Shown here: positions 1-64,000 of the stretch, one piece after another
Numbering within the stretch: position 1 is the stretch's first letter
How the letters are laid out: every line of letters begins with the position of its first letter
Origin: an uncultured Pseudomonadales bacterium
GTDB lineage: Bacteria > Patescibacteriota > Microgenomatia > UBA1400 > PJMF01
Assembly (NCBI GenBank): GCA_964633875.1
Contig: CAZWKL010000006.1
Location: 19,144-83,143 of the forward strand
DNA: 64,000 bases
Direction: 5' to 3'
The notes under the pieces: model-generated
What the model saw: the letters and a program-made list of their open reading frames with translations, nothing else
Databases searched by the model: none
Told to the model about the DNA's origin: nothing
Translations under genes and position numbers: made by a program

Positions 1-161
1 GCAAACACTACAAGACCTATAAGCATGCCCATCGCTCGTTTTACGCCCACTTCCCCTTCGCCCAATTTAGAGGTAAGCGAGGGTGGCAACGCCGTTTGCA
101 AATCATCAAAGCTGGAAACTTTTGATAATATTGCGGCAAGATTTTCTTGTTTTTCTGACAT
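1..161 (-). CDS. hypothetical protein, N-terminal fragment (gene runs off window start)
   Basis: Reverse-strand ATG at 159-161; its translation (MSEKQENLAAILSKVSSFDDLQTALPP...) reads open to the window edge. No recognised motif. Confidence 0.25.
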   Translation of the reverse strand, partial: MSEKQENLAAILSKVSSFDDLQTALPPSLTSKLGEGEVGVKRAMGMLIGLVVF

Positions 162-335
162 ATGAAGGTATTTTACCACCATTAAGGTATAAATCTATTT
201 CAATCACTTGAAGTTTATTAACTATTAACAAGAATTAACAACAGTGAGTAAATGTTGTTAATCATTAACAAAGTCGAAGTGATTGCCGCGAAGCAAATAA
301 CCCGAGATCACAGCAAGAGATGTTATACTGAAACC

Positions 336-674
336 ATGAAACTACTGCGCATCATTATTGTCGCTATTATCTTGGCAGGACTGGGCCTATTTCTCCTAGC
401 CAGACAGGCGGAAAGCAGTTTTGTGCTGAAAATTCCCTTCCTCGAGAAAACCCTGCAAATCGATACTACTAAAATCAACCAATTATCTGAAAACGCTCCG
501 GAAGAGCTCAAAACTATCACTGAACGTGGCCAAGTTGTGGGTGAACACGTGCAGAATGTGCTTGGTTCATCGGTGAAAGTAAGCGACAGCGCCCCGCCTA
601 TTCACGAGCGCGCCCTCGAGTACGGCCGCTACCTCTACTGCCAGGAGGTGGTAAAAGAGTACGAGGCAAAATAG
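336..674 (+). CDS. hypothetical membrane-anchored/secreted protein
   Basis: ORF-track 252..674. The internal Met at 336 begins a hydrophobic segment (MKLLRIIIVAIILAGLGLFLLA) and sits 6 nt after a TGnTATACT box (321-329). Confidence 0.35.
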   Translation: MKLLRIIIVAIILAGLGLFLLARQAESSFVLKIPFLEKTLQIDTTKINQLSENAPEELKTITERGQVVGEHVQNVLGSSVKVSDSAPPIHERALEYGRYLYCQEVVKEYEAK

Positions 675-683
675 TAAAATCTC

Positions 684-3026
684 CTACAAATTACTCCGAC
701 TAGTAATCTCCGCCTCAACCACATCTTTGTCCTGACCGTATTTCAGCCTGGAGAGCTGCCTGATCATCTCAGCCTGCTTGGGGTTCATTCGTGCTTTCAC
801 AATATCCATATCCTTATACAGCGACATACTGAACGGCGGCACCGGCTCGTTGTTGACGATGGTATTGACATAAACGTGATACTTCTCGATGTTGGTCAAG
901 TCGGACTCGTTGAAAGTGGGTGCAAACTCATGCTGGAGGAAGTTGGCATCCGGCACACCCACTCGGAAAGCCACCATGGTGCCGACGTTGCCGAAAACCG
1001 CGTTCTTCACTTCCTCATCAATTTGAGAAACAAACTGGTTGGCCACAATCAAATTCAGCCGGTATTTGCGAGCCTCAGACAAAATCACCGCAAAATCCTC
1101 AGTGGCGTAGTTCTGGAACTCGTCGACATAGAGATAAAAGTCCTTGCGCTCCGCCATCGGCATATCCTGGCGGCTCATAGCGGCGGTGAGCACTTTCGGC
1201 ACCAAAATGAGCCCCAAAAACTTGGCATCTTCTTCGCCCAAAATACCTTTGGAAAGATTGCAGAGGACAATTTTTTGCTCATCCATAGCCTGGCGAAAAC
1301 TAAAAGAGCTCTGCGGCTGGCCAATGATATTGCGCATGGTTTTGTTGGTCACAAACCGGCCAAACTTCGACACAATGTAGTCCAAAACTTCGGACTTGTG
1401 GAAATCAGAAGTCTGGGCAATTTGGTCTGTCCAGTAACGGCGCACCACCGGATCTTTGACGTAGGGCAGCAATTCATCCACGTACTTGCTGTCAGTGAGA
1501 ATACGTACTAGTTCAATAAAAGTGCTGCCCTTTTTGTACATGATCGTGAGCATGGCGTTGCGAATAGCGTGCTCAAACCGCGGACCAATAATGCCGGTGC
1601 GATGCGGATCATAGAGCTTGTACATCAGACCAATGACCGAGCTAACCACAAAATGCCGCTGCTCTTCGGTTTCAGCTTCCATCATGTTGAGTCCCATCGG
1701 CCGGACCAAGTCTGAGGGGTTGAAATAAATGACGTCATCAGCGCGCTCGGGCGGCATTAGTTGCAGAATGTCCTCGACAAACTCGCCGTGCGGATCAATG
1801 GCACAAACACCCTTGCCTGCTTCAATGTCCTGCAAAATCATCTCTTTAAGAAACTCCGACTTACCAGTACCAGTTTTACCAACAATGTACATGTGCCGGC
1901 GGCGGTCATCATCGCCGATGTAAATTTTCCGCTCTTCACCGCGATACTTTGAAGTACCAAGGTAAAGACCTGCTGTGGGGATTTCGTGCGGTGCCGGCGC
2001 GTTTTTGGCATTGAGCCACCGAATATGATGAGTTTCTACCGTTTTGTTGGGAAAGTGCATCATTGTCGCCAACTCCTCGGTGTTGAGAATAAAAGTGTTG
2101 CGACCAAAAAGCGGCATGTAGCGGTAAATAAAGTCAATCATGAATAAATGTTTGAGAAAAATCCGGCCGCTTTTGAAAGAATTATAAGCAGAAGTAAACT
2201 GAGCAAAAGCGCCTTTGAGATTATCTAAATGAGTGTCTGCCTGGAATTTTTCCGGAGCGGAAACTACCAGGCGCAAAGAAACTCTAAAACCGGGTTTGTC
2301 TAGCTTGTTGCCGATACTTTCCATTTCTTTGGGATCGTGAGAGTAGGTGGCTTTTTCGGGGTCGGCCTCGCGCTTTTTCTCATTGGCAGTATATTTTCGG
2401 CCCTTCTTTTGCCACCTGTTTCCTTCCGGTTGAAGCAAAATTTGTAAGATCGCGCCCTCGCCGTCACTCATTTTGGAAAAAGCGGAAGTGAGCAGTGACA
2501 GTCCATCGGTCGGTAAGTCTTTGTAGGTTTTGATCGGATAAAAATTGTGCTTGGCCAACTTAAGAGAAGCAAACTCAACTCGGCCTTTTTCATTAAAAAT
2601 ATTGACTTCATCTACTTCCTTAATACTGGCGTTGGGATAAGCTCCGTAGATTTGTTTTTCCACCAAATCTTGAATTTTTCTGGAACAACTGACATAAAAA
2701 GCAATGTCTTCTTTGAGAGCCACAATTTCGAAGGCAAAAATATCTTCAGCTTTGATAAATGACCAAAAACCGCCTTTTTTGAGTGAGTAAAGACCGGCGA
2801 ACATCTGCTCGGCGGCATCAATTTTGATCTCGTTGTCGCGCGGCAGTTTCACCAGCAGAGTCACAAAATTGAGGGCATACTTTTCGCGATTACGATGTTT
2901 GTACCACTGAAAAAGCATGTAGCCAAAAACGGCCAAAATAGCAGCAGCCAACAACAACATCAATAAAGACAAAAAGAGCTGCAACAGCATTTGACTAAAA
3001 TTAGTAGTAGCGAGCGTGTCAAACAT
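684..3026 (-). CDS. type IV secretion coupling-protein-like ATPase (VirD4/TraD/TrwB family)
   Basis: N-terminal TM helix; Walker A IVGKTGTGKSEF; Walker B-like LYVDEFQNY; 780 aa. Architecture matches T4SS coupling proteins (TrwB_AAD_bind-type). Confidence 0.6.
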   Translation of the reverse strand: MFDTLATTNFSQMLLQLFLSLLMLLLAAAILAVFGYMLFQWYKHRNREKYALNFVTLLVKLPRDNEIKIDAAEQMFAGLYSLKKGGFWSFIKAEDIFAFEIVALKEDIAFYVSCSRKIQDLVEKQIYGAYPNASIKEVDEVNIFNEKGRVEFASLKLAKHNFYPIKTYKDLPTDGLSLLTSAFSKMSDGEGAILQILLQPEGNRWQKKGRKYTANEKKREADPEKATYSHDPKEMESIGNKLDKPGFRVSLRLVVSAPEKFQADTHLDNLKGAFAQFTSAYNSFKSGRIFLKHLFMIDFIYRYMPLFGRNTFILNTEELATMMHFPNKTVETHHIRWLNAKNAPAPHEIPTAGLYLGTSKYRGEERKIYIGDDDRRRHMYIVGKTGTGKSEFLKEMILQDIEAGKGVCAIDPHGEFVEDILQLMPPERADDVIYFNPSDLVRPMGLNMMEAETEEQRHFVVSSVIGLMYKLYDPHRTGIIGPRFEHAIRNAMLTIMYKKGSTFIELVRILTDSKYVDELLPYVKDPVVRRYWTDQIAQTSDFHKSEVLDYIVSKFGRFVTNKTMRNIIGQPQSSFSFRQAMDEQKIVLCNLSKGILGEEDAKFLGLILVPKVLTAAMSRQDMPMAERKDFYLYVDEFQNYATEDFAVILSEARKYRLNLIVANQFVSQIDEEVKNAVFGNVGTMVAFRVGVPDANFLQHEFAPTFNESDLTNIEKYHVYVNTIVNNEPVPPFSMSLYKDMDIVKARMNPKQAEMIRQLSRLKYGQDKDVVEAEITSRSNL

Positions 3027-3044
3027 ACTTAGATTATACTTTTT

Positions 3045-3584
3045 CTAGACTTTTTCTTGCCGGTAAATAACTTTGCCAGCAAACATTTTAATGATTTTCT
3101 GACTCCATTCTACCAACCAGCGAATACTAAAGGTGTGGTTCTTTTTCAGACCGGCATCTTCGATTTCTTCGGTGATGGGCAAAACGATGACCGGCCGGCT
3201 AGGATAGGTGGCGGTATCACTTTCTTGGGTGCCGTCGGCGATGAAAATTTCCGGCGGTTTTTGGTCGGCAATATCTTCAACTTTTTGCAAGTAGCCTTCT
3301 ACTTCTACCGGTATTTCGGGGGATTTTTCCTGCTCGACGTATTGAATGGCGCCAACGTCAAACGGGCTGAGATCCGGGCTGGTGTTGGCTTCAGCAGCTT
3401 CTTTGGCGCCAGTAGAGGTTGGTGCAGGTGGATTGAGTTGAACATCGGCTTGATCGAGTGAGTCGAGTACTTGAGAAAAAAGCGCCAGTTTTTGGGTATC
3501 AGACAAATTCCCGGCACCGGGGATGGGGTTGGGGCTGGCGGGACTAGCCGTCACTGATGATGGAACTTGGGCAGCGTTGTTCAT
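3045..3584 (-). CDS. hypothetical protein (Pro/Ser-rich N-terminus), co-directional with upstream lgt and downstream coupling ATPase
   Basis: 179-aa ORF in the same operon-like minus-strand run; no motif recognised. Confidence 0.35.
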   Translation of the reverse strand: MNNAAQVPSSVTASPASPNPIPGAGNLSDTQKLALFSQVLDSLDQADVQLNPPAPTSTGAKEAAEANTSPDLSPFDVGAIQYVEQEKSPEIPVEVEGYLQKVEDIADQKPPEIFIADGTQESDTATYPSRPVIVLPITEEIEDAGLKKNHTFSIRWLVEWSQKIIKMFAGKVIYRQEKV

Positions 3585-3613
3585 GAACTAAAGACAATGA
3601 TATCATCTCCAGG

Positions 3614-4852
3614 TTATTTAACCAAGAATACGGTGCTGCCGATGGCAATTCCCAGTTCGTGGGATTTGCCGGCAGGAATTTCCAAGACCATATCGGCTGC
3701 TGCTTGAGGAGAATATCGGGGGAGCTGGCTTAATGACACGTTTTTTTCGGGAATGGGGGCGCTGGGGGTGATTTCAATTACCTGATTTTCGGCAATCCAA
3801 ATTATGTCTATGGAAAATTTCATCTCTTTCATCCAAAAAGAAAGCGGTTGTTTCTCGGAGAAAATAAACAGCATGCCGTCGCTGCCAAGCTCATCTCTGC
3901 CGCTCAAGCCAAGCGCCATTTTTTCCGGCGTAGTCACTGTTTCAACTTGGAGTTCGTGATTATTGATGATTAGTTTAGTTGTGTTTAGTTGAGGTGTAGC
4001 AGGCGGAATAAATGATGCAGCTACAACAACCAACACGGTTAGGATTGTGGCGGCCGCGAGGACTTGGTGTTTTCGAGCGCGAAAATACTGCAAGTGTCTG
4101 CCAACAGCCAGTAAGACAACCGTCGCGGCCGCCATCACCACTTGATTGACACCCAAGCTCACATCTGCCAAAACTGCTTTATCTGGCCGCAAAAAATCCA
4201 GCCAAAATCTAACCAGAGAATAATACGTCAAGAAAGCCCAAAAATAAAAGCCGCTGCCAACTGGAGGCGAATTTTTAGCGTTGCCTTTCTCCCATATCCA
4301 AGCCAAAAAGCCGGTCATGAGGATCATTTCGTAAGCGAAGAGCGGATGATAATAGGCTTCAGCACTGAACTTTGCCAGCCTATTTTCGGGAGGAATAAAA
4401 ATTTTCCAAGGTAAGTTAGTGGGCAAACCATACAGTTCACCGTTAATCCAGTTGGCAACCCTGCCAATAATTTGCGCCAGCGGAAAACCAAAAACCGCCA
4501 AGTCAGCCAACTCAAGAAAGCTTCGCCCTCGGCACGCCGGCAACAATCTGGCTGCTAATTGCAAGCCCAAAGCTCCACCAACAACCGCGCCAAAAATACT
4601 TAAACCGCCTTGCCAGATTTGCCCAACTACAACCAAATTACCTTGATACAAAGGCCAATCTGTCAAAACATGCCAAAGCCGGGCACCAAAGAGACCAAAA
4701 ATTAAAGCCAGCGCACCCGCTTGCCAAACACCAGCCTGAGGAAACTGCTCTCGCACCGCTTTCTTTTCAATTAACCAAAAAGCCGCCAACACCGCCACAC
4801 CAAGAATTAAACCATACAGATGCCAAGTAACGCCTAAAAATGCAAAGCTCAT
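3614..4852 (-). CDS. lgt: prolipoprotein diacylglyceryl transferase fused to a C-terminal DUF192-like domain
   Basis: Lgt signature IGRVANWINGELYG with multiple TM helices. The C-terminal ~110 aa (GMLFIFSEKQPLSFWMKEMKFSIDIIWI) resembles DUF192. Confidence 0.7.
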   Translation of the reverse strand: MSFAFLGVTWHLYGLILGVAVLAAFWLIEKKAVREQFPQAGVWQAGALALIFGLFGARLWHVLTDWPLYQGNLVVVGQIWQGGLSIFGAVVGGALGLQLAARLLPACRGRSFLELADLAVFGFPLAQIIGRVANWINGELYGLPTNLPWKIFIPPENRLAKFSAEAYYHPLFAYEMILMTGFLAWIWEKGNAKNSPPVGSGFYFWAFLTYYSLVRFWLDFLRPDKAVLADVSLGVNQVVMAAATVVLLAVGRHLQYFRARKHQVLAAATILTVLVVVAASFIPPATPQLNTTKLIINNHELQVETVTTPEKMALGLSGRDELGSDGMLFIFSEKQPLSFWMKEMKFSIDIIWIAENQVIEITPSAPIPEKNVSLSQLPRYSPQAAADMVLEIPAGKSHELGIAIGSTVFLVK

Positions 4853-4853
4853 A

Positions 4854-5390
4854 TTAAAAAATAATTACTAAAATACTAAAAATCACCGCAAAAATGCCCA
4901 GTCCCCGTATGTACCACTCCACATCCACGGCAGTAGCCGGGCGATTGAGCTGGTACAAGTAGCGCTGTTTAAAATACTCAAGGTCTTTTTTAGCCAACAA
5001 AAATTCGACCAATAAAAATACCGCCAAACCTAACAACATCCCCACGCCTAGCGTGCTGCCGGTGGACGTCATCATAAAAACGCCGAGAGGCAAGAGGGAC
5101 AGAATGAAAAGCAGCGACCTGGTGATGAGTTTTTTAGCCGGCGCTGCTGGAGCTTCCGGCGCTTCTGACAGCTCCGGTGTTGGCGGCTGGCCCTCTTGTT
5201 CACGGTAATACTCGTAAAGCCAGTTTTCATCCATCCATAAAATCAGCGCTCCGGCATACATGCCAGCCGCCAGCATCACCGTGGCTAAAAGCGGCTCAAC
5301 CTCGGCCCCACTCTTCAGTAAATAAAAAAAACCTCCATACACCAGAGGAATAATAATTTGAATTAGGAGCAGGCGGAGATTTTTTTTCAT
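4854..5390 (-). CDS. hypothetical integral membrane protein
   Basis: 178 aa with four predicted hydrophobic helices; 1-nt gap to lgt. Confidence 0.4.
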   Translation of the reverse strand: MKKNLRLLLIQIIIPLVYGGFFYLLKSGAEVEPLLATVMLAAGMYAGALILWMDENWLYEYYREQEGQPPTPELSEAPEAPAAPAKKLITRSLLFILSLLPLGVFMMTSTGSTLGVGMLLGLAVFLLVEFLLAKKDLEYFKQRYLYQLNRPATAVDVEWYIRGLGIFAVIFSILVIIF

Positions 5391-5396
5391 TCTTCC

Positions 5397-6584
5397 CTAT
5401 TCGGCCGCAATTAAATCTAAAAACTCTTTATACAAAATGATTTTCTGCACACTATCATCCACATGTCTGGCAAAAACTGCATCAGTTTCATAATTTTCCA
5501 CCAAAATTGCCACAATTTCTGCCAAATCCTCATCCGACACAGCCTGATCATACAAAAGCACATCGTTGCCCGCTCTCACCGCCTGTGCGCTTACTTCAGC
5601 CAAAGTTTTCCTAGCTTCTCCTGCCTGAGAGTAAAAAACCGCTTCCATGGTCAAGCTATCGGTAAAAGTCAGCACCAAGGGAAAGTAGCGGTGCAGCGCG
5701 CCCACACATTCCGGACTGAGCGAACAGGGCGTGTTTGGATCACTACTATTACTCACTCCCGCATGAGTAATCATCACCCCCGCTTGCGGAAAGCGGTTCA
5801 GCAAGTTGTTGTAAAGCAGGCTGGTTTCGTCATCAACCGTCACTTGAGCAAAGTTAAAATGCAAGTCGCGAGTAGCGCTGCCAATACCAGGAAAATGCTT
5901 ATACACCGGCAAAATATTTTTGCTAATAAATGCCTCTGAAAACTCGGCCGAGCTTGAAGCCACCAGTTCCGAATCAGCTCCACAAACCCGGTTACCCAAA
6001 ATATGATTATTAACCGCCAGATCCAACACCGGTGCCAAAACAAAATTTACTCCTGTTTCAGCCAATTCCCGGCTTGATTGTTCCAACAGTTCTTGCCGCT
6101 CCGATTCTTCGGCTGCGCAGAGTTCCCGCCAGCTTGGCAACTCGGTATAACCAATACCGTTCAAGCGCTGTACCTCGCCACCCTCATGATCGACGGCAAC
6201 CGCCGGCAGCAACAACTTCCCCCTGGATTGAGGCAACGACCGAAGCGCGGCAATCACTTCAGTAATTTGAGACTTGCGAAGCTCATCACCAAAAACTAAC
6301 AAAAATCCGGGATTTTCGCGCTCAAGCCACTCCGTACTGACCGGCGCCGACTCCGTTGCTACCAATGGCACGGCCAACATTTGAGTTACTTTTTCCCTGG
6401 GAGTTAGGCTATTATAAGCCGCTGCAGTGGCCGGAATTTCCGGCTCCGGCTCTGCCACCACCACAGTTTCACCTGCACGTTGATTCCGGTTCGCAAAAGG
6501 CTTAGCAAAATAATTGTAGCCAAGCATCAGCATCAGGATAAACAATAAGAAAATAAATAAGCGAGTCCTTCGATGTTGAGGCAT
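5397..6584 (-). CDS. nagZ: glycoside hydrolase family 3 beta-N-acetylhexosaminidase-like (NagZ-like), membrane-anchored
   Basis: KHFPGIG motif (GH3 KHFPGHG), N-terminal TM helix, 395 aa. Confidence 0.6.
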   Translation of the reverse strand: MPQHRRTRLFIFLLFILMLMLGYNYFAKPFANRNQRAGETVVVAEPEPEIPATAAAYNSLTPREKVTQMLAVPLVATESAPVSTEWLERENPGFLLVFGDELRKSQITEVIAALRSLPQSRGKLLLPAVAVDHEGGEVQRLNGIGYTELPSWRELCAAEESERQELLEQSSRELAETGVNFVLAPVLDLAVNNHILGNRVCGADSELVASSSAEFSEAFISKNILPVYKHFPGIGSATRDLHFNFAQVTVDDETSLLYNNLLNRFPQAGVMITHAGVSNSSDPNTPCSLSPECVGALHRYFPLVLTFTDSLTMEAVFYSQAGEARKTLAEVSAQAVRAGNDVLLYDQAVSDEDLAEIVAILVENYETDAVFARHVDDSVQKIILYKEFLDLIAAE

Positions 6585-6596
6585 AGGTGTATTGTA

Positions 6597-6986
6597 CTAG
6601 AAAAGCTCTTGCTGTTCTTCCTCAAGCTCTTGTGACTGCTGTGACTTCTTCTTTTCGTCCAGCTCTTTTTTTAACTGAGACACTTTCCACATAAACAGCC
6701 TAGCTTTACTCTTGGCAGTGTCAGCGTCGCTCACAAAAGACAGCGCCCGCTCCAAAATCCCCCGGTCTTCCACTTTGGCCATCCGAATGTAAAGAGCTTT
6801 ATGTTCCAAATCATCAAGTTCAACCGCCAAACGGTAACCAAAATCTTGAAATTCCTGAGTGATGTAACCTTTAGATTGTTTAAATTGGTACCCCTTGATC
6901 AAAGAATCCAGTGAAGCAAATTTTTCCTCTTTTTGCTTAAGTTTTTTATCTTGAGTATTTGACTGGTGAGAAGAACCCCTGGCCAT
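6597..6986 (-). CDS. hypothetical coiled-coil protein
   Basis: ORF-track 6597..7004; charged, K/E-rich C-terminus. Start taken at the second Met. Confidence 0.3.
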   Translation of the reverse strand: MARGSSHQSNTQDKKLKQKEEKFASLDSLIKGYQFKQSKGYITQEFQDFGYRLAVELDDLEHKALYIRMAKVEDRGILERALSFVSDADTAKSKARLFMWKVSQLKKELDEKKKSQQSQELEEEQQELF

Positions 6987-7007
6987 AGCGCCATTATATA
7001 GCACTCA

Positions 7008-8249
7008 CTAAATCGGCGGCTCCAACTCTTTGTTTTCGCGCACCAACAAGCTAAACATGACACCAACACTGGCAAAAACAAAAATTCCGGTCCAACCGCC
7101 ATTCAACAAGAAGAAGATCACAAACGCCAACCAGAAAAATACCGCCGCCGTATTAACAATCACCTCGCGGTAAATAAAGTAAGAAAAGGCCCGGCTACCC
7201 TTGCCTCGCTTAATCACGGCTGTATCAAAGAAAAGTGCGTGAACATTAGCTGCCAACCGGTCAAAAGTATCCGACAAAATTATGCCCCAAACCGTAAAAA
7301 CTTGAGTCCGCAAAAGCCAAATAACTGAAAGCAAACCGCCAGACAGATAAAAAGGTTTTTTGTTGCGAGTTCTGTCAATATAAACACCGGTAAAGAAAGT
7401 CACCAACATCGCCAAGAAAAGCGAAATGGTGTAGAGATACCCGACTTTGTCGATGGTGCCCAGCAGCAAAAATACATAAAGTGGCCACAAAAAAACCGCG
7501 GCATCATAAATGTACTTCCCCATCATTGAGGCGGCCAGCCGGCCATACTGTCTTTCCTGCAACCAAGCAAAAAACTCTTGCCAACTCACTTGGAAGCGCG
7601 ACTCTTTCTCATCCATCAGCAAAACCAAACTCACCGAAATCAAAGTCATCACCATGCCCAGTAAGAAAAGTACTTCCATACCGATAAGATAAGCAATTAG
7701 ACCGCTGACGGCCGGTGCCACCACCCCCACCACCTGCAAAAGCAGCTGCAGCATACCCATATCCTGACCCATGCTGGCGCGCTTAGTATTTTTGCTCAAA
7801 ATAGTGAGGTAACTGGCCCAAAAAACCGGAGTTTGCAGACCATTGACCACCGCTACCAGCAAGTACAAACGCAAATTGGGAGCACTGCTCAAATAAAACA
7901 ACAAAATAAACTGCACCAGATAAAGAAGGTAGGAAAAGACAAAAGTTTTTTGATAGCCGATTTTGACAGCAAGCTTACCCGCCCAAATGCTAAAAAGGGC
8001 GCTGAGACTGGCGCTAATAATATAATAAACACCGATAGCCAACATACCCCGCTGCAAATTGGATACTGCCAAAAACTCAAAAATTGCCGTCTGGCTACCG
8101 ACTTGATAAAGAAAAATCGGCAGAAAAAACAGGGCAAACTTGCTCATTAAGTCGCGGCAAACTCTCAAGCCATACAAAATTTTGAGGTTGCGAGTGTGAT
8201 TGATGTGAAATCTGGGTAGAGGGAGGTAGCGACCTCTGCTTCTGGGCAT
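7008..8249 (-). CDS. polytopic membrane protein, transporter-like (possibly MFS)
   Basis: About 10-12 hydrophobic helices across 413 aa. Confidence 0.4.
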   Translation of the reverse strand: MPRSRGRYLPLPRFHINHTRNLKILYGLRVCRDLMSKFALFFLPIFLYQVGSQTAIFEFLAVSNLQRGMLAIGVYYIISASLSALFSIWAGKLAVKIGYQKTFVFSYLLYLVQFILLFYLSSAPNLRLYLLVAVVNGLQTPVFWASYLTILSKNTKRASMGQDMGMLQLLLQVVGVVAPAVSGLIAYLIGMEVLFLLGMVMTLISVSLVLLMDEKESRFQVSWQEFFAWLQERQYGRLAASMMGKYIYDAAVFLWPLYVFLLLGTIDKVGYLYTISLFLAMLVTFFTGVYIDRTRNKKPFYLSGGLLSVIWLLRTQVFTVWGIILSDTFDRLAANVHALFFDTAVIKRGKGSRAFSYFIYREVIVNTAAVFFWLAFVIFFLLNGGWTGIFVFASVGVMFSLLVRENKELEPPI

Positions 8250-8256
8250 AATAAAC

Positions 8257-8790
8257 TTAATGTTTCATCTGAATGTGGGCAAATAATTCTTGTGTTAATT
8301 CGTTGGTGGCGCGTTCAAATTTTGCTTTTTCATTGGTGGAAAAGCGCTCTAAAACATAATCACTTGAGTCCAGCAAGCGACTGCCATCCCTGGTGTCTAC
8401 GCCCACGCGCACATGCCAAAAATTTTTGGTGCCCAAGTGCTGATAGACAGAAAGCAGACCGTTGTGGCTCTGCGGACCAGTGCCAAACTGGATCTTGTAC
8501 TGGCCAAGTTCCAAATCCAGATCATCGTGAATTACATACAGGTCTTTGGTTTCCGCCTGGTAGTAATCCAAAATTGCCCTCACCGGCTGGCCTGAGAGGT
8601 TCATGTAGGTGGTGGGTTTGGCAAAAAGCAAAGTCTGTTTTTTGCAAATCTGGGCGGAAACCTTGGGTTGATTGGTGAAGTTATCGCAAACAAACTTGCT
8701 GGCAAGCTTATCCAAGACCACAAAACCGGCATTATGCCTGGTTCCCTTAAATGATTCTTCCGGGTTGCCTAGACCAACAATGACTTTCAT
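8257..8790 (-). CDS. pth: peptidyl-tRNA hydrolase
   Basis: Signature MKVIVGLGNPEESFKGTRHNAGF. Start moved to the internal Met (ORF-track start 8844 would overlap the divergent gene). Confidence 0.8.
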   Translation of the reverse strand: MKVIVGLGNPEESFKGTRHNAGFVVLDKLASKFVCDNFTNQPKVSAQICKKQTLLFAKPTTYMNLSGQPVRAILDYYQAETKDLYVIHDDLDLELGQYKIQFGTGPQSHNGLLSVYQHLGTKNFWHVRVGVDTRDGSRLLDSSDYVLERFSTNEKAKFERATNELTQELFAHIQMKH

Positions 8791-8837
8791 GCCTTCATTG
8801 TAACATTCATAGCCGCTTGCGGTATAATGGTCAAGAT

Positions 8838-9725
8838 ATGTCAAAAAGCATCACCAAAAATCAAGCGCGCCAGCCCTATTTTAGCATTATCATTCCTACC
8901 CTCAATGAAGAAAAATACTTACCCAAATTATTGGCAGATTTGGCAAAACAAACTAGCGACTCTTTTGAAGTGATTCACGTTGATGGCAGTTCCGAAGACA
9001 AGACCGTTTCAGAGGCTAAAAAATTCGCCAACAAAATTGCTCTTCAAAGCTTTGTGGTCAAAAAAAGAAATGTTGCTTTCCAGAGAAATTATGGCGCCAG
9101 CAAGGCCAAAGGAAAGTGGTTGGTATTTGTAGATGCTGATAACAATCTGCCCCGATATTTTCTTGACGGCCTCAAGTATCAGCTGGCTAAACGTGCAAAC
9201 GTTGACACTTTCACCACTTGGCTTGAGCTTGATAATGGCGGCCAACTCAACAAGGCTATAGAGCGTACTATTAACTACAGTTTCGAGCTTTACAAAGTTT
9301 TGGGTAAAGATGTGGCGATGGGAGCGATGATTGGCGCCCGCAGAGATATTTTTAACCGGTTTCAGTTTGACGAGCGGCAAAAAGTTTATGAAGACACTCT
9401 TTTCATTCAGCAGACAATCAAACATGGGTATAACTACGATATTTTCCATGAACCCAGATACAGCACTTCATTGAGAAGAATGGAAAAAGAAGGCAAGTTG
9501 AAAATGATTTTAATGATTGCGCTGATGAACCTGCGCTACCTGCAAGGAAAAGATTTTTCCTCTATCAATCACGGCTACGTGATGCAAGGAGGTGGTTATT
9601 ACGCTGAGGAAAGTAGCTCTCAGCTGCAAAATTTTCAGAAATTTATCAAAAATACTTCCAAAAAACAACTTTGGCAAGCCAGAAAAGTTTGGAATTACAT
9701 TAAGTCCGAGCTAGAAAACGACTGA
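8838..9725 (+). CDS. family 2 glycosyltransferase
   Basis: FSIIIPTLNEE ... VFVDADN motifs (GT2 DxD fold). The ORF-track start 8817 is a TTG overlapping a TATAAT box (8823-8828); the ATG at 8838 is preferred. Confidence 0.6.
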   Translation: MSKSITKNQARQPYFSIIIPTLNEEKYLPKLLADLAKQTSDSFEVIHVDGSSEDKTVSEAKKFANKIALQSFVVKKRNVAFQRNYGASKAKGKWLVFVDADNNLPRYFLDGLKYQLAKRANVDTFTTWLELDNGGQLNKAIERTINYSFELYKVLGKDVAMGAMIGARRDIFNRFQFDERQKVYEDTLFIQQTIKHGYNYDIFHEPRYSTSLRRMEKEGKLKMILMIALMNLRYLQGKDFSSINHGYVMQGGGYYAEESSSQLQNFQKFIKNTSKKQLWQARKVWNYIKSELEND

Positions 9726-9746
9726 AAATGACTATTGGTCTATCAT

Positions 9747-11615
9747 TTATTGGTGTATCATCAGCCCAATCTCTTTTAAAGAAGTAGCCTGATCCCATTT
9801 TTTGTCATCTCTGAACTTAATTAGCCTGGGAAAACGCAGCGCCACGCCGGCTGTATGCAAAGGAGATTTAGTGATTTCATCAGCGGCTATTTCCACCACT
9901 TGTTCAGGCGATACCCAAACGTCCGGTCGCAACTCTTTGGGAACTTGGTATTGAAAGGGCTTCTTGGTGGTTGCCAAATTATCCGCGCGGTTTTTCATTT
10001 CCCGGAACTGCTCATCGGTGAGACCGGTGCCAATTTTGGCAATGGTTTTGATTTCATTCTCATCATCCAGAGTGCCAACTAAAAACGCGCCAATTCCAAA
10101 GGCCGATCTTTTCCCTCTGCCAAAATAGTAACCCATCACTACCAAATCCAGCGTATCGGACAGCATGCCTGATGTACCCTCGGATTCTTTAATTTTAATC
10201 CAGCGCCAGCCCTTGCGACCACTTTGGTAATTGCCTGCGACTTTTTTTACCACCGCTCCTTCCAGTCCTTCGCTCAAAAATTGCTGGTGAAGCCGGCGTA
10301 CTTCTACCGGATCATCAGTTATTACCGCCGGAGTTGGCTGCAAAATCTCGTTTTTTTCAATCAGCTTTTCCAGCCTTTTTCGGCGCTGTTGCATCTCCTC
10401 ATCAATCAGCGGAGTGCTGTCTATTTTCAGCACATCAAAAACGTAAAATCTAATCGGCACAGTTTCCATAGCCGTATCGATATTATGTTTTCTTTTTCTG
10501 GTGATAGTTTGTTGGAATGGCAATAGTTTACCGCTTTTGGGATCATAACCAATCGCTTCGCCGTCAAGAATGCAGCGGTCGCAGTTGAGGTATTGACCAA
10601 TGCTTTCCAGTTCCGGAAACATGTGAGAAACATTTTCCAGATTTCTGGTAAAGGCTGTAATTTGGTCGGGAAGGGTGGTTTGATTGTCGGCATCTTGGCT
10701 GCCTCGGCCACGAATAAAATGTACTTGCACCCTCAAACCGTCATATTTAGGCTCAACTATGACTTGACCCATTTTGTCGATGATTTCTTGAGCGGAATTA
10801 AGCCGCTGAGTCAGCGCCGGCACTACCGGCACTCCGACTTCAACCGTGTATTGTTCCAGCAATTTTTTGGCGTCGGCTTCGGTTTGCAGTTCATCTTTAT
10901 GAGCCAGGTAAAATTTTGCCAATCCTCCGGCATCAGCGCGTTTTTGGTAGGCAGCTTCCAATAAATTCCGGTGATTTTTGCCACCAGTCACAGCCCACGA
11001 CAACGAATCCAAAATTGTCATCGTGGAAAACCCCAATCTCAACTTGCCTAAAATAATTCTCACTACGTATTTAGCGGCTACCGGCTCCAATTGGCTTAGT
11101 AACCCCACCAACTTAGCCACTTTTTGTTCTTGTGAGCCGGCGCCGGCATATTTAGCAATAACCGTCAACTCATCATAAACTTTTTGGAGGGACAAATTAT
11201 CGGTAATTGGTTTCGTTTGAGCAATCACATTATAAGCAGTAATTCCCAAATCTCCTTCTTTTTTGAACAATTCTGTTACTTTTTCTACGGCGCTGGTGGC
11301 TGCTTCTACTGTTTCTATTGTTTCCAAATTTCCTGCGTCGTCGCCAAACAAACCCTGATTGTTGTTTTCCACTTTTGCCAAATCTAATTCTTGCGGCCAC
11401 AAACGCGCTAAAGCTCTAATCACCATCTTGTTGGAAAGCTGAAACTCCAGCGACTGATATGACGGCACCAAGCTGCCTTGCATTAAGTAAGTAGCAATTT
11501 CTATTTCCGCGGTGGGAAGTTTTGAGTACAGTTCGGCCAATTTTTCGGTCATGATCAACCGAGAACTGACCTGCTCTAAATCTTCTAAATACTGGGCAAA
11601 AGTAAGGAATTGCAT
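9747..11615 (-). CDS. ATP-dependent DNA ligase with long N-terminal extension
   Basis: Adenylation motif I KYDGLRVQVH (KxDGxR); further nucleotidyltransferase motifs and a C-terminal OB region; 622 aa. Confidence 0.75.
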   Translation of the reverse strand: MQFLTFAQYLEDLEQVSSRLIMTEKLAELYSKLPTAEIEIATYLMQGSLVPSYQSLEFQLSNKMVIRALARLWPQELDLAKVENNNQGLFGDDAGNLETIETVEAATSAVEKVTELFKKEGDLGITAYNVIAQTKPITDNLSLQKVYDELTVIAKYAGAGSQEQKVAKLVGLLSQLEPVAAKYVVRIILGKLRLGFSTMTILDSLSWAVTGGKNHRNLLEAAYQKRADAGGLAKFYLAHKDELQTEADAKKLLEQYTVEVGVPVVPALTQRLNSAQEIIDKMGQVIVEPKYDGLRVQVHFIRGRGSQDADNQTTLPDQITAFTRNLENVSHMFPELESIGQYLNCDRCILDGEAIGYDPKSGKLLPFQQTITRKRKHNIDTAMETVPIRFYVFDVLKIDSTPLIDEEMQQRRKRLEKLIEKNEILQPTPAVITDDPVEVRRLHQQFLSEGLEGAVVKKVAGNYQSGRKGWRWIKIKESEGTSGMLSDTLDLVVMGYYFGRGKRSAFGIGAFLVGTLDDENEIKTIAKIGTGLTDEQFREMKNRADNLATTKKPFQYQVPKELRPDVWVSPEQVVEIAADEITKSPLHTAGVALRFPRLIKFRDDKKWDQATSLKEIGLMIHQ

Positions 11616-11630
11616 GCTGCTAGTGTATCA

Positions 11631-12722
11631 CTATTCAAGCAGTGAATACGTAACACCCTTAGTCACTCCGCGTTTCTTAATCACCCCTTTTTGAATCAAG
11701 TCTTTGACATCCCGCAAGATTGTGTCCACCGAAATGTTGGGCAGTACCCGCTGCATGTCATCGGAGGTAGCCGACTGTTGTTGTTGAAACAACTCCAACA
11801 AAAGAATCTGCCGTTCAGACAGGGCCACCTGCTCTCCCAGCTGCTTTTTGAGCTTGAGGTCTTGGGAAAGTTTGAGCACCTGCTGTTTGACTTTGTCGAT
11901 CTCAATAGCCAGACCATAGCAAAAATACTCCAGCCAGTAGGTGAGGTCTTGCTCGGCGGTTTGCTGGGCGGAAAGCAGCGCTTGGTAGTAGGCGTCAACA
12001 TCGCTGTCGAAGTACTGTTCGATGGAAAAAAAGCGCTTGAAATCGTAGCCAAGCGTGTAGAGAAGGAGCGTAGCCATGGCCCGGGCGGTGCGGCCATTGC
12101 CCTCAATAAACGGGTGGATATAGACCAACTGGTAGTGGGCAATGGCCGCCCGCAACACCGGGTGGGCCAACTTAACTTCATCGCCATGCGCCCAAGCAAA
12201 AAAATCAGTAATCAAGTAAGGAATCTCCACCGAAACCGGCGGCCGAAAAACCACCCCGCCGCCAGTAGCGCTGCGGACAATCACCTGCTTCTCACGGTAA
12301 CTGCCCTGATACTCCGGGTCAACCAAGCCCTGCACCGTCAGTTTGTGAACGGTTTTGAGCGTGTCTTCCGTGAAAACCTTACCAAAGTCCGGATTTCTTT
12401 GCGCGTCAATCCAATTAATGACGCTGCGATAATTGATCACCTCCTGAATGTCGCGCTCACGAGCCATAATACCGGTACGCTTAACCACCTCGTGAGTATC
12501 GGTGGTGTCAGTCATCCGCACCACCTGCATGGCTTGAGCTTCAGTCAAGTCGTTGCCTTCAATTTTGGTGCCAAAGTGAACCGTTCTGTTGATAGCATCA
12601 TCCCGGAACTTGGCTTCCCAAGCAGGCACCAGCGGCGCGTTCTCAATCAGCGCCTTAGCCGACTCAATTTTGGTAATGTAGGTGAGTAGATTGTTGGTAA
12701 TTGAGTATTGCGGCTGATACAT
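11631..12722 (-). CDS. Fic family protein (AMPylase/phosphotransferase-like) with C-terminal winged-helix domain
   Basis: Canonical Fic motif HPFIEGNGRTARAMATLLL. An N-terminal FGTKIEGN segment resembles the class II inhibitory xIEGN motif. Confidence 0.8.
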   Translation of the reverse strand: MYQPQYSITNNLLTYITKIESAKALIENAPLVPAWEAKFRDDAINRTVHFGTKIEGNDLTEAQAMQVVRMTDTTDTHEVVKRTGIMARERDIQEVINYRSVINWIDAQRNPDFGKVFTEDTLKTVHKLTVQGLVDPEYQGSYREKQVIVRSATGGGVVFRPPVSVEIPYLITDFFAWAHGDEVKLAHPVLRAAIAHYQLVYIHPFIEGNGRTARAMATLLLYTLGYDFKRFFSIEQYFDSDVDAYYQALLSAQQTAEQDLTYWLEYFCYGLAIEIDKVKQQVLKLSQDLKLKKQLGEQVALSERQILLLELFQQQQSATSDDMQRVLPNISVDTILRDVKDLIQKGVIKKRGVTKGVTYSLLE

Positions 12723-12776
12723 ACTAATACTAAGTATAACGCTATTCTTGCAAAATTTGCAGGGATAATTAATAAT

Positions 12777-12805
12777 TTGACAGCAGGCAGTTTTTGGAAT
12801 ATACT
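12777..12805 (+). promoter_or_regulatory. sigma70-type promoter TTGACA-17-TATACT upstream of the AbrB-like gene
   Basis: Perfect -35 TTGACA (12777-12782), 17-bp spacer, then TATACT (12800-12805). Confidence 0.55.
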
Positions 12806-12828
12806 ACGAAAGTTGGAAAGTTAGAATT

Positions 12829-13014
12829 ATGGAAAATCAAACCATCATTAAAGTCCAGAACAAAGGCTTAATTACTCTGCCAAAAAATATCCGCCAAGAG
12901 CTTGGCATTGTTGAGCAAGCATATGTCCAGATCATTACTAAAAAGGGCAAAGCCATTATTGAACCTGTCAGCATTTTGCCCTATTCCGTTCGCTCTTACA
13001 CTGATAAGGATTAG
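12829..13014 (+). CDS. AbrB/MazE/SpoVT-type DNA-binding protein
   Basis: 61 aa with a looped-hinge-helix-like KGLITLPKNIRQELGI segment; preceded by a consensus promoter and an RBS (ggaaag). Confidence 0.55.
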   Translation: MENQTIIKVQNKGLITLPKNIRQELGIVEQAYVQIITKKGKAIIEPVSILPYSVRSYTDKD

Positions 13015-13110
13015 TGCTTGCCTTAGCGAGTTTGGTGAAAGAATTTGATATTATAAGTCCGGGAGGATTATTAAAGAAAGTGCGGGCAATTTGAGCCTGA
13101 AGTTAAGTTT

Positions 13111-13437
13111 ATGTCAAAAATTCAAACACCAGAAAGAATCGGCGAATTGCCGCTTTCCGTAGTTAAAAATATGATCACTTTGGCCACCAGCGGTTTTGGT
13201 TTGGTGGTGGCTTTAGCCTGGAATGAGTTTATTAGAAACTTTGTCGACACCTACATCAACCCCTACTTGGGTAAAGAGGGCGGCACGGTTTCTCTGCTCA
13301 TTTATGCGGTAGTGATGACCTTGGTGGCGGTTTTGATTACTATGCAACTTACCGGCGTGCAGAGAAAGCTCGAACGGCTCAACGAAGTGGTGGGCGAAAC
13401 TGCCAAACCCAAGAAAAGTCAGAAAAAGACGCTTTAA
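13111..13437 (+). CDS. small two-helix membrane protein, hypothetical
   Basis: 108 aa with two hydrophobic helices and a basic C-terminus. Confidence 0.4.
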   Translation: MSKIQTPERIGELPLSVVKNMITLATSGFGLVVALAWNEFIRNFVDTYINPYLGKEGGTVSLLIYAVVMTLVAVLITMQLTGVQRKLERLNEVVGETAKPKKSQKKTL

Positions 13438-13441
13438 TTTC

Positions 13442-14410
13442 ATGTCAAGATCAAAAGTTGAAGTCGAAACTGCGCCAGTGGGCAAGTTTGAATACGCGGC
13501 TTTATTCGCACGGGCTTTGATGGCTCTACCCCGACTGCTGGCAGAACAAAAGTTGCCGCCCAAACTGCACCGGCCTTTTCAAACCCTGCCGGAGTTGCGG
13601 CAGGTGTTGATTCAAGAGGAAGCGGCGGTGCGGTCGATTTATGAATCTCTCAAGGAAAAGAAAATCGCCCTGGCGGGTTTGGAGCATTTTCCGGCATTGG
13701 CGGAGCATTTGCAAAACGGCGGCAAATTGTTTTTCCTCGGACCCCACTGGAGCGTGGTAGACATTATGGCGTTTGAGCTGGCGTTGGAACAGTTACGGGC
13801 GGTTAACCCGGAACAGCAGGAAGTCATTAACTTCTACGTGCCCACTTCTTCCAAGTTTTATGATGCTCGTCTGGGTACTTTGGGCGCTTTACTTAATTTA
13901 TTTGCTATTTCCCCCTTACCGGTGATTCAACCCGGAGACAAAAATTTTACCGAAAAAGAGGCCAGTGACAGAAACATGCAAACTTATCGGCAAATTATTA
14001 CTGCTCTCAAAAATCCCGGGCAAGCGGTGGGTTTTTTTCCTCAAACTACTCGTAATATTGGTCAGGCCACCACGCAGAAAGCTTACGAAGAAACGATGGC
14101 GATTATTAGGGGTAAATGGCGGGATGAAAATACGCTGGTGGTGCCTTTCGCGGTTCATGGCGCTTATGAAGTGGCCGGTAAGGGCAGAATTCCGGATTTG
14201 CGCCATCATTTGACTATTCAGTACTGCCCGCCCATCACTTATCCGCGGCTTGAGCAGCTTGCGGCTGAGTTGGGGGTGGGTCACGCAGAGGTGCCGGTGA
14301 TTATTGGTTTGGCTACCATGCCGCGGCAGTATTGGGGCATTTATGAGGAGGCGGTGGAGGGATATTTGCAGTTACAACAGTTTGTCAGCGGGGCAGGTGG
14401 GAAAAAATAG
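13442..14410 (+). CDS. lysophospholipid acyltransferase-like protein (PlsC/LPLAT superfamily)
   Basis: HxxxxD motif (GPHWSVVD) and an FFPQTTR block resembling the FPEGTR acyltransferase block. Confidence 0.45.
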   Translation: MSRSKVEVETAPVGKFEYAALFARALMALPRLLAEQKLPPKLHRPFQTLPELRQVLIQEEAAVRSIYESLKEKKIALAGLEHFPALAEHLQNGGKLFFLGPHWSVVDIMAFELALEQLRAVNPEQQEVINFYVPTSSKFYDARLGTLGALLNLFAISPLPVIQPGDKNFTEKEASDRNMQTYRQIITALKNPGQAVGFFPQTTRNIGQATTQKAYEETMAIIRGKWRDENTLVVPFAVHGAYEVAGKGRIPDLRHHLTIQYCPPITYPRLEQLAAELGVGHAEVPVIIGLATMPRQYWGIYEEAVEGYLQLQQFVSGAGGKK

Positions 14411-14417
14411 GGCAAGT

Positions 14418-15536
14418 TTATTTAAATTCCTCCAGAACAGAGCCAACAAAACGGAAAATTTTGCTATCCGTGGTTTGGGCAGCAATCTCCAACGCCACTT
14501 TTTCATCAATGGTAGTCACCAGTGACTGATAATCTTGGACCGCGGCCAGAGCCAGCTTTTTGCTATCTTTATCTAGTTCGGAAAGAATGTCGTCGAGTAG
14601 CAGCAGCGGTTTGTCGTTCAAAACAGCGGCGGCGTATTGGAGTTCGCAGAACTTCAGCCACAACACCGCCAGGCGCTGCTGGCCGCGCGAGCCGTAGGTA
14701 GCAATATCGCGATACTCACCTTCCATCGAAATGGTAATGTAGAAGTCATCTTTGTGCGGGCCGATGAGGGTGTGGCCAGCGGCAATTTCGCGGTTGGCGT
14801 ACTGGACCAAGCGTTCCGAGGAAATTACCGAAGGTTGATACTCGATGAGAAAGTTGACCGGAAATTTCACCTGGCGGAACTCTTGCAGTAGATCGCGCCG
14901 GTGTTGCTGCATCACTTGGCCGTGTTTGAGCAGGGAAAGATTCCAGTATTCCAGAGTGGTTTTGGGCTGTTCGCCGTCGCGAATTTGAGCGAGGAGTTTG
15001 TTGCGGCGCCGCAGCACTTTTTCATACTCGCCGGCGGCTCTTGAGTACTCCTGATGTAAAGCAGCCAGCGGCGTGTCCAAAAAGCTGCGGCGCCTCCCCG
15101 GAGAACCCTCCACCAGCCGCATATCCTCCGGCCGAAAGACCACGGAATAAAACTTGCCCACGACGTCCTTTTGCCGTCGCCGAATATTATTAACCGAAAA
15201 CAGCCGCTTAGCCGTTTTTTTGCCCTGCACTTCGCCATGCGTCAAGACCGCTTCAATTTCATCAGTACCTGACTCACTATCAGCCAAATCGGCCACCACC
15301 ACTTTAATTCTCCCCAACTCCTCATCAAAACTAATGATCTCCTCAATCTTGCCGGCCCGAAAACTTTCGCCTGTAGCAATCAGCGCCAGCGCCTCCACAA
15401 TCGTGGTCTTACCGCTGGCGTTCGGACCCAAAATAACCGTAGTTTGTTGTGGCAGCTTCAGCGTCAAAGAAGCAATTTTGCGAATATTCTGCAGCGAAAC
15501 ACCATTAATTTTCATGCTGTGAGTATTGTATGCCAC
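14418..15536 (-). CDS. recF: DNA replication and repair protein RecF
   Basis: Walker A GPNASGKTT; SMC-like signature and Walker B LLLLDDILSELD; 372 aa. Confidence 0.85.
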   Translation of the reverse strand: MAYNTHSMKINGVSLQNIRKIASLTLKLPQQTTVILGPNASGKTTIVEALALIATGESFRAGKIEEIISFDEELGRIKVVVADLADSESGTDEIEAVLTHGEVQGKKTAKRLFSVNNIRRRQKDVVGKFYSVVFRPEDMRLVEGSPGRRRSFLDTPLAALHQEYSRAAGEYEKVLRRRNKLLAQIRDGEQPKTTLEYWNLSLLKHGQVMQQHRRDLLQEFRQVKFPVNFLIEYQPSVISSERLVQYANREIAAGHTLIGPHKDDFYITISMEGEYRDIATYGSRGQQRLAVLWLKFCELQYAAAVLNDKPLLLLDDILSELDKDSKKLALAAVQDYQSLVTTIDEKVALEIAAQTTDSKIFRFVGSVLEEFK

Positions 15537-15575
15537 CAGGTGAAAATAACCAAATCAGTTCTGGCCAGCAAAAAC

Positions 15576-17291
15576 TTACTTCTTTTCGATGTTGAAAAAA
15601 GCAAAGCTGCTCTGGGGAATGCGAAGGTTGCCGGGTGCCCTTAAATTAAAAGCTTTCTTAAATTCCGCTCCGCTCATGCTAATGCCGTTGATCGTGACTG
15701 TGCTAGTTGAACCATTGCTCTGCTTGACTGAAACGCTAGTGGCTGAAGAAATCCCACCATGTTTTTTGGCCACTTCACGAAGTTCGCTGTGGCTGTAGGG
15801 ATCGCCACCCCAGCAAGAAGTCGTCACTGGTGAAATCCGCTTAGCTTCATTCGATGAGCCTTTCTTGAGTACCAAGTGAGCATTGACAATATCAGCCATT
15901 TCTTCGGGACTGAGCCAGGGGTTAGAGCGGCCGCAAGTGCTGCCGCTACTGCTGTAGCCCTCACGCCACCAGGCTTTATACAGCCACGGTGAGCCACCGA
16001 TTTTGTCATAGGCTTTGTCGATAAAATTACTGCCGCCACTGCCATCAGTAGTATCCCAACCAATTGGCGAAGCATAACCACCGTGCGTGGAAGCATAGTA
16101 AGTAACCACATCTTCAAGTATTTTGCCCTTAGTATCTTTAACCGCCTGCTTCCAGGCTTCCGGCGGATTGTCTGATTTGGACTTGTTAAACACCTGGCAA
16201 GCTTCGGTAGTGCAAATTTCCTTGCCGTCTTTTTTATAACGGTAAGCATAGGTGCGAGCAGCCACTGCCTGGGCTTTGAGCGCTTCTTTGTCCCAACTCG
16301 AAGGCATTTCGGCAATGCCATAAAGATAATCGGTTTCAAAATCCATGCTGCCGTGACCTGCCACCTTAATGCTGCCGCCCGTATCCTTTTCTACCGGCTC
16401 TTTGCCGTAATAAGCCTTAAGAATTTGCTTGTAATCCTGGCCACTCTTGGCCCGACCGCGAGCGCCATACTGACTCATGCCCTTACGGTGAGTGTAACCG
16501 CCAAAAGAAAAGACTGCAAAGTGACCTCCCGGCGCCGACTCACGAAAGCCCTTGATCGAGGCGTAATAGTCATCGGCCAGTTCACTGTTACCAATCGAGG
16601 CAGTAAACCCACCACTCCTGGCATTAATAATCTCCTGCTGTCTGGCGGAAAGTTCAGCAATCTGGCCGGAAAGCACCTGCTGATAATCTTGAGCTTTAGC
16701 TATCTCACCCTTGAAAAAATCCGCCTGCTCATCAAGTTGCTTTTCCAGACTGGCCAGAGTGATTTGATTCTCTTCCAGCCTGGCCTTGTCGGCTTCCAGT
16801 TGGGCAATGTCGGCCCCAAGCGCCTGAATTAGTTTGTTGTCTTGAGCTTTGGCGGAATTCCGGTAGGCCAAGTCTTTAGTCAACTCCTTGGCGTCATCGC
16901 TGGAAAAAATCAGCAACAGCGGTGAAAAAATGCGCAAACGCTTGTACTGCACCGCGATTCGCTTGGAAAGTACCTGGTATTGATAAGTCATGTCGGCTTC
17001 CCGCTGAGTGATTTCCTCAGCCAACTGGGCGCTCTCGGCCCTGGCACTGGCAATGCCTGCCCGGGCGTTGGCAATCCGCTGCTCCAGGGTTTTTACTTCC
17101 TGCTCCAGCGGGGTAGTGGCCGCCTCAGACAAACTCTTGAGGTGGGCCAGATCGTCAATTTGCTTTTGCAGTTCCTTGACTTGGTCGGCTTGGGCAATAC
17201 CACTAGAAAATAAAAGCGCGCCACTAACCGCAAAGACCATCAGCAGAAGGCTGAGAAATATCAAGAGCTGCTTTTTTTTCAAGATATACAT
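15576..17291 (-). CDS. SpoIID/LytB-domain cell-wall protein with N-terminal signal/TM and long coiled-coil
   Basis: GMSQYGARGRA motif typical of the SpoIID/LytB family. N-terminal hydrophobic segment, then a 250-aa coiled-coil (Q/A/E/L-rich). Confidence 0.55.
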   Translation of the reverse strand: MYILKKKQLLIFLSLLLMVFAVSGALLFSSGIAQADQVKELQKQIDDLAHLKSLSEAATTPLEQEVKTLEQRIANARAGIASARAESAQLAEEITQREADMTYQYQVLSKRIAVQYKRLRIFSPLLLIFSSDDAKELTKDLAYRNSAKAQDNKLIQALGADIAQLEADKARLEENQITLASLEKQLDEQADFFKGEIAKAQDYQQVLSGQIAELSARQQEIINARSGGFTASIGNSELADDYYASIKGFRESAPGGHFAVFSFGGYTHRKGMSQYGARGRAKSGQDYKQILKAYYGKEPVEKDTGGSIKVAGHGSMDFETDYLYGIAEMPSSWDKEALKAQAVAARTYAYRYKKDGKEICTTEACQVFNKSKSDNPPEAWKQAVKDTKGKILEDVVTYYASTHGGYASPIGWDTTDGSGGSNFIDKAYDKIGGSPWLYKAWWREGYSSSGSTCGRSNPWLSPEEMADIVNAHLVLKKGSSNEAKRISPVTTSCWGGDPYSHSELREVAKKHGGISSATSVSVKQSNGSTSTVTINGISMSGAEFKKAFNLRAPGNLRIPQSSFAFFNIEKK

Positions 17292-17367
17292 AAATTTTGT
17301 TCTGGGCTATAATGACTTTCGCCTGCAAGCTTTGCCGAACCCAAGTATTTAGTTTACAATAAAACCA

Positions 17368-18561
17368 ATGTTTCAGAGGCGCGCCTTGCTACTAATTATC
17401 TTTATCATAGCACTTGCTGTCAGCATTGTGACACCCCCTGGTGTGCATGCGGCAGACAGCTGTGAAGACTTTGGTGTGTCAGCCGTGGTGGGTCTGGGGG
17501 GAGTATATCAACTGAACCAAATAAATTCTTTGGAGGTGTCCCTAAATGTTACTGAGCCAAATGAATATTATCTTAATATTTTTAGAGGTATACATTGGAG
17601 AGTGATTGAAACAGAAACAAAACTTCCTGATAGCTCAGGTAGATTATCTTTCTTAATTACTGATCCAAGAGCATTTAATCCTGTTGGTCAGGATTGGCTT
17701 TTTACCAAAACTGCAACGTATCATGTTACTCTTAAAAGGTCAGCAGACGCAAACGCTGTCTGCAAGCTTGGAACATACAAAATTGTTTCTGAAAGAAGCT
17801 GTGAAAATATTCTTATCTACACCGAAAGAGGGGGTCAAATGTGCTATGGTGGAGCGGGCACTCAGGGCTGTTTGGCAAAAGATGATGCATTAAAGATACA
17901 AGTAGTGGGAGTAAGAGATGGAATAGATTACTACCAAGATAGAGTAGATATACAAGTAAATGGAACTGGTGCGCCAGGCAATAAAAATAATATTCCACTT
18001 GATTCTTCTGGTAGCACGCAGGTGATCGAATATGGATCGCTAAGGGCTGGTCATTACAGAGTTGTTGTAGAAAAAGCCAGTATTCTGAATGGGTTAGATT
18101 TTTGTACAAAAGACTTTGTAATTAATGACAAGTGTACTGTCTGCCAAGAACAAGCCCCAGATCCTACCATACCGGGAGAAGGACCAGATGAGGTTGCTTT
18201 TCAACTCTGCCGGCAATTACCGGAAGGATCAGATGCATACAACAACTGTATTGAGTGCGCTGAAGGAGAAGAGGGTCAAGAGGGTGTCTGGACTGCAGTG
18301 GGCTGTATTAAAAGAGAGCCGGAATCAATTCTAGCTGAACTGCTAAGTATCGGCCTGACCACAGGTGGTGGAATAGCACTCTTAATGATTCTTGGAGCTG
18401 GTTTTATCTTCAGCACTTCTGCCGGTGATCCCAAGCGTGTTGATCAAGCAAAAGAACTAATAACCAGCGCCGTGATTGGTTTGATTTTTATAATTTTTTC
18501 AATCGCGATGCTTGAATTTATAGGCTTTACAGTACTAAAAATACCTGGTTTTGGAGGTTGA
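17368..18561 (+). CDS. VirB2/TrbC-like T4SS pilin-family protein with large Cys-rich ectodomain (paralog 1 of 11)
   Basis: Signal peptide; about 300-aa Cys-rich extracellular region; C-terminus SAGDPKRVDQAKELITSAVIGLIFIIFSIAML with two TM helices flanking a basic loop. Confidence 0.5.
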   Translation: MFQRRALLLIIFIIALAVSIVTPPGVHAADSCEDFGVSAVVGLGGVYQLNQINSLEVSLNVTEPNEYYLNIFRGIHWRVIETETKLPDSSGRLSFLITDPRAFNPVGQDWLFTKTATYHVTLKRSADANAVCKLGTYKIVSERSCENILIYTERGGQMCYGGAGTQGCLAKDDALKIQVVGVRDGIDYYQDRVDIQVNGTGAPGNKNNIPLDSSGSTQVIEYGSLRAGHYRVVVEKASILNGLDFCTKDFVINDKCTVCQEQAPDPTIPGEGPDEVAFQLCRQLPEGSDAYNNCIECAEGEEGQEGVWTAVGCIKREPESILAELLSIGLTTGGGIALLMILGAGFIFSTSAGDPKRVDQAKELITSAVIGLIFIIFSIAMLEFIGFTVLKIPGFGG

Positions 18562-19133
18562 AACCTATGAAATCTTATTTCAAATATTTTTTCATATTTT
18601 CAGTTCTGACAGCAATTGTGCTGTTCAAATCTCCTGATGTGTTAGCTGAATGTGGATATGGTGTTACAACAGCAACAGGAGATGCGTGTGATCTTCAAAA
18701 CGGCCAAACAAAAAGCTCCGGTTATTTTTACTGTGATGCCGACATGACTCTCTGTTGCACAAAAGCCAGTGAATGTCCGGCAGGTTCTGACCCAATGCCT
18801 GTCAGCCTTAGTCCATATCAAGGCCCCACAACAGAATTTTTCAACGCACTCAACCCTTTATACACTCATGGCAACCAAGAAAGCGCCACCCTCACCACTC
18901 CCGGGGCAGTGGTATCACGTGTCTTGCGTTACGCCCTGCCAATAGCCGGTATGATCCTCTTCGTCATGCTCTTGTGGGGAGGTTTTGAGATCCTGGTTGG
19001 TTCGGCTGGCAAGAAATCCCTGGATGCCGGCAAGCAAAGAATTACCGCCGCTTTTGTTGGCTTCATCCTACTGTTCGTTTCCTACTGGATTATGCAAATT
19101 CTTGAAATTATTTTTGGAATTTCCATCGTTTAG
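18558..19133 (+). CDS. VirB2/TrbC-like T4SS pilin-family protein (paralog 2 of 11)
   Basis: Signal peptide; Cys-rich N-domain; conserved C-terminus GSAGKKSLDAGKQRITAAFVGFILLFVSYWIM. Start overlaps the stop of paralog 1 (ATGA). Confidence 0.5.
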   Translation: MKPMKSYFKYFFIFSVLTAIVLFKSPDVLAECGYGVTTATGDACDLQNGQTKSSGYFYCDADMTLCCTKASECPAGSDPMPVSLSPYQGPTTEFFNALNPLYTHGNQESATLTTPGAVVSRVLRYALPIAGMILFVMLLWGGFEILVGSAGKKSLDAGKQRITAAFVGFILLFVSYWIMQILEIIFGISIV

Positions 19134-19849
19134 TTGCCGCCAAACCGGCGGTTCCGGTGCTGAAATTCTTCCACCAACTCTCCCAATCTTTCAGGCGTAA
19201 AGTCCGGAAAACTAAATTCCGGAAAAAAATACTCGGCGTACTCACTTTGCCAGGACATAAAACCGGAAAGTCTGAATTCGCCGCTGGTTCTGATAATCAT
19301 ATCCGGACGAGGCAGGCCGGCGGTATCCAAATGCTGCTCAATCACTTGCTGGTTAATTTCGTCCGCCCCCACTTCTCCGGCAGACACCTTCTGCGCAATT
19401 TTAGTCATGGCCCGCACCAATTCGTCATGACCGCCATAATTCATGGCCAACGTCACTGTCAGAGTTTTGTTGTTTTTGGTTTCCTCTTCGCCTTTGGCAA
19501 TTCTTTCCTGAATATCCGGAGCCAAACCGGAGCGGTTACCAATCACCCTCACGCGAATATCTTTTTCGCCTAGTTTTTTAATCTTGTGATCAAACATGTA
19601 TCTGAATAAATTCATCAGCCACTCAATTTCTTCTTTGTCGCGATCCCAGTTTTCCGTGCTGAAAATCCAAAAAGTTATGTAGGGAATATTGAGATCAACG
19701 GCGGCATCAACCAATTTTTCAAAAGTTTCCTTAACTGCGAAATCGTGCCCTTTGAAAACCGGCAAGCCTTTGCCGCGCGCCCAACGGCGGTTACCATCGC
19801 AAATAATGGCTATATGTTGGGGATAATTATCTTTTTTTGTTTTTTTCAT
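19130..19849 (-). CDS. uppS: undecaprenyl diphosphate synthase (cis-isoprenyl transferase)
   Basis: IAIICDGNRRWAR motif and the conserved downstream blocks of cis-prenyltransferases. Confidence 0.85.
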   Translation of the reverse strand: MKKTKKDNYPQHIAIICDGNRRWARGKGLPVFKGHDFAVKETFEKLVDAAVDLNIPYITFWIFSTENWDRDKEEIEWLMNLFRYMFDHKIKKLGEKDIRVRVIGNRSGLAPDIQERIAKGEEETKNNKTLTVTLAMNYGGHDELVRAMTKIAQKVSAGEVGADEINQQVIEQHLDTAGLPRPDMIIRTSGEFRLSGFMSWQSEYAEYFFPEFSFPDFTPERLGELVEEFQHRNRRFGGN

Positions 19850-19858
19850 TTTAACCTT

Positions 19859-20734
19859 TTAGCTAATTAAGCCATTAGCTTTCTTGTATTTATAGCTAGC
19901 GAAACTGCTCGCCCCCTCAATACTACTAACCAAAGTACCCACAAATTCCTGGCCAACGAGGCAATTATAAAGATTTTTCGGCTGTAAACCAGAGATAATC
20001 ATCACCTCAATGCCGTTTTTTGCCTGGAGCAGCGACTCTTCAATCTTGTGACCCATGCCGCCGGTCACATCAAAGCCTCTGGTAGCAGCAATCGCCGAGC
20101 GCACCTCATCCAGATTGTTTTCCGAAATTTCCCGGATCACCCGGCCATTTTTGTCCATCACTCCAGGCACTTCGGTTACATGAATAATTTTGCTAATCTT
20201 AAAATCTGAAAACTTCGGCAACTCAACCGCAATATGCCCCAACACTTTTTCCGTCGACCAAATGGTGCAGCCGCGGCTGGTATCCACGATTACATCGCCA
20301 CCGGTTACCGGCAACAAGCCTTTGTGCAGATACTGGCGCAGCACTTCCGCGTTCCAGCTGGCGGCCTGTTGGTTTTCGGTCACCAAAGTATTGCTGTAGC
20401 AATAGCTAATGGCCGGCAAGTGCGCCGACAAAAACTCCCGCACCACAATTCGGTTAAGTTGTAGAGCACTGTCTTGAGTCACCGCCATGCCAAAAACGCT
20501 GTCCTCACGAATAAAACCCTCCTTTGTCTGATACTGCATTGCTGGCGCGTGGGCAAAACTACCTTGACCGTGGCCGACCAGATATTTCTGGCCAGTTTCA
20601 GCCTGCGCCAAAGCAATTTCCCGCACCAAGCGACTGAGATTTTCTTCCCGCACCATCATCGGCACTTCTTTATTGGTGATGACTGAACCGCCGAGTTTAA
20701 TTAAGGTAAGTTGCTGGTTCATATTCTCCTTCAC
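19859..20734 (-). CDS. isopentenyl phosphate kinase-like (amino acid kinase family)
   Basis: N-terminal LIKLGGSVITNK and HGQGSFAH motifs match the IPK family; operon context with uppS. Confidence 0.55.
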   Translation of the reverse strand: MKENMNQQLTLIKLGGSVITNKEVPMMVREENLSRLVREIALAQAETGQKYLVGHGQGSFAHAPAMQYQTKEGFIREDSVFGMAVTQDSALQLNRIVVREFLSAHLPAISYCYSNTLVTENQQAASWNAEVLRQYLHKGLLPVTGGDVIVDTSRGCTIWSTEKVLGHIAVELPKFSDFKISKIIHVTEVPGVMDKNGRVIREISENNLDEVRSAIAATRGFDVTGGMGHKIEESLLQAKNGIEVMIISGLQPKNLYNCLVGQEFVGTLVSSIEGASSFASYKYKKANGLIS

Positions 20735-21335
20735 TTAAATTTAGTTTGTTTAGGAAATCTGTCAGATAAATCAGGCCGTGAACATATGGTCTAAAGGTCA
20801 TGCCGCGCTCAACTGCTTGATTAATCTCAAAAATCAAATCATGATCCATTAAATAACGATGTTGTTCGTCAGAAAGCTCGACCACAAATTGATGCAATCT
20901 GTAAACTCCCCGCGGCTCATACTCGCCAGTTTCATTATTCTTTTTAATTTGATATACCAGGAAATTTTCAATTTTATCAGCTTCTTCACTCACCAAATTA
21001 AAAAACGCAAAAATTTGAGCAAAAGTTTCCGTATCATAGATTGCAGTTCTGACAAGAAGTTCTCGCAATTCCTCATGTAATTCACGAAAAAAAGCTTCGG
21101 TCAAGGACTCTCCTTCTTCGACTACTCCGCCGGGAAACTCCAAATTGGCATGGCCAGGAGAATAATCGTCCAGCACCACTCCCTTATCAATTCCTCCAGA
21201 CACAATTTTCTTTGGATACTCAAACTTGCCACCATTATCCTGGATGTTCGTTTTCATGGCATAGAAATCGCCATTGTGGCCAAAAACGCCAAAAACTCCA
21301 TCTTTAATTCTAATTCCCTCAGATTCTTGCTGCAT
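20697..21335 (-). CDS. NUDIX hydrolase (possibly IPP isomerase type 1-like given operon context)
   Basis: Nudix box GGVVEEGESLTEAFFRELHEELREL. Start taken at the internal Met; the ORF-track start is 21395. Confidence 0.5.
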   Translation of the reverse strand: MQQESEGIRIKDGVFGVFGHNGDFYAMKTNIQDNGGKFEYPKKIVSGGIDKGVVLDDYSPGHANLEFPGGVVEEGESLTEAFFRELHEELRELLVRTAIYDTETFAQIFAFFNLVSEEADKIENFLVYQIKKNNETGEYEPRGVYRLHQFVVELSDEQHRYLMDHDLIFEINQAVERGMTFRPYVHGLIYLTDFLNKLNLSEGEYEPATYLN

Positions 21336-21418
21336 AACAAAACTCCCCTTTGTGAGGCGATACATTAGTCGCAAAAAACAGCAGAAATCACGCAAATTGC
21401 TTTGAAAACTCCTTGCAA

Positions 21419-21763
21419 CTAGCCATAAATGCGGTCAAAACGAATCAGCAAATACAAAAGCAGCACTTGCCAATACAAGCAGAAAAAAGTAATCCAGTTA
21501 GAGAGAAAAGGCAGCCACTCGCAACTAAATGAGCTGGTGCTGCAGGTAAAAAACATTTGCACTACCGGCACCAGCAAAAACCGCCAACCAATAGTAATCA
21601 AGGCCAAAATCAGAGAAGGTAACAGCGTCATCCAGACGAAAACTTTGTCACGCACCAACGACTGCATGGTTTGGTAAGGGTGAAGCAGCAAACCGCCCGA
21701 AATTTGGGCAAGTGCATAAATTATGGAAGTAATTGCCTGGCCTGCGTGCATTTTATGTTTCAA
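21419..21763 (-). CDS. hypothetical membrane protein downstream of the sigma/anti-sigma pair
   Basis: 114 aa with three hydrophobic helices; overlaps the upstream ORF by 11 nt. Confidence 0.3.
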   Translation of the reverse strand: MKHKMHAGQAITSIIYALAQISGGLLLHPYQTMQSLVRDKVFVWMTLLPSLILALITIGWRFLLVPVVQMFFTCSTSSFSCEWLPFLSNWITFFCLYWQVLLLYLLIRFDRIYG

Positions 21764-21947
21764 ATCTCTTAAAAATTTCTAAAACCAAAGCAGAAATAAA
21801 GGATAGAGCTGCCAAAACTTGCCAAGCATAATTGCCAATAACGGCAGTAAGCGGATCAAGTTGGCGGGGTAACAGGCGCTCTTCATTTAGCCTGGCTTGT
21901 AACTTGGCTTCTTGCTGCAATTTAGTAATAAACTTGGTGTTTTTCAT
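21753..21947 (-). CDS. putative anti-sigma factor (small helical + TM protein)
   Basis: 64 aa starting 4 nt after the sigma-factor stop; C-terminal TM helix. Position is typical of ECF anti-sigma factors. Confidence 0.3.
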   Translation of the reverse strand: MKNTKFITKLQQEAKLQARLNEERLLPRQLDPLTAVIGNYAWQVLAALSFISALVLEIFKRFET

Positions 21948-21950
21948 GAT

Positions 21951-22535
21951 TTAGCTCTCCGTCCCATACTCAGCTTGCCACAGCACCCGAAATTCTTCTC
22001 TGGCTCTAAATAAATCGGACTCCACAGCCTTACTAGTCCTGTCCAGCTCCCGGGCAATAGCAGCTACTTTTTTGCCTTCGACATACTTCATCACCAGCAG
22101 ATTTTTGTAGCCGCGGCGCATTTTATTGAGCACAAGCCTGACTTGCTGGGAAATTTCATGCGAATCATGGACCTCTCTACTTAACAACCACTCATGAAGC
22201 GGTAACGTTTCCAAGGTTTTCTTGGCGTAAATTTTGCGGTAGTAATCGGCAACTTCATGCCTGGCAATAGAGTTCATCCAGGTCCAAATACTCGAGTCAC
22301 CCCGGAAAAGTGGCAAGTGTTTCAGGCAATTAAGAAAAGTTTCCTGAACTATTTCCTCAGCGTCTTTAGGATTGGAAACTTTCACCAAAACCACCGCCAG
22401 CAGCCGGTCATAATATGAATTGAACCACTCCTGCACCGCCAGTTTTTCACCTGCTCGCAAACGTTCAAGCAGCTGACTGTCTTTTTTAGTAGCTTTGTTG
22501 GTAGTGGCGCCTGTAGCGCCAATATTCCTAACCAT
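21951..22535 (-). CDS. ECF-type RNA polymerase sigma factor (sigma-70 family regions 2 and 4)
   Basis: Region 2-like EEIVQETFLNCLKHLPLF...WTWMNSIARHEVADYY and region 4 HTH LLVMKYVEGKKVAAIARELDRTSKAVESDLFRAR. Confidence 0.75.
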   Translation of the reverse strand: MVRNIGATGATTNKATKKDSQLLERLRAGEKLAVQEWFNSYYDRLLAVVLVKVSNPKDAEEIVQETFLNCLKHLPLFRGDSSIWTWMNSIARHEVADYYRKIYAKKTLETLPLHEWLLSREVHDSHEISQQVRLVLNKMRRGYKNLLVMKYVEGKKVAAIARELDRTSKAVESDLFRAREEFRVLWQAEYGTES

Positions 22536-22580
22536 AGGTACTAGTATACCTCAACTGTGCTGTAGTATAATATTTTGGTG

Positions 22581-22943
22581 ATGTTGAATAAGCTCGTGCG
22601 TCCGATCTATGCCCAATGTGATCCAGGAAAAGGCAATGTCAATTTGGGTGATTGTTTGGTTTTGAGAGATGACAGAACTATTGCCGAGGTGTATTCCGAA
22701 CCCGCCTTCCTCATTAACCTTCTAGCTCAGAACATTTTCGCCATCGCCGGCGTGGTGTTGTTTTTTATGCTTTTGTTAGCAGGATTTAAATTTGTGGCCG
22801 GCGGCAAAAAGGGTGCCGAAGACGCCAAGAGTATTCTTACCACAGCGATTATCGGCTTCATTATCATGTTTACCGCCTACTGGATTGTGGTGTTGGTAGA
22901 AATTATTACTGGGATAAATATTCCTGTTGGACCCGCGGGATAG
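22581..22943 (+). CDS. VirB2/TrbC-like T4SS pilin-family protein (paralog 3 of 11)
   Basis: Two TM helices flanking GGKKGAEDAKSILTTAIIGFIIM. The ORF-track start 22575 is TTG; the ATG at 22581 lies 9 nt after TATAAT (22566-22571). Confidence 0.5.
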   Translation: MLNKLVRPIYAQCDPGKGNVNLGDCLVLRDDRTIAEVYSEPAFLINLLAQNIFAIAGVVLFFMLLLAGFKFVAGGKKGAEDAKSILTTAIIGFIIMFTAYWIVVLVEIITGINIPVGPAG

Positions 22944-22954
22944 GGATATAAGGC

Positions 22955-23374
22955 ATGAGAGCATCAATTACAACCAAACTACTTCTACTGCTTGCTGTTT
23001 TTGTCTTTTTATTGCCCATGGCAACACCGGCATTTTCTCAAAATTTAGGTCACATTTTCCCCCCACCAGGAGTCAATCAATATCAAGCAGAAGCTGGACT
23101 CACCCATGACCAACCAGCCCTAATCTTCTTTCTTTCAAGAATGATTAGGCTAATTACCGTCGTTGTCGGGCTGTGGGTAATTGTTAATATTACCATAGCC
23201 GCCTTTCACTATATTTCTGGCAGTGGTAGCGCGGAAGCTCACGCTAAAGTACGCAATTTATTAACAATGAGTGTGGCAGGGCTGCTCTTAATAATTGCTT
23301 CCTACACTATTGGCGGTATCCTGGGACTGATTTTCTTTGGGGACGCCACTTATATTTTGAATCCGACGATATAG
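22955..23374 (+). CDS. VirB2/TrbC-like T4SS pilin-family protein (paralog 4 of 11)
   Basis: Signal peptide; C-terminal GSGSAEAHAKVRNLLTMSVAGLLLIIASYTI ... LIFFGDATYILNPT. Confidence 0.5.
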   Translation: MRASITTKLLLLLAVFVFLLPMATPAFSQNLGHIFPPPGVNQYQAEAGLTHDQPALIFFLSRMIRLITVVVGLWVIVNITIAAFHYISGSGSAEAHAKVRNLLTMSVAGLLLIIASYTIGGILGLIFFGDATYILNPTI

Positions 23375-23388
23375 AATAGAAAAACTAA

Positions 23389-23955
23389 ATGATAAAAATA
23401 CTGATAAAACTAACTTTAAGTCTAATTATCCTCGCTGGAGTTATGTTTTCTGTTCCAGCTTATGCCTATGCCCAATGTTCACCAGCTACTGAAGGAGATT
23501 GTGTCAATGGATACATTTGTGTTTGTGGAGAAATTGAAGAGTCCGACGGATCAACGCAAACATATTGCTATCGTGACTCCGCACAATACTGTGGTTCAGA
23601 AAAAGGATTGCAGGTAATTGGACCTATTAGGGCCCCTGATGCGGTTGCTCGATTTAACATTATTAGTACTTCGCATGTTGGTTTGGTGCCATTCCTCTCG
23701 ATCATCATCCGCCTCATCACCATTGTCGCCGGCATCTTTACCATGTTGAATTTTGTGGCTGCTGGGGCCAAATACGTGTTTTCCATGGGCAATACTAACG
23801 CCAATGTTGAAGTGCGGGACAAGTTGCTCTTTAGCGTCATTGGCCTGCTGATTATTGTGGCCTCCTACACCATTGCTGCTTTATTCGGACTGATTTTCTT
23901 TGGGGACGCCACTTTTATCTTGAGGCCAACCTTTACTGGAGCTCTTGACTTATAA
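23389..23955 (+). CDS. VirB2/TrbC-like T4SS pilin-family protein (paralog 5 of 11)
   Basis: Signal peptide; Cys-rich N-domain; C-terminal tail ...LIFFGDATFILRPT nearly identical to the tail of paralog 4. Confidence 0.5.
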   Translation: MIKILIKLTLSLIILAGVMFSVPAYAYAQCSPATEGDCVNGYICVCGEIEESDGSTQTYCYRDSAQYCGSEKGLQVIGPIRAPDAVARFNIISTSHVGLVPFLSIIIRLITIVAGIFTMLNFVAAGAKYVFSMGNTNANVEVRDKLLFSVIGLLIIVASYTIAALFGLIFFGDATFILRPTFTGALDL

Positions 23956-23976
23956 AAATAGGAAATATCAGGTAAA

Positions 23977-24384
23977 ATGAAACAAAAGAAAGCGCCTATG
24001 CCTTTTTGGACACTGATCGCACAAACAGAACTCGGTAGATTTGAGCCTCCTACTGATAGCTTTAGTGAAGGCTCTGACACCACCGAGGGAGCCTTGAGCA
24101 ACTTGGAGCTAATTATTTCCAATTCCTTGGGAGTGATCACTGTTTTAGCTGGGGTCTTCTTTATTTTCTATTTCATTATGGGCGCGTTTCAAATTTTGTC
24201 CGCCGGCGGCGATTCCGGCAAAGTCCAAAGCGGCCAGCAAAGAATTACTCAGGCAGTACTTGGCTTGGTGATTTTGGTAGCTGCTTACGCCATTATTGGT
24301 TTGATTAGCACCGTGCTCGGCCTCAGCCTACTCAATCCTGCTCAAGTCATTCAAGAAAGCTTAATTCCAGGAGGAGGATCATGA
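23977..24384 (+). CDS. VirB2/TrbC-like T4SS pilin-family protein (paralog 6 of 11)
   Basis: SAGGDSGKVQSGQQRITQAVLGLVILVAAYAII between two TM helices. Confidence 0.5.
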   Translation: MKQKKAPMPFWTLIAQTELGRFEPPTDSFSEGSDTTEGALSNLELIISNSLGVITVLAGVFFIFYFIMGAFQILSAGGDSGKVQSGQQRITQAVLGLVILVAAYAIIGLISTVLGLSLLNPAQVIQESLIPGGGS

Positions 24385-24797
24385 ACTTAAAGAAAACCGC
24401 CGCCCAAATTACCCTCTCCTTTAGCACCATGTTAGCTAGTACTTCAGCTGCTCTGGCTCAGATTACCAATCCCGCCATCGGCAACTTAAGTGACACTGAA
24501 GAAGCCGAATCGGGCACTTTGTTCGTGCGGATTTTTATTCAGCTCTGGAACGTCATCATTACTGTTGGCGCGATCATTGTAATTTTCATGTTTTTGTGGG
24601 GAGCGATTGAGTGGATTACCGCGGGCGGTGATTCCGGTAAAATTCAGAGCGCCCAAAAGCGGCTTACCCATGCAGCCTTAGGTCTTTTTCTGCTGGTAAT
24701 GTCTTTTGCTATTATTGAATACATTAGTTACATCTTCTTTGATGGAGAATTTAATATTCTTAACTTAACCCTACCAACAGTAGGTTCGGGAGACTAA
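24381..24797 (+). CDS. VirB2/TrbC-like T4SS pilin-family protein (paralog 7 of 11)
   Basis: Signal peptide; WGAIEWITAGGDSGKIQSAQKRLTHAALGLFLLVMSF; overlaps the previous gene by 4 nt. Confidence 0.5.
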   Translation: MNLKKTAAQITLSFSTMLASTSAALAQITNPAIGNLSDTEEAESGTLFVRIFIQLWNVIITVGAIIVIFMFLWGAIEWITAGGDSGKIQSAQKRLTHAALGLFLLVMSFAIIEYISYIFFDGEFNILNLTLPTVGSGD

Positions 24798-24800
24798 ATT

Positions 24801-25307
24801 ATGTTTAAAAAGAAATTGCTAATAATTTTTACCGCTCTGGCTTTGACACTGACTTCGATCTCAGCGCTAATGATCTCTCCGGAGCCAATGCTGGCGGCCG
24901 ACGAGGCTGGCGCTGGCTTTGGTGGTGGAAGCCAGGATGAAAGCAACAAGAGTATTCAGCTCAATCTGGGTCAGGAAGCCATCGAAAAGGAACTTCCTGG
25001 CAGCGCCAGTTCCGAGGAAGGCAGCCAGACTGCTGGGTTTAGTTATTGGCTTGGTCGAGCCATGTCTATTATTTTAATTGTCGCTGCGCTGCTGGTTTTG
25101 GTCAATTTACTTATGGGCGCCATCAAGTGGATTACCGCGGGCGGTGATTCTGGTAAATTGTCTGAGGCACAAAAACAAATCACCAGCTCCATTATTGGTC
25201 TGATCGTGTTGGCAGCGGTAGTCGCCATCTTCCAGCTGTTGACGGATTTTTTACAGTTAGACTTTATTACTTTTACTAACTCTAGTCCGCAGACAGAGCT
25301 TGACTAA
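24801..25307 (+). CDS. VirB2/TrbC-like T4SS pilin-family protein (paralog 8 of 11)
   Basis: Signal peptide; MGAIKWITAGGDSGKLSEAQKQITSSIIGLIVLAAV. Confidence 0.5.
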   Translation: MFKKKLLIIFTALALTLTSISALMISPEPMLAADEAGAGFGGGSQDESNKSIQLNLGQEAIEKELPGSASSEEGSQTAGFSYWLGRAMSIILIVAALLVLVNLLMGAIKWITAGGDSGKLSEAQKQITSSIIGLIVLAAVVAIFQLLTDFLQLDFITFTNSSPQTELD

Positions 25308-25371
25308 GCACTTCAAGTACTAGTATAATTTTGGTATCGTCTGTATCTTGTAAAATTAACAAAAGGAGATT

Positions 25372-25773
25372 ATGACACAAAACCTTAAACGAATTGCTGT
25401 TGGCGCCGGAGCCTTAGCAACCTCAGCAACAGCTGTTTTTGCAGCAGATGAAATAAGTATTAGAACACCTACCGGATTTTTTGATAACATGGGAACCCTG
25501 ATCAGCGGCCTGCTGAACTTTGTGATAATCATCGCCGCTCTCCTGGTATTCATTTACCTACTGTGGGGAGGAATTGAATGGATCACCTCAGGTGGTGATA
25601 AAGGCAAAACCGAGAGCGCTCGGAATAAGATCACCTCTGCTATTATTGGGTTGATCGTCTTAGCCGCCGCCTGGGCGCTACTGACTATCATTCTCAACTT
25701 CCTTGGTTATGACAACCTCCAACAAGTGTTCAACTTAAACATTGAAGAAGCTACTAGCGGAAATCAGAATTAA
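25372..25773 (+). CDS. VirB2/TrbC-like T4SS pilin-family protein (paralog 9 of 11)
   Basis: Signal peptide; WGGIEWITSGGDKGKTESARNKITSAIIGLIVLAAAWALL. Own TATAAT (25324-25329) and RBS AGGAG (25364-25368); followed by an intrinsic terminator. Confidence 0.55.
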   Translation: MTQNLKRIAVGAGALATSATAVFAADEISIRTPTGFFDNMGTLISGLLNFVIIIAALLVFIYLLWGGIEWITSGGDKGKTESARNKITSAIIGLIVLAAAWALLTIILNFLGYDNLQQVFNLNIEEATSGNQN

Positions 25774-25795
25774 GAAGAACTAGTAATAGTTTCGC

Positions 25796-25825
25796 AAAAA
25801 CCCCCTTTTACTAGGGGGTTTTTGG
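25796..25825 (+). terminator. Rho-independent terminator after pilin paralog 9
   Basis: AAAAACCCCCT-tttact-AGGGGGTTTTT: 6-bp GC stem, 6-nt loop, T-run downstream and A-run upstream (potentially bidirectional). Confidence 0.6.
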
Positions 25826-25848
25826 TTAAAATAGGTTATAATAACTCC

Positions 25849-26409
25849 ATGAAACAAATGTTATTGCTACTTATTCTGGCGGCAGCCGTGGTATTTTTAG
25901 CTGGCAACGCTAACGCTGATAGTCCTGAAAATTTAGCCAGCAACCGCCTGTACACGATTGTGGATCAAGAAACCGGAGAAGTGGTGAGCACCACCTCCGC
26001 GGAAACTATTTACTATGCTACCACTTCTGCCTTAAGGGCCGATTCCACCTCTGTGCCTACAACTACTACGCCTAGACGAGGACTTTTTTACCCGATTGAC
26101 ATTATCATTCCACGGGGTTTCTTCGATAACATTTCTGAACTAATCAATGGCCTTCTCCGGCTCTTAATGATTGTTGCCGCTCTTTTGGTTTTTGTTTACC
26201 TGCTTTGGGGAGGGATAGAGTGGATTACTTCCGGCGGTGACAAAGGCAAAACCGAGAGCGCTCGGAATAAAATTACCTCTGCTATTATTGGTTTGATTAT
26301 TATGGCTGCCGCCTGGGCACTGCTGACTATCGTGTTGAATTTCCTGGGCTACGCCGGTTTGGAAGACGTGCTCAACCAAAACATCAATGAAGCCGTGTCA
26401 AGACAGTAG
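25849..26409 (+). CDS. VirB2/TrbC-like T4SS pilin-family protein (paralog 10 of 11)
   Basis: ORF-track 25822..26409 starts inside the terminator; the Met at 25849 begins signal peptide MKQMLLLLILAAAVVFLAG. The C-terminal 80 aa are about 85% identical to paralog 9. Confidence 0.55.
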   Translation: MKQMLLLLILAAAVVFLAGNANADSPENLASNRLYTIVDQETGEVVSTTSAETIYYATTSALRADSTSVPTTTTPRRGLFYPIDIIIPRGFFDNISELINGLLRLLMIVAALLVFVYLLWGGIEWITSGGDKGKTESARNKITSAIIGLIIMAAAWALLTIVLNFLGYAGLEDVLNQNINEAVSRQ

Positions 26410-26831
26410 TGTTATACTATAGCTATATGTTTAAGCGCCTTGCTTTCACTTTGTTCACATTTCTCACTGCCAGTGCGTTGCTACTAAGCGTGCCGGCTCA
26501 AGCCGCCGCCCAATCGCAGGTGTGGGATGGTGTCTGCGTAGAAGAAGGAGATGTCGCTACCATCCAGGGCCTAGAGTGCTTGATTGCTAACATTTTTGCC
26601 GTGATTATCACTCTGATTGGCTTTGCCGGCTTTGTGATGTTCATTATTGGTTCTTTTCGTTGGATGCTGTCAGGTGGCAGCAGTAAAGGCGTGGAAACCG
26701 CCCGCAACACTATGACTTACGCGGTGGTGGGATTGGTAGTAGCCCTCAGTGCTTTTATTATTCTGAACCTAATTGCCGACTTTACCGGAGTAGGAGTGAT
26801 TACTAAATTTTTCATCCCCAGGTCCAATTAA
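26409..26831 (+). CDS. VirB2/TrbC-like T4SS pilin-family protein (paralog 11 of 11)
   Basis: Signal peptide; IGSFRWMLSGGSSKGVETARNTMTYAVVGLVVALSAFIIL; start overlaps the previous stop. Confidence 0.5.
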   Translation: MLYYSYMFKRLAFTLFTFLTASALLLSVPAQAAAQSQVWDGVCVEEGDVATIQGLECLIANIFAVIITLIGFAGFVMFIIGSFRWMLSGGSSKGVETARNTMTYAVVGLVVALSAFIILNLIADFTGVGVITKFFIPRSN

Positions 26832-27069
26832 TTTATAAATTAGCAATAGAGTTCAAATACACCGGCGCATAAAAAAGACACACTATTGATTTTCTCTTAA
26901 TATGGTATGCAGTCATTTTCAATGTAAACCATATTAAGGCCAGACAAGGGAAGTTTGAGGGTCGCAATTGGCTTTCCAGTAAAGAGGCGCTGCAGCGGTA
27001 TGTCAAAAATAGAGAACGAATGAGGTAAGGGGTTGGTTCCACCCCACCAATACCTGATATAATTGGCTT

Positions 27070-30000
27070 GTGTCAAAACACAGAATTTTTCTTGCCAGCC
27101 TGTGGTTGTTTATCTGTGCTGCGGTAGTGAGCGCCGGGTTTTTGCCGGCGGCTGCCAAGGCTCAGGTGGTGGGATCACACTTGGGCGTGGGTGATATTGG
27201 CGGCCAGATCAATAATATTCAAATTCTGCAGCAAAATGGCGCCGGCAGCGGTTTTCCCGTTACGATGATGTTGAATATTAATATGGCTGGTCAGGATCAA
27301 CAGGCTATGCACAATCTGGCAGCAGCCGTGGAAAGCGCCGGGTTTCTGCCCATTGTCAGACTAACGCACGTCTGTTCTGCTTTTGAAAGCGGCGTCACCC
27401 CCAGCAATGCGGTGCAAAACGCCAAAAATGCCTTTGGATCCAGTGCGTTGATTGTTTACGGCAACGAAGTCAACAATCGCGAGGCAGAGTGTCCGAACTG
27501 GACCAAGTACGTTGCTGATTACAACAGCATCGCCGACAAAACCAACGTTTCTCCCGCGGCTCTAGATTATTACATGGGCAATCCTGCTTATACCGTAGAG
27601 GTCTTTTTTAATTCCACTCCCGGAGCCAGAGAAATCTATGAAAACTCAACCATCAATGCGGCCAACGCCTATGAATGCGTCGGCACCTCCGATCAAAACA
27701 CGATGGCGTGTGAGTCTCCCTGGGAAGCCAATACTATGGCAGTAGGCTACCAGGCTTACAGTGGGCAAATTTTTCTAACCGAGTTCTCTCTTTCTCCGGA
27801 AGGCCGGGTGCCCAACTCCCCAGACACCGACTTGCAAAAAGTCGCTCAGTTTATCCAGGAAAAAGCGGCTGACACCGGCGCCAGCCTGATCACTCCGCTG
27901 GTGCGCAACGTTTGTAACAACGAAGGCGAGTGGCTGTTGTATGTGAACGGACGCTTGTTTACCATTGTGGGCACTGATGTGACTGAGAATTGTGAGGGCC
28001 GGGCCGGGGTGGGTGAGGGCTATGATTTGAGTGATTTTCCCGACTATGGCTATAATCAGTCGTATTATTATTTACATCCAATTAGAGGTATTCACCCCGA
28101 CACCGATCCTGACGGCAGAAAGGTGTCTGTAACCCGAGCTGATCTGGCCAGCCAAGGCTATGAAGCTTACTGCGCGGCTGAGCCAACCACCATCAAGTTG
28201 GACGTCAACACCAGAGATCTTATCAATAGATTTTTAGCCAGTAATCCCACCGGTGTGAGTGCAACCAGAGACTCAACCTACGTGCTAGACTCCAGCAGCG
28301 GGCAATTCCCACTTTTTCGCGATACAACAGGAAAAAAATATCTTACTACCTCGATTGAAGAGTTTTTTGGCTTCAAAGATGTTTACACCGACGACGGCTA
28401 CTCGGTCATGGAACTCAATACCGCCCCCATCAATACTCTGCTTTCGCAAGAGCAAAAATGTATCCAGGGAGTGGACATTCTCCGAAATATTCAACTGATG
28501 TGTGAGCGGCTGGAGGATCCTCGTGCTAACTGCGCTCTCCTGGAAAACCAAATTCCCGGGACAAATTATAATGTAAGCACCCTTTTGGACGATGTAGCTA
28601 AAGTCATTCCTGGCTACAGAGCGGGCAAAATCGGCGAACAGTGCCGGATGCTCTTTTCAGACCAAATCCCCGAGTTTGCTATGGAAGATCCCGAGCTACC
28701 AGTTTTCAAAAAAGCCATCACCAACGTGCCACTCAACATTGACCGTTCTTTCCGCCTGGCGTTTTTGGTGGCCTCAATTGAACAGCGGCCACAAACCAGC
28801 GCTTTCAACTTTTTTTCTTTTTCAGAAGCTGCTCAACCAAAACATGAAGTGCTGATTGTGGCTTTCAAAATCCCTGATATTCTCACCAACAAAGGTGGCG
28901 GTGAAGCCTCCGGACACCAATTTTTTAATGATTCTGCCACTCTAACCAGAGATGCCTTGGTACCACAACAATTTAGAACGGCTTTTTCCGATCCTAATGA
29001 AGATGAAGTTGACAGCTGCCATGACCAAATTCAAGGAAACGACTTTACCAAATATGGTTTTGACCAGCAGAGTCTTAATCGCAAAATTTGTACCGGCATC
29101 AATGCGCACAATGCCTCGGTGCAAAATCCTGATAGTCCGATTTACTGCTTGAGTGGTAGCGGCGACACGCCAGAGGAGCTGGAGGGTTTGGAAGGATCAG
29201 CTGCTTGTAAAGATATTCTGGGTAAAGCCGTGGTGGACCTAATCAACGGCAATACACCCAGCTGCAACAACATGCAATCCGAGCCGGTTTTAGAAGTGCT
29301 GCAGGCAGCTAACATTATTCCGCCAGATTTGAACGACGGCTCGCGCCTCTTTAATCCTGGCTACGGTTTTGGCAATGACGTGCTCAACTACATTTTTACG
29401 CAAAATCTCACTCCTCAGCGTGATGAAAGCACTTTTACCTCAATTTTTAATATTGTTGGCAGCGCTTTTGATAATGCGGAAAACGAAACAGCGGCGGTGG
29501 ATTTTTTCCTGGTCTATCCGGTGGGCTATGAGCTGGACTCGGTGACTGAAGTGCTGAAAAATACTTTTTTTACTGTTCACCAGATTGCTGAACTCGAGGA
29601 AAGTACCAACCGCTCGCGCTTTGAGGCCAAAGGCTTTGCTTCCGGCTTGAGCGGTGCCACTTTCAGTCACACTTTTAATGAATTGCCTTCCAGCGGCAAC
29701 TGCCAGGAGTCTACTATCTTGCTTGAGGAAGACCCTCTTACAGGGCTGCCAATCAACCCTCCTCAGGTAATAACAGTCCTCAACTGTGAACAAACTTTCA
29801 ATATTTCGGTCAATGAAGAAGGTGCTGGGGGGCTGAGTGTGTTGGGTGCCAGGCTGGGTTTTTGGATGAGAAATATTCAACAAACTCTTAACGGTCATTT
29901 TAGCAACGCTTCCGCTTACATCGCTTCCTGCGCTACCACTGAGGAGTTTTTGCTGGGCCGGTGTGCTGGCCGGGCAGTGGCTTCGCCTCCAGGCTCAAAC

Positions 30001-30498
30001 TTGGGCGGTTCGGAAATAGTCAGCCCGCTTTGCGGCCGCGATTATCCCATCAAAGCCGATGACATCGTGCCGGATTACCATTCGCAAACCATTCTTAATC
30101 GCAGCAGCGCTGCTTATCGCACCCAAGTACCAACAGAACCCGATGTCGGTCGCGCCATGTACTACGCTGCCGGAGTGATGAACCGGGTACTGCAAAACCG
30201 CATTGCCTGGAAGCAAATTCCTCCTGGCGCTGTTTCTGACTGTGAAGGTGGCGATAGTAAGTACCGCGGCTGTGTGGCGCTCCTGCGGGCTGGCGATATC
30301 GGGCGGGAAGTTTATCTCAAAAGACCTGGCCAAAATGCTGAAGGTCCGTACTTGGTCATTGATGTAGCAGCAGAAAAAGATATTGCTTGCTTATTGGAAC
30401 GCAACTGGATAGTAGATGTAGACTGGGGTACGGCGCAAAGATGGAACATGAAAGGGCCGGTGGATGCGCAGATTTGCGAAACCGCCGCTTGTCCGTAG
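27070..30498 (+). CDS. large secreted Cys-containing protein of unknown function (1142 aa)
   Basis: GTG start 6 nt after an extended -10 TGATATAAT (27055-27063); N-terminal signal peptide; many Cys; no recognised catalytic motif. Confidence 0.45.
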   Translation: MSKHRIFLASLWLFICAAVVSAGFLPAAAKAQVVGSHLGVGDIGGQINNIQILQQNGAGSGFPVTMMLNINMAGQDQQAMHNLAAAVESAGFLPIVRLTHVCSAFESGVTPSNAVQNAKNAFGSSALIVYGNEVNNREAECPNWTKYVADYNSIADKTNVSPAALDYYMGNPAYTVEVFFNSTPGAREIYENSTINAANAYECVGTSDQNTMACESPWEANTMAVGYQAYSGQIFLTEFSLSPEGRVPNSPDTDLQKVAQFIQEKAADTGASLITPLVRNVCNNEGEWLLYVNGRLFTIVGTDVTENCEGRAGVGEGYDLSDFPDYGYNQSYYYLHPIRGIHPDTDPDGRKVSVTRADLASQGYEAYCAAEPTTIKLDVNTRDLINRFLASNPTGVSATRDSTYVLDSSSGQFPLFRDTTGKKYLTTSIEEFFGFKDVYTDDGYSVMELNTAPINTLLSQEQKCIQGVDILRNIQLMCERLEDPRANCALLENQIPGTNYNVSTLLDDVAKVIPGYRAGKIGEQCRMLFSDQIPEFAMEDPELPVFKKAITNVPLNIDRSFRLAFLVASIEQRPQTSAFNFFSFSEAAQPKHEVLIVAFKIPDILTNKGGGEASGHQFFNDSATLTRDALVPQQFRTAFSDPNEDEVDSCHDQIQGNDFTKYGFDQQSLNRKICTGINAHNASVQNPDSPIYCLSGSGDTPEELEGLEGSAACKDILGKAVVDLINGNTPSCNNMQSEPVLEVLQAANIIPPDLNDGSRLFNPGYGFGNDVLNYIFTQNLTPQRDESTFTSIFNIVGSAFDNAENETAAVDFFLVYPVGYELDSVTEVLKNTFFTVHQIAELEESTNRSRFEAKGFASGLSGATFSHTFNELPSSGNCQESTILLEEDPLTGLPINPPQVITVLNCEQTFNISVNEEGAGGLSVLGARLGFWMRNIQQTLNGHFSNASAYIASCATTEEFLLGRCAGRAVASPPGSNLGGSEIVSPLCGRDYPIKADDIVPDYHSQTILNRSSAAYRTQVPTEPDVGRAMYYAAGVMNRVLQNRIAWKQIPPGAVSDCEGGDSKYRGCVALLRAGDIGREVYLKRPGQNAEGPYLVIDVAAEKDIACLLERNWIVDVDWGTAQRWNMKGPVDAQICETAACP

Positions 30499-30506
30499 CC
30501 GGTGCG

Positions 30507-31487
30507 CTATTTTTTGCTGATCTCGCCGGGGGAATGATTGAGACCGCCTTTGGGCTTTCTGCCCTGCTTTTTCTTTTGCGGACCGTTTGGTCTTGATTCT
30601 GGTACCACCGGCTGCCCTTGTTTTTGCCGGCTTGGTTGGCGCATCACTTTCATTTCTGTTTCCGTTTGATCTGCCTTTTGCCAACCAGCAATTTGGTACT
30701 CTTTTACCGGAGCTGGTTGCTGACCCGCTGGTTGAGCCGGTTGGGGCTGCTCTTGAGGCAGAGCTTGCCTTTCGGCCCCGCTTCTCATCAAAAACGCCAC
30801 CGTTTCAAAAGTATCGGCGGTTACATCCGGTGATTGCAGACCGTTGGTGGCCTCTTCAATACCAGCCAACAAAAAGGTGGCCGCGGTTGGATCCACACCA
30901 AGCTGCAGATTTTTAATCAATCCGGCGGTGAGCTCGCTAATGACACCAGTGCTAGCACTCAGATTAATACTTCCCACCGTAGCCGGCATGGCGGTCAAAG
31001 CAACAGCCGGGGTGTTGCGGAAAAGCTCTTCATAACCAAAATAAAGTTGCTCGAGGTTTTCCAAATTGTAAATACCAATGAGAAAAATTAGGTCGGCCTC
31101 GGCGCCAGTATAAGAAAATTCCACGCTGTCGGTACTCAGTGGCTCCTGGCCGCGCTGAGGTTTGATGGTGAGATAAAACTTGTTGGTTTCTTCTCCAATA
31201 TGGTAGCTGACTTTATCCACCGCTTCCGGAGAGTAATCAAAACTAACCACCAAATTTTGGTTGCCCACTTCTATTCTGGTAATTTCAGCCACCTGCGTCA
31301 TTTCCTGAAGCTGCGGCTGCCTGGGCGAGTAAAGAGTGGCGTCTTTGCCGGCCTGCCTCAAAGCCTGCTGCAGAGCAAAAGCGCTGGCCAGCTCGTCTTT
31401 GCTAGGATTGGCGGCGTACATGATTAAAATGGTACGGGCATTTTCCAGCAGGGCTTGAATTTGAGGGAGTTGTTCGCGGTCTGTCAT
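30507..31487 (-). CDS. DHH-phosphoesterase-like protein with degenerate active-site motifs and Q/P-rich basic C-terminal tail
   Basis: The N-terminus ILIMYAANPSKDELASAFAL aligns to the NrnA-type motif ILITGHxNPDGDALGS, but the His/Asp positions are substituted. The DHH position reads GIY. Judged from memory of the family. Confidence 0.3.
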   Translation of the reverse strand: MTDREQLPQIQALLENARTILIMYAANPSKDELASAFALQQALRQAGKDATLYSPRQPQLQEMTQVAEITRIEVGNQNLVVSFDYSPEAVDKVSYHIGEETNKFYLTIKPQRGQEPLSTDSVEFSYTGAEADLIFLIGIYNLENLEQLYFGYEELFRNTPAVALTAMPATVGSINLSASTGVISELTAGLIKNLQLGVDPTAATFLLAGIEEATNGLQSPDVTADTFETVAFLMRSGAERQALPQEQPQPAQPAGQQPAPVKEYQIAGWQKADQTETEMKVMRQPSRQKQGQPVVPESRPNGPQKKKQGRKPKGGLNHSPGEISKK

Positions 31488-31604
31488 AAGAAAAGTATAT
31501 CACAATATATCGGTAGTTGTAGGTTTGAGTTTTGTACCCTGCATTGAACTGCCCTGTCAAGTTACGCTCTGTCATCATCAATCAATTGTTGTTATAATAT
31601 CGCC

Positions 31605-33464
31605 ATGGCAAAGCGTATGCTTCTGCTAGCTGTTGTTTTTATTGCCCTGTTTTCCCTGGGAAGTGTTGTGGTATCCGCACAGGATGAAAGTGAAGAAACT
31701 TTACCAATAACTGAAGACGTGGGCTTTACCACTGATGTCGCGCTCATCAAGCAGTACACTGAAGCAACTAAGAGGTGTGATTCTCCGTCTCTGGAGTGTC
31801 TAGTGTATTACGTTGTTAATTATACCGCCATTGAAATCACCAACAGCATCGCGCCAATTGCGGGTGTGGAAGATCCAAATGATAGCGCCGCGCCAATTAA
31901 CCAACTGCCAAATTCAGAATATCGCGGCCCAGTTATTGCCGGCAGAAAAGGCGTAGTGCCGGGACTCAGCTATTTAATTGTCCAAATGTACGGCAATCCC
32001 CCTGCCACCACAGACATGTATGTTGCAGATGTACTTAATTCCGCCGGAGTGGCGGTAGCGCCACCCGCTTATGCTCAGGGCCTGGGTTTTGTAGCCCTCA
32101 ATCCGGTGCTTGAATTATGGAAAACTTTTCGCAATGTTGCTTACATTTTTTATGTGCTGATGTTTGTGGTGATTGGTTTTATGATCATGCTCAGGCAAAA
32201 GGTGGGCCAACACGCCATCACTGCTCAACAAGCTATTCCCAGCATTATTGTCAGCTTAATTTTTGTGACCTTTTCCTATGCCATTGCCGGATTTTTAATT
32301 GACCTGATGTATTTGAGCATGTTTTTGATTGTCGGTATCTTTGAGAGTGTGACCGAAATAGGCTCAGAGGTAATTGGTTACAACATCTTTCAACTTGGTA
32401 AGGAATTTATTAACCAAGGTTATTTCAGCGGGAAAGACGCCGCTTATAACATGGTTCCTGAAATGATTCAGGCAGCACTTAATAGTGGCAATTTTGTTGG
32501 CCAAAGTGCTGTTAGTTGGGTGTCAGGCATAACTGTGGGTTTGATTGTCGCGGTGGCGGTGCTAATCGCCACCTTCAAGCTCTTTTTTGAGCTGCTTAAA
32601 TCCTACGCTACCATTGTGTTGATGGTGGTAACCGCGCCCATTCAATTAATGATTGGCGCCATTCCCGGCAAAAATACCGTGAGCTCTTGGATAAAAAGCC
32701 TGGTTGGCAATCTGTCGGCATTCCCGGTAGTTCTCATGGGGTTCATTATGTTTAGAATTTTTGTGGACGGAGCTATGGGCACCCAGTCGGGTGGATTTAT
32801 GCCGCCATTCTTGCTCAGCAATGGCACCGCAAACTCCATCACTGCTCTGATGGGCTTGGCTATCTTGCTGGCAATTCCCGAAATTGTGAAAAAAGTTAAA
32901 GATTCTCTGGGAGCTGGAGGAGGGTTTGGGGAGATGATTGCCCAAGAAGCCATGGGTAAAACTAAACAAGCATTGCCACTGGGTGGAAGACTTGGCACCG
33001 GCGTATGGATGGGTCCTGGAGGGGCAATCATAAGCGGTGGCGCAGCTGGTCTTTCTAGAGGGGGAAGTCAGGCAGCTCAAGTAATACGTAATGTTTGGAG
33101 TGGTCAATCAAGACCTTCTGCATTGCTTTCAACTGTTCCAAGATTTTTGGGTGGTTTTGGATCTGGTGCACTTTTGGGGGATAGTTTCGGAAGCACTCAA
33201 AGAGATGCTCAAGGGCGCGAAATACGTAGAGGCGGGGTTATAAGAGGATTTAGAACTGGAATAAATTTGGGAGCGAGAGCTACTAATAGGGTGGCAACTT
33301 CTGCTGGAGCCAACCAACCGGATTGGCTAAGTCCAGTTACAAATCTATATGATCGAGCCGCTTTAACCGAAGAGCAAAGAGCTGAAATCAGAGAAAATCA
33401 GCGTTGGGAAGACAGAATGGATAGAACGGGCTGGATCAGGAGAAGAAGTCGCGGGGAAGTGTAA
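31605..33464 (+). CDS. polytopic membrane protein, candidate VirB6/TrbL-like T4SS channel component
   Basis: Signal peptide, ~130-aa ectodomain, six or more TM helices and a Gly-rich C-terminal tail. Assignment is by topology and context only. ATG lies 6 nt after TGTTATAAT (31590-31598). Confidence 0.4.
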   Translation: MAKRMLLLAVVFIALFSLGSVVVSAQDESEETLPITEDVGFTTDVALIKQYTEATKRCDSPSLECLVYYVVNYTAIEITNSIAPIAGVEDPNDSAAPINQLPNSEYRGPVIAGRKGVVPGLSYLIVQMYGNPPATTDMYVADVLNSAGVAVAPPAYAQGLGFVALNPVLELWKTFRNVAYIFYVLMFVVIGFMIMLRQKVGQHAITAQQAIPSIIVSLIFVTFSYAIAGFLIDLMYLSMFLIVGIFESVTEIGSEVIGYNIFQLGKEFINQGYFSGKDAAYNMVPEMIQAALNSGNFVGQSAVSWVSGITVGLIVAVAVLIATFKLFFELLKSYATIVLMVVTAPIQLMIGAIPGKNTVSSWIKSLVGNLSAFPVVLMGFIMFRIFVDGAMGTQSGGFMPPFLLSNGTANSITALMGLAILLAIPEIVKKVKDSLGAGGGFGEMIAQEAMGKTKQALPLGGRLGTGVWMGPGGAIISGGAAGLSRGGSQAAQVIRNVWSGQSRPSALLSTVPRFLGGFGSGALLGDSFGSTQRDAQGREIRRGGVIRGFRTGINLGARATNRVATSAGANQPDWLSPVTNLYDRAALTEEQRAEIRENQRWEDRMDRTGWIRRRSRGEV

Positions 33465-33484
33465 AAACGCTTCTTTATTTAGTT

Positions 33485-36400
33485 TTACTTATTAGGATCT
33501 TGCTCCTCAATTGTGGGCTCTCTAAGCCAATTGTCATATATTGTTTTAAATTCTGGACCCCACATATTTTCAAAAGTCCTGCTCAAATCATGTGATCTGA
33601 CCTCTCTCTCATCATCAAAGAACAATCGCCACGGTCTTCCAATTGAATGCCAGCCATCTAATTGCTCAATTACTTTCTGTAACGGATGGTCTCCTTTAGA
33701 ATATACCTCTTGTGGCAAAGTGGCAGCAGAACCCAAAACTTTCTGGGCCACTTCTGCAAAGCGCTTTGCTTTAGGTTTTAAATTTTCTCTCCTAAACCTA
33801 ACACTGGGAGGAGCTCCTTCAGGAACGCCCTCGCCTAAAAGTGCCGAATATTTATTATAAATCTTTTTCAAATAGACAACACTCATTAATTGAATGGTGT
33901 TTGCAAAGGTTCTCTCTCCCTTAGGCAGACATATCCACATGCCCTTAAAATTTTTAATCCTATCAACCAACTGGCCCATTGCCGTATCTAGTTGATCAAC
34001 ACTATGAATGGTACCAAAATCACCATCAACAAATTTATCAAATTCTCGAATTTCTTCCTGCATGGTCCTAAACTGATAATATGTGGGGACATCTTTCATC
34101 TTTTCTCCACGCCATTGGCCATTAATCCAGTCCCAAAGTGTAGGTTGAAATTTCAGATCTTCATGAAGTTGAACATAATCAATGCCATATGGAGAGAAGT
34201 CTGCAATCATCCGATTTCTTACCATAACAAACGTTTCTAGATTCTTAACGCTTTTATTACTGCTTTTCTTCTCCCTCTCCGTTGAGTTTGGTGGCTCCAT
34301 AGCCGCATATATGGAGCGCTCATACACCACCTCAGTTGCACTAAACTTTTCCTTCAACGGGGAAAACGTTTTGTTCATCCAACTTCTAAACCCGGACGGC
34401 AATCCTGAAGGAATAGGGAGACTGTACCTAGTAATAGAAGAAACCTTTTCTGGTAACCGAGTAACCATTGAATAAACTCTGTATTTGGGAAGCGAGGCGC
34501 CTGATTGAGCCTTATAAAGTATGGCTGCCATTGGTGAAGCATCAGCCGAAGCGGTTGCATCAAAACCAGGAACGGGTGATCCTTGATACATTGCGTATTC
34601 AGGAATATATGCATCAGATCTCATTTCAGACACAACTACAAAACGCCTCATAGCCAACTTGATGAAGTCTGGAAAATGGGCTAATTCCGGAAACTCTCGC
34701 TCTAAAACTTGATTAATAGTAAACACTCCATTTGGGTTGGTGTGTTCATCATAGACCAAATTACCTGTTGGATTACCTTTTGCAGCGTAATTCCAGTGTC
34801 TATCTTTCTCATCCTGAACATCAGCGTCGTGTTTCCTACTTCTTGTAAAAGGCCCATTGAAAAGTTCATTTCTGAGAAAATCCACAACTTCTTTAATATT
34901 AATTTTGTGTTCAACTCCCAATTTGTCTTTTATAGCAAAATCACCAAAGTGCCGAAACTTTCGGAGATGATCCATTAGAATAAATGATCCCGCCGCTTCT
35001 CTGGCTTTTGTGACATCTGCCCACGCCAACAGCGCTGGCCAGTCACTCCCTCCAGCCTCATCAACGGCATCGCGAAGAAGAATGGAGATATCAAGAAGCT
35101 CTCTTTCTTCTTCATTATTAAAATGCTCCTTGGCAATGCGCTTCATTGCGTCAACAGCATCGGTAACTTTGTTGTCTCCCCTAGTTCCACGCATTTTGTC
35201 GTTGTCTTCTAACATCTGCCAAAGCTCATCCATCTTTTTTATTTGATCCGTTTTCAAAACTTCGCTTTTAGCAGTTTCAATTGCTTCATTGATTCTCCTT
35301 ACTGCTTCACCATAACGTCCTCCAAGCTTGGTGGGACCAACAAGTTTTTCGATTGCGTCAGTGGTAGAACTATGACTGTAATTGGTTTGATCAAGATAGC
35401 CAGCAGCATCTATTGCTTTATAAGCATTTTCAAGGTTAGTTTTGAGAGCCTCTAAATCATCTTTTTCGTGCGCCCCGGGAGCAGAGCTATGAGGCGCAAT
35501 GTTATTAAGGTCTATTGCCTCAACCTTCTCAATTTCATCCACAAAGAGTTTAACATCCGCATTCCACTGATCAGTTTCTTTTTTAGCCTCAGCTTCTTCT
35601 TTCTTTTTGTCAATCTCCTTCAGCAAGGAGCGCATTTTTTCCAACAAATCTTCTGCCTGTCTTGAAGCATTTCTTAAGGCAACTAGTCTATTTACTTGTT
35701 CTGAATTTATTCTTTCGTTGGCATGCTCAACATGAATATTTACCAGTTCTTGCAGATGAACGATTTTGTCAATATTAGTATTTAAGTCCGCCTCAATAGC
35801 ATTAATTCTAGCCTGACTCACAGAGTAATCCAGTCCCCTCAGCTCAGTTTCATATGCGGCTATTCTGGGATTTTCTAATGCCATGAGCTCCAACAACTCG
35901 GTTAAATATTTTGGCGGCCAATCGTTATCATCCTCGGCTTTGGGTGGTTGTTCTGGTGGGGGAGGTTGTTGCGGAGGTTGCTCCTGACCGCCTTGGGCTT
36001 TCTTCTCAGCCTGCCCTAGATAAAAAAGTCGTTGCTCACGAAGTTTTTTTACTAAAGCGCTGGCGAAATTTGAGGGCAATACATCTCTTTTTTCAACATA
36101 GTACTCCTGAGCAATTTCGCGTAGCCTTTCAATTGCTATCTCTTCAGGATTATCGCCCAATAAATCAAGGTCATATTCGTGACGAAGATTTACAACTTTT
36201 TCTCGGACAGAGCGAATTATTTGCTCAGGAGTGCTGTTTTCTTCTTCTGCCTTCGGTTCAGCCTCTTCATTGATGGGTTGCTGTTCTTTTTCCGAATCGT
36301 CTTCTTCCATCTCGGCCCCACCGAGTGGCTCTTCCCCAATTTCAGTTTCTGGTTCTGTTTGAGGCTCATCTTCAAGAGCAGATGCTTCGTCGTGAAGATC

Positions 36401-36628
36401 TCCTAAGTCTATTGAGTCAGTTACAGCAAAAAAGTTTGCATTGTCTTTGAGAAACTTTTCAGCTGCTGCTATTGCTTTAAGCGCGGCGGATTTTTTTTGA
36501 TCTTTAATAAGCTGTTTGACCTCTTCCACATAAGCATCAAACTCGACAGAAGGATTAGAAAATTCAACAGGTTCATTGTCAGGCTGAATATCAGGCTGAT
36601 GGTCGGGACGAGGTTGTTCGGACATCAA
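33485..36628 (-). CDS. large acidic coiled-coil protein of unknown function (1047 aa)
   Basis: Long uninterrupted ORF with an E/D-rich N-terminus, a PPQQPPPPEQPP tract and extended helical regions; no enzymatic motif seen. Confidence 0.4.
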   Translation of the reverse strand: MMSEQPRPDHQPDIQPDNEPVEFSNPSVEFDAYVEEVKQLIKDQKKSAALKAIAAAEKFLKDNANFFAVTDSIDLGDLHDEASALEDEPQTEPETEIGEEPLGGAEMEEDDSEKEQQPINEEAEPKAEEENSTPEQIIRSVREKVVNLRHEYDLDLLGDNPEEIAIERLREIAQEYYVEKRDVLPSNFASALVKKLREQRLFYLGQAEKKAQGGQEQPPQQPPPPEQPPKAEDDNDWPPKYLTELLELMALENPRIAAYETELRGLDYSVSQARINAIEADLNTNIDKIVHLQELVNIHVEHANERINSEQVNRLVALRNASRQAEDLLEKMRSLLKEIDKKKEEAEAKKETDQWNADVKLFVDEIEKVEAIDLNNIAPHSSAPGAHEKDDLEALKTNLENAYKAIDAAGYLDQTNYSHSSTTDAIEKLVGPTKLGGRYGEAVRRINEAIETAKSEVLKTDQIKKMDELWQMLEDNDKMRGTRGDNKVTDAVDAMKRIAKEHFNNEEERELLDISILLRDAVDEAGGSDWPALLAWADVTKAREAAGSFILMDHLRKFRHFGDFAIKDKLGVEHKINIKEVVDFLRNELFNGPFTRSRKHDADVQDEKDRHWNYAAKGNPTGNLVYDEHTNPNGVFTINQVLEREFPELAHFPDFIKLAMRRFVVVSEMRSDAYIPEYAMYQGSPVPGFDATASADASPMAAILYKAQSGASLPKYRVYSMVTRLPEKVSSITRYSLPIPSGLPSGFRSWMNKTFSPLKEKFSATEVVYERSIYAAMEPPNSTEREKKSSNKSVKNLETFVMVRNRMIADFSPYGIDYVQLHEDLKFQPTLWDWINGQWRGEKMKDVPTYYQFRTMQEEIREFDKFVDGDFGTIHSVDQLDTAMGQLVDRIKNFKGMWICLPKGERTFANTIQLMSVVYLKKIYNKYSALLGEGVPEGAPPSVRFRRENLKPKAKRFAEVAQKVLGSAATLPQEVYSKGDHPLQKVIEQLDGWHSIGRPWRLFFDDEREVRSHDLSRTFENMWGPEFKTIYDNWLREPTIEEQDPNK

Positions 36629-36719
36629 AAAGAATTATACCACCACTTGAGAAATTACGCACATAAGCAATAGCTTTTTATGCCAACCGCGCCAACCGTG
36701 TTTGCGGTATAATTGCCTC

Positions 36720-39700
36720 ATGGCTAATGCGGACGCACCTGCTCTACCCTTAACCAAACTCGAGAATGTAAAATACTTCAAGACCGACGTTTCTCCAGAG
36801 GATTTTAAGGAATTTCTCACCACCCTCCCTCAAGCCATTTCCGGCAGTGGCGAACTGCAAAAAGGGGTGAAGGTTTTTGTACCAGGCAACGAAAAATTTA
36901 ACAGCAGAAAACTTGAGGCCGCTGACGATTCTGATTTGGTTTCAGAAGAACACAGTGCTGAAGCGCTTTATTATTCCGATATCGTCCGGCTCATTTCCGA
37001 CTCGATGAGATGGCTCATGGAAAATGGCACTCATGAAGAAATTGGGAACTTAAGAGACCGGTTTGACCACCTAAACAGAAATCCCAACGCCATCTTAACC
37101 CAGTGGGGAGGGGTTAAGGCTGGTGGCGAAAGCGCTGTTTCCGAAATAGAAATTCAGAAATTTAGAGGTGACATTCCGGAGCTGATCAACTATGTTTTGT
37201 ATTTTGCCAAAAAAGAGTTTAGCGACCTGGCTACGGAGCCATCGGAAAAAGATGGGGCGGCAGCGGCTCCAGGGAAACCGGCTAAAGGCGATGATCAGGC
37301 TGTCGTTGGGGGAAAGCCAGAGGCAGACGGAGGGGCTGATCAAGCTGGCTCAGCAGAGCCGGATGAGCAACGCCCTCAACCTCCCAGTCCGGAACAAGAA
37401 GAAGCCCACAAGAAAAAAATCCTCTACGAAGCCACCTGGATCTACAACCAGGCGCTGCACGATTTTTTCATCACTCACGGCATTGATTACGACTATCTCG
37501 AAACTCACCCAGAGTTGCGCGATCTAATTCTCTCCGAAACTGTCAAAATCCTGGAAAGCCGCTCCGAGCGCGAGCTGATGATTCTTTTCGCCAACCCAGG
37601 CAGAAGGTTGGAAATACTCAGAGAGCTTTACATCAACCTGGCCCAATCGCCGCAACTTGCCGTTGGCTTGCAAAATTTTTACGACACCTACGCGCAAGCG
37701 CTACCCGAGGAGGCTCGCCAGGAATTTCTGGCTAGCTTGTCCCGCTCTGAAAACGTTCTTTCCCAGGCCATTCAAGGCAAAATGGTTTCCAACGATTACC
37801 AACTGCGCCAACAAGTCGCGGCAGTTTTGGGCACCGACAGCCCCACCTTGATTGGCGTGGGTTCATCGGAGTTCACCCAAATTATGGGCTCGATTCAGAT
37901 TAATATTGATGCGCTCCTAATCGGTCAGGGTGTTGATTTCCTGATAGTTAGCTCTGATGGAAACGTCGAAAAGACTAGCGAAAATCCCCACAACGCCATT
38001 TGGCTGATTCAAAAAATGAGCGATGACCATTTGCTGTTGATGCTCGGTGTTCCTCCCGATATCCGTCTTTCCGCGGAAGCAGTAGAGCGGTTGAGAAAAA
38101 TCGTCATCAATTACGCCAGAATGAGGGCGATTTATCTGGCTGAGCGCGCGGAAAATCTGGCGATTGCCGAGGGAATCAATCCGCTGAATGAGGCAGATGC
38201 TAATGCTATCGCCGCCAATGACACGGTCACTGCCAAGCGAGCACTACTAGCGCCTCATCAAGATACGGCTGGATTAATCAAGGCAGAAGAAGACTCGGGA
38301 AATGGCGGCGAAGTCGTTTATGGAGCTTTAACCCAAAATATTAAACAGCTTGAGGCCAAACGGCAAGCTCAATGGCACTCACTTTCCAAGGAAGAACAAG
38401 AGCTCATCCTGGTATTTTTGGGCAAAGAAATTGGGGCAGAGTATTACGAAGTCCCTTTTGAAATCGGGCTGTTTAGACTGCAAGCGCTGATAGCTGAAGC
38501 TGAAAAAACCGCGGTTTCACAGGCAGAACTGCTCAAATACCAGGCAACCTCACAAGCGATGATGAGTGAGGCTTTGTACGCCTTTGCCTACGAACAAGAA
38601 ATTGCTGCTAGGCAGGAGTTTCTGCGCCAGGAAATTTTAGGAGAGTACTTCGCCGCCGTTGATGAAGCAGAGCTGGCTGCCATGGCTGAAGAACTTGACT
38701 ACGAGAATGAGGCGCAACTCTATGAAGAAAGTCTGAGTAATGTTGTGCGCGCTCATGAAGGTGCGGGAGAGCGAGCTGAGGCAGGAGCAGCGGGCGGGCG
38801 TTTCGGCAGGTTGGGAAGAATCGGCGATCGTTTTAGAAACCGGTTTGCAAAAGAAGGCCGCTTTTCTCCAAAACAAAAGTTGCTTGGTGCTATTAAAAAA
38901 ACCGGAGCTAGAAAACTGGGCAGTGCGGCGGCTCAAAAACTAGGTGGTTTGATCGGTGGCCCAGTGGGCGCGGCGCTTGCCAAAGCGCTAACAGGAAAAA
39001 ACAGAAAGTGGGTGGGTGGCGCTCTGGCTGGAGCCGGGTTGTTGGCCTTAAAAGGCCTTGCCGCGATGTTGCAGGGCGGTAAAGCCTTGCTGATTGGCTT
39101 GGGAGCTGGCGGCGCTACTGGGGGAGCGCTGTTGTTGTTGGGTTTAACCGGGCCGGTTGGAGCGGTGATCCTTGGTGTTGGTGCGGGTTTAGCTGCCGCT
39201 GGCGGGTATAGTTTATTGAGCGGAGCTGGAACCGCAGAAGGAGCGGCCGGTCTTGGCGGCGGTGGCTTGATTGGAGGAGCGGGCGGAGTTCCGCCTGCCG
39301 CTTACACCGCTATGCCAGCAGAAGCTGTAAGTGGCGCGGAGGCCACAACTGGCGGCGCGGCGGCGGCCGCTATCACCACAACTACCGCTACAGCCGCCGG
39401 CGCCGCCAGTTGGACTACAGTCGCTAGCTTCCCCACTGCGGTCTTAATTCCCATTTTAAGCCTAGCGCTGACAGCAGTAGCCAGCCTCATCGTCATCCTC
39501 ATCATCCAAGGCTCCTTCCTCATCACCCTGCCGCCGTCTCTTAGTAGCAGAACTTACACCAGCAACTTGAGCGGTTTTGAGGGCTGTTGGCCCACCACCG
39601 GCAGAATAACTTCATATCGCACCTACATGATCGGTGGTGGTGGTAGCAACCATGCCACTGTGGGTGCTGGTAAGTACTTACATGGCTACGAGGGTCCGGG

Positions 39701-40940
39701 TATTGCCTTGGACATTGGCGCCGGAGGCAATTCTGAGGCTGAGGGCGGCTCTAATCCGCCGGTTTTCTCTCCTTTTTCGGGGACGGCCACTTTTTATCCT
39801 GAAGGGACCGGAGTGTATTGTGCCAGCTGCGCTCATAAATATCCCTACGGTAATTACGTGGTGGTAGACACGGGTGATTTTGCTCTGATTTTTGCTCATC
39901 TACTGCATTTTCCGGACCCAAACGTTCAATACCCCATTGTTGGCACCAATCAGATGACCTCTATCAGTTGGACGCAAAAAACGGAAAACGTTCAAATTAC
40001 GGCGGGCAATCTTCTAGGACTGATGAACAGCACCGGCAACTCCACCGGCAATCATCTTCACTATGAAGTAGTGGGTGGTGGTGTGGATATTATTGATCTG
40101 GTTCCGCTAACAGACGCAGAAAAAGCTGAGGCTAAAGCAGATGAATACACAATTTTTGGCATGCGAGTCAATTCACAAGAGTGTTCCCGTGCAAATGTTG
40201 ATGAAGAAGAAGGCATTTCTGGCTACATCGCTATTGGCCCTCAGAATCCCGACAACTTAGTGGTAACTCCTTCCAGCATGTTCCAAAGTCCGGTTCATCC
40301 TTGCACTTGGTTTGATCAAAATCAAAACTTGGCCGTGGCAATTAATGCCAATTATTACAATAGCTCGTCTGAGCCAATTGGCCCTGCCGGCAGTGATCCG
40401 GTTAGATATCTAGCCAATGCCAATGACAGATCTTCAGCCTACATGTCGGAGACAATGCGCTATCTTGGGGTGACTACCGGCGGCGCCTTGCAGTTTGGAC
40501 CAGTGCCTCCCGCTTGGTACAACAATCCCAACAAGCCTTTTAATATCGACAGCTTGACTAAAGCCATTACCGGAACACTTTCCACCCATCCCGATGATAA
40601 CCAATTTAGAAATCGGGTGGCCCTTGGTTTTGGGAGCGTTAATGGCCAGTGCACTGATTACAGCGGACCAGCCTTTATTGTTGGCGGCATGCGGGCCGCT
40701 TCTTATTCTGATTTAGCAAAAATGATGACCGCTTGTGGCGCTGAAGAGTTCATCTTCCTGGATGGCGGCGGCTCCGCTTCTTTCTGCTCTGAAAATCTCA
40801 ATATTACCGGCAGTAGAGTCATGCCGGTGAGCGTGGGCTTGATTCAAGCCGAAGTAGAAACCTACAGCTCGAACGAAGAAGAAGAGGGCGTAGGTATTCA
40901 ACCTCCTCCCGGCGGTTTCCCTGGGCCACAACCAATTTAG
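36720..40940 (+). CDS. giant envelope hydrolase: N-terminal helical region, Gly/Ala-rich TM segment, M23 (LytM) metallopeptidase domain, C-terminal phosphodiester glycosidase-like domain
   Basis: M23 motifs HxxxD...GNSTGNHLHYEV; C-terminal FIFLDGGGSASF resembles the LDGGGS motif of phosphodiester glycosidase (DUF2233-like). The ORF-track start 36702 is a TTG overlapping TATAAT (36708-36713); the ATG at 36720 is preferred. Confidence 0.55.
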   Translation: MANADAPALPLTKLENVKYFKTDVSPEDFKEFLTTLPQAISGSGELQKGVKVFVPGNEKFNSRKLEAADDSDLVSEEHSAEALYYSDIVRLISDSMRWLMENGTHEEIGNLRDRFDHLNRNPNAILTQWGGVKAGGESAVSEIEIQKFRGDIPELINYVLYFAKKEFSDLATEPSEKDGAAAAPGKPAKGDDQAVVGGKPEADGGADQAGSAEPDEQRPQPPSPEQEEAHKKKILYEATWIYNQALHDFFITHGIDYDYLETHPELRDLILSETVKILESRSERELMILFANPGRRLEILRELYINLAQSPQLAVGLQNFYDTYAQALPEEARQEFLASLSRSENVLSQAIQGKMVSNDYQLRQQVAAVLGTDSPTLIGVGSSEFTQIMGSIQINIDALLIGQGVDFLIVSSDGNVEKTSENPHNAIWLIQKMSDDHLLLMLGVPPDIRLSAEAVERLRKIVINYARMRAIYLAERAENLAIAEGINPLNEADANAIAANDTVTAKRALLAPHQDTAGLIKAEEDSGNGGEVVYGALTQNIKQLEAKRQAQWHSLSKEEQELILVFLGKEIGAEYYEVPFEIGLFRLQALIAEAEKTAVSQAELLKYQATSQAMMSEALYAFAYEQEIAARQEFLRQEILGEYFAAVDEAELAAMAEELDYENEAQLYEESLSNVVRAHEGAGERAEAGAAGGRFGRLGRIGDRFRNRFAKEGRFSPKQKLLGAIKKTGARKLGSAAAQKLGGLIGGPVGAALAKALTGKNRKWVGGALAGAGLLALKGLAAMLQGGKALLIGLGAGGATGGALLLLGLTGPVGAVILGVGAGLAAAGGYSLLSGAGTAEGAAGLGGGGLIGGAGGVPPAAYTAMPAEAVSGAEATTGGAAAAAITTTTATAAGAASWTTVASFPTAVLIPILSLALTAVASLIVILIIQGSFLITLPPSLSSRTYTSNLSGFEGCWPTTGRITSYRTYMIGGGGSNHATVGAGKYLHGYEGPGIALDIGAGGNSEAEGGSNPPVFSPFSGTATFYPEGTGVYCASCAHKYPYGNYVVVDTGDFALIFAHLLHFPDPNVQYPIVGTNQMTSISWTQKTENVQITAGNLLGLMNSTGNSTGNHLHYEVVGGGVDIIDLVPLTDAEKAEAKADEYTIFGMRVNSQECSRANVDEEEGISGYIAIGPQNPDNLVVTPSSMFQSPVHPCTWFDQNQNLAVAINANYYNSSSEPIGPAGSDPVRYLANANDRSSAYMSETMRYLGVTTGGALQFGPVPPAWYNNPNKPFNIDSLTKAITGTLSTHPDDNQFRNRVALGFGSVNGQCTDYSGPAFIVGGMRAASYSDLAKMMTACGAEEFIFLDGGGSASFCSENLNITGSRVMPVSVGLIQAEVETYSSNEEEEGVGIQPPPGGFPGPQPI

Positions 40941-41016
40941 AATTCTAGTATAATAAAAATAATAAAAGCAGAGGGGTGCTTAACGCCAACAATAATTAGC
41001 AGATAGTAAAATCAAA

Positions 41017-42141
41017 ATGGACTTCGAAAACCCAGAATACCAGCAAGGCTTCCCTGAGCCGCCGCCGCCAAAGCCGCCGGGTAAGTTCGAGAGGCGCGCC
41101 CAGGCTACGGCCACTTTCATCCGCCAGCACGCCTTCAAAATTTTTCTGGTTTTGCTGGCGGCGGCGCTGATAATTTCCGCCATCATTGCCGCTCTCACCC
41201 CCACCTTGCCAGAGGCAATCCCTACTCCGCTCAATCCCATCAGCTCAGGAGTAGCAGATTCGCCCACCGGTATGCGGGTGAGCTTTCAGAATCCCAACCC
41301 CAACCTCCCCGATAAGCTGCCCATTCATCAAGCCACCTCCAGAGTGCAAAGCTCAGAGCAAGTCATCGCCAATCTCTCCAGTCAAATGGATATTCCCAAA
41401 GACCCTTCGCCCTATTCCAACAATATTTGGACTAATTTTGCCACCAGCGAACAACTTCTACTCCATCCGCAAAGCGGCAAAATCACTTACCTGGCCGGAA
41501 CAGATGAGGAGGAGTTTTTGCCCGAAACAGAAGGCGCCAATAATTTAAATGAGCCCTTCAATGTTGACGAGGCCATCAGCATCGCGGAAGAATTTATTGG
41601 CAAATTGTCGAATTTTTCCGGTCTAACCGCTCAGCGCCACAGTGTTGCTTATCTAGGGGATGAGGGCGAGCTGGAAATCAGCGTTGGTGCTAAAGTTATT
41701 TCCATTCCCTTTGTCTTCAACCTCAGCAATTATCCTGTTTATTTTTCGGGAGAAAGAGAGGCTTACGTCACCATTCAAATCAATAAAAATTATCAAATCA
41801 ATAAGGCCGATTTTTATCCGCCGCCACCCAACACCCAGGTGGTTTCAGAAAAAATTATCATTTCTTTAGATGAAGCCAGCCAATTAATCGCGGCTGGCCA
41901 GGCCACTGTCATCGCGGCCGGCAGTAGCACGGGGGTTTTTGACGTCAAAACAATTAACAATCTGAGGATCACCGACACTCAACTTGAGTATCGTCTCAAC
42001 CCGGAAAATCAGCTTATTATTCCTTATTTCCGTTTTGAAGCAGAGGGAAGCGCAGCCAATCAAAGCGCCCAAACGCCGCCCACCAACCTCACCCTTATTC
42101 TCCCTGCGATTCCCACCCTCGAACCCACCACCCTCAACTAG
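41017..42141 (+). CDS. bitopic membrane protein (short cytoplasmic N-term, one TM, ~300-aa ectodomain); VirB8-like topology
   Basis: Single TM helix FKIFLVLLAAALIISAIIAAL after a Pro-rich N-terminus. VirB8-likeness is inferred from topology and gene context only. Confidence 0.3.
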   Translation: MDFENPEYQQGFPEPPPPKPPGKFERRAQATATFIRQHAFKIFLVLLAAALIISAIIAALTPTLPEAIPTPLNPISSGVADSPTGMRVSFQNPNPNLPDKLPIHQATSRVQSSEQVIANLSSQMDIPKDPSPYSNNIWTNFATSEQLLLHPQSGKITYLAGTDEEEFLPETEGANNLNEPFNVDEAISIAEEFIGKLSNFSGLTAQRHSVAYLGDEGELEISVGAKVISIPFVFNLSNYPVYFSGEREAYVTIQINKNYQINKADFYPPPPNTQVVSEKIIISLDEASQLIAAGQATVIAAGSSTGVFDVKTINNLRITDTQLEYRLNPENQLIIPYFRFEAEGSAANQSAQTPPTNLTLILPAIPTLEPTTLN

Positions 42142-42194
42142 CCCTACTCAAGAAGGGTAATTACCTGATATCATGATGGCACAAGAATCGGCTT

Positions 42195-43460
42195 ATGAGA
42201 GAACACCCAATCCCTCAGGATATTACCAACTACCGCTTTCATATTATCGGCAGCATGACGCTCAAACAATTTGCGGAGATTTTTTTGGGTGTAATTGCTG
42301 CGATTATAATTTACAGCACCAACCTGCCTGACGTTATTAAATGGCCGCTGATTGCTATTTCGGTGGGACTGGGCGCGGCGGCGGCTTTTGTGCCAATTGA
42401 AGAAAGGCCCCTTGATCACTGGATTATTACTTTTTTCAGAGTGCTTTACAAACCCACTCGCTTTTTTTGGAAACGCGAACCACACATTCCCGAGCCTTTT
42501 GCTTATGTTCCGCGCAGTGATCAGCAAAATCTCGAACCGGAACTTGATTTAACCCCAGCAAAACGAGCTCGAATTAAAGAATACATCACTTCCGTTAACA
42601 CTCCATCTGAATACCAAACCGACCTGACTGACTGGGAAACCAACAGAATGCAGCAAATTACGGAAATTTTTAGCACCGAGCTGGTCGCGACACCACCGGC
42701 CACAGTTAAAAAACAAATACCGCAAGTCAAACCAAACATCACCGTGAGAGTTCGCAGCCTTAGAAGCGGCTCCGTTTCAGCTGACGGCCAGACAAATCAA
42801 ACAAGCCAAGTAAGTCAAACAGGCCAAACCAATCAAGAAAATCAACCAGACAGCGCTGACAATCAAGCCGAAGAAATCACCATCTACGCCAACACCACTA
42901 TTCAACAAGCCCCGCCGTTGGAAGCGCCGCAACCAACCTCGCAACCAACCTCACCGCCGGAAACGCCACCGGCAGAACAAAAACCAGAGGGCACCAACTA
43001 TCCGGAAAGGGTTGGTAACATCCCCAGGGTTTCTCAGCCGCAAATTGAATCACCACCAGAGGCCGAGCCTCAAGAACAGGCCGTGGAAGAAGCGCGGCCA
43101 GCCTACGCCTATGTACAAAACCAGGCAATGGCGCCAAAAGAAGAAAGGCAAACCAGCGGCGCGGCCTTTAACCTCGATCTGCCCTTTCCCGATCCTCCCA
43201 CAGAGCCAAACAAAATTGTGGGCATGGTACAAACTCCCAACAACGAACTTATCACCAGTGCTATCGTAGAAATCCAGACGGAGTCCGGCCAAATTGTTCG
43301 GGCGGTTAAAACCAATGCCCTTGGTCAATTTTTCATCACCACTCCGCTTAACAATGGAACTTATGTGGTATCGGTAGAAAAAGACGGCTATACTTTTGTC
43401 CCGCAAAAAATTGTATTATCAGGCGAGCCGGTTGCTCCTCTGGAATTTAGGAGCACATAG
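42195..43460 (+). CDS. PrgI/VirB3-like membrane protein fused to low-complexity linker and C-terminal carboxypeptidase-regulatory-like beta-sandwich
   Basis: The N-terminus IPQDITNYRFHIIGSMTLKQFAEIFLGVIAAIIIY with two TM helices matches the PrgI-family pattern. C-terminal segment VGMVQTPNNELITSAIVEIQTESGQIVRAVKTNALGQFFI...GTYVVSVEKDGYTF. Confidence 0.45.
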   Translation: MREHPIPQDITNYRFHIIGSMTLKQFAEIFLGVIAAIIIYSTNLPDVIKWPLIAISVGLGAAAAFVPIEERPLDHWIITFFRVLYKPTRFFWKREPHIPEPFAYVPRSDQQNLEPELDLTPAKRARIKEYITSVNTPSEYQTDLTDWETNRMQQITEIFSTELVATPPATVKKQIPQVKPNITVRVRSLRSGSVSADGQTNQTSQVSQTGQTNQENQPDSADNQAEEITIYANTTIQQAPPLEAPQPTSQPTSPPETPPAEQKPEGTNYPERVGNIPRVSQPQIESPPEAEPQEQAVEEARPAYAYVQNQAMAPKEERQTSGAAFNLDLPFPDPPTEPNKIVGMVQTPNNELITSAIVEIQTESGQIVRAVKTNALGQFFITTPLNNGTYVVSVEKDGYTFVPQKIVLSGEPVAPLEFRST

Positions 43461-43499
43461 TATTCTTGAAGTCAGACTACAAACCAGATAAGATGAAAA

Positions 43500-44807
43500 G
43501 TGAGCATGGCTGATAACAACTCTCAATCAACTACACAAGAATTTCTAGACATTCATGATATTACCAACGATCTGGTAATTATGAAGGATGGCACCACCTC
43601 GTTGGTGCTCACCGTTGATGCCATGAACTTTGGGCTGCTGGCTGAAGAAGAGCAAGACAGCATTATTTATGCTTATGCTGGCTTGTTGAATTCGCTCAAC
43701 TACCCCATTCAAGTACTGGTGAAATCGCAAACCAAAGACGTCACTTCTTATCTCAGGCTTTTGGAAGAGCAGGAAATGCAAGCCAACACACCGGAAAATC
43801 GCCAGCGTATCCGTCGCTACCGCGAGTTTGTGGCCAACCTTATTCATGAGCGTAATGTTTTGGACAAAAAGTTTTATGTAGTTATTCCCGCTTCGCCGCT
43901 GGAACTGGGTTTGCTTACCGCCGATAGCGTTATTCCAGGCAGACAAACTTTTGATGTTACCAGCGTGGAAAGAAGTGTTTTGTTGGAAAAAGCTAAAAAC
44001 ATTCTGGAGCCAAAGCGCGATCATCTCATTTCTCAGTTTGCCAGAATTGGTTTGTTTTCCAGACAGCTCGCCACTCAAGAAATCATTCAGTACTTTTATA
44101 CCAGTTATAATCCTGAGGCTTCAGAAGGTCAGGAAATTGCCGACAGCAACAGTTATTCGACTCCACTAGTAAAAGCTAGCTTTGAAGGATTTGCTATGCA
44201 GCAAAGCGATTCAACCAACACTAATTTGCAACAGCCGGGAACACCAGAGGTGGCGCCTCAAATGCCGCCGACTTCGCAAGAGCCGATTTTACCGCAAGAG
44301 CCGGAGGTGGCGCCGGAGCCGCCACCAGAGCCAGTGGCCGAAGCTCCCGTGATTCCAACTGAGCCTGTTGCTCCTACTGAGCCAACCGCGCCGCCAGCGG
44401 AGCCTCAGCCCGCAATTGAAGCGCCGCCAATTCTAACTGGGCTGATGATGGAACCACCACCACCTGTTGAGTCGCCCGTCGTGCCGGCTGTTCCAACCGC
44501 TCCCACTCTGCCCACCGAGCCAGTTTTGCCAACCGCTCCCACTCTGCCCACCGAGCCGGTAGTTCCGCCCAACAGCAACCTGCTCGATCTGGGATCAGAC
44601 CAAGCAACGCCAGGCATTCCTGTGGAAAATAATGTTGAGTTACAAAAAGCCCCGTTAGATGCTGACGTGGCCGCGCCGGAACAAACTGCTCCTCCAGTCG
44701 CTCCTCAAACAGAACCGCAGCCATCCGAGGACCAGGCAAGCTCAGCAAGTTCAGAAAATGAAGAGGGCGGCGGCAACACCCCGCCGCCAATCGCGGAAAT
44801 TCAGTAG
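43500..44807 (+). CDS. hypothetical protein with Pro-rich tandem-repeat C-terminal half
   Basis: N-terminal ~230-aa globular region; C-terminal PEPV/PTEP repeats (PTAPTLPTEPV twice). Confidence 0.4.
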   Translation: MSMADNNSQSTTQEFLDIHDITNDLVIMKDGTTSLVLTVDAMNFGLLAEEEQDSIIYAYAGLLNSLNYPIQVLVKSQTKDVTSYLRLLEEQEMQANTPENRQRIRRYREFVANLIHERNVLDKKFYVVIPASPLELGLLTADSVIPGRQTFDVTSVERSVLLEKAKNILEPKRDHLISQFARIGLFSRQLATQEIIQYFYTSYNPEASEGQEIADSNSYSTPLVKASFEGFAMQQSDSTNTNLQQPGTPEVAPQMPPTSQEPILPQEPEVAPEPPPEPVAEAPVIPTEPVAPTEPTAPPAEPQPAIEAPPILTGLMMEPPPPVESPVVPAVPTAPTLPTEPVLPTAPTLPTEPVVPPNSNLLDLGSDQATPGIPVENNVELQKAPLDADVAAPEQTAPPVAPQTEPQPSEDQASSASSENEEGGGNTPPPIAEIQ

Positions 44808-44901
44808 ACCCCAAGTCCGGGTCTCAGGTTTGGGCAGAAGCAAACTTGGCTTTTAAGGCCGGTCTTTATCAGTCCGTGCAATTAAAGTACAATGTCAATT
44901 G

Positions 44902-46965
44902 ATGTCGAATTTGCTGTCCAACCTACCACTACCTTTCGGAAAGAAAAAGTCCGCCAACAACGCGGACGGGACTAGCGAAACCGATTACGAGCAACGCAAC
45001 CTAGAAAAGCTCAAAGAGTTCTCTCGCGGCCTGGTCACCATTCAAGATATTATTGCCCCCGAAGCAATTGAGGTGGATTTCACCTACCAAAAAATCAATT
45101 CCACCTACACTAGAACTTTGTTTGTGGCCGGCTATCCGCGTGCGGTTCCGGCCAACTGGCTCTCGCCGTTGATCAATTTCCCCTGGCAACTGGCGGTTTC
45201 CATGTTTATTTTTCCGGTTGATTCCGCCGAAATTCTCGACAACCTCAAGCGGAAAATCACAGAAATGGAAGCGGAAATTCAATCAGATCTTCGCTCGGGC
45301 AAAATCAGCAACATCAACACCGAGGTCAAGCTTGAAGACGCCCGCTTTATCCGTGAGGAATTGGCCAAAGGCAGTGAACGCTTTTACCAATTTGGCCTCT
45401 ATGTTACTCTTCAGGCTCAAAACAAAGACGATCTCGACAGAGTTACCAAAGCGGTGCAGTCTTCGCTGGGCTCGCTGTTGATCGTCTCAAAAAAAGCCAC
45501 CCTCCAGATGGATGAGGGCTTCAAAACCACCCTGCCTATGGGCACCGACAAGCTACTGGTCACACGTAACATGGACACCACCTCGCTGGCCACCACTTTT
45601 CCTTTCACTTCTTCTGAGCTAACCATGGAAACCGGCATCATGTACGGCATCAACGAGCATAACGATTCGCTGGTTATTTTTGACCGTTTCAAAATGGAAA
45701 ACGCCAACATGGTGATTTTTGCCAAGTCTGGTGCGGGTAAGTCTTACACGGTTAAACTGGAAATTCTCCGCCAGCTGATGTTTGGCGCCGAAGTGCTGGT
45801 GATGGACCCAGAGCATGAGTATGAAGAACTGACCAAGGCTGTGGGCGGCGAGTATATCAATTTCACCTTTGATTCAAACACCAAGATCAACCCCTTCGAC
45901 CTCTCCAACCTTTACGAAGAAGGAGAAAATGAACTGGGTCAGAAAATTATTTCGCTGCACGGACTGCTTAAAGTGATGTTGGGCAGCATGACGCCGCAGC
46001 AAGACGCCATGCTGGACCGGGCGCTGGTGGCTGCTTACAAAGCCAAAGGTATTACTCCTGATCCAGCCACCCAAACCAACGAGCCGCCGCTGATGGAAGA
46101 TGTTTACAAGGCTCTGATTGGCATGGAGGACAAGGACGCCGACGACATCGCCGTGCGCCTGGAAAAATTCATCACCGGCTCGTTTCGCGGCATCTTTGAC
46201 CAGCCGTCCAATCTCGACATTCGAAACCAACTAACAGTTTTTTCCGTCAAGGAAATGGAAGAAGATCTCCGCCCGATAGCCATGTATATTATTTTAGACT
46301 TCATCTGGACCAGAATTAAAAAAGATCTCAAAAGGCGCATTTTGGTGGTTGATGAGGCTTGGTATTTCATGAAGCATCAAGATTCTGCTTCTTTTCTGCA
46401 CTCAATGGTGAAGCGGGCCAGAAAATACTATCTTGGTATTACCACCATTACTCAGGATGTAGAAGACTTTTTACACAACGACTACGGCCGGGCCATCGTC
46501 ACTAACGCCTCTATTCAGTTTTTGATGAAGCAGTCTACCGCCTCCATTCCGATTTTGGCCGAAACCTTTTATCTCTCACAGGGTGAAAGGCAGCTATTGG
46601 TCACTTCAGACATTGGTGAGGGCATTTTCTTTTCCGGTCAAAACCACGTGGCCATGCGGGTTGTCGCCAGTCAAGAAGAACATGATTTAATCACCACCAA
46701 CCCCGAGGAAATTTTGAGGCGCCGGCAAGAGCAGCAGGCCCGGGCGGCTCAAGGGCTAAATGACAGCGGCAACCCGCCTCAAAACTCTCGGCCGGCACCT
46801 TTTCAGGCGGCTCAGGGCGGATTAATGGGAGGAAATCAGGAGCAATCGCCAGCTCAAAACGATCGGCCTGCACCCGAATCAGAGCCTTCCAGACAATCTC
46901 CGCGCCAGGCTGGCTCTCACACCATCGAAGATTACACCGCGCCAACAACTCGAAGTGAAGATTGA
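44902..46965 (+). CDS. VirB4/TrbE/PrgJ-like T4SS ATPase
   Basis: N-domain ...RTLFVAGYPRAVPANWLSPLINF...; Walker A FAKSGAGKSY; Walker B ILVVDEAWYF; 688 aa. ATG lies 8 nt after TACAAT (44888-44893). Confidence 0.75.
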   Translation: MSNLLSNLPLPFGKKKSANNADGTSETDYEQRNLEKLKEFSRGLVTIQDIIAPEAIEVDFTYQKINSTYTRTLFVAGYPRAVPANWLSPLINFPWQLAVSMFIFPVDSAEILDNLKRKITEMEAEIQSDLRSGKISNINTEVKLEDARFIREELAKGSERFYQFGLYVTLQAQNKDDLDRVTKAVQSSLGSLLIVSKKATLQMDEGFKTTLPMGTDKLLVTRNMDTTSLATTFPFTSSELTMETGIMYGINEHNDSLVIFDRFKMENANMVIFAKSGAGKSYTVKLEILRQLMFGAEVLVMDPEHEYEELTKAVGGEYINFTFDSNTKINPFDLSNLYEEGENELGQKIISLHGLLKVMLGSMTPQQDAMLDRALVAAYKAKGITPDPATQTNEPPLMEDVYKALIGMEDKDADDIAVRLEKFITGSFRGIFDQPSNLDIRNQLTVFSVKEMEEDLRPIAMYIILDFIWTRIKKDLKRRILVVDEAWYFMKHQDSASFLHSMVKRARKYYLGITTITQDVEDFLHNDYGRAIVTNASIQFLMKQSTASIPILAETFYLSQGERQLLVTSDIGEGIFFSGQNHVAMRVVASQEEHDLITTNPEEILRRRQEQQARAAQGLNDSGNPPQNSRPAPFQAAQGGLMGGNQEQSPAQNDRPAPESEPSRQSPRQAGSHTIEDYTAPTTRSED

Positions 46966-47163
46966 TAAATCAAGCCTTTTCTCTACTTGCTTAATGTGGA
47001 AAACTTTGTGTATAAAGTGAGTTGAATTTCATTAAGTCTTTTTAGACTAACCTGCCCCTGAGTTTTAACCAATGTCCTGGAGAATTAGCTCACGGGTTGT
47101 AGCTTCGACTAAGTTTTGGCTTCGACTAAAAAAAATACAAACAAAACGAACAAGAGAAGGAAA

Positions 47164-48738
47164 ATGTTACAAACCGCACTACCCGCCGCAGAAACAAAAA
47201 AAATTTGGCAGCAAACCTGTTCACAGTTACAACTACAGCTTTCTCCCGCGGTGTACAGCACCTGGATTATTTCCAACCCCATTACCAGCATTGTTTATCA
47301 AGATGAAAATACAGCTGAAATAATCATCACCAGCCCCACCGCCTTCCACTCCACCAATCTCAAAAAAAACCTGCACATTCATCTCAAAAACGCCCTCGAC
47401 AGAATCATTGGTCGAGATACCACCATCATTTACAAAGTGGGTGATCCGTCAGCGTCTTCGTCGGAGCCCAAAAATCAGCAAGGTTTTCAGGCCATCAGGG
47501 CCACCATTCTTCCCGATCCCCCTCAACAAAACGCCCCAGAAACAGCGGGTTTTGTAGAGGGAGCGGAACAAGTTGGTTTTTCAACTCAAGACCAAGCGCC
47601 TTTTTCCTCAGCCAGCGCTTCGGGAGCGGCTTCTCCGCGGGTGGAGGATCTTTTTTCCGAAGACATTATGAAGTCGGCCGCCCTCGATCGCACTCAGGCC
47701 ATTGCCAGAAAAGTGGGGCTGCGGGCGGATTATACCTTCACCACCTTTGCTGTTTCCACCACCAACGAAATGGCCCACGCGGCGGCTACCGCCGTTTCCA
47801 ACCGCCCCGGCCAGTCGTACAACCCACTTTTTCTTTACGGCGGGGTGGGGGTGGGCAAAACTCACTTGATGCACGCCATCGGTTTTAACATCCTTTCCAA
47901 CAACCCCAACACCCGGATTATCTACTGCACCGGCGAGGAGTTCACCAACGAAATTGTTCACGCCATCCAGACTAAAAAAGCCAACACCTTTAAATCAAAG
48001 TACCGCAACGCCGACGTGCTATTAATTGACGACGTCCAGTTCATCGCCGGCAAAAACGCGGTTCAGGAGGAGTTTTTCCATACCTTCAACGCCCTCACCA
48101 AACAACAAAGTCAAATTGTTTTGACCTCAGACCGCCCGCCCTACGAAATCACCCTCCTTGAGGACCGGCTGCGCTCGCGCTTTGAAGCGGGGTTGATGAT
48201 TGACATTCAGCAGCCATCTTTTGAACTGCGCACCGCCATTTTGCTGGTCAAAGCCAAGGCTGCCAAACTACAAATTCCCATCGAGTTGGCCAAAACCATT
48301 GCTTCGCAAGTGGAAAGTGCAAGGAAAATAGAAGGAATTATCACTAGTATTAGATCAGCGGTGGAGTTGAGAAACAGAGAAATTACTCCTGAGCTGATCG
48401 AGGAAATTCTCAAGGTTGAGATTACCGACAAGCGGCCGCCCATCAAGGCCTCGCCCCAGGATGTAATCAGAACCGTGGCCAACCACTACCACCTCAAGCA
48501 AACGGCCATCAAGGGCAAAAGGCGGGTAAAATCATTGGTGCAAGCCAGGCACGTAGCCATGTATTTGCTCAAAGAAGAACTTGACTTGCCGCTGGTGGAG
48601 ATCGGTAAGTGGTTCTCCAACCGCGACCACACCACCGTGCTGCACGCGGTCAACAAAATTGAAGACTTAATTGTGGGAGATATCAGGATGCAAAGGGATG
48701 TTTCCGCCCTCAGAATGACTTTGGCGGCCACTAACTAG
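47164..48738 (+). CDS. dnaA: chromosomal replication initiator protein DnaA
   Basis: AAA+ Walker A NPLFLYGGVGVGKTHL; IDDVQFIAGK; C-terminal DNA-binding signature VAMYLLKEELDLPLVEIGKWFSNRDHTTVLHAVNKIE. The ORF-track start 47116 is possible; the ATG at 47164 has an RBS (agaagga). Confidence 0.9.
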   Translation: MLQTALPAAETKKIWQQTCSQLQLQLSPAVYSTWIISNPITSIVYQDENTAEIIITSPTAFHSTNLKKNLHIHLKNALDRIIGRDTTIIYKVGDPSASSSEPKNQQGFQAIRATILPDPPQQNAPETAGFVEGAEQVGFSTQDQAPFSSASASGAASPRVEDLFSEDIMKSAALDRTQAIARKVGLRADYTFTTFAVSTTNEMAHAAATAVSNRPGQSYNPLFLYGGVGVGKTHLMHAIGFNILSNNPNTRIIYCTGEEFTNEIVHAIQTKKANTFKSKYRNADVLLIDDVQFIAGKNAVQEEFFHTFNALTKQQSQIVLTSDRPPYEITLLEDRLRSRFEAGLMIDIQQPSFELRTAILLVKAKAAKLQIPIELAKTIASQVESARKIEGIITSIRSAVELRNREITPELIEEILKVEITDKRPPIKASPQDVIRTVANHYHLKQTAIKGKRRVKSLVQARHVAMYLLKEELDLPLVEIGKWFSNRDHTTVLHAVNKIEDLIVGDIRMQRDVSALRMTLAATN

Positions 48739-49034
48739 GGGCAGCCGGTCACCAAGATTTCCACAAATGTGGAAAAGTCTGTTGAAAACGTGAGGATTGT
48801 AATGTGAACAGTTGTGAAGAAAGTGATTACAATGTGGATTGCGGGACTAAGTTCTCCAAATTACCAACAACAATCCAAAGTGATTGTTCACAACTGTCGC
48901 CAGAGGAATATCAACAATCAGTCCACGCCAGTTTTTCCAGAGGTGAAAACCGGCTTTTTCCACGTTTACCAATTCCTCTACTACTAACACAACTAGATTA
49001 ATATATATACTAAAAATAATTATTAGAAGAACTT
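48739..49034. other. putative oriC: DnaA-box cluster plus AT-rich unwinding element between dnaA and dnaN
   Basis: Inverted DnaA-box-like pair TTCCACAaaTGTGGAA (48759-48774); TGTGGATTG (48833-48841); TTGTTCACA (48894-48902); TTTTCCACG (48955-48963); AT-rich 48996-49030. Confidence 0.6.
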
Positions 49035-50159
49035 ATGAAAATTAAAGTTTTACAAGAAAACCTTAGTCAGTCGCTCAACTACCTGCAAAAGGCTATTCCT
49101 AACAAACCTCAGCTGCCGATTCTCTCGTCCATTCATATCCAGGTTAAGAAAAATGAATGCATTTTTTCTGCTACCGATTTATATCTGGGTGTTAGGTCTT
49201 CTGCGCAGGCAGAAGCAGATCAAACGGGAGAGATAGTAATTCCGGGAAAAGAGTTTCGAGAAATTATTACCTCTCTTCCTCCTGGAGTAATTACTCTTGA
49301 GTATGTAGACGGAACCCTAAGGATTAAGTCAAAGAAAACCAAAGTTGCTCTGCAGTGCTATAACAGCGAAGAATATCCGGACTTTCCTGCAGTAGAAGGA
49401 GATGAATATGCTCTTTCAGGTGATTATCTGAAAAAAATTGAGCAATACCTTTTATTTAGCGCCTCTAGCGACCAAGCAAGGCCGGTACTAACGGCAATTC
49501 TCTTTGATTTTGACGAAAGCGGTCTGAGAGTAGTGAGCACGGACGGCTTCAGGCTAAGCCTGATGCAATTAGGAGCAGACGCTGGAGTAAAAAATCGAGA
49601 CGACTCTGGCGGTCAGCTACTAGTGCCTGCAAAAGCGCTTGGTGAGGCATTTCGCATCAGCAGCCAGCTAGGTGTAGATGAGGTCCGTTTTAAAGTGTCT
49701 GAGGAGCTTAAACAAGTGTTTTTTTCCATCAACAGCGTTGAGATGTATGTGCGGCTGATTGAAGGCAGTTATCCTCCTTATGAAAAAATTATTCCCTCGT
49801 CTTCTTCCACCGAGGTTTCGTTCGATACTCAGGAGTTGACGAATAATATTAAGCAGGCGATGATTTTTGCCAGAGAATCTTCAAACATTGTTAAGTTCGA
49901 GTTTTCTTCTAAAAACTGCTCTGTTTTGGCTGAATCTCCTACCCTAGGATCTTTTGTCGGAGACCTGGAGCAGGCGGTTGTTAGTGGCGATCGGGCGGAA
50001 ATTGCTTTTAATGCCAGATATTTGTTGGATTTTCTTCAGGCAGTTAAGTCTGAAACGGTTAAATTTTCCATGACGGACAGCTTGAAACCGGCCACTTTCA
50101 CCACCGACGATTTGAGTAATTATCAGTATGTAGTTATGCCGTTCAAAGTGAACCGCTAA
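49035..50159 (+). CDS. dnaN: DNA polymerase III beta subunit (sliding clamp)
   Basis: 374 aa; N-terminal MKIKVLQENLSQSLNYLQKAIPNKPQLPIL pattern typical of DnaN; located after dnaA/oriC. Confidence 0.85.
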   Translation: MKIKVLQENLSQSLNYLQKAIPNKPQLPILSSIHIQVKKNECIFSATDLYLGVRSSAQAEADQTGEIVIPGKEFREIITSLPPGVITLEYVDGTLRIKSKKTKVALQCYNSEEYPDFPAVEGDEYALSGDYLKKIEQYLLFSASSDQARPVLTAILFDFDESGLRVVSTDGFRLSLMQLGADAGVKNRDDSGGQLLVPAKALGEAFRISSQLGVDEVRFKVSEELKQVFFSINSVEMYVRLIEGSYPPYEKIIPSSSSTEVSFDTQELTNNIKQAMIFARESSNIVKFEFSSKNCSVLAESPTLGSFVGDLEQAVVSGDRAEIAFNARYLLDFLQAVKSETVKFSMTDSLKPATFTTDDLSNYQYVVMPFKVNR

Positions 50160-50192
50160 CAATGGAGATAGTTCTAGCACACCTGAAAAGCT

Positions 50193-50201
50193 ATGCTATA
50201 A
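50193..50201 (+). promoter_or_regulatory. extended -10 promoter element TGCTATAAT upstream of rpmH
   Basis: TGnTATAAT match 10 nt upstream of the rpmH ATG. Confidence 0.4.
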
Positions 50202-50211
50202 TGTCGACCCT

Positions 50212-50346
50212 ATGCCAAAGAGAACCTGGAATCCTAAACAAAAAAAACGAGTGCGCAAATTTGGTTTTCGCAACAGAGCCAAGGGTGTGTTAAAAAACAG
50301 ACGCGCTAAGGGCCGCACTAAGTTAGCTCACTCCAAGAAACGGTAA
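50212..50346 (+). CDS. rpmH: 50S ribosomal protein L34
   Basis: 44-aa ORF MPKRTWNPKQKKRVRKFGFRNRAKGVLKNRRAKGRTKLAHSKKR, below the 60-aa ORF-track cutoff. Classic rpmH-rnpA context. Confidence 0.85.
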   Translation: MPKRTWNPKQKKRVRKFGFRNRAKGVLKNRRAKGRTKLAHSKKR

Positions 50347-50384
50347 TTTCAACTTCTTCGAGAGAATGAGATAATACACTTAAT

Positions 50385-50732
50385 ATGCTTCCTAAAAAGT
50401 TGAAGTTGAAATTGCGCGACGAGACGGATTTTTTTAAAAAAGCCAAGCGCGGTTTTTCAAAATCTTTCACTGTTTTTTATCAAAAGAGCCTTGCTGGCCC
50501 TCGGGTAGCCGTGGTGGTGCCTAAAAAAGTTTCCGCAAAAGCTGTAGAAAGAAACAGGATCAAAAGGCTGATGAGCGCGGTGGCGAGTGGCGTTGTAGCA
50601 ACCAGCCCAGATGTCCCCTACTCCATGGTCCTGGTGGCAAAAGCTACTGCCGGGAAAATGGACGATAGCGAACTTTTTGAAGAGATGAAACAAATGATTG
50701 AGAAAATAATCGAAGAACATGAAAAAAAATGA
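50385..50732 (+). CDS. rnpA: ribonuclease P protein component
   Basis: KAVERNRIKRLMSA motif (RnpA RNR-motif region); 115 aa. Confidence 0.75.
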   Translation: MLPKKLKLKLRDETDFFKKAKRGFSKSFTVFYQKSLAGPRVAVVVPKKVSAKAVERNRIKRLMSAVASGVVATSPDVPYSMVLVAKATAGKMDDSELFEEMKQMIEKIIEEHEKK

Positions 50733-50943
50733 AAAAACGACCGGGAACCAGTTTAAAATCATCCTGAGAGGATATCAGTTTTTCAGAACCGCCAGATACA
50801 ACTTTCTTTACAGCGCCTTTGGCTACGTCAGTCACTGCCGGCACCGGCCAGCTTGTGGTACGTATTTGCTGAGAAAAATCCAAAAAGAAGGCTTGCTCTT
50901 GGGAGGAGCTAAGGGTATACTGCGTGTTCTGCGCTGCTGGTAA
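50719..50943 (+). CDS. yidD: membrane protein insertion efficiency factor YidD
   Basis: CRHRPACGTY ... RVLRC matches the YidD Cys motif (CRFxPTCSxY...RC). Confidence 0.7.
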   Translation: MKKNEKTTGNQFKIILRGYQFFRTARYNFLYSAFGYVSHCRHRPACGTYLLRKIQKEGLLLGGAKGILRVLRCW

Positions 50944-51015
50944 TTTAGCTGATAACTTGGCACCAGTGGCACGTGGTACAATAAATACTTAGAACCGATT
51001 GAACAGAACCAGAGC

Positions 51016-51774
51016 ATGCAAGTTTTCTCAGAATTCCTTCTTAATATTTTGCTGTTTTTGACCGATATAACGGGCAATTTAGGCTTTTCTATTATTGTTT
51101 TTACGATTATCATTCGCACGGCTTTGCTGCCAGTGACAGTCCCCTCTCTTAAAGCCAGTCGCAAAATGCAAAGTCTGCAGCCGGAGATTAAGAAACTCAA
51201 GGCAAAATTCGGCAAAGACAAACAGGGTCTGCAGGCCGCCCAGATGGAGCTCTACAAAAAATATAACGTCAATCCCCTGGCGGGATGCTTGCCGCAAGTG
51301 GTTCAACTGGTGGTGCTGATTTTCCTCTATCGAGTGTTGATAAATTTCTTGGGTAATCCGGAGCTGAATGGCAACGGCATTAACACCAGCTTCCTTTGGC
51401 TTGACCTAACCCAAGCAGACAAACTTTTTATCCTGCCGGTTTTGGCTGCAACCACCCAGTTGGTGCTTTCAATTATGATTTCTCCGGGAGCAGAAAAGGC
51501 GGACGCTGTCCCCAACACCTCAAAGAAAAAAGCGGTCCAGGAAGCCAACAAAAAAGAAGAGGATTTTGCCGAGATGGCCCAGTCCATGCAGCAGCAGATG
51601 ATTTACATTATGCCGGTTTTTACCGGTATTATTGCCGCCACTTTTCCGTCTGGCCTGGCCCTTTATTGGGTAAGCACCACGGTCTTTAGTATTATTCAGC
51701 AGTTTTTTATTTCCGGGCCAGGAGGTCTGAAAATTTACGCCAACCGGACGTTAGCTTTATTGTCTAAGAATTAA
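51016..51774 (+). CDS. yidC: membrane protein insertase YidC/Oxa1 family (short form)
   Basis: ALLPVTVPSLKASRKMQSLQPEIKKLKAKFG...AQMELYKKYNVNPLAGCLP hallmark; five TM helices. Confidence 0.75.
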   Translation: MQVFSEFLLNILLFLTDITGNLGFSIIVFTIIIRTALLPVTVPSLKASRKMQSLQPEIKKLKAKFGKDKQGLQAAQMELYKKYNVNPLAGCLPQVVQLVVLIFLYRVLINFLGNPELNGNGINTSFLWLDLTQADKLFILPVLAATTQLVLSIMISPGAEKADAVPNTSKKKAVQEANKKEEDFAEMAQSMQQQMIYIMPVFTGIIAATFPSGLALYWVSTTVFSIIQQFFISGPGGLKIYANRTLALLSKN

Positions 51775-51792
51775 AAACATTGAAGGGTAGGT

Positions 51793-52251
51793 ATGACGAT
51801 TCCAGACTTTTTGCTCCAACTAACTGAACACTGCGGTTTAAGCGCGGAAGAAGCGAGTGTTTCCATGGAGGAAGACGGAGAAAACCTCTTGGTGCAACTG
51901 GATTTACCCGAGGTAGACTCCGGGCTTTTTATTGGCTATCATGGCGAAACCCTCAACTCGATCCAAAGAATTCTAAGACTAACTTTTCAGCGGGAAATTG
52001 ACAAGCGCATTAAACTCAACATCAACCAATATCGCGAAGGCAGGGAAGAAAAGCTGGTGGAAATGGCTAATAGCGCCGCCAAAAAGGTTTTGGAAACTGG
52101 CGAACGGCATGTTTTCAATTATTACCTTCCACCTCACGAAAGGTATGTGATCCACAGCACAATCTCTGATAATCCGGATTATACCGAACTGGAAAGTGTA
52201 TCAAGTGGTGAAGGAAAGGACCGCAAACTAGTCGTACAGTTGAGACGATGA
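51793..52251 (+). CDS. Jag/KhpB-like RNA-binding protein (KH + R3H)
   Basis: R3H-like segment ...YLPPHERYVIHSTISDNPDYTELESVSSGEGKDRKLVV; conserved position after yidC. Confidence 0.6.
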   Translation: MTIPDFLLQLTEHCGLSAEEASVSMEEDGENLLVQLDLPEVDSGLFIGYHGETLNSIQRILRLTFQREIDKRIKLNINQYREGREEKLVEMANSAAKKVLETGERHVFNYYLPPHERYVIHSTISDNPDYTELESVSSGEGKDRKLVVQLRR

Positions 52252-52382
52252 AAACACAATAAGATTTGGTTGGTTCCCACTAGTTTATAAGTACATTCAT
52301 AAGAAAAAAAGCCCGATGTATTGGTAAATTTTTACTATTCGGATACAAATATAATTCAAAAATTAATGGTTAAAGCAGTAAT

Positions 52383-52811
52383 ATGAGCATTGTTATTCAC
52401 ACCGACGGAGGGTCGAGAGGTAATCCCGGAAAAGCCGCCATCGGCGTTGTGGTTTTTGAGGGCGGCGAGGTCGTTTATGAGCTGTCTTCCTATATAGGCA
52501 TTGCCACCAACAACGAAGCCGAGTATCAAGCCCTCATTGCGGCCCTGGAGTGGTTGCGGGCCAATCAGGAAAAACTTGGGGAGAGAGCGGCCGGCCCGGT
52601 TGTTTTCAAATTGGATTCCAAGTTGGTAGTTGAGCAGGTGAATAAAAGATGGAAAATCAAAGAAGCAAGACTGAGAAACCTGGCAGAAAAATGCTGGGCG
52701 CTATTGGCGACAATTACCATACCAACCAAAATTACCCATGTTTTGCGATCTAGAAATGCCGACGCCGATGCCCTGGCTAATCAAGCCCTTGATGCCCAAG
52801 CCGGGCCGTAG
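52383..52811 (+). CDS. rnhA: ribonuclease H (RNase HI-like)
   Basis: IHTDGGSRGNPGKAAIGVV ... NNEAEYQALIAALEW catalytic-motif pattern (DEDD fold). Confidence 0.65.
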   Translation: MSIVIHTDGGSRGNPGKAAIGVVVFEGGEVVYELSSYIGIATNNEAEYQALIAALEWLRANQEKLGERAAGPVVFKLDSKLVVEQVNKRWKIKEARLRNLAEKCWALLATITIPTKITHVLRSRNADADALANQALDAQAGP

Positions 52812-52885
52812 TCGCCCTTTATCTGCCCCAAATTTTCCTCTAGAATACGTTTAGTACTAGTACAATTTTATTTTACAGCCTGCCT

Positions 52886-55849
52886 ATGTCGAAGCAGTAC
52901 ATTACTGAATTTGTTGCCGACAAACCTCTAATCGTGGTTTGCGGTATTCCCTCGAGGCTAACCAAAAGCATTGGCGAGGCTGTTGCTGCCGGCGGCGTTC
53001 AAAGCGTGGTGGTGGACCTGTTTTCAGAGCAACTCAGCCGGAGCTTGCTTGATGCCGCCTACAAGGTGGTGTGGGTTAATGAAGAGCAGGATGTAGAAAG
53101 CGATTTTTATCAGGTTGCAATTTCCCAACTAATCAGAGCTGAAAACAAATGTGTTGTGATACAACCTCTTAAAACCGCGGTGAAATCTCCTCGAAACAGC
53201 GCCGATTTTGGCTTTGAGTGGGCTGAAAACAGCGAAAACTTGCGAAATTTAATTTTGGACATTAATTATCGCTTACCAAGAGCGTCTTTTATTTTTGGTC
53301 AGGATATCTTGGATCCGGCCAACCCAGCCCTATCTCCTCTCGACTACGCCCTGACCAAGCTCCAGTCTGGCTATATTTATGATCCGGATATTGATTGGCG
53401 CCTACAAAGCGCGGAAGATTTTGCCAGGGTCGCGGCGGAACTGATTTTTAGGCCACAAAACGCTGGCAGCTACCTAGTTTCTTCTCCCCCGCAGGGAAGT
53501 ACAGCACTTCTCCATCAGATTAGAAACAAGTATGAGCAGTATCATTCGGTGGCGATTATGATTCAGGACAAGCCTCAGGTTGAGGATGAAAGCCTGCCCT
53601 TTTCAGCGACACAAGTTGAGGGAAACGGGATTAATACCGATGATCTGACCAAGTTTGTGAGAGCGCTCCCCACTCCGGCTTTTGCTGATTTGCCGAGGGT
53701 TGAGAGCGTTTTGAAAAATGAGCTGAACAAGCCGGTTGAGCCAGGGGCTGGGTTGATGGCTGATCCGGTGGCCAAACCAGAGGTAGAACCAAATGTGGCG
53801 CCGCCACCAACGCCCGCGCCCACACCCACGCTTCAACCAATCCCCTCTCCACCGGCAAAAAACGCCAAAAAAGCCGTTTCCCTCAAAAAGAACAAGGATA
53901 TCGATGTGAGCGATGAGTTGCAAAAAATATTTTCTACCACCAGAGCAACTCAGCGGGTGAGCCGCATCAACAACAAGGCAAAAACGGAGAAAAAACAGCG
54001 CCGGAAGAAGAAACAAAGAACCGCTTTGTTTTGGGGAGGAATGGCGAGCATCGTCACTGCCTCAATTGTGCTGATTCTGACGGCAGTTTTCTTTACCACC
54101 CAGCTCCTGATGAAGCGTTCACTCCTGGCGGTAATAATCGACGCTTCTCAAGTTCAAGCCTCAGAATTGGTAGAAAAGAAATCTTGGGAAAACTTGGTTA
54201 AAATCAACAAAGCCATGGCGCTTCAAACTAACGCCTACTCAAATCTTCTCTCTGCCAACATGTTTTCTCAGGCTAATTTACTGCTCCAACTAACCGAGCA
54301 AATTGAAGAAATGGCCAATTCCGTGGACCAAACCCGTGAAATGAGCAAGGCGCTGGTTTTGCAAGTTTTGGGCATAGAGGGCGGAGATAGTATTGAAACA
54401 GCGCAAAAACTGCAGTCACAGGCCGTTAGAACCTACGAAAACCTCTCTTTGTTGCAGGCGGGACTAAGTCAGGTGAAGATTGATAAGGACGATATCGCCG
54501 TTTCTGACTTGTTCAAGCAGTACGAAACTCAAGTAAAAGAAGTGCGCCAAGGTTTGGCTACCGCCCAGCAGATTGATCCACACCTAAGTGAGCTCACCGG
54601 CAGAAACGGCAAAAAAACCTATGCCCTACTGCTGCAAAACAACCAAGAGTTGAGGCCAACTGGCGGCTTTATTCAGGCGGTGGCCCTATTGAGCTTCGAC
54701 CGCGGCTCTTTGGTTTCCTACCAGGTGTTTAGCAGCTACGAGCTGGATGACCGCTTTGTCGGCGAAGTCACTCCTCCGGAGGAAATTACTGAATATCTAA
54801 ATGAAAACAACTGGTTTTTCCGTGACAGCAACTGGAATCCCCACTTTCCGGATACTGCCAGGCAAACGGCTTGGTTTCTTGAAAAAACCACAGAAACCAA
54901 AATAGATGGAGTGATGGGCATGAATTTGTTGGTAATGGAAGACTTAATTGAGTCTCTCGGACCCCTGGAAGTAGAGGAATATGACGAGTTGATCACCCAC
55001 AGAAACTTGCAGGAAAGAATGGAATTTCACTCGGAGGTGATTTTGGTGCCGGAAAACGGCAAAAAAGATTATGGGGTGATTATTTTAGAAAAAATGATTG
55101 GAAAAATGAAAAACTTGCAGGGCCAAAAAGTACCGGGATTTTTGGCCGCGCTCAGCCAAAACCTCGAGTCTCAACAACTCACAATCACTATTTTTGACGA
55201 AAATATTCAAGACACTTTTAGTACTTTGGGTTGGACCGGCGCCATTATTGAACCGCAATGCCCTGCTCAATTAAGTGTGGCTGATTGCCACGTGGACACC
55301 ATTGCACAGGTAGAGGCCAATGTTGGGGTGAATAAAGCCAATTTTTACTTGAAAAGATCGGTGAACCACACTATTTCACTTGGGCCGGAGGCGGCCGAGC
55401 ATCAGCGGGTGGTAACTTTTCAAAACACTGCCAAAACCAATTCTTGGCCCAAGGGCAGTTACAAGTCTTATGTGAGGTTTTACTTGCCGGAGGCGGCTGA
55501 GCTGAGCGGTATTGATCTTGACGGCAAAAATGTGCCCGCGGACAAAATTAAACAGTATCAGGAAAGCGGCAAAAAAGTGGTGGGACTTTTGCTGGAGGTA
55601 CCGGTGGATTCCACTGCTCGGCTTGAGTTGAATTACTCCTCTCCTCTGTCGAGTGAGACGCCATTTTCCTATGTTTTCTTTAATCAAAAACAGTCGGGTA
55701 CGGCAGAAACTCCTATCACCATTAAGATTGTTGCCCCATCCAGGCTGATGCCGGCGCTAATTGCCCCTCAGGCCGAGGTGTCGGACAACACTATTATTTT
55801 TGATGACATTCAGGAGAAGCACTCGATTGTGGGTGTGACCTATCAGTAA
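52886..55849 (+). CDS. large membrane-anchored protein, DUF4012-like
   Basis: Single TM around residue 370; NNQELRPTGGFIQAVA motif resembles the conserved DUF4012 PTGG block (memory-based). Confidence 0.35.
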   Translation: MSKQYITEFVADKPLIVVCGIPSRLTKSIGEAVAAGGVQSVVVDLFSEQLSRSLLDAAYKVVWVNEEQDVESDFYQVAISQLIRAENKCVVIQPLKTAVKSPRNSADFGFEWAENSENLRNLILDINYRLPRASFIFGQDILDPANPALSPLDYALTKLQSGYIYDPDIDWRLQSAEDFARVAAELIFRPQNAGSYLVSSPPQGSTALLHQIRNKYEQYHSVAIMIQDKPQVEDESLPFSATQVEGNGINTDDLTKFVRALPTPAFADLPRVESVLKNELNKPVEPGAGLMADPVAKPEVEPNVAPPPTPAPTPTLQPIPSPPAKNAKKAVSLKKNKDIDVSDELQKIFSTTRATQRVSRINNKAKTEKKQRRKKKQRTALFWGGMASIVTASIVLILTAVFFTTQLLMKRSLLAVIIDASQVQASELVEKKSWENLVKINKAMALQTNAYSNLLSANMFSQANLLLQLTEQIEEMANSVDQTREMSKALVLQVLGIEGGDSIETAQKLQSQAVRTYENLSLLQAGLSQVKIDKDDIAVSDLFKQYETQVKEVRQGLATAQQIDPHLSELTGRNGKKTYALLLQNNQELRPTGGFIQAVALLSFDRGSLVSYQVFSSYELDDRFVGEVTPPEEITEYLNENNWFFRDSNWNPHFPDTARQTAWFLEKTTETKIDGVMGMNLLVMEDLIESLGPLEVEEYDELITHRNLQERMEFHSEVILVPENGKKDYGVIILEKMIGKMKNLQGQKVPGFLAALSQNLESQQLTITIFDENIQDTFSTLGWTGAIIEPQCPAQLSVADCHVDTIAQVEANVGVNKANFYLKRSVNHTISLGPEAAEHQRVVTFQNTAKTNSWPKGSYKSYVRFYLPEAAELSGIDLDGKNVPADKIKQYQESGKKVVGLLLEVPVDSTARLELNYSSPLSSETPFSYVFFNQKQSGTAETPITIKIVAPSRLMPALIAPQAEVSDNTIIFDDIQEKHSIVGVTYQ

Positions 55850-55932
55850 TTTGATGAGCGAATCAATTTGCCCCACCACAACCACTTCGACGTTGTTAAT
55901 AACTAACAGCATTTACTAACTGTTGTTAGTTA

Positions 55933-55949
55933 TTGTTAATAGTTAACAA
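55933..55949. promoter_or_regulatory. 7-3-7 palindrome TTGTTAA-tag-TTAACAA upstream of rplY, with additional half-sites at 55893-55929
   Basis: Perfect inverted repeat; the same arms occur at 255-271. Confidence 0.45.
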
Positions 55950-56029
55950 AACTCAAGGGATTCCGCTGCGTCGGCTTGCTAAAGGGTCGGCAGGCCAATC
56001 AAAAACAGCTAGAATTAATCCGCAAACCC

Positions 56030-56038
56030 TGGTATAAT
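56030..56038 (+). promoter_or_regulatory. extended -10 TGGTATAAT upstream of rplY
   Basis: TGnTATAAT 32 nt upstream of the rplY ATG; the leader has RBS aggaaagg. Confidence 0.45.
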
Positions 56039-56070
56039 CACTGCTCTATTGCCAGAGGAAAGGACAATTT

Positions 56071-56784
56071 ATGAACGCTGCCAAGAATGAAAAGACTATT
56101 TTTCATATTAAAAATCGTGACGTAGTGGGCAAAAAAGTTTCTCAATTACGGGCCAAGGGTATGCTGCCGGCCAATATTTATGGCTTGGGAGCAACGTCTC
56201 AGCCAGTGATGGTGGAAACTAAAGCCTTTAGCAAACTTTATGAAGAAGAGGGCGATACCGGCCTGATTTATCTCAGTCTTGAGGGGGAAAAAGAGCAAAT
56301 TCCTGTTTTAATTGATGAGGTTGATTATCACTCGGTGACGGGTGAAGTTTTACACGCGGTTTTCCGCCGGGTGAACTTGAGTGAAAAAATTACTGCCGAA
56401 GTGCCGGTTGAGCTGGTCGGTGAAAACGACGTGCCGGGGGCAACAGTGGTGATGGTCCGCGACATGCTGGAAGTGAGCGCTCTGCCCGCAGAACTGCCGG
56501 AGAACTTTGAGGTTGATATTGCTGCCCTCAAGGAAATTGGCGACTCTATTGCTATTAAAGATTTGGTGATTGATAAAGAAAAAGTCGAGATTGTGATGAC
56601 TGGCGATATGGACGAAGAATCGCCGCTGGTGATCTTGCAAGAAGTTAAGGAAGAGGAAGAGCCGGAAGAAGTTAGCGTGGATGATGTTGAGCTGGTGGGT
56701 GAAGAGGGCGAAGGGGGCGAAGGGGGCGAAAAAGCAACTGAAGAAGGCGCGCCAGAGGCTCAGGAAGAGAAGAGCGAGGAATAA
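56071..56784 (+). CDS. rplY: 50S ribosomal protein L25/general stress protein Ctc with acidic C-terminal extension
   Basis: N-terminal L25 signature ...HIKNRDVVGKKVSQLRAKGMLPANIYG; the C-terminal E-rich tail contains GEGGEGGE. Confidence 0.8.
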   Translation: MNAAKNEKTIFHIKNRDVVGKKVSQLRAKGMLPANIYGLGATSQPVMVETKAFSKLYEEEGDTGLIYLSLEGEKEQIPVLIDEVDYHSVTGEVLHAVFRRVNLSEKITAEVPVELVGENDVPGATVVMVRDMLEVSALPAELPENFEVDIAALKEIGDSIAIKDLVIDKEKVEIVMTGDMDEESPLVILQEVKEEEEPEEVSVDDVELVGEEGEGGEGGEKATEEGAPEAQEEKSEE

Positions 56785-56816
56785 GGTTGGTTTTGAGTTT
56801 GAAGGTTTGGGAGTTT

Positions 56817-56846
56817 GGGGCCCGCGCGTGCCGCGCGGGCCTTTTT
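56817..56846. terminator. Rho-independent terminator between convergent rplY and the downstream minus-strand gene
   Basis: GGCCCGCGCG-tgc-CGCGCGGGCC stem followed by TTTTT. Confidence 0.65.
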
Positions 56847-56852
56847 AATGGC

Positions 56853-57278
56853 CTAATCAAAAAACTGATGGTTGGGGTTGACCGCCCGGGCCTGAGCAAA
56901 ATACTCATCAGCAACTTCCTGATGATCTAAAGCCTGATGAAGTAGGGCGGCGTTAATCAAAAGATCGAAGTGGGTGGGTTGCTGACCCAAAAGCTCTTCC
57001 ACCTTCTCCAGCCGGGCCTCAATTTCTTCCAGGCTCAATTTTTCCTCCTGCAGCTCCGCTCCAAAAGCCGGCCGTGGCGCCGCGATAGTTTCTTCCACCT
57101 GAATCACCGCCGCCCCCGGAGAGGTAATTTGACTCAACAGCAACCCCATAGTCATGGCGAACAACAAAGCAATGGAAATAAAAGCAGCGCGCCGTTTAGC
57201 CACCACCAATTGGTTTTCCAAAATCATCAGCACCAAGGAAAAACTCAGCCGCAGCTGGAACAGGCGATAACTCAGCAT
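56853..57278 (-). CDS. hypothetical membrane protein
   Basis: 141 aa with an N-terminal hydrophobic region and a helical C-terminal part. Confidence 0.3.
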   Translation of the reverse strand: MLSYRLFQLRLSFSLVLMILENQLVVAKRRAAFISIALLFAMTMGLLLSQITSPGAAVIQVEETIAAPRPAFGAELQEEKLSLEEIEARLEKVEELLGQQPTHFDLLINAALLHQALDHQEVADEYFAQARAVNPNHQFFD

Positions 57279-57285
57279 GAGGCCA

Positions 57286-59544
57286 TTATACCCCCGGCCA
57301 AGCTGCTGTCACCAGCAGGTCTTCAGCCAGCAAATTTTGCTGCCTTAACTCTTGCCAAACAGCTTCTGTGACAAACGGCACAAACGGGTGCAGGAGTTTG
57401 AGAAACACGGTCAGCCCCTCAAGTAGAGCAGTATTGGAAAGCTTGCCCGCCTTAGCACTTTCAATGCACTCGTCGCAATACCAGTGCCAAAATTCGTTGT
57501 AAACGGTTTCCGCCGCCAAACCAATTTGCAGCTTCTCCATATTTTCCGTAACTTTAGCAACTACACTTTGTAGTTTGTTCTGGAATTCCTGATCATCTTC
57601 AGAAGTTTTGCTTGATATATCGGCAAATTCACCCTTATTATTCTCATTCTGCAAACCCACAAACCGGCTAGCATTCCAAATTTTATTAGTCAAGTTGCGC
57701 ATGGCTTTAATATCACTCACCCCCACATTTTTGTCTTGGCCGGGAGTAGAACGAATCATCAGCGCCATTCTCAATGCGTCCGCGCCAAACTCGGCAATAA
57801 CATCCAGCGGATTGATGGTGTTGCCCTTGCTTTTGCTCATTTTTTGGCCTTTTTCATCCCTAATCAAACCGTGCAGGTAAACCTGCCGGAAAGGAGCCTG
57901 ATCTGTCAGGTAAGCGCCCATCATCATCATGCGCATCACCCAAAACATCAGGATGTCGTAGGCCGTTTCCATGACACTGGTGGGGTAGAAGCGGCTGAAA
58001 TCGCTCTCTTGGTTGGTTTTGAGAGTCACTACTGGCCACTGGGAAGAAGAAAACCAAGTATCGAAAGTATCTGTTTCCGGCAGCCAATTGCCGGTTGCCG
58101 GCTGGGTGCGCGAAACAGAGTAAGGCACACCGGCAAAAGCGTTGGTTTGTTGGAGGCCGCTTAATATTTCTTCCAGCGAGTGCTTGGCCAGCACTGCCGC
58201 CAAAATTCCCTGAGTGTACTGGCCGTTTTTGTCAATAAAACTAACTTGAATTTGCCCTTCATAGCCGTCAATTTCGTACCAAACCGGAATGGGAATGCCC
58301 CAAACAATCTGGCGGCTGATATTCCAGTCTTTAAGATTGCCTAGCCAATGCCTGAGAATTTTTTCTTGGCCAGCGCCGTGAACTTTGGTTTCACCCGAAT
58401 CCAGCATTTTGAGCGCTTTTTTAGTCAGGCTGTTGGCGCCATCATTCACTTTAATAAAAAACTGCGCCAGTGGCAGTGGCTCAATCACCCGGCCGCAGCG
58501 ATAACAAGTGCCGACGCGGTTTTGATACTTTTCATTAATTTTTTCGATCAAACCTTGGGCTTGCAAGTCTGCCACTACCGCTTCTCGGGCATTTTTCACC
58601 GACATACCCGCATATTTCCCACCCGCCTCAGTAATTTTACCTTGCGTATTGATGGCTTGATTGATTGGCAAACCGTGGCGTTTGGCCACCTCAAAATCAT
58701 GCGGATCGTGGGCGGGCGTCAGCTTGACAATGCCGGTGCCAAAATCCGGATCAACGTACTCATCGGCAATAATTGGCATTTCGGCGCCGGTAAGCGGATT
58801 GAGCACCAGCTGGCCAACTAAGTGCTGCCGCTCTGGATCATGGGGATTGACCGCCAAGTGAGTGTCGGCAAAAATCGGCTCAGGCCGCACCGTCGCCACC
58901 GTCACGAATTCATCCAGCTTGTCTTTGAGAGGATATTTTACATAATAAAGCGGCGTTTGCTGATCCTGATAAACCACCTCTAGTTCAGAGTAGCTGGTGC
59001 CGCATTTGGTGCAGTAATTCACCAGTTGCAGATCGCGATAAACCAAATTATCCTGATGCATTTTTTCAAAAGTACTCAGCACAAAATCCACCACGTCCTC
59101 ATCCAGGGTAAACTTGTAGCGGCTCCAGTCCGCGCTGGCGCCGATTTTTTTCATCTGCTCCACTGCCACGCCGGAATTTTCCTGCACGTACTCCCAAATC
59201 TGGTTGAAAAGCGTTTGGCGGTCAAAATTAAAGCGGCTCTTGCCCTCTTTTTGCAGCTTTTTTTCAAAAACAAACTGAGTTTCGATGCCTGCGTGATCGG
59301 TGCCGGGAATCCAGGCAGTGTCGTCGCCCTTCATCCGGTGATAGCGGATCAGAGCATCCTCAAGCGACACAAACATGGCGTGACCCACATGGAGCGGATC
59401 ATTGGCATTGGGCGGCGGCATGATGATAGTAAAAGGCCGGCCGTTTTGCTTGTTGGCGCTGCGGTCGGGATTAAAAGCCTGCCGCTTTTCCCAAAGTTGG
59501 TAGATATTTGCTTCGTGGGCGTGGTAATCGTAGCGCTTGTCCAT
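57286..59544 (-). CDS. valS: valine--tRNA ligase (compact form lacking C-terminal coiled-coil)
   Basis: Class I HIGH region PPPNANDPLHVGHA (ValRS-type PPPN); KMSKSKGN motif; 752 aa. Confidence 0.8.
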   Translation of the reverse strand: MDKRYDYHAHEANIYQLWEKRQAFNPDRSANKQNGRPFTIIMPPPNANDPLHVGHAMFVSLEDALIRYHRMKGDDTAWIPGTDHAGIETQFVFEKKLQKEGKSRFNFDRQTLFNQIWEYVQENSGVAVEQMKKIGASADWSRYKFTLDEDVVDFVLSTFEKMHQDNLVYRDLQLVNYCTKCGTSYSELEVVYQDQQTPLYYVKYPLKDKLDEFVTVATVRPEPIFADTHLAVNPHDPERQHLVGQLVLNPLTGAEMPIIADEYVDPDFGTGIVKLTPAHDPHDFEVAKRHGLPINQAINTQGKITEAGGKYAGMSVKNAREAVVADLQAQGLIEKINEKYQNRVGTCYRCGRVIEPLPLAQFFIKVNDGANSLTKKALKMLDSGETKVHGAGQEKILRHWLGNLKDWNISRQIVWGIPIPVWYEIDGYEGQIQVSFIDKNGQYTQGILAAVLAKHSLEEILSGLQQTNAFAGVPYSVSRTQPATGNWLPETDTFDTWFSSSQWPVVTLKTNQESDFSRFYPTSVMETAYDILMFWVMRMMMMGAYLTDQAPFRQVYLHGLIRDEKGQKMSKSKGNTINPLDVIAEFGADALRMALMIRSTPGQDKNVGVSDIKAMRNLTNKIWNASRFVGLQNENNKGEFADISSKTSEDDQEFQNKLQSVVAKVTENMEKLQIGLAAETVYNEFWHWYCDECIESAKAGKLSNTALLEGLTVFLKLLHPFVPFVTEAVWQELRQQNLLAEDLLVTAAWPGV

Positions 59545-59595
59545 AACCCTTAGATTATAGCACCTTGAGGGGAAGGTGGGGGCTAATGTTGGTCG

Positions 59596-59805
59596 CTAAC
59601 GGTTGACTTTTCTATTCTTAATGATTTCTGTTGCCTCATCATATTTTTCAGCAACTTCTTTCGGCGTCATGCTTTTTTGAATTTCGCTCGGAGAAACAGG
59701 CACATTATACGCCTCCAAAAGAGCCAAGCTTAGCAGTCGTGCGGCTTCGCCACTTACTTCCTCTCCCTTGCCGGGTGTCTGTTCCGGTCCTTGTGGCGTT
59801 GTCAT
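59596..59805 (-). CDS. small hypothetical protein
   Basis: Internal Met of ORF-track 59596..60024 (MTTPQGPEQ...); the upstream part overlaps a promoter-like AT-rich palindrome. Confidence 0.2.
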   Translation of the reverse strand: MTTPQGPEQTPGKGEEVSGEAARLLSLALLEAYNVPVSPSEIQKSMTPKEVAEKYDEATEIIKNRKVNR

Positions 59806-59905
59806 GTATTGCTCCTTTTGGTTGTTATTAATAGTGTTGATAATAACTATAATACTTTTATTTTCAAAAATTGTTGTAATTGTGTAAGAAAAGTTGCGCG
59901 GTTTG

Positions 59906-60262
59906 TTATGATTCTTTGTTATCGCTAGTGATAATCCACTTTCCCCTTGTTGCATTCCAGGCAAGTTTTCTCTCTTGGGCGGCCACAAGGTATGTGTCCA
60001 GGTATGCGCTACATTCACCACCATCCAAAGCTATTGCTTTAGGAGGATTTTTCATTATTTCTTCTACATTTTCTGGTGTTGGCGGCTTACCATGGGCTGC
60101 GAGGTACGCACCTATTCTATCACCCGATACTTGCTCAGAACCTTCTTTTTGTCTACGAAACAATCGCGCCAAGATACCACCTTTTCTTGGTTTTTCCATA
60201 TCAACTTCTTGACCAAAACCAATGGTTGGCCGCTTATCAATAGTAGTTTCTGGATTGTTCAT
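59906..60262 (-). CDS. hypothetical protein
   Basis: 118-aa ORF; no motif recognised. Confidence 0.3.
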   Translation of the reverse strand: MNNPETTIDKRPTIGFGQEVDMEKPRKGGILARLFRRQKEGSEQVSGDRIGAYLAAHGKPPTPENVEEIMKNPPKAIALDGGECSAYLDTYLVAAQERKLAWNATRGKWIITSDNKES

Positions 60263-60655
60263 TTTGCGCCTTTTTTGCTTGTGACTGATACGCTACAATA
60301 CTGATTATAAGCCCAAATACTTGAGAGCGAAAGGAGTGCTTGGGGTATTTGGCACAGAGCTTGCCCGCGAATGTTGCTTGAAAGGGCAAAGGTGTGTTTT
60401 TGGTTGTAATCAAACTTTGTAGAAAGAGGGGTTTATATGACAGAAAAAAGGTACGGAAATGAACACTTTGCAAGAGATAGAAAGCCTCGCATCAAAAATT
60501 TTGATGCAGAAGCAGAAAAGTGGCGTGGCCCAGTTACTCAAAAAGCCGACACAGAGAAACCCCAGGATTTTTGGCAAAAAATATCAAACATAGTGAGACA
60601 CCTTTTTACAGGCAGGCCTCAATAGCGATCAGCTTGTCCAAAAAAGCAAACCCAT

Positions 60656-62410
60656 TTACCCGCCCGGCCCAACCACAAACTTGGCCGACCAGGGCCGGTA
60701 GTTGGAATAATACTCCTTTTCCTCAATAATATTGCCATCTTGGTCGCGAACCACGTTAGTGAACCTGGCCTTGATGCCGGCAGCCGACCAATCAACCTGT
60801 TCCCGATAGCCAACCGGCTTTTCCGGATCTTCAAAGTATTCCGGCGCCGGTGGTGGCCGGTAATCCCAAACTTCATGATTGACAATCTCGCTGGTCCGGC
60901 CGTCGCTGGTGCCGTAAATTTCGATATACATATATAAATTATTACTATCTGCCTGGCCATGGAGGAGCAAGTGTTGGCCGGTGTCGTTTTTAAAACGAAA
61001 ATCGACATTACCGCTGTAAACAGTGGCATCAATGCCGGGCTTGCTATCGAGTTCATAATAACTAACGCGGTAACTGTGTGGCAGCCTCAGCGTCACCGGC
61101 AGTCCGGCGTTCAGCACCGAGCGGAAAACCGTGGTACTTACCTGGCAAACTCCGCCGCCATCCCCAAGCTCAGTCCGGCCGTTTTTAATGACGTAAGCGG
61201 AGCGATAGCCGGTACGAGCGGAAACTTCACCTAGTGTTTTGTTGAAAGAAAATTCTCCTTCTGGAGGAATGATGATATTGGAAATCCGGTCGGTGGTAAT
61301 TTTGACGTTATGAACCCGGTTGGGAATCGAGTGAGCGTACTCACTGTCGCCAAAACCAATCCGCTCGACAATGCCCAAATCATTGGTGTCGGCCAGGGTA
61401 ATTTCCGGCAGCGCCTCGGCTACCGGCAGGGGGTGAGAAATAGTGGTACCTTCAATAGCGCCATCCTCAATCAGGCGCAGGGTGTGAGTGGTCAGTCCCA
61501 CCGCTTCCTCCAGGTTTAGTTTGAGGCCATTTTTGTGAGGCAGAAACTCATTGACCTCGAGTGTTTCCGGATTGTAGTCGAAAACCGCGTTTTGCGGCTC
61601 GCGATTGACGTTTTCGGCCCACTCGTCAAAAATATTTTCCAAATCTTGAGGATCGTAGCCTTTGGGGAAAGTGAGCGCGGCCACCAACTCCCGGTCGGGG
61701 AGAGCATAGGTCCGGGTGTCGGTAGTGAACTCAATGCGGTAGCCCACAAATTTTTCGGCCCTTTCTTTGGCGGCTTCAATTTGCTCTTCGTTCAGGACCG
61801 CGCTGGTGGAAGCCACTTGGCCGCTGGAAGCAAACTCACCCTGAGCGATGTTGGCTTGAATGGCAGCCACCGTCGGCTCAACCTCGAGAATTCTGCCCGG
61901 ACTGCCGGGGTTGATGGTCAGAGTGGCGGCATTGCCGCTGGTGCTGAGGGTGGCGTGTGGAGCTTCGCCAATAATATCTACTTTGAGTTGTAAATCGGTG
62001 AGCAGTTGTTCGAGTTTCTCTTCATCAAAAGTGGGGTAGGCGGTGAGGTTTTTGGCTGAAAAAAGCGAGAAAAACATATTTTTTAAGCGATTGAAAATAT
62101 TGCCATCTTTGCCTTTGAGATAAGCAGCTCTGGCAATTTCTTCGTATTTATAGGTTAGCCCCAACTCAGCGCTGGTTGAGGCAACCTCAATGTCATCAAC
62201 TACCACCACCACTTTTCCGGTAGGAGCCTCAAATTTGGCGGCAGCAAGCTTGGCTGTGGCTTCTTCAATGCTCAAGCCACCCACAGCGATACTATTTATA
62301 TAGGTGCGGGGAAAAATTCTGGCGTTATAAAACTCATAACCTTTAATCACCATTAAACCAAAAATCAGGGCAATGGCGAAAATAATTCCGAATACAGCAG
62401 ACTTTTTCAT
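60656..62410 (-). CDS. VanW/YoaR family protein (PG-binding + VanW domain), membrane-anchored
   Basis: GGGVCQVSTTVFRSVLNAGLPV...GIDATVYSGNVDFRFKNDTGQ VanW signature. Start at the internal Met preceding TM FGIIFAIALIFGLMV. Confidence 0.7.
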   Translation of the reverse strand: MKKSAVFGIIFAIALIFGLMVIKGYEFYNARIFPRTYINSIAVGGLSIEEATAKLAAAKFEAPTGKVVVVVDDIEVASTSAELGLTYKYEEIARAAYLKGKDGNIFNRLKNMFFSLFSAKNLTAYPTFDEEKLEQLLTDLQLKVDIIGEAPHATLSTSGNAATLTINPGSPGRILEVEPTVAAIQANIAQGEFASSGQVASTSAVLNEEQIEAAKERAEKFVGYRIEFTTDTRTYALPDRELVAALTFPKGYDPQDLENIFDEWAENVNREPQNAVFDYNPETLEVNEFLPHKNGLKLNLEEAVGLTTHTLRLIEDGAIEGTTISHPLPVAEALPEITLADTNDLGIVERIGFGDSEYAHSIPNRVHNVKITTDRISNIIIPPEGEFSFNKTLGEVSARTGYRSAYVIKNGRTELGDGGGVCQVSTTVFRSVLNAGLPVTLRLPHSYRVSYYELDSKPGIDATVYSGNVDFRFKNDTGQHLLLHGQADSNNLYMYIEIYGTSDGRTSEIVNHEVWDYRPPPAPEYFEDPEKPVGYREQVDWSAAGIKARFTNVVRDQDGNIIEEKEYYSNYRPWSAKFVVGPGG

Positions 62411-62541
62411 TGTGCTATTATAACCATTGTACGGCTCTGTTGTATTGTGGCAAGTTTGTATCCATTTGTCATCTATACGACTCTTGAGTACAATTGCTAT
62501 ACTGATGTTAGTGTCCATGAATTATTGGTAACTTGGTACCC

Positions 62542-64000
62542 ATGAACGATAATCAACTGCCCAAACCAACTCCGCCAACCCCTTCTGGTTCAACCGTGCC
62601 GCCAGCGGCTCAAGGCAACCAGGGTATTTTGCGAGAAAATCAACCATCTCAGGTGAGTGCGCCAGCAGCAGTTGGGTCCGTGCCGCCCCCACCCGCACCA
62701 CCAACTCGACCAATTGGCGCGCCACCAGTACCGCCGGGGGCACCAACACCAACAGCGGCAGCGACACCACCACCAACCCCAACAGCGGCAGCCAGCCAAA
62801 CTGCCGGTCAAACTACCGGCCAAACCGAGACCCCACCACCGTCGGCCATGAGGCAGCAAAGTCAGCTGAAAACGCCGTTACCACCAACTTCACTAAGCGC
62901 CCTTTCATCCATGACCAGCACCAATTTGCCTGAAGACAGAAACGAAAATCCTGAACAACCAGCGGCGCCAGCCTCCTCGCGCCAGGGTGATATTAGAGCT
63001 CAGGTAGGGTTGCCTAATTCGCCTGGTGCGCCACCGGCTCCGGCAGTAAAGAAAGATGCTGCCGCGCCGCCCGGCTATCCCAACAGCAAAGCTCAGCCCA
63101 AACTAGCCAAAACCAAAAACCCGCTGATGAAGTATCTGCCATTCGTGATTGGCGGCGTTCTGGTTTTAGCGCTAGCAATTTTTGCTGCCATGAGATTTTT
63201 GGGCGGCGGCAGTAGTGGCGGTTCGGTGACTCAAAACCCAGCTGGCAGTCCGGACGGCACAGGCGGTGCGCCGGCTCAACGCACCACCATCGAGTATTGG
63301 GGACTTTGGGAGCCTGACGCGGTGATGCAGGAGGTGATTGCTGATTTTGAAAACAACAATCCTGGCATTACCGTCAATTATGTCAATCAATCTCACAAAG
63401 ATTATCGCCAAAGACTGGAAACAGCAATTGCTTCCGGCAATGGCCCGGATTTATTCCGTTATCACGCCACTTGGGTGCCGATGCTAGGGGAAGATTTAGC
63501 GCCGATTCCGTCATCGGTGATTAGCACGGCAGATTTTAGACAAAAATATTATCCCATCGCCAGCCAACAACTACAAAGAAACGGACAGATTGTGGGAATT
63601 CCGGCCATGTATGATGGGTTGGCGCTGCTTTACAACAAAGAAGTGATGACTTCAGTCAATGAACAGCCACCGCAAACTTGGGCGGAGTTGAGGATTTTAG
63701 CCAATAAACTCACGGTCAGATCGGGCAATACTCTCACGCGGGCCGGGATCGCGCTGGGTACCACCAGCAACGTTGACCATTTTTCCGACATTCTGGCGGT
63801 GTTGATGTTGCAAAACGGCGCTGATCTCACGGCGCCAAACTCCGCCTACACCAGAGACGCGCTGCTTTTTTACACTAATTTTGCTAAGCAAGATCGAGTT
63901 TGGGATGAAACTTTGCCCAACTCCACCGTGGCTTTTGCCCGCGGCGACGTAGTGATGATTTTTGCTCCCTCTTGGAGAATCCACGAAATTTTGGTGATGA
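62542..64000 (+). CDS. extracellular solute-binding protein (ABC transporter SBP, family 1-like), membrane-anchored, 3' partial
   Basis: ATG at 62542; ~190-aa Pro/Ala-rich N-terminus; TM LPFVIGGVLVLALAIFAAM; then an SBP-like domain (IEYWGLWEP...GNGPDLF...). Reads open to the window end; not in the ORF track because no stop is present. Confidence 0.55.
   Translation, partial: MNDNQLPKPTPPTPSGSTVPPAAQGNQGILRENQPSQVSAPAAVGSVPPPPAPPTRPIGAPPVPPGAPTPTAAATPPPTPTAAASQTAGQTTGQTETPPPSAMRQQSQLKTPLPPTSLSALSSMTSTNLPEDRNENPEQPAAPASSRQGDIRAQVGLPNSPGAPPAPAVKKDAAAPPGYPNSKAQPKLAKTKNPLMKYLPFVIGGVLVLALAIFAAMRFLGGGSSGGSVTQNPAGSPDGTGGAPAQRTTIEYWGLWEPDAVMQEVIADFENNNPGITVNYVNQSHKDYRQRLETAIASGNGPDLFRYHATWVPMLGEDLAPIPSSVISTADFRQKYYPIASQQLQRNGQIVGIPAMYDGLALLYNKEVMTSVNEQPPQTWAELRILANKLTVRSGNTLTRAGIALGTTSNVDHFSDILAVLMLQNGADLTAPNSAYTRDALLFYTNFAKQDRVWDETLPNSTVAFARGDVVMIFAPSWRIHEILVM

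Follow-up and report, generated by a model that had tools for sequence, protein, structure and literature searches.

Sigma-70-type -10 boxes directly before start codons and probably leaderless gene starts in a Microgenomates-type CPR bacterium

The DNA analysed here (the window; 64,000 nt) belongs to a Microgenomates-type CPR (Patescibacteria) bacterium with a moderate GC content of ~47%, and among its genes are those of T4SS pilins, VirB6-like and VirB4-type proteins, valS and rpmH. A TATAAT, TACAAT or TATACT box ends 6-9 nt before the start codon in about 25 window genes; the spacer measures exactly 6 nt in 13 of these, and the boxed starts reach as far as position 62422. The 27 candidates listed in the analysis start with ATG in 26 cases and with GTG in one (27070), and TTG was never needed. 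Boxes, two leadered comparators and one terminator-like hairpin are given below as span, strand, box, spacer to the start codon and gene.

321..338, plus: TGT-TATACT 324-329 (TGT from 321), 6 nt, ATG 336; small membrane protein, candidate start
3024..3038, minus: TATAAT 3033-3038, 6 nt, ATG 3026; TraG/VirD4-like coupling protein, 780 aa
6582..6596, minus: TACAAT 6591-6596, 6 nt, ATG 6584; GH3 hydrolase, box adjoins the upstream gene's stop codon
6984..6998, minus: TATAAT 6993-6998, 6 nt, ATG 6986
8788..8805, minus: TGT-TACAAT 8797-8802, 6 nt, ATG 8790; peptidyl-tRNA hydrolase
8823..8840, plus: TATAAT 8823-8828, 9 nt, ATG 8838; GT2 glycosyltransferase
11613..11630, minus: TGA-TACACT 11622-11627, 6 nt, ATG 11615; ATP-dependent DNA ligase
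12720..12738, minus: TATACT 12733-12738, 10 nt, ATG 12722; Fic protein, leader probably very short
15513..15530, minus: TACAAT 15525-15530, 9 nt, ATG 15515; RecF/SMC-like ATPase
17355..17370, plus: TACAAT, 7 nt, ATG 17368; 397-aa protein, T4SS-pilin domain at the C-terminus
22533..22548, minus: TATACT 22543-22548, 7 nt, ATG 22535; ECF-type sigma factor
22566..22583, plus: TATAAT 22566-22571, 9 nt, ATG 22581 (6 nt to GTG 22578); first T4SS pilin
25300..25374, plus: leadered comparator, TTGACT-18-TATAAT 25300-25329, leader ~40 nt, AAGGAG, ATG 25372; pilin
25802..25823, plus: intrinsic-terminator-like hairpin CCCCTTTTACTAGGGGG (25802-25818) with T-run, separated by 13 nt from the -10 box that follows
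25837..25851, plus: TATAAT, 6 nt, ATG 25849; pilin
26410..26429, plus: TGT-TATACT 26413-26418, 8 nt, ATG 26427; pilin
27055..27072, plus: TGA-TATAAT 27055-27063, 6 nt, GTG 27070; 1142-aa secreted or membrane protein
31485..31502, minus: TGA-TATACT 31494-31499, 6 nt, ATG 31487
31590..31607, plus: TGT-TATAAT 31590-31598, 6 nt, ATG 31605; VirB6-like membrane protein
36623..36642, minus: TGG-TATAAT 36634-36639, 8 nt, ATG 36625 (5 nt to TTG 36628); 1046-aa protein
36708..36722, plus: TATAAT 36708-36713, 6 nt, ATG 36720; 1406-aa M23/NAGPA hydrolase
41007..41019, plus: TAAAAT 41007-41012, 4 nt, ATG 41017; weakest case
44888..44904, plus: TACAAT 44888-44893, 8 nt, ATG 44902; VirB4-type ATPase
50194..50214, plus: TGC-TATAAT 50197-50202, 9 nt, ATG 50212; rpmH (L34)
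50367..50387, plus: TGA-GATAAT 50370-50375, 9 nt, ATG 50385; rnpA
56033..56073, plus: leadered comparator, TATAAT at 56033, leader ~25 nt with GAGGAAAGGA, ATG 56071; rplY
57276..57290, minus: TATAAT 57285-57290, 6 nt, ATG 57278
59542..59562, minus: TGC-TATAAT 59554-59559, 9 nt, ATG 59544; valS
62408..62422, minus: TATAAT 62417-62422, 6 nt, ATG 62410; VanW/PG-binding protein

The putative promoters of 8790 and 8838 stand back-to-back, their start codons being 47 nt apart. The initial annotation had cited eight of these hexamers, and all were found where it placed them except that before 41017, where TAAAAT is indeed present, though 1 nt away from the proposed "about 41006-41011". This is the single weak case, because 4 nt between box and ATG do not suffice for a transcription start site (TSS) on the A; a rival TATAAT at 40949-40954 would leave a leader of ~55 nt, and the orthologues examined gave no support for the box. 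The count of "at least eight" leaderless-type starts proved too low, and the conventional leaders ascribed to pilin 25372 and rplY were confirmed, with a -10 box, a leader and a Shine-Dalgarno (SD) sequence for both. The statement that TTG starts of some ORFs overlap the -10 box did not hold literally for any of the four inspected: at 8817 and 36702 the TTG precedes the hexamer by 3 nt, both times as TTGCGGTATAAT, and the TTGs at 22575 and 44899 follow it at 3 and 5 nt, respectively.

Several start codons are anchored independently of the box. In the peptidyl-tRNA hydrolase, DNA ligase, RecF-like, RnpA and L34 proteins, the beginning of the Pfam profile (positions 1-2) falls within residues 1-3, namely position 1 on residue 3 for the hydrolase (8790), position 2 of the N-terminal domain on residue 3 for the ligase (11615), and positions 1-2 on residues 1-3 for the RecF/SMC-like protein (15515). 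TTG 8844, considered as the start of the peptidyl-tRNA hydrolase ORF, was rejected by the profile alignment. Conserved N-termini mark ValS (MDxRYDH), the VirB6-like family (M-x-K-R-x-L-L) and a PrgI-like protein (MREHPIPQDI), while the MLN(K/V)L of the first pilin, conserved at the two syntenic loci L120 and L121, favours ATG 22581 over GTG 22578. For gene 336 another possible ATG without the motif lies upstream at 252, and the VanW/PG-binding gene likely has its true start at ATG 62410, not at ATG 62518.

The distance between -10 box and start codon, which the initial annotation had suggested as a genome-wide check, was evaluated with blind starts, for which every stop-to-stop ORF was taken to begin at its first ATG regardless of the motif, and a box was required to match TATAAT at at least 5 of 6 positions with A2 and T6 obligatory and to end 6-9 nt upstream. 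In the window gene set, which is a greedy ORF call in which the first-ATG rule mislabels some starts, 19 of 54 genes qualified, 9 with a spacer of exactly 6 nt. By chance, 0.75 would be expected at the hexamer frequency of the whole window (binomial P = 5e-22), and 2.3 when the stretch 10-44 nt upstream of these genes serves as background (Poisson P = 6e-12). Internal ATGs used as a control had a box in 1/307 and 4/386 cases, and the same script applied to 50 kb of E. coli K-12 found a box at 1/43 genes and a clean SD peak. The two strands together contain 38 perfect TATAATs, 13-14 of which precede the start of an ORF of 120 aa or more by 5-9 nt. At 38 loci from relatives, 105 of 562 genes qualified against ~26 expected, a count that includes a few near-duplicate loci, with 36, 25, 23 and 21 genes at 6, 7, 8 and 9 nt; near-duplicates were removed for the placement counts, the pooled TGn and -35 statistics and an unbiased scan of positions -18 to -3 in 1075 genes, in which TATAAT was the most enriched hexamer (89 vs 3.3 expected). 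Both motif and spacing are direct observations. An artefact of chance, composition or mis-chosen start codons could draw on the higher AT content of upstream regions relative to coding sequence and on the alternative TTG/GTG starts in several ORFs, but the P values under blind starts, the internal-ATG and E. coli controls, the homology-anchored starts and the persistence of the pattern across orthologues speak against it, and with a probability close to nil it is effectively refuted by the controls.

The box motif equals the sigma-70 -10 consensus, and the modal spacing of 6 nt is the canonical -10-to-TSS distance, so that the canonical +1 falls on the A of the ATG. At pooled loci TGn precedes 22.5% of the boxes vs 5.6% of other -10-like hexamers (P = 1.5e-17), and G at -14 occurs in 47% vs 21%; in the window, 17 of 25 boxes have this G. 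The -35 signal is weak: T rises to 50%/40% where the TTG of a -35 element with a 17-bp spacer would stand in the pooled loci, the best -35 match in the window averages 2.76 vs 2.43 at random positions, and canonical -35/-10 pairs are not enriched in the window (27 found vs 27.6 expected).

Placement of the box follows the presumed transcription units (TUs). Where the upstream neighbour is divergent, window genes have a box in 9/12 cases and an SD in 0/12, whereas co-directional window genes with a gap below 12 nt have a box in 1/10 and an SD in 4/10; for the box, the trend in the relatives is alike (29-31% vs 12-13%). Leaderless-type starts and SD-led genes coexist, as the initial annotation had maintained, and its view that no room is left for an SD agrees with the finding that box and SD 4-mer co-occur in no window gene, the candidate spacers ranging from 4 to 11 nt. 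Both the TU-first placement and the exclusivity towards SD are directly observed. SD motifs are sparse overall in the window and in relatives, therefore some non-SD mechanism must exist. This sparsity, together with the unusual CPR bS1 of only 3-4 domains (PMC9297842), would suit a reading in which the TATAAT-like element is an AU-rich, SD-independent translation signal (S1-binding or a Bacteroidetes-type non-SD RBS) within a longer 5′ UTR whose promoter lies elsewhere. However, the element equals the -10 consensus with strict A2 and T6, it is accompanied by TGn and a weak TTG at -35 spacing that no RBS model predicts, and it concentrates at TU-first genes, unlike the GeneMarkS-2 group B motifs (PMC6028130). 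Space also argues against that reading, since the divergent start codons of 8790/8838 and 22535/22581 are only 42-47 nt apart and the terminator hairpin stands 13 nt before the TATAAT of ATG 25849, so that in neither situation is there space for another promoter. We consider a translation signal of this kind improbable.

Judged from the related loci, the box-at-start trait is common to related Microgenomates-type CPR genomes. Orthologues of the relatives keep box and distance while the spacer sequence drifts, a conservation that is observed directly. For valS, the box lies at 6-9 nt in 25/34 relatives amid otherwise unalignable upstream sequence, and some of the exceptional orthologues have a TAGGAGG leader instead. 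L120 and L121 retain box and distance for eight genes, with TATAAT + 7 and + 9 nt for the first pilin (22581), TGA-TATACT + 6 and TGG-TATACT + 6 for 26427, TATACT + 6 and + 7 for 31487, TGT-TATAAT + 6 and TATAAT + 6 for the VirB6-like 31605, TGG-TATAAT + 9 and TGA-TATACT + 6 for 36625, and TATAAT + 6 and TTG-TATAAT + 6 for the M23 hydrolase 36720, in L120 and L121, respectively. Both loci also keep the GTG of 27070 together with its perfect TATAAT at 6 nt, and 25849 has an identical layout in L121 (terminator, TATACT, 6 nt, ATG). Many orthologues of VirB4 44902 have TACAAT, TAGAAT or TAAAAT + 7-8 nt; in others a stop codon abuts the ATG.

A second rival accepts the promoters as real, with short-leadered mRNAs (3-10 nt) translated by an unknown 30S-dependent route. 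The ~40% of spacers that measure 8-10 nt, the broad pooled distribution in relatives, and the orthologues of 43506 that hold TAAGAT/TACGAT at 10-11 nt all lean this way, but the mode is exactly 6 nt, which 27070, 31605, 36720 and their orthologues hold precisely. In choosing its start site RNA polymerase allows for distances of 6-9 nt, and mRNAs whose leader is no longer than 5 nt act as leaderless in other bacteria, both of which count against this rival; we rate it as unlikely too, if by a hair less so than the translation signal.

Based on these findings, we propose that start-fused sigma-70-type promoters, giving leaderless or near-leaderless mRNAs in Microgenomates-type CPR, are very probably the explanation. 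With a box 6-9 nt before the start codon, the mRNA 5′ end probably lies at the start codon, without a ribosome-binding leader. These promoters would be mainly -10-dependent, often with an extended TGn and with a weak -35, and RNA polymerase would start at the A/G of the start codon or 1-3 nt before it. The resulting mRNAs, leaderless or nearly so and without SD, would presumably offer a 5′-terminal AUG/GUG to direct binding by the 70S ribosome with fMet-tRNA, by analogy with the leaderless translation (70S/IF2 route) established in E. coli, Mycobacterium and Deinococcus, while closely following genes of the same TU would rely on SD or stop-start coupling. Starts with 8-10 nt spacers (8838, 15515, 22581, 50212, 50385, 59544 and 12722) may have 1-3 nt leaders. 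We infer the 5′ ends, the ribosomal mechanism and thereby the leaderless status of the boxed mRNAs from sequence.

The boxed genes are probably of the GeneMarkS-2 group C kind, an architecture in which leaderless transcription units make up ~25-50% of the total (PMC6028130). That group is marked by a sigma-70 -10 element (TANNNT) ending ~6-8 nt upstream of the start, a spacer that holds no SD, an AUG or GUG start codon, and a motif that stands at TU-first genes with SD or coupling internally, and the boxed genes share these features. As in Actinobacteria (e.g. Mycobacterium tuberculosis) and Deinococcus-Thermus (e.g. Deinococcus deserti), other genes use SD, and promoters are dominated by the -10 with a weak -35. 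However, Microgenomates CPR are not among the group-C-rich phyla reported in PMC6028130, and here the GC content is only ~47%, the -10 frequently has TGn and comes near to the complete TATAAT consensus, and in apparently co-directional clusters the stop codon of one gene is in many cases followed directly by the box of the next. SD sequences are rare as well, and relatives commonly show stop-start abutment. The boxes also resemble the extended -10 promoters (TGnTATAAT) of E. coli and Gram-positive bacteria in having TG at -15/-14 adjoining the hexamer and a poor -35, but they are fused to the start codon and only ~22-40% have TGn. The group B non-SD motif of Bacteroidetes is likewise A/T-rich, ~10 nt upstream of starts and linked to low SD usage; it is a non-promoter motif shared by first and internal genes and is not a -10 consensus, whereas the -10 consensus here is TU-first-specific and depleted at tightly packed internal genes.

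Leaderless starts are well known in other bacteria and seem undescribed for the Microgenomates-type CPR lineage, for which we looked for a published description and found none; the one CPR TSS set noted, that of Nanosynbacter lyticus, is cited in PMC12641261. A broader reading, to which we give an even chance, is that in Microgenomates-type CPR leaderless initiation from -10-dominated promoters, conserved GUG starts included, is the default of TU-first genes, that many genes in co-directional clusters have their own start-fused promoter, that SD-led genes are a minority beside stop-start coupling, and that valS and virB4 toggle between leaderless, SD-led and coupled modes over evolution. Genome compaction and the reduced CPR ribosome with its short bS1 may be connected with the toggling. 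If this reading is true, standard gene callers would systematically mis-set start codons in Microgenomates-type CPR genomes.

All eight hexamers that the initial annotation had cited as -10 boxes lying a few nucleotides 5′ of start codons are present in the sequence, with the box of gene 41017 (genes are named by their start-codon positions) alone being off by 1 nt. The pattern is real, but eight genes proved too few, as the regions upstream of all long ORFs on both strands contain TATAAT, TACAAT or TATACT, ending 6-9 nt from the start codon, in about 25 genes of the window, and the spacer is exactly 6 nt in the following 13.

Start codons with a 6-nt spacer
336, 3026, 6584, 6986, 8790, 11615, 25849, 27070, 31487, 31605, 36720, 57278, 62410

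Starts with spacers of 8-10 nt may have leaders of 1-3 nt. Gene 41017 has a spacer of just 4 nt, with an alternative TATAAT some 62 nt before its start codon, and the start at 336 is a candidate, with an alternative ATG at 252.

To avoid circularity, starts were defined blindly as the first ATG of each stop-to-stop ORF, and for the statistics a box was counted when it matched TATAAT at 5/6 or more positions, with A2 and T6 required, and ended 6-9 nt upstream. Such boxes were found for 19 of the 54 window genes; the expected number is 0.75 by the hexamer frequency across the window (P = 5e-22) and 2.3 by the stretch lying 10-44 nt upstream of these genes (P = 6e-12). At internal ATGs of the window, used as a control, the box occurred at 1/307 and 4/386, and a 50-kb control from E. 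coli K-12 gave a box in 1/43 genes together with a normal Shine-Dalgarno (SD) peak. Perfect TATAATs number 38 in the window, and 13-14 of them stand directly before a long ORF. Scans for tRNAs and Rfam families in the window yielded nothing of relevance.

The main features of gene content around the boxes are as follows.

46965-52251, chromosomal origin region: dnaA (47164), dnaN (49035), rpmH (50212), rnpA (50385), yidC (51016), jag/khpB (51793)
17368-46965 and 684-3026, large Patescibacteria-type T4SS region, also with VirB6-like, M23/NAGPA hydrolase, PrgI-like, VirB4 and distant VirD4/TraG-like coupling proteins
17368-26831, at least ten PF18895 T4SS-pilin paralogues
21951-22535, minus strand, ECF-type sigma factor, divergent from the pilin array
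9747-11615, minus strand, ATP-dependent (archaeal/eukaryotic-type) DNA ligase with N, adenylation and C domains
11631-12722, Fic-domain protein, adjoining the DNA ligase gene

The cumulative GC skew reaches its minimum at about 46-48 kb of the window, and a few DnaA-box-like 9-mers (46995, 47007, 48768) lie in the intergenic regions flanking dnaA. Synteny of the T4SS region is kept in two further contigs, L120 and L121.

Several properties of the boxes bear on whether they are promoters or ribosome-binding signals. A G stands at -14 in 17 of 25 window sites, and TGn precedes the box at 22.5% of 231 pooled sites, versus 5.6% for other -10-like hexamers (P = 1.5e-17). At the pooled sites T rises to 50% and 40% at two positions of a would-be -35 TTG with a 17-bp spacer; this weak TTG appears only in the 231 pooled promoters, and neither the canonical -35 nor full -35/-10 pairs are enriched in the window alone, therefore the promoters are -10-dominated. 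Window genes with a divergent upstream neighbour have the box in 9/12 cases and an SD in 0/12, co-directional window genes with a gap below 12 nt have the box in 1/10 and an SD in 4/10, and no window gene has both. The divergent start codons at 8790/8838 and 22535/22581 are 42-47 nt apart, with back-to-back boxes in both pairs, and 13 nt separate the end of a terminator hairpin (25802-25818) from the TATAAT of ATG 25849, a layout that is the same in L121. These flanking elements, the placement, the tight spacing and the terminator are features specific to promoters.

The GT2 gene (8838) and the M23 hydrolase gene (36720), which are unrelated, have as promoter one identical 12-mer, TTGCGGTATAAT (8817-8828 and 36702-36713). 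The palindromic GTACTAGTA occurs in exactly three copies in the window (22538-22546, 25317-25325 and 52854-52862), all overlapping a -10 box, at the ECF sigma/pilin divergent pair, the leadered pilin 25372 and gene 52886, respectively; with one mismatch allowed there are 18 matches versus 3.4 expected, and the copy at 52886 is kept in two relatives' loci (L001 and L027). The palindrome may serve as an operator or as an element associated with promoters. A third class of genes, neither SD-led nor leaderless, comprises dnaN, the rnhA-like gene (52383) and the gene for a DUF4012 protein (52886), where the -10 box lies 19-27 nt upstream and the short leader has no recognisable SD.

All matches in a valS-based scan of reference genomes were Patescibacteria/CPR MAGs of the Microgenomates group (Pacebacteria, Woesebacteria), the closest being 93% and 70% identical. 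Many of the closest relatives (loci L001-L038) bear the record title 'uncultured Pseudomonadales bacterium'; as this conflicts with the explicitly named CPR matches and the gene content, which indicate Patescibacteria, these records are probably mislabelled. The blind statistic shows enrichment at 6-9 nt in the 38 relatives' loci as well, where 562 genes gave box counts of 36, 25, 23 and 21 at 6, 7, 8 and 9 nt; at other distances the count is about 6.5 per position (P = 1e-31). VirB4 served to retrieve 80 more metagenomic loci, and hexamers at positions -18 to -3 were scanned in a pool of 100 non-redundant loci with 1075 genes. The most enriched single hexamer was TATAAT (89 observed versus 3.3 expected), followed by TACAAT and TATACT, and the SD-like AAGGAG was about 9-fold enriched; as both types of signal are enriched in these 1075 genes, leaderless-type and SD-led modes coexist, as had been proposed from the window.

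The box is also conserved at individual orthologues. A TATAAT-like box lies 6-9 nt before the conserved ATG of valS in 25 of 34 relatives and at 11 nt in three more, and the upstream region outside the box is unalignable. Three other relatives have an SD-type leader instead, namely TAGGAGG(T)7 in L011 and L031 and TTGGAGGG in L013, and three have neither. With a box in most relatives and an SD-type leader in three, valS shows evolutionary switching between initiation modes.

The N-termini of 27070, 31605, 36625, 36720 and 41017 had no tblastn matches in the 80 VirB4 loci, and orthologues of the first four were found through a protein homologue search and the two syntenic contigs, whose VirB6-like proteins are 65% (L120) and 47% (L121) identical to that of the window; 41017 gained no orthologue support from any of these three sources. 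In both contigs the box and its distance are kept for the orthologues of the cited genes 22581, 27070, 31605 and 36720, and also for those of 25849, 26427, 31487 and 36625, and the spacer sequences differ among the three genomes. For the 1142-aa gene 27070, the GTG follows a perfect TATAAT by exactly 6 nt in 3/3 genomes. Orthologues of VirB4 (44902) carry TACAAT, TAGAAT or TAAAAT with a spacer of 7-8 nt, or else their ATG immediately follows a stop codon. The latter arrangement (..TAAATG, ..TTTAAATG), without an SD, is seen in many CPR relatives (L040-L119) and suggests that termination-reinitiation coupling would be the main mode for operon-internal genes there.

Several of the starts themselves are anchored by protein comparison. 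Pfam profile positions 1-2 align with residues 1-3 in Pth (8790), the DNA ligase (11615), the RecF-like ATPase (15515), RnpA (50385) and L34 (50212); the valS N-terminus MDKRYDYH is kept in 34 relatives, the PrgI-like N-terminus MREHPIPQDI in more than 50, and the VirB6-like family N-terminus M-x-K-R-x-L-L fits ATG 31605. GTG 22578 was rejected as the pilin start, since the conserved MLN(K/V)L points to ATG 22581, as was ATG 62518 for VanW, where the alignment with L001 begins only at 62410; the TTG/GTG ORF-track starts 8844, 15536, 8817 and 36702 were likewise rejected. Database calls near these promoters are often wrong, being either cut to a downstream ATG/TTG, with loss of signal-peptide n-regions, or extended through the -10 box. 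The database places the start of the VirB6-like gene in the window 4 residues too far downstream, two homologues carry extensions that are the translated box (..RYNTAM.., ..CYNCSM..), and one orthologue of the 1142-aa protein is called without its signal peptide.

Doubtful database gene calls
Window: 31605-31617
L120: 5639, 8919-9947, 1187, 4437
L121: 10001, 5571, 5034, 4414

Leaderless translation, considered an alternative or ancient way of initiating, is known chiefly from Actinobacteria, Deinococcus-Thermus and archaea. By analogy with what is established for leaderless mRNAs in other organisms, transcription from these promoters would start on the start codon, followed by initiation of the 70S/IF2 type. 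The architecture of the window matches group C of GeneMarkS-2, in which first genes have a Pribnow box at a distance of 6-8 nt from their start and other genes have an SD, and which, with 25-50% leaderless transcription units, is reported to be frequent in Actinobacteria and Deinococcus-Thermus (PMC6028130). The principal analysis of CPR ribosomes describes bS1 as short and the anti-SD as lost in some Parcubacteria, and leaderless genes are unmentioned (PMC9297842). Our literature search found no paper linking leaderless initiation or genes to any CPR group.

T4SS and pilin genes are thought to mediate CPR-host contact, and start-call errors in them distort signal-peptide and surface-protein predictions; the practical weight of the finding lies in start-codon annotation in CPR genomes, together with design rules for promoters and expression cassettes in the emerging Patescibacteria genetic systems. 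As a prominent and conserved feature of CPR/Patescibacteria, the leaderless mode would add a lineage to a known mode of initiation, and because the CPR, a vast and for the most part uncultured radiation, has reduced ribosomes, the finding offers a handle on how these ribosomes initiate.

Follow-up and report, generated by a model that had tools for sequence, protein, structure and literature searches.

The 64,000-nucleotide stretch of DNA analysed here (the window) carries an origin-proximal T4SS/pilus gene cluster that has no relaxase and is probably a core chromosomal feature of ultrasmall Patescibacteria (CPR). The best explanation of the locus is, in our judgment, likely to be a core T4SS inherited vertically on a Patescibacterium chromosome, and not a mobile element. 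The system most likely descends from monoderm conjugation machinery (MPF-FATA class), and we believe that it has become fixed beside the replication origin, its role in self-transfer having been lost.

The system itself is already published, having been described in 2023-2025 (Wang 2023, Cell; Quinonero-Coronel 2025, Microb Genom; a 2025 FEMS review), and others have drawn the conclusion that it is a core machine before (PMC10633639, PMC12102498). In Southlakia epibionticum, Tn-seq showed that a homologous T4SS cluster, pilins included, is essential for epibiotic growth, in a member of the Saccharimonadia, another class than that of the source genome, and no relaxase was recognisable there either (PMC10633639). 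A phylum-wide survey reported an MPF-FATA-related VirB4, as well as TrsD, PrgI, VirB2 arrays and proximity to dnaA (PMC12102498). Two small additions are made here: elements of Bacillota and Mollicutes encode pilin-like relatives of these pilins, and a VirB6 protein is called at the fold level in a class where the 2025 survey had scarce VirB6 homologues.

Layout and conservation of the locus

Every gene listed in a sequence-only reading of this DNA was recovered, in place or within a few codons (Table 1). That reading had described the apparatus as dispersed, which was overstated: the region from 22.5 to 47 kb is a single contiguous cluster, a 24-kb core of conserved order that ends at dnaA, and the only genes set off from it, by housekeeping genes in between, are those of the coupling ATPase and of two pilin-domain proteins. 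The proposed interleaving with housekeeping genes thus holds for these outlying genes and not for the core, which is flanked, not interrupted, by dnaA, dnaN, rpmH, rnpA and yidC. The dnaA gene starts 150 bp downstream of the VirB4 gene on the same strand, and the cumulative GC-skew minimum at 46-48 kb places the origin at dnaA.

Table 1. Features of the secretion locus and its landmark gene
Feature	Position	Strand	Basis or remark
VirD4/T4CP-superfamily coupling ATPase, paralogue 1	684..3026	-	TrwB_AAD_bind, DotL, TrwB
179-aa protein	3045..3584	-	immediately upstream of coupling ATPase, co-oriented
397-aa protein with C-terminal VirB2-like pilin domain, outside array	17368..18561	+	PF18895, NF045849
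191-aa protein with C-terminal VirB2-like pilin domain, outside array	18558..19133	+	PF18895 24.8 bits, below cut-off; alignment
Tandem array of nine VirB2-like pilin genes	22575..26831	+	PF18895, NF045849, alignment
1142-aa Cys-rich protein	27070..30498	+	N-terminal hydrophobic, signal-like segment
326-aa cytoplasmic protein, conserved cluster member	30507..31487	-	opposite strand
VirB6-like polytopic membrane protein	31605..33464	+	VirB6 fold
1047-aa acidic cytoplasmic protein, conserved cluster member	33485..36628	-	opposite strand
Putative wall hydrolase, VirB1 role	36720..40940	+	partial M23, NAGPA, PDB 9gy1
Bitopic protein, 374 aa, extracytoplasmic alpha/beta domains	41017..42141	+	position expected for VirB8-type scaffold
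PrgI/VirB3-like protein	42195..43460	+	PrgI 27.2 bits; CarboxypepD_reg 34.3 bits
TrsD-like protein, kin to VirB4 N-terminal region	43500..44807	+	NF041427, NF045975, PF26593
VirB4 ATPase, Gram-positive (MPF-FATA, CD1110/CTn2) type	44902..46965	+	NF045971, PDB 4ag5
dnaA	47116..48738	+	Bac_DnaA 228 bits; landmark, not component

The comparison set comprised 80 species-representative genomes of Pacebacteria/Woesebacteria-type Patescibacteria, and the nearest relatives of the system carry the labels Pacebacteria, Woesebacteria or Microgenomates. Across these species-level relatives VirB4 identity is 70-93%, and in most of the 80 the genes for the hydrolase, the bitopic protein, PrgI, the TrsD-like protein and VirB4, then dnaA, dnaN, rnpA, yidC, jag and rnhA, follow one another in this order on a single strand, with dnaA downstream of VirB4 in 76. 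The upstream half follows the same order in relatives: pilin array, a 1150-aa protein, a 300-aa protein, the VirB6-like protein, a 1000-aa protein and the hydrolase.

The 58 ORFs scanned in the window gave no match to a relaxase, integrase or transposase family, in agreement with the sequence-only reading, nor did the precomputed Pfam matches for some 10 kb to its right include one, so that the relaxase search covered about 74 kb of the genome. The window holds no tRNA, and neither long flanking direct repeats nor att repeats that would delimit an ICE were detected. The VirB4 identity, the gene order and this lack of element boundaries all support the view, put forward in that reading, of a core, chromosomally fixed machine.

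Components of the cluster

The VirB4 ATPase passes the curated cut-off of the CD1110 VirB4 family (NF045971, 383.9 bits against 325) and matches the Thermoanaerobacter VirB4 structure 4ag5 at 1.9e-45; the Pfam matches are P-loop_TraG (84 bits) and AAA_10 (54 bits), and FtsK and HerA are not among its best matches. It has at least 8000 homologues, the best 120 of which are 75-100% identical to it. Just upstream, the TrsD-like protein, absent from the earlier list of components, consists of a conserved domain of about 230 aa and a Pro-rich tail of variable length. It matches TrsD (NF041427, 1.5e-5) and the VirB4 N-terminal region of NF045975 (98-235, 2e-7), with the TraC-like family PF26593 among its precomputed matches; it is 31% identical to the product of a gene upstream of a Bacillota VirB4, and adjoins VirB4 in 74 of the 80 loci, with a median identity of 61%.

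The PrgI/VirB3-like assignment holds by a narrow margin, residues 5-88 scoring 27.2 bits against the Pfam cut-off of 27. In this protein a long linker of low complexity joins an N-terminal hairpin of two predicted transmembrane helices to a CarboxypepD_reg beta-sandwich at the C-terminus; the gene is found in 71 of the 80 loci. The neighbouring bitopic protein had been called VirB8-like from its topology; the single predicted transmembrane helix (residues 35-53) bears this topology out, but the VirB8 label is not established, the best fold matches being of YycI/YycH type. The VirB6-like protein was confirmed as having a VirB6 fold; a signal peptide and an extracellular N-domain precede its seven or so transmembrane helices, and the tail is Gly-rich. 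The hydrolase gene likewise stands, its product being of 1406 aa from the ATG at 36720 (the 1412 aa given before is the maximal ORF from 36702), whereas the M23 match is partial and below cut-off (Peptidase_M23 26.3 bits against 28.7, residues 1094-1127 only). A NAGPA match (23 bits) and the M23 structure 9gy1 (5e-4) complete the evidence for this putative hydrolase, whose N-terminal part, some 790 aa long, is cytoplasmic and leads into a Gly/Ala-rich membrane segment (predicted transmembrane segments within 795-934), then into an extracellular M23-like and a NAGPA-like domain. It is found upstream of VirB4 in 35-39 of the 80 loci.

The pilin array reported earlier is indeed made of nine tandem VirB2-like genes, and two more lie outside it. 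PF18895 (T4SS_pilin) matches eight of the nine, seven of them reaching the cut-off, and alignment identifies the remaining one (23389-23955) as a paralogue, its core sharing 48% identity with that of its neighbour; NF045849 matches five. In each array pilin, a signal or N-terminal segment is accompanied by a pair of hydrophobic helices and a loop of GGDxxK type. The 397-aa outlier places its pilin domain after a signal peptide and an extracellular region of about 300 aa; it scores just under the PF18895 cut-off (25.3 against 26.6 bits), matches the Mbov_0395 pilin-like family NF045849 at 3e-5, and can be aligned with the array pilins. The mean pairwise identity among the 11 pilin-domain ORFs is 27% (range 13-75). 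A nine-gene array also occupies the same place in a relative.

The coupling ATPase and the substrate

At its N-terminus the VirD4/TrwB-like ATPase has one transmembrane helix and a domain of about 300 aa, which precede the P-loop domain (GKTGTGKS; DEFQN). Its identity across 74 metagenome contigs is mostly 65-82%, the weakest matches being at 33-52%. The 179-aa protein encoded next to it, which matches nothing in Pfam or NCBIfam, is a possible partner of uncertain membership; the two genes adjoin in 60 of the 74 related loci. A second coupling-ATPase paralogue, 34% identical to the first, lies just outside the window.

There is an appreciable, though lesser, chance that the ATPase stands outside the secretion system, as an exapted housekeeping translocase of the FtsK/HerA superfamily, and that this T4SS has no coupling protein. 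The Bordetella Ptl and Brucella VirB systems work without one. In this locus 19.5 kb separate the gene from the pilin array and 42 kb from VirB4, and its housekeeping neighbourhood (lgt, pth and ligase genes) is conserved on its own; its product fails all curated coupling-protein cut-offs, scores slightly higher with DUF87/HerA (34 bits) than with TrwB, and has only one predicted N-terminal helix. Moreover, the S. epibionticum homologue is reported as non-essential, and exaptation has been proposed (PMC12102498). However, the best matches are all to coupling proteins, not to FtsK or HerA: in NCBIfam TraD, TrbC and CD1115 VirD4-like proteins, plus CedD, every one far below cut-off, and among solved structures DotL (5.7e-6) and TrwB (8e-4). 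TrwB_AAD_bind reaches 31.7 bits (cut-off 20.5) over residues 374-687, covering 308 of 387 profile positions, and in bona fide systems the coupling-protein genes are often far from virB4 (PMC12102498). We therefore retain the coupling-ATPase assignment.

The machine might still transfer DNA, with the conserved VirD4-family ATPases acting as DNA coupling proteins: it would conjugate with the help of a relaxase that is encoded elsewhere and escapes recognition, or would move chromosomal DNA without a relaxase, in a manner like mycoplasma chromosomal transfer. On either side of the origin region lies a strongly conserved coupling-protein paralogue, one of the two beside a radA-like gene; among plasmid-borne VirB4s, the closest are members of conjugative-type families; and the pilin, VirB6 and VirB4 families found here all match the CDS15/16/17-type families of Mycoplasma ICEs, all of which are required for ICEA transfer (PMC6030558). 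We nevertheless consider this unlikely, given the lack of a relaxase in the window or among the right-flank Pfam matches, the rarity of relaxases in Patescibacteria (109 in 103 genomes, PMC12102498) and the synteny of the cluster with dnaA across species, which is not that of a mobile element. Furthermore, S. epibionticum is transformed through T4P and ComEC, and deletion of comEC has no effect on viability while the T4SS is essential (PMC12857230); an essential conjugation system would be unexpected. The same result weighs against DNA import analogous to Helicobacter ComB or archaeal Ced, by which host nucleic acid would be scavenged for a cell without nucleotide synthesis, as Patescibacteria are (PMC10633639). 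Among the NCBIfam matches, weak ones to CedB (VirB4, 53 bits) and to CedD (coupling ATPase, 32 bits) fit such a role, but both fall far short of the 600-700 bits at which the cut-offs are set and are outscored by the matches to conjugative families, and we regard import as more improbable still. That the cluster is what is left of a decaying integrated conjugative element and no longer has any function is scarcely credible: the MPF-FATA ancestry and the failure to find a relaxase or integrase would suit it, yet every ORF is intact, the gene order and the VirB4 and TrsD-like sequences are conserved across 74-80 species (70-93% and 61% identity), and the homologous S. epibionticum cluster is essential.

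Possible mode of action

For the core T4SS that we favour, VirB4 and the TrsD-like protein would dock at the membrane through the PrgI/VirB3 hairpin and the polytopic VirB6-like protein, while the bitopic protein and the large M23/NAGPA-like hydrolase would scaffold the channel and open the peptidoglycan. VirB2-like pilins, inserted by Sec, would be pulled from the membrane by VirB4 and polymerised into a short pilus or conduit touching the host bacterium, and the 11 divergent genes could provide variant or minor subunits. What the machine would then carry across the interface between epibiont and host is more likely protein than nucleic acid. Substrates might be recruited by the two separately encoded VirD4-family paralogues, which is the least certain step. 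The filaments whose structures have been solved to date on a CPR bacterium are Pam pili, which are unrelated (bioRxiv 10.64898/2026.03.03.709456), and VirB2-type pili have so far not been observed on these cells.

Three further members of the cluster are conserved. The 1047-aa protein has no family or PDB match and the 326-aa protein only faint DHH-type NCBIfam matches; in relatives, genes for proteins of about 1000-1500 and 300 aa, respectively, have the same positions and orientations. The 1142-aa Cys-rich protein, with no Pfam or PDB match, may be a surface or effector protein; its place in relatives is taken by one of about 1170-1220 aa, with a weak GH5/cellulase match in one case.

The gene cluster upstream of dnaA

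The window carries about 55 genes (58 ORFs were taken into the Pfam scans), and no tRNA was found in its 64 kb. A VirD4-like coupling ATPase lies at its left end, followed from 3 to 22.5 kb by a housekeeping run: lgt, a GH3 enzyme, an MFS transporter, pth, a GT2 enzyme, an ATP-dependent DNA ligase, a Fic protein, recF, SpoIID, uppS, an amino-acid kinase, a Nudix protein and an ECF sigma factor, with two pilin-domain ORFs inside it. An almost uninterrupted type IV secretion system (T4SS) cluster then stops 150 bp short of dnaA, downstream of which come dnaN, rpmH, rnpA, a yidD-like ORF, yidC, jag, rnhA and the genes for a DUF4012 protein, L25 and leuS.

Coordinates of the features and their conservation. 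Kept: number of the 80 related VirB4 loci in which the gene lies within 10 kb of VirB4, on one strand; these counts are held down by contig ends and divergence.
Feature	Position	Strand	Kept (of 80)	Remark
VirD4-like coupling ATPase	684-3026	-		
179-aa protein	3045-3584	-		
ATP-dependent DNA ligase	9747-12722	-		archaeal/eukaryotic-type; coordinates span the ligase and the adjacent Fic-domain protein
Two pilin-domain ORFs	17368-19133			
ECF-type sigma factor	21951-22535	-		
T4SS cluster	22575-46965			
Pilin array	22575-26831			nine tandem ORFs
Cys-rich protein	27070-30498			1142 aa, N-terminal signal-like segment
Cytoplasmic protein	30507-31487			326 aa
VirB6-like protein	31605-33464			
Acidic cytoplasmic protein	33485-36628			1047 aa
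Hydrolase	36720-40940	+	35	
Bitopic protein	41017-42141	+	43	VirB8 candidate
PrgI/VirB3-like protein	42195-43460	+	71	
TrsD-like protein	43500-44807	+	74	
VirB4	44902-46965	+	80	
dnaA	from 47116	+	76	
dnaN			69	
rpmH	50212-50346			
yidC			62	
jag			59	
rnhA			59	
DUF4012 protein	52886-55849		57	987 aa, one transmembrane helix; downstream of rnhA
Second VirD4-family paralogue	L081:3199-5235	-		678 aa; window-equivalent roughly 67.3-69.3 kb

The VirB4 scan drew on a single genome for each species and gave 80 loci with 70-93% VirB4 identity, under titles of Patescibacteria, Pacebacteria, Woesebacteria or Microgenomates. Of the public MAG records with the locus, many bear the title "uncultured Pseudomonadales bacterium" and one TM6 or Limisphaerales, apparently through taxonomic mislabelling at the source. 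Besides the downstream order (see table), the upstream half, anchored on VirB6-like homologues, keeps in relatives the succession of a nine-gene pilin array, a protein of ~1150 aa, a reverse-strand gene of ~300 aa, the VirB6-like gene, a reverse-strand gene of ~1000 aa and the hydrolase. As both halves are conserved, the region from 22.5 to 47 kb forms one cluster, its three unassigned large genes included. The sequence-only reading had described a dispersed apparatus, which holds for the coupling ATPase and the two pilin-domain ORFs, whereas the remainder lies together. The three unassigned genes (27070-30498, 30507-31487 and 33485-36628) keep their position and orientation inside the cluster of relatives and gave no family assignment; the first and the last also lacked an informative solved-structure match, and one homologue of the Cys-rich protein had a weak GH5/cellulase match.

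The VirB4 assignment is the firmest. The protein scores 383.9 bits on the NCBIfam CD1110 VirB4-like family (NF045971), above the curated cut-off of 325, and it matches Pfam P-loop_TraG (84 bits) and AAA_10 (54 bits), as well as the Thermoanaerobacter VirB4 structure (4ag5) with an E-value of 1.9e-45. It is thus an MPF-FATA-related VirB4, and its nearest plasmid-borne counterparts, in Bacillota and Actinomycetota, are 29-36% identical. The two genes before it are those expected beside such a virB4. The PrgI/VirB3-like protein has a PrgI domain at residues 5-88 that stands just at threshold (27.2 bits against 27) and a predicted two-helix hairpin, and the call made from sequence alone is upheld at that level. 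A low-complexity linker of ~240 residues joins this hairpin to a C-terminal CarboxypepD_reg beta-sandwich, a fusion that is unusual among VirB3-type proteins; homologues range from 209 to 622 aa. The TrsD-like protein, absent from the earlier list, pairs a conserved domain of ~230 residues at its N-terminus with a Pro-rich tail whose length varies. It matches NF041427 TrsD below cut-off (E 1.5e-5) and the N-terminal region of mycoplasma VirB4 (E 2e-7), and the precomputed Pfam domain of the public gene call is PF26593 TraC-like. Since a profile-profile comparison of its family with the VirB4 family (hhalign) was not significant (probability 0.8%), the TrsD assignment relies on the NCBIfam and precomputed Pfam matches.

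The polytopic protein called VirB6-like is a member of a large family (more than 3000 clusters at 50% identity), and we assign it to VirB6 with moderate confidence from its helical fold. Indeed, in Foldseek, TrwI chains rank second to seventh with probabilities of 0.91-0.98, at an E-value of only ~0.1. Among 37 sampled family members, 16 give sub-threshold matches to NF045889, a transmembrane family from Mycoplasma ICEs (best 1.8e-7), as does the window protein itself (E 1.3e-3); one matches the pLS20 p028 family and one Pfam TrbL_5. No Pfam match was obtained for the window protein, and the family profile found nothing among PDB sequences. A "CPR-type pilus protein PamT" match of one family member was set aside as noise, Pam pili being unrelated structures of Ig-fold subunits joined by donor-strand exchange (2026 preprint). 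The topology and position of the bitopic protein fit a VirB8-type scaffold, for which it is a candidate only. Two homologue searches returned three and six proteins, so that the predicted model, with a pLDDT of 74, comes from a seven-sequence alignment; its profile retrieved nothing relevant among PDB sequences.

The hydrolase had been presented as a 1412-aa M23 peptidase. The large size stands, and the peptidase assignment stands in part: its C-terminal portion has partial, sub-threshold matches to M23 and NAGPA, the M23 match (26.3 bits, below the Pfam gathering score of 28.7) covers only profile positions 58-91 of 96, and a PDB M23 match (E 5e-4) extends over 40 residues, with an HLH motif present. 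The protein has no signal peptide and carries a Gly/Ala-rich membrane segment near residue 800.

A two-helix core with a loop of GGDxxK type is common to the nine tandem pilins and the two outliers. PF18895 is matched by eight of the nine array ORFs, and the Mbov_0395 pilin-like family (NF045849) by six of the eleven, so the array is one of divergent VirB2-like pilins. The ECF-type sigma factor gene is divergent from the first pilin gene, 40 bp away; in one relative (L158) it is the amino-acid kinase gene that borders the pilin array, and the arrangement is thus not a conserved one.

The coupling ATPase and its paralogue

The ATPase at the left end had been called VirD4/TrwB-like, and this is borne out at the superfamily level. 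It shows the Walker motifs GKTGTGKS and DEFQN, it scores 31.7 bits on TrwB_AAD_bind (PF10412, cut-off 20.5) over profile positions 13-308 of 387, and DotL and TrwB are its only PDB matches below 0.01. Its leading NCBIfam matches are TraD, TrbC, CD1115 and CedD, all far under their cut-offs (best scores: SXT_TraD 43.7 against 366, CD1115 37.2 against 250), and no curated coupling-protein cut-off (TraD, CD1115, TcpA, others) was passed. By sequence the protein is therefore VirD4-like in kind, a superfamily member outside every curated family. An origin of the two ATPases as FtsK/HerA paralogues, which would have undone the T4SS reading, is not borne out, their leading matches being to VirB4 and to coupling proteins.

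Across 74 metagenome loci the coupling ATPase is mostly 65-82% identical, and relatives keep its own neighbourhood: the 179-aa ORF, lgt, GH3, MFS, pth, ligase and Fic. The ligase stands beside the Fic-domain protein. The 179-aa protein, without a family match, lies directly upstream of the ATPase in 60 of the 74 loci and may be its dedicated partner.

A second VirD4-family paralogue, 34% identical to the first and with an N-terminal DUF8128 domain, lies beside a radA-like gene about 5 kb past the right end of the window, in the right-flank record L081. The origin region is thus bracketed by two coupling-protein genes.

Chromosomal fixity and the absence of mobility genes

Is this a conjugative element? 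A self-transmissible MPF-FATA element would bring a relaxase, an oriT, an integrase or recombinase, att repeats and a tRNA or other insertion site, together with a variable location or a patchy distribution. The secretion genes themselves are of the kind such elements carry. However, Pfam relaxase, integrase and transposase families matched none of the 58 window ORFs, as the sequence-only reading had noticed, and none of these families appears among the precomputed Pfam matches of the genes in the next 10 kb to the right, so that the absence of mobility genes covers ~74 kb in all. The only sizeable direct-repeat families are the pilin paralogues; the rest are imperfect matches of 19-43 nt, none bracketing the cluster as att sites would, and GC content shows no island-like break along the window. 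The cluster also occupies the same place, in the same order, beside dnaA in most of the 80 relatives (57-76 of 80 for the genes from dnaA to the DUF4012 gene). The earlier view of a chromosomally fixed machine rather than a conjugative element is therefore correct; it is also already known.

The minimum of the cumulative GC skew falls at 46-48 kb, where an origin near dnaA would place it, and DnaA boxes showed no clear enrichment (21 observed against 13.4 expected, the observed number being reached in 2 of 100 shuffles). From 36702 to 48738 every T4SS core gene, like dnaA, is on the plus strand, to the left of the skew minimum. Were the origin in the dnaA-dnaN gap, transcription of these genes would oppose the movement of the replication fork; skew windows of 2 kb are too coarse to make this certain.

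Relation to known systems

The system and its interpretation are already known from Wang et al. 2023, Quinonero-Coronel et al. 2025 and a 2025 review, and the window adds no new kind of system. In Southlakia epibionticum the T4SS (SEML1_0006-0019) is essential, as are its pilins; it most resembles Gram-positive conjugative systems, no coupling or relaxase protein is recognisable, and the requirement of a patescibacterial T4SS for epibiotic growth is known only from Tn-seq in this species (PMC10633639). The phylum-wide survey of 2025 found an MPF-FATA-related VirB4 clade with TrsD and PrgI beside virB4, arrays of 2-11 VirB2 genes with an average identity of 25%, above all in Microgenomatia and Saccharimonadia, coupling-protein genes that mostly lie at a distance from virB4, no more than 103 genomes with relaxases, and T4SS near dnaA, dnaN, rnpA and rpmH (PMC12102498); the review repeats these points (PMC12857230). 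In the same survey few VirB6 homologues turned up in Microgenomatia, VirB8 was nearly absent, and VirB2-like pilins were treated as absent from MPF-FATA systems (PMC12102498).

The window agrees with this picture in a VirB4 of MPF-FATA descent that has TrsD-like and PrgI/VirB3-like genes beside it, a VirB6-like gene, a peptidase or glycosidase other than VirB1 in the VirB1 role, tandem divergent pilins (mean pairwise identity of all eleven 27%, against ~25% reported), a coupling ATPase far from virB4, the lack of a relaxase and the position beside dnaA, dnaN, rpmH and rnpA. It differs from S. epibionticum in belonging to a Pacebacteria/Woesebacteria-type group, not to Saccharimonadia, in having its cluster upstream of dnaA and transcribed towards it, in a hydrolase upstream rather than downstream of virB4, and in an array of nine pilin genes instead of six. 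Its VirB6 is too divergent for the published HMMs and was recognised by fold.

As in the Bacillota MPF-FATA systems (CTn2/CD1110, pCF10 Prg, pGO1 Trs, pIP501 Tra), we found a VirB4 passing the CD1110 equivalog cut-off, TrsD and PrgI homologues, a monoderm architecture without VirB7, VirB9 and VirB10, and a large multidomain wall hydrolase. Unlike them, the window has no relaxase, integrase or adhesin, possesses VirB2-like pilins, has a remote and divergent coupling ATPase, and bears a cluster that is chromosomally fixed and syntenic across species, not mobile. The Mycoplasma ICE module (ICEA/ICEB CDS15-CDS16-CDS17; NCBIfam Mbov_0395/0396/0397) is likewise a minimal monoderm machine. The pilins, the VirB6-like protein and VirB4 (with the TrsD-like N-terminal region) each match one of its three adjacent families, and the pilins and the VirB6-like family repeatedly give sub-threshold matches to NF045849, NF045889 and NF045848 (CDS15/CDS16-type). 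Nevertheless, these matches are weak and below cut-off except that of VirB4, which scores higher on clostridial CD1110, and the ICEs are mobile (DDE recombinase) and devoid of a wall hydrolase.

The closest plasmid-borne VirB4 (36% identity, CD1110 family) is carried by an 898-kb replicon of Pontibacillus sp. ALD_SL1 (NZ_CP062975.1, 351-361 kb). There the module order is alike: a pair of pilin-like genes (one of them annotated as Mbov_0395 family) precedes genes for a hypothetical protein of 780 aa, a small protein, a TrsD-like protein (31% identity, E 1e-21), VirB4 and, last, an M23 DD-metalloendopeptidase of 1051 aa. The annotation shows no relaxase within 12 kb, and the typing of the replicon is non-mobilizable. 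The locus differs in its Bacillota host, in two pilin-like genes against nine, in a hydrolase downstream of VirB4 and in not lying beside dnaA. Among monoderm T4SS, those of Patescibacteria may thus not be alone in having VirB2-like pilins. The survey has pilins absent from MPF-FATA, yet the window pilins match a family built on Mycoplasma ICE proteins. As a tblastn search with one window pilin against all plasmids gave no match, this link to plasmid systems comes from profile matches.

How would such a machine work? VirB4, the TrsD-like protein, PrgI, VirB6 and the bitopic protein would form the membrane translocon, the hydrolase would open the wall, and Sec-exported pilins could be polymerised by VirB4 into a contact pilus or conduit. 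This would allow passage of protein, less likely of nucleic acid, between epibiont and host, a process to which the remote coupling ATPases may or may not contribute. Among type IV systems, the patescibacterial one alone has been reported as essential to the survival of its own carrier bacterium, and it is central to host exploitation by a large share of uncultivated bacteria. The window provides a clean and complete example, with the full 24-kb gene order, from a class without cultivated members. What it adds is a fold-level VirB6 assignment and a conserved bitopic candidate, where the HMM survey recovered VirB6 homologues sparsely and VirB8 hardly at all, and relatives with pilin-like genes in Bacillota and Mollicutes, which bear on the origin of the pilins.

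A broader proposal is that the pilin-VirB6-TrsD-VirB4 module with its M23 hydrolase represents a subclass of monoderm (MPF-FATA) T4SS that bears a pilus, lacks a relaxase and has so far gone unrecognised. It would not be a CPR invention, since it would also reside on non-mobilizable Bacillota replicons such as that of Pontibacillus and be related to the CDS15-17 core of Mollicutes ICEs. We consider this improbable. Were it true, VirB2-like pilins would be ancestral to the monoderm lineage and not co-opted from diderm systems, and the conserved coupling-protein paralogues could, even in the absence of a relaxase, still pass nucleic acid between the epibiont and its host.

Follow-up and report, generated by a model that had tools for sequence, protein, structure and literature searches.

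Conjugative pilins of the VirB2/TrbC family (PF04956) include the Agrobacterium T-pilin and RP4 TrbC. In Patescibacteria, 441 arrays of 2–11 “VirB2-like” genes have been described, most abundantly in Microgenomatia and Saccharimonadia (PMC12102498), and arrays are also reported in PMC10633639; published examples are SEML1_0014–0019 of Southlakia epibionticum ML1 and the “Sec secreted array” of TM7x. The locus studied here lies in a 64-kb stretch of DNA (the window) from a Patescibacteria genome that is Microgenomatia/Woesebacteria-like (CPR), and is a T4SS_pilin (PF18895) array of the kind already published in ultra-small Patescibacteria. It shares with the published arrays the PF18895 family, tandem divergent paralogues that are ~25% identical there and here, and a chromosomal MPF_FATA-like T4SS near dnaA. 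In contrast, its eleven genes are at the top of the published range and are split 2+9. The published accounts consulted mention neither positional orthology of array members nor a separate transcription unit for one of them, and neither Ig-like ectodomains nor the replacement of ectodomains between strains; in the text of PMC12102498, the word “ortholog” is absent and “recombination” appears only in unrelated contexts.

An earlier note had listed eleven plus-strand pilin ORFs within 17368–26831, and all were found where it placed them. They are given here with the block that interrupts them.

17368–18561, + strand: pil1, 397 aa; signal peptide, two Ig-like beta-sandwich domains, Cys-rich knot, pilin hairpin
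18558–19133, + strand: pil2, 191 aa; signal peptide, Cys-rich ectodomain (6 Cys), pilin hairpin
19130–22535, − strand: interrupting block outside the pilin system; UppS, amino-acid-kinase-fold protein, NUDIX, two small TM ORFs, ECF sigma factor (Pfam)
22575/22581–22943, + strand: pil3, 122/120 aa; short N-region and pilin hairpin
22955–23374, + strand: pil4, 139 aa; signal peptide and pilin hairpin
23389–23955, + strand: pil5, 188 aa; signal peptide, Cys-rich ectodomain (6 Cys), pilin hairpin
23977–24384, + strand: pil6, 135 aa; acidic N-tail without signal peptide, pilin hairpin
24381–24797, + strand: pil7, 138 aa; pilin
24801–25307, + strand: pil8, 168 aa; pilin, Gly/Ser/Glu-rich ectodomain of ~60 aa
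25372–25773, + strand: pil9, 133 aa; shortest ectodomain, most conserved array member
25822–26409, + strand: pil10, 195 aa; Ser/Thr-rich ectodomain of ~70 aa, then a pil9-like C-module
26409–26831, + strand: pil11, 140 aa; final pilin of the array

The genes are packed tightly or overlap, with 4-nt overlaps at pil1/pil2 and pil6/pil7, and co-transcription is thereby implied. The earlier note described two blocks with an unrelated minus-strand separator. The content of the separator was as described, but the array was not originally in two blocks: the interrupting genes are missing from the contiguous arrays of lineages L002–L004, and L014 carries only UppS and the kinase at this position. Both blocks therefore derive from a single ancestral array that an insertion divided after pil2, which is a new finding.

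All eleven proteins end alike, in a membrane hairpin of two helices joined by a short, charged, Gly/Lys-rich loop; the motifs quoted earlier (GGDSGK/GGDKGK, GGKKGAEDAK and SGSAEAHAK) and the Cys-rich strings were all found. Pairwise identity over the C-terminal ~95 aa is 13–76%, with a mean of ~26%; the C-module of pil10 is 76% identical to that of pil9, and pil4 is closest to pil5 (46%). Identity as low as 13%, the lack of a Pfam match for pil5 and the score of only 17 bits for pil4 would fit unrelated small membrane proteins that resemble each other by chance through hydrophobic composition, an explanation to which we give almost no credence. When an HMM of ten C-modules was run against the eleventh, the scores were 38–102 bits (E 4e-11 to 4e-31; pil2 58, pil4 53.5 and pil5 49 bits), whereas none of the 755 remaining six-frame ORFs of the window, among them MFS, Lgt and an 8-TM protein, exceeded 8.5 bits. 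Furthermore, the alignment shows conserved Gly and Lys/Arg positions in the loop and conserved A/T/G positions in helix 2, and the eleven array positions are found again in other genomes. Chance resemblance is refuted by the leave-one-out HMM and the window-wide search for copies, and generic TM composition fails to explain the similarity. No further pilin copies were found in the window.

The N-terminal regions, which the earlier note called unrelated in sequence, revealed no significant similarity to each other except in the pre-TM1 segment of pil9 and pil10. Its description of these regions as secreted must be narrowed, because pil3 and pil6 have no signal-peptide-like N-terminus by hydropathy and orthologue alignment. 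Only the signal-peptide tail (IYAQ↓C) is kept in pil3; its orthologues in L002 and L004 have a full signal peptide and a Cys-rich extension, and repeat D14 connects pil3 with the cleavage region of pil5.

The “T4SS pilin” Pfam family from Patescibacteria that the earlier note named is the right one. PF18895 matches ten of the eleven proteins (pil1 25.3, pil2 24.8, pil3 29.8, pil4 17.2, pil6 28.3, pil7 27.4, pil8 28.7, pil9 45.4, pil10 48.1 and pil11 31.9 bits), seven of them over the gathering score, and pil5 has no match in Pfam. The VirB2/TrbC identity proposed at the same time could not be demonstrated: PF04956 scored only 15–18 bits against a cut-off of 27.9, hhalign gave probabilities of 0.8–2%, a profile search of PDB sequences found no pilin, and fold searches were compatible with a pilin but not specific. 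Neither sequence nor profile comparison thus established homology to VirB2/TrbC. The array proteins have no significant sequence or profile similarity to VirB2/TrbC or to the archaeal conjugative pilin of Aeropyrum pernix (PDB 8dfu). They differ from VirB2/TrbC also in the monoderm host, in being eleven paralogues rather than one, and in the N-terminal ectodomains of up to ~290 aa that several carry and classical VirB2 lacks.

The locus is within an origin-proximal, chromosomal, monoderm-type T4SS cluster, with a T4CP-like gene upstream of the array and PrgI/VirB3-like, VirB4-like, dnaA and dnaN genes downstream.

684–3026, − strand: VirD4-like coupling-protein candidate (PF10412 TrwB_AAD_bind, 31.7 bits, cut-off 20.5)
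27070–30498, + strand: 1142-aa secreted protein, 27 Cys; no Pfam match and no known domain
31605–33464, + strand: 619-aa protein, ~8 TM segments by hydropathy; conserved synteny, no Pfam match
36702–40940, + strand: membrane protein of 1412 aa; M23 peptidase-like region and NAGPA-like region (Pfam, both sub-threshold: 26.3 against a cut-off of 28.7 and 23.0 against 25)
42195–43460, + strand: PrgI (VirB3-like; PF12666, 27.2 bits, cut-off 27)
44899–46965, + strand: VirB4-like ATPase (PF19044 E 8e-24, AAA_10 E 1e-14), directly upstream of dnaA
47116–48738: dnaA

The 619-aa protein may be a VirB6/PrgH-like channel component, and the 1412-aa protein is a candidate cell-wall hydrolase of the T4SS, as its domain matches suggest. 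The 1142-aa protein holds the same position in L001–L004 and L014.

We consider it probable that the eleven genes are the pilin set of a Microgenomatia T4SS, forming a heteromeric surface structure with pil9 as the major subunit and pil1, pil2 and pil5 as exchangeable host-contact subunits. Most of the pilins would be exported by Sec, with the N-terminal domain and the C-terminus facing outward and the loop in the cytoplasm. The T4SS would extract the subunits and build from them a single heteromeric structure on the cell surface, whose likeliest form is a filament and in which pil9 would be abundant and the others low-copy and specialised. Host contact would be made via the tandem Ig-like domains of pil1 and the small disulfide-rich domains of pil2 and pil5, whose ectodomains would be exchanged by homologous recombination anchored in conserved flanks. 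If this is true, ectodomain exchange retunes host or surface recognition while the assembly modules are untouched. Published data also favor this reading: all six Southlakia pilin genes individually scored essential in Tn-seq (PMC10633639, Table S1), although for upstream operon genes such scores may reflect polar effects, and in Patescibacteria metatranscriptomes, T4SS-pilin genes ranked with the most strongly expressed of the genes whose function is unknown (PMC10936435). Points against it are the lack of a recognisable signal peptide in pil3 and pil6 and the 18 kb between the array and virB4. To our knowledge, PF18895 proteins have not been seen to form a filament in any organism, and pilus assembly is inferred. 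The proteins could instead be membrane-anchored surface proteins or channel parts, with the hairpin as a conserved anchor or T4SS-docking module that displays different ectodomains on the cell surface, or as a membrane-embedded ring or stalk of the secretion channel, and no filament. We regard this as unlikely, though well within consideration; in its favor, monoderm T4SSs are generally without pili (PMC12102498; PMC12857230), neither sequence nor profile searches link the proteins significantly to VirB2/TrbC, the match in fold lacks specificity, and a packed filament would hardly have room for the 290-aa ectodomain of pil1 on each of its subunits.

Within the pilin-set reading, three features make pil9 the candidate major subunit: its ectodomain is the shortest, its conservation is the highest in the array, and in every lineage a separate promoter-like site and terminator flank it.

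25300–25329, + strand: promoter-like site before pil9 (TTGACT, 18 nt, TATAAT; 11/12 consensus match)
25802–25825, + strand: intrinsic-terminator-like hairpin and T-run directly 3′ of pil9

The promoter-like site is the best match within 17000–27200; both elements are consensus matches, and the total count of promoter-like sites in the region is not above that in shuffles. A comparable −35/−10 or extended −10 lies in the gap before the pil9 counterpart of L001–L004 and L014, and a strong GC hairpin with a T-run follows it in 5/5 of these lineages, with differing stem sequences. This separate promoter-like site and terminator is a new observation. Homologues of pil9 number 1027, the best 120 of which are 52–99% identical; the loop WGGIEWITSGGDKGKTESARNKIT is nearly invariant across 25 homologues, and the AF2 model of the hairpin has pLDDT > 90.

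Five further lineages (L001–L004 and L014) were compared. Position-matched reciprocal best hits were obtained in L001–L004 for pil1–7, pil9 and pil11; pil8 matched the right position in three of these four, reciprocally only with L001, and for pil10 only L001 and L003 have an orthologue. In L014, the gene at the matching position is the best match for each of the eleven. Orthologues in distant lineages are 30–63% identical (pil11 61–63%) versus 13–46% for paralogues, pil9/pil10 excepted, and the arrays of L002–L004 are flanked likewise by recF/SpoIID-like and 1142-aa neighbours. All eleven genes are intact and under purifying selection, with omega of 0.01–0.08 for every C-module and 0.02–0.38 for N-parts (pil3 0.03–0.08). 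Judged from these comparisons, the genes are an anciently conserved fixed set with positional orthologues in five lineages, pil10 being missing in L002 and L004. The positional orthology and the selection on all eleven are new.

These results bear on the phase or antigenic variation suggested earlier, in which interchangeable paralogues, one or few of them expressed, would arise by recent duplication and rapid divergence. The many paralogues with unrelated ectodomains and the real allelic replacement at pil1, pil2 and pil5 fit such a repertoire, and published arrays have been read by analogy with VirB2 paralogues of Bartonella and Anaplasma (PMC12102498). However, positional orthologues persist in five lineages while the 1142-aa neighbour is only ~28% identical in L002–L004, and the eleven genes are intact, under purifying selection and, as their spacing implies, co-transcribed. 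Silent cassettes are absent from the 64 kb, SSRs and homopolymer tracts from the array genes, and neither convincing inverted repeats nor invertible elements were found; eight of the eleven genes are 94–100% identical between sister strains. The essential Tn-seq scores of all six Southlakia pilin genes (PMC10633639, Table S1) also argue against a repertoire. Orthology, selection and the absence of cassettes, SSRs and invertible elements largely refute variation among paralogues, which we consider very improbable. In the VirB2 expansions of Bartonella and Anaplasma phagocytophilum, divergent pilin paralogues likewise lie beside a T4SS, and a role in contacting different host surfaces has been proposed for their variation (PMC12102498); in contrast to those lineage-specific amplifications, the genes here are anciently fixed positional orthologues, and strain variation proceeds via allele replacement at three of them.

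The AF2 model of pil1 (pLDDT 82.6) contains two beta-sandwich domains, with intimin D0-D1 as the best Foldseek match (E 2e-5), suggesting that pil1 is a candidate adhesin-bearing subunit with tandem Ig-like domains. In the pil1 family (81 members), the C-modules fall into one cluster and the ectodomains into 18. FimH and PapG are two-domain tip adhesins of chaperone-usher pili, and minor-pilin sets occur in type IV pili and type II secretion systems. By analogy, pil1, pil2 and pil5 may resemble FimH or PapG in having an adhesin domain fused to a pilin domain, with allelic variation concentrated in the receptor-binding domain; one abundant major subunit and a fixed low-copy set sharing an assembly module would follow the same logic as in both these adhesins and the minor-pilin sets. 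The folds and assembly machines are unrelated, and the analogy is functional only.

Strain-level replacement was compared among three genomes: the window, its sister strain L006, and L001; a second strain series contained no variation for testing. Two recombination tracts were delimited by nucleotide identity.

17187–18860, no strand assigned: ~1.7 kb, divergent allele of pil1 and 5′ pil2 in the window relative to L006
23330–23750, no strand assigned: ~0.4 kb, pil5 ectodomain only, with a different allele in L006

The ectodomains called hypervariable in the earlier note vary between strains in pil1, pil2 and pil5 only, and the other eight genes are those conserved at 94–100%; its exposed-domain diversification is thus supported in a narrower form, as divergent Cys-rich alleles at pil1/pil2 and pil5, and not as a large variable array. 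Sister-strain identity is 62% in the N-part and 98% in the C-module of pil2, and 35% and 99% in pil5. Between the window and L006, nucleotide identity is 100% to 17186, 22–47% over 17187–18170, 76–90% in the pil1 C-module, 56–60% in the pil2 N-part and 97–100% from 18861 on, while L006 and L001 are 71–88% identical throughout this tract. In the pil5 tract, the window and L006 are 38–46% identical over 23403–23663 with both flanks at 100%, and the window and L001 91–94% against a background of ~83%. The groupings are therefore incongruent, with L006 joining L001 at pil1/pil2 and the window joining L001 at pil5. The abrupt fall of identity at the ectodomains and this incongruence support replacement via recombination, between near-identical strains, of only the pil1/pil2 and pil5 Cys-rich ectodomains, which is new, as are the tandem Ig-like domains predicted on pil1. 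For pil5, dS is lower in the N-part (0.27) than in the C-module (0.86).

The earlier note had described eleven co-directional pilin genes with a common C-terminal architecture. Our analysis located all eleven (pil1–pil11) as plus-strand ORFs, together with the loop motifs and Cys-rich strings quoted for them. All eleven end in two strongly hydrophobic segments with a short loop between them, as judged by hydropathy, and this hairpin is also seen in the AF2 models of pil9 and pil1. The locus is arranged as follows.

684–3026: VirD4-like coupling-protein candidate
14418–15536: recF
17368–19133 (+): pil1 and pil2
19130–22535 (−): interrupting block, with UppS, an amino-acid-kinase-fold protein, NUDIX, two small TM ORFs and an ECF sigma factor
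22575–26831 (+): pil3 to pil11
27070–30498 (+): secreted Cys-rich protein of 1142 aa; the other 3′ neighbours of the array are an 8-TM protein and a 1412-aa membrane protein
42195–43460: PrgI/VirB3-like protein
44899–46965: VirB4-like ATPase, directly followed by dnaA and dnaN

The C-terminal ~95 residues (C-module) could be aligned in all eleven proteins, and the regions before the hairpin (N-parts) had no significant mutual BLAST match; the sole match upstream of the hairpin covers ~19 residues just before helix 1 in pil9 and pil10. Pairwise identity among the C-modules is 13–76% (mean ~26%), the closest pairs being pil9/pil10 (76%), pil4/pil5 (46%) and pil8/pil9 (45%). In a leave-one-out analysis, an HMM built from ten C-modules retrieved the eleventh at 38–102 bits, while the best other ORF of the window reached no more than 8.5 bits among ~755 six-frame ORFs, which include an MFS transporter, Lgt and an 8-TM protein. 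The similarity could in principle have arisen by chance, or from the generic composition of membrane helices in small proteins, and this difference in scores excludes that explanation. No further copies of the C-module were found in the 64-kb window.

PF18895 (T4SS_pilin) was the top Pfam match for 10 of the 11 genes. Seven reached the gathering score of 26.6 bits (pil3, 29.8; pil6, 28.3; pil7, 27.4; pil8, 28.7; pil9, 45.4; pil10, 48.1; pil11, 31.9), three fell below it (pil1, 25.3; pil2, 24.8; pil4, a weak 17.2), and pil5 had no PF18895 match. The leave-one-out HMM, at 38–58 bits, groups the four weak genes with the others, and pil5 is, from its C-module, clearly a paralogue of pil4. On these profile scores, the eleven proteins are members of PF18895. 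The secreted N-termini proposed for the whole array were found in part: nine of the eleven have a signal-peptide-like hydrophobic core by hydropathy, strong in seven and weaker in pil7 and pil9, with nothing of the kind in pil3 and pil6. An invariant KIPGFGG closes the proteins of the pil1 family (window 18535–18561), and similar (I/L)P-x-G-rich tails end pil3, pil6 and pil7 (IPVGPAG, IPGGGS and LPTVGSGD). Such tails could serve as a signal for processing or recognition. In classical T-pilin and TrbC, the C-terminus is processed and the protein cyclised.

Homology to VirB2/TrbC, which had been read from the topology, was not demonstrated by PF04956, profile searches or hhalign. The only pilins with a PF04956 match, a weak one, were pil9 (15.3 bits) and pil10 (17.9 bits), both below its gathering score of 27.9 bits, and the pil10 alignment lies on the signal-peptide region; membership of PF04956 fails in the tests run. 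The hhalign comparison of the pil9-family profile with Agrobacterium tumefaciens VirB2, a query 100% identical to Ti-plasmid records, gave a probability of 2.1% (E 0.023). A 64-sequence C-module profile compared with a small VirB2-side profile (n = 6, five further TrbC/VirB2 genes having been added) gave 0.8% (E 0.069). In both runs, the best alignment was topologically in register over the pre-helix segment, helix 1, loop and helix 2. A search of all PDB sequences with a 25-sequence pil9-family profile found no pilin, only chance matches to CD20 (E ~3). AF2 models pil9 with confidence as a helical hairpin (pLDDT >90 for residues ~50–100), for which Foldseek returned nothing with E <2 in the PDB. 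We infer that these pilins work like VirB2 in topology, size and gene context.

The virB4 gene lies 18 kb downstream of the end of the array, and the synteny of the genes between them is conserved. The association with VirB4/VirB3-type T4SS genes that is expected of PF18895 members was found in the window. Homologues of pil9 and pil1 occur in MAGs named Woesebacteria, Pacebacteria, Microgenomates or “Patescibacteria group”. The neighbouring genes and the hosts of the homologues thus place the window in the T4SS region near the origin of a Microgenomatia (CPR) chromosome. The 1412-aa membrane protein has M23 and NAGPA matches near the Pfam threshold, and a Pfam search of six unannotated neighbours at E up to 1 yielded nothing usable.

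Loci of this kind have been described before. In a survey of 3,035 Patescibacteria genomes with PF18895 and PF04956, Quinonero-Coronel et al. (2025) reported 441 “VirB2 arrays” of 2–11 pilin genes, spread over 383 assemblies and commonest in Microgenomatia and Saccharimonadia; the mean within-array identity was 25%, and the T4SS often lay near dnaA (PMC12102498). The eleven genes of the window stand at the top of that range. By analogy with Bartonella and Anaplasma, the same authors proposed antigenic variation or adaptation to different hosts (PMC12102498). The model put forward here, a fixed heteromeric set with a single candidate for the major subunit and three adhesin-bearing members that recombine, is absent from the published accounts consulted.

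Related genomes were fetched with the 1142-aa neighbour as an anchor. They comprise a close relative (L001, ~83% nucleotide identity to the window), three distant lineages whose anchor protein is only ~28% identical (L002–L004), a sister strain (L006, 96–99.8% nucleotide identity) and, as a sixth genome for orthology, another lineage on a 1.08-Mb scaffold whose pil9 is 63% identical (L014). Every related genome carries 10–11 genes that match the C-module HMM. Position-matched reciprocal best hits to pil1–pil7, pil9 and pil11 were found in all four of L001–L004; the hit of pil8 falls on the expected gene in three of these genomes, with the reciprocal hit going to pil9 outside L001, and an orthologue of pil10 occurs in L001 and L003, whereas L002 and L004 lack it. 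In L014, the best window match lies at the corresponding position for all eleven genes. Orthologues from distant lineages are 30–63% identical, more alike than the paralogues within the window. Between the window and L001, dN/dS is 0.01–0.08 for every C-module and 0.02–0.38 for every N-part (dS ~0.6–1.5), and by these ratios all eleven genes, the truncated pil3 included, are maintained. Rapid lineage-specific turnover of paralogues was therefore not seen, given these positional best hits in L001–L004 and L014 and an omega well below 1.

The two blocks of the earlier note are indeed separated by the UppS-to-sigma block, and this break after pil2 is shared by the window, L001 and L006. In L002–L004, the array runs without a break from the recF/SpoIID-like genes to the gene for the 1142-aa protein, which indicates that the blocks are one array split by insertion. 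L014 is interrupted by UppS and the kinase only; it has no ECF sigma module, and L002–L004 lack the entire block. The ECF sigma gene and two small TM ORFs of 64 and 114 aa (21419–22535, minus strand) lie inside the array in this lineage only, and the two ORFs are possibly an anti-sigma module.

Hypervariability of the ectodomains between close strains was borne out for three genes. The N-parts of pil1, pil2 and pil5 differ strongly between the window and L006, while those of the other eight are 94–100% identical.

Protein identity between the window and the sister strain L006 (N-part; C-module)
pil1: 30%; 93%
pil2: 62%; 98%
pil5: 35%; 99%
other eight pilins: 94–100%; 96–100%

At the nucleotide level, the two strains are 100% identical up to 17186, then 22–47% across the pil1 ectodomain, 76–90% in the pil1 hairpin, 56–60% in the pil2 ectodomain and 97–100% from 18861, whereas L006 and the outgroup L001 retain their usual 71–88% over the pil1/pil2 stretch. 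In pil5, identity to L006 drops to 38–46% over 23403–23663 between flanks that are both 100% identical; the same segment of the window is 91–94% identical to L001, above the ~83% background, and its dS is 0.27 versus 0.86 in the hairpin. These abrupt boundaries and incongruent relationships identify the change as allele replacement by homologous recombination and not as in-situ mutation. The second strain series available around a pil9 orthologue (L014–L018) is at least 99.7% identical throughout and offered no ectodomain variation to compare.

The three pilins with exchanged domains are also the richest in cysteine, with 12 residues in pil1 and six each in pil2 and pil5; two are present in each of pil3 and pil11, and the remaining six pilins lack cysteine. 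The pil1 model (pLDDT 82.6) comprises a signal peptide, two beta-sandwich domains (residues ~37–140 and 147–253), a small Cys-rich element and the hairpin. Its best PDB matches are intimin D0–D1, transglutaminase C-terminal barrels and macroglobulin MG domains (E ~2e-5). Ten cysteines are invariant or nearly so among 41 aligned members of the pil1 family. Across 81 full-length members, the ~130-aa Cys-knot-plus-hairpin forms one BLAST cluster and the ectodomains form 18.

The paralogue set might instead be read as a repertoire for antigenic or phase variation, as the earlier note had also suggested. All eleven genes are complete ORFs. By tblastn, no silent donor cassettes with alternative pil1, pil2 or pil5 ectodomain alleles were found in the 64 kb; the pilin genes and their immediate surroundings have no SSRs or tandem repeats, no homopolymers of at least 7 nt occur inside the genes, and the inverted repeats are short and imperfect, none of them convincing. 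The lack of cassettes and switch features in the window indicates that ectodomains are exchanged between genomes and not by an intragenomic switch. With the fixed positional orthology, it largely refutes the repertoire reading, which we now consider very improbable.

In a second surface protein, too, the central segment has been replaced: the secreted SpoIID-domain protein encoded beside pil1 (15576–17291, minus strand) is also mosaic between the window and L006, especially over 15939–16604. It has no nucleotide match over 15939–16408 and 72% identity over 16408–16520, between flanks of 87.6% (15000–15939) and 99.8% (16604–17196). The background identity of the two strains changes stepwise over 15000–28591 (87.6%, 99.8%, 95.9% and 98.4%), which suggests frequent homologous recombination across the whole locus, beyond the pilin ectodomains.

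Among the eleven genes, pil9 has its own set of putative transcription signals. Most genes of the array overlap or lie 3–22 nt apart; pil9 is preceded by a 64-nt gap that holds the best sigma-70-like match of the region (TTGACT, 18 nt, TATAAT) plus AAGGAG, and it is followed by a GC hairpin and a T-run. In L001–L004 and L014, a gap of 87–151 nt at the same position contains a −35/−10 or extended −10 match, and a strong hairpin with a T-run follows the pil9 stop codon, its stem sequence differing between lineages. That these signals are kept without sequence conservation argues for function; as pattern matches only, the promoter and terminator are predicted. In addition, pil9 has the shortest ectodomain of the array, and its loop, WGGIEWITSGGDKGKTESARNKIT, is nearly invariant among 25 homologues at 51–85% identity. 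In metatranscriptomes of Patescibacteria enrichments, T4SS-pilin genes ranked with the most strongly expressed genes whose function is unknown (PMC10936435). Taken together with the PF18895 score, these features make pil9 the candidate for the abundant major subunit.

We propose a mechanism for the locus that we consider rather more probable than not. The grounds are the conserved hairpin, the eleven fixed position-matched paralogues under purifying selection, the operon-like packing, the linkage to a monoderm-type T4SS near oriC, the pattern of transcription signals at pil9, and the recombining Ig-like and Cys-rich ectodomains. After Sec export, the N-terminal domain and the C-terminus would lie outside and the mildly basic loop inside; a VirB4-type machine would pull the hairpins from the membrane and stack them as a heteromeric structure on the cell surface, most probably a filament. 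In that structure, pil9 would be the major subunit, and pil1, pil2 and pil5 would be host-contacting subunits, FimH/PapG-like by analogy. A bolder reading, possible but less likely than not, is that a monoderm bacterium assembles all eleven hairpin pilins, distinct and fixed since ancient times, into a heteropolymeric T4SS filament, with one pil9-type major subunit and ten specialised ones, three of which would bear modular disulfide-rich or Ig-like adhesin domains whose exchange between strains by recombination would retarget host cells. As the main alternative, the same proteins may stay in the membrane as anchors or channel parts. We consider this less likely; it accords with the unproven link to VirB2 and with the published accounts of the PF18895 family, in which no filament has been visualised (PMC12102498, PMC10633639, PMC12857230).

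If such a heteropolymeric filament is confirmed, it would represent a conjugative-type pilus of a new architectural class and provide a concrete molecular handle on host specificity in CPR. In the one genetically tractable Patescibacterium, epibiotic life depends on the T4SS and its pilin array. In Table S1 of Wang et al., the six Southlakia genes SEML1_0014–0019 are all growth-defective or essential (PMC10633639). These six individual scores fit non-redundancy, with polar effects as a caveat for all but the last gene. The present locus argues for a fixed, non-redundant set of subunits, against the published reading by Bartonella analogy as antigenic variation or host adaptation. Our model singles out the pil9 type as the candidate major pilin and the outer domains of pil1, pil2 and pil5 as the only recombining parts of the array.

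At the array break, pil3 has lost its signal peptide and Cys-rich extension, both still present in the L002 and L004 orthologues; it retains only “...IYAQ|C”, which matches the cleavage region of pil5. Despite keeping only these last signal-peptide residues, it is under strong purifying selection (omega 0.03–0.08). Its start lies 40 nt from the divergent ECF sigma gene, and a perfect TATAAT (22566–22571) stands 4–10 nt before its TTG, GTG and ATG start candidates, so the pil3 mRNA may be leaderless. The pil6 orthologues of L002 and L004 begin with a classical signal peptide, which is missing in the window, L001 and L003; there, an acidic N-tail of ~50 aa would have to cross the membrane without one. 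The pil10 gene is carried by the window, L001, L003, L006 and L014 and shares a direct repeat of 254 nt (74%) with pil9, of which it appears to be a younger duplicate with an added Ser/Thr-rich ectodomain of ~70 aa.

The 1142-aa protein has 27 cysteines and no Pfam domain, and its gene lies directly downstream of the array in L001–L004 and L014. Only its central part (residues ~317–966) is conserved in the distant lineages, at ~28% identity, and the protein may belong to the system as an additional surface component. Upstream of the region, an ATP-dependent DNA ligase of 622 aa and a Fic-domain protein of 363 aa (9747–12722, minus strand) appear unrelated to the pilins. The MAG records of L001, L003 and L004 are titled “uncultured Pseudomonadales bacterium” although the locus is of the Microgenomatia type; the deposited bins were apparently given the wrong taxonomic label.
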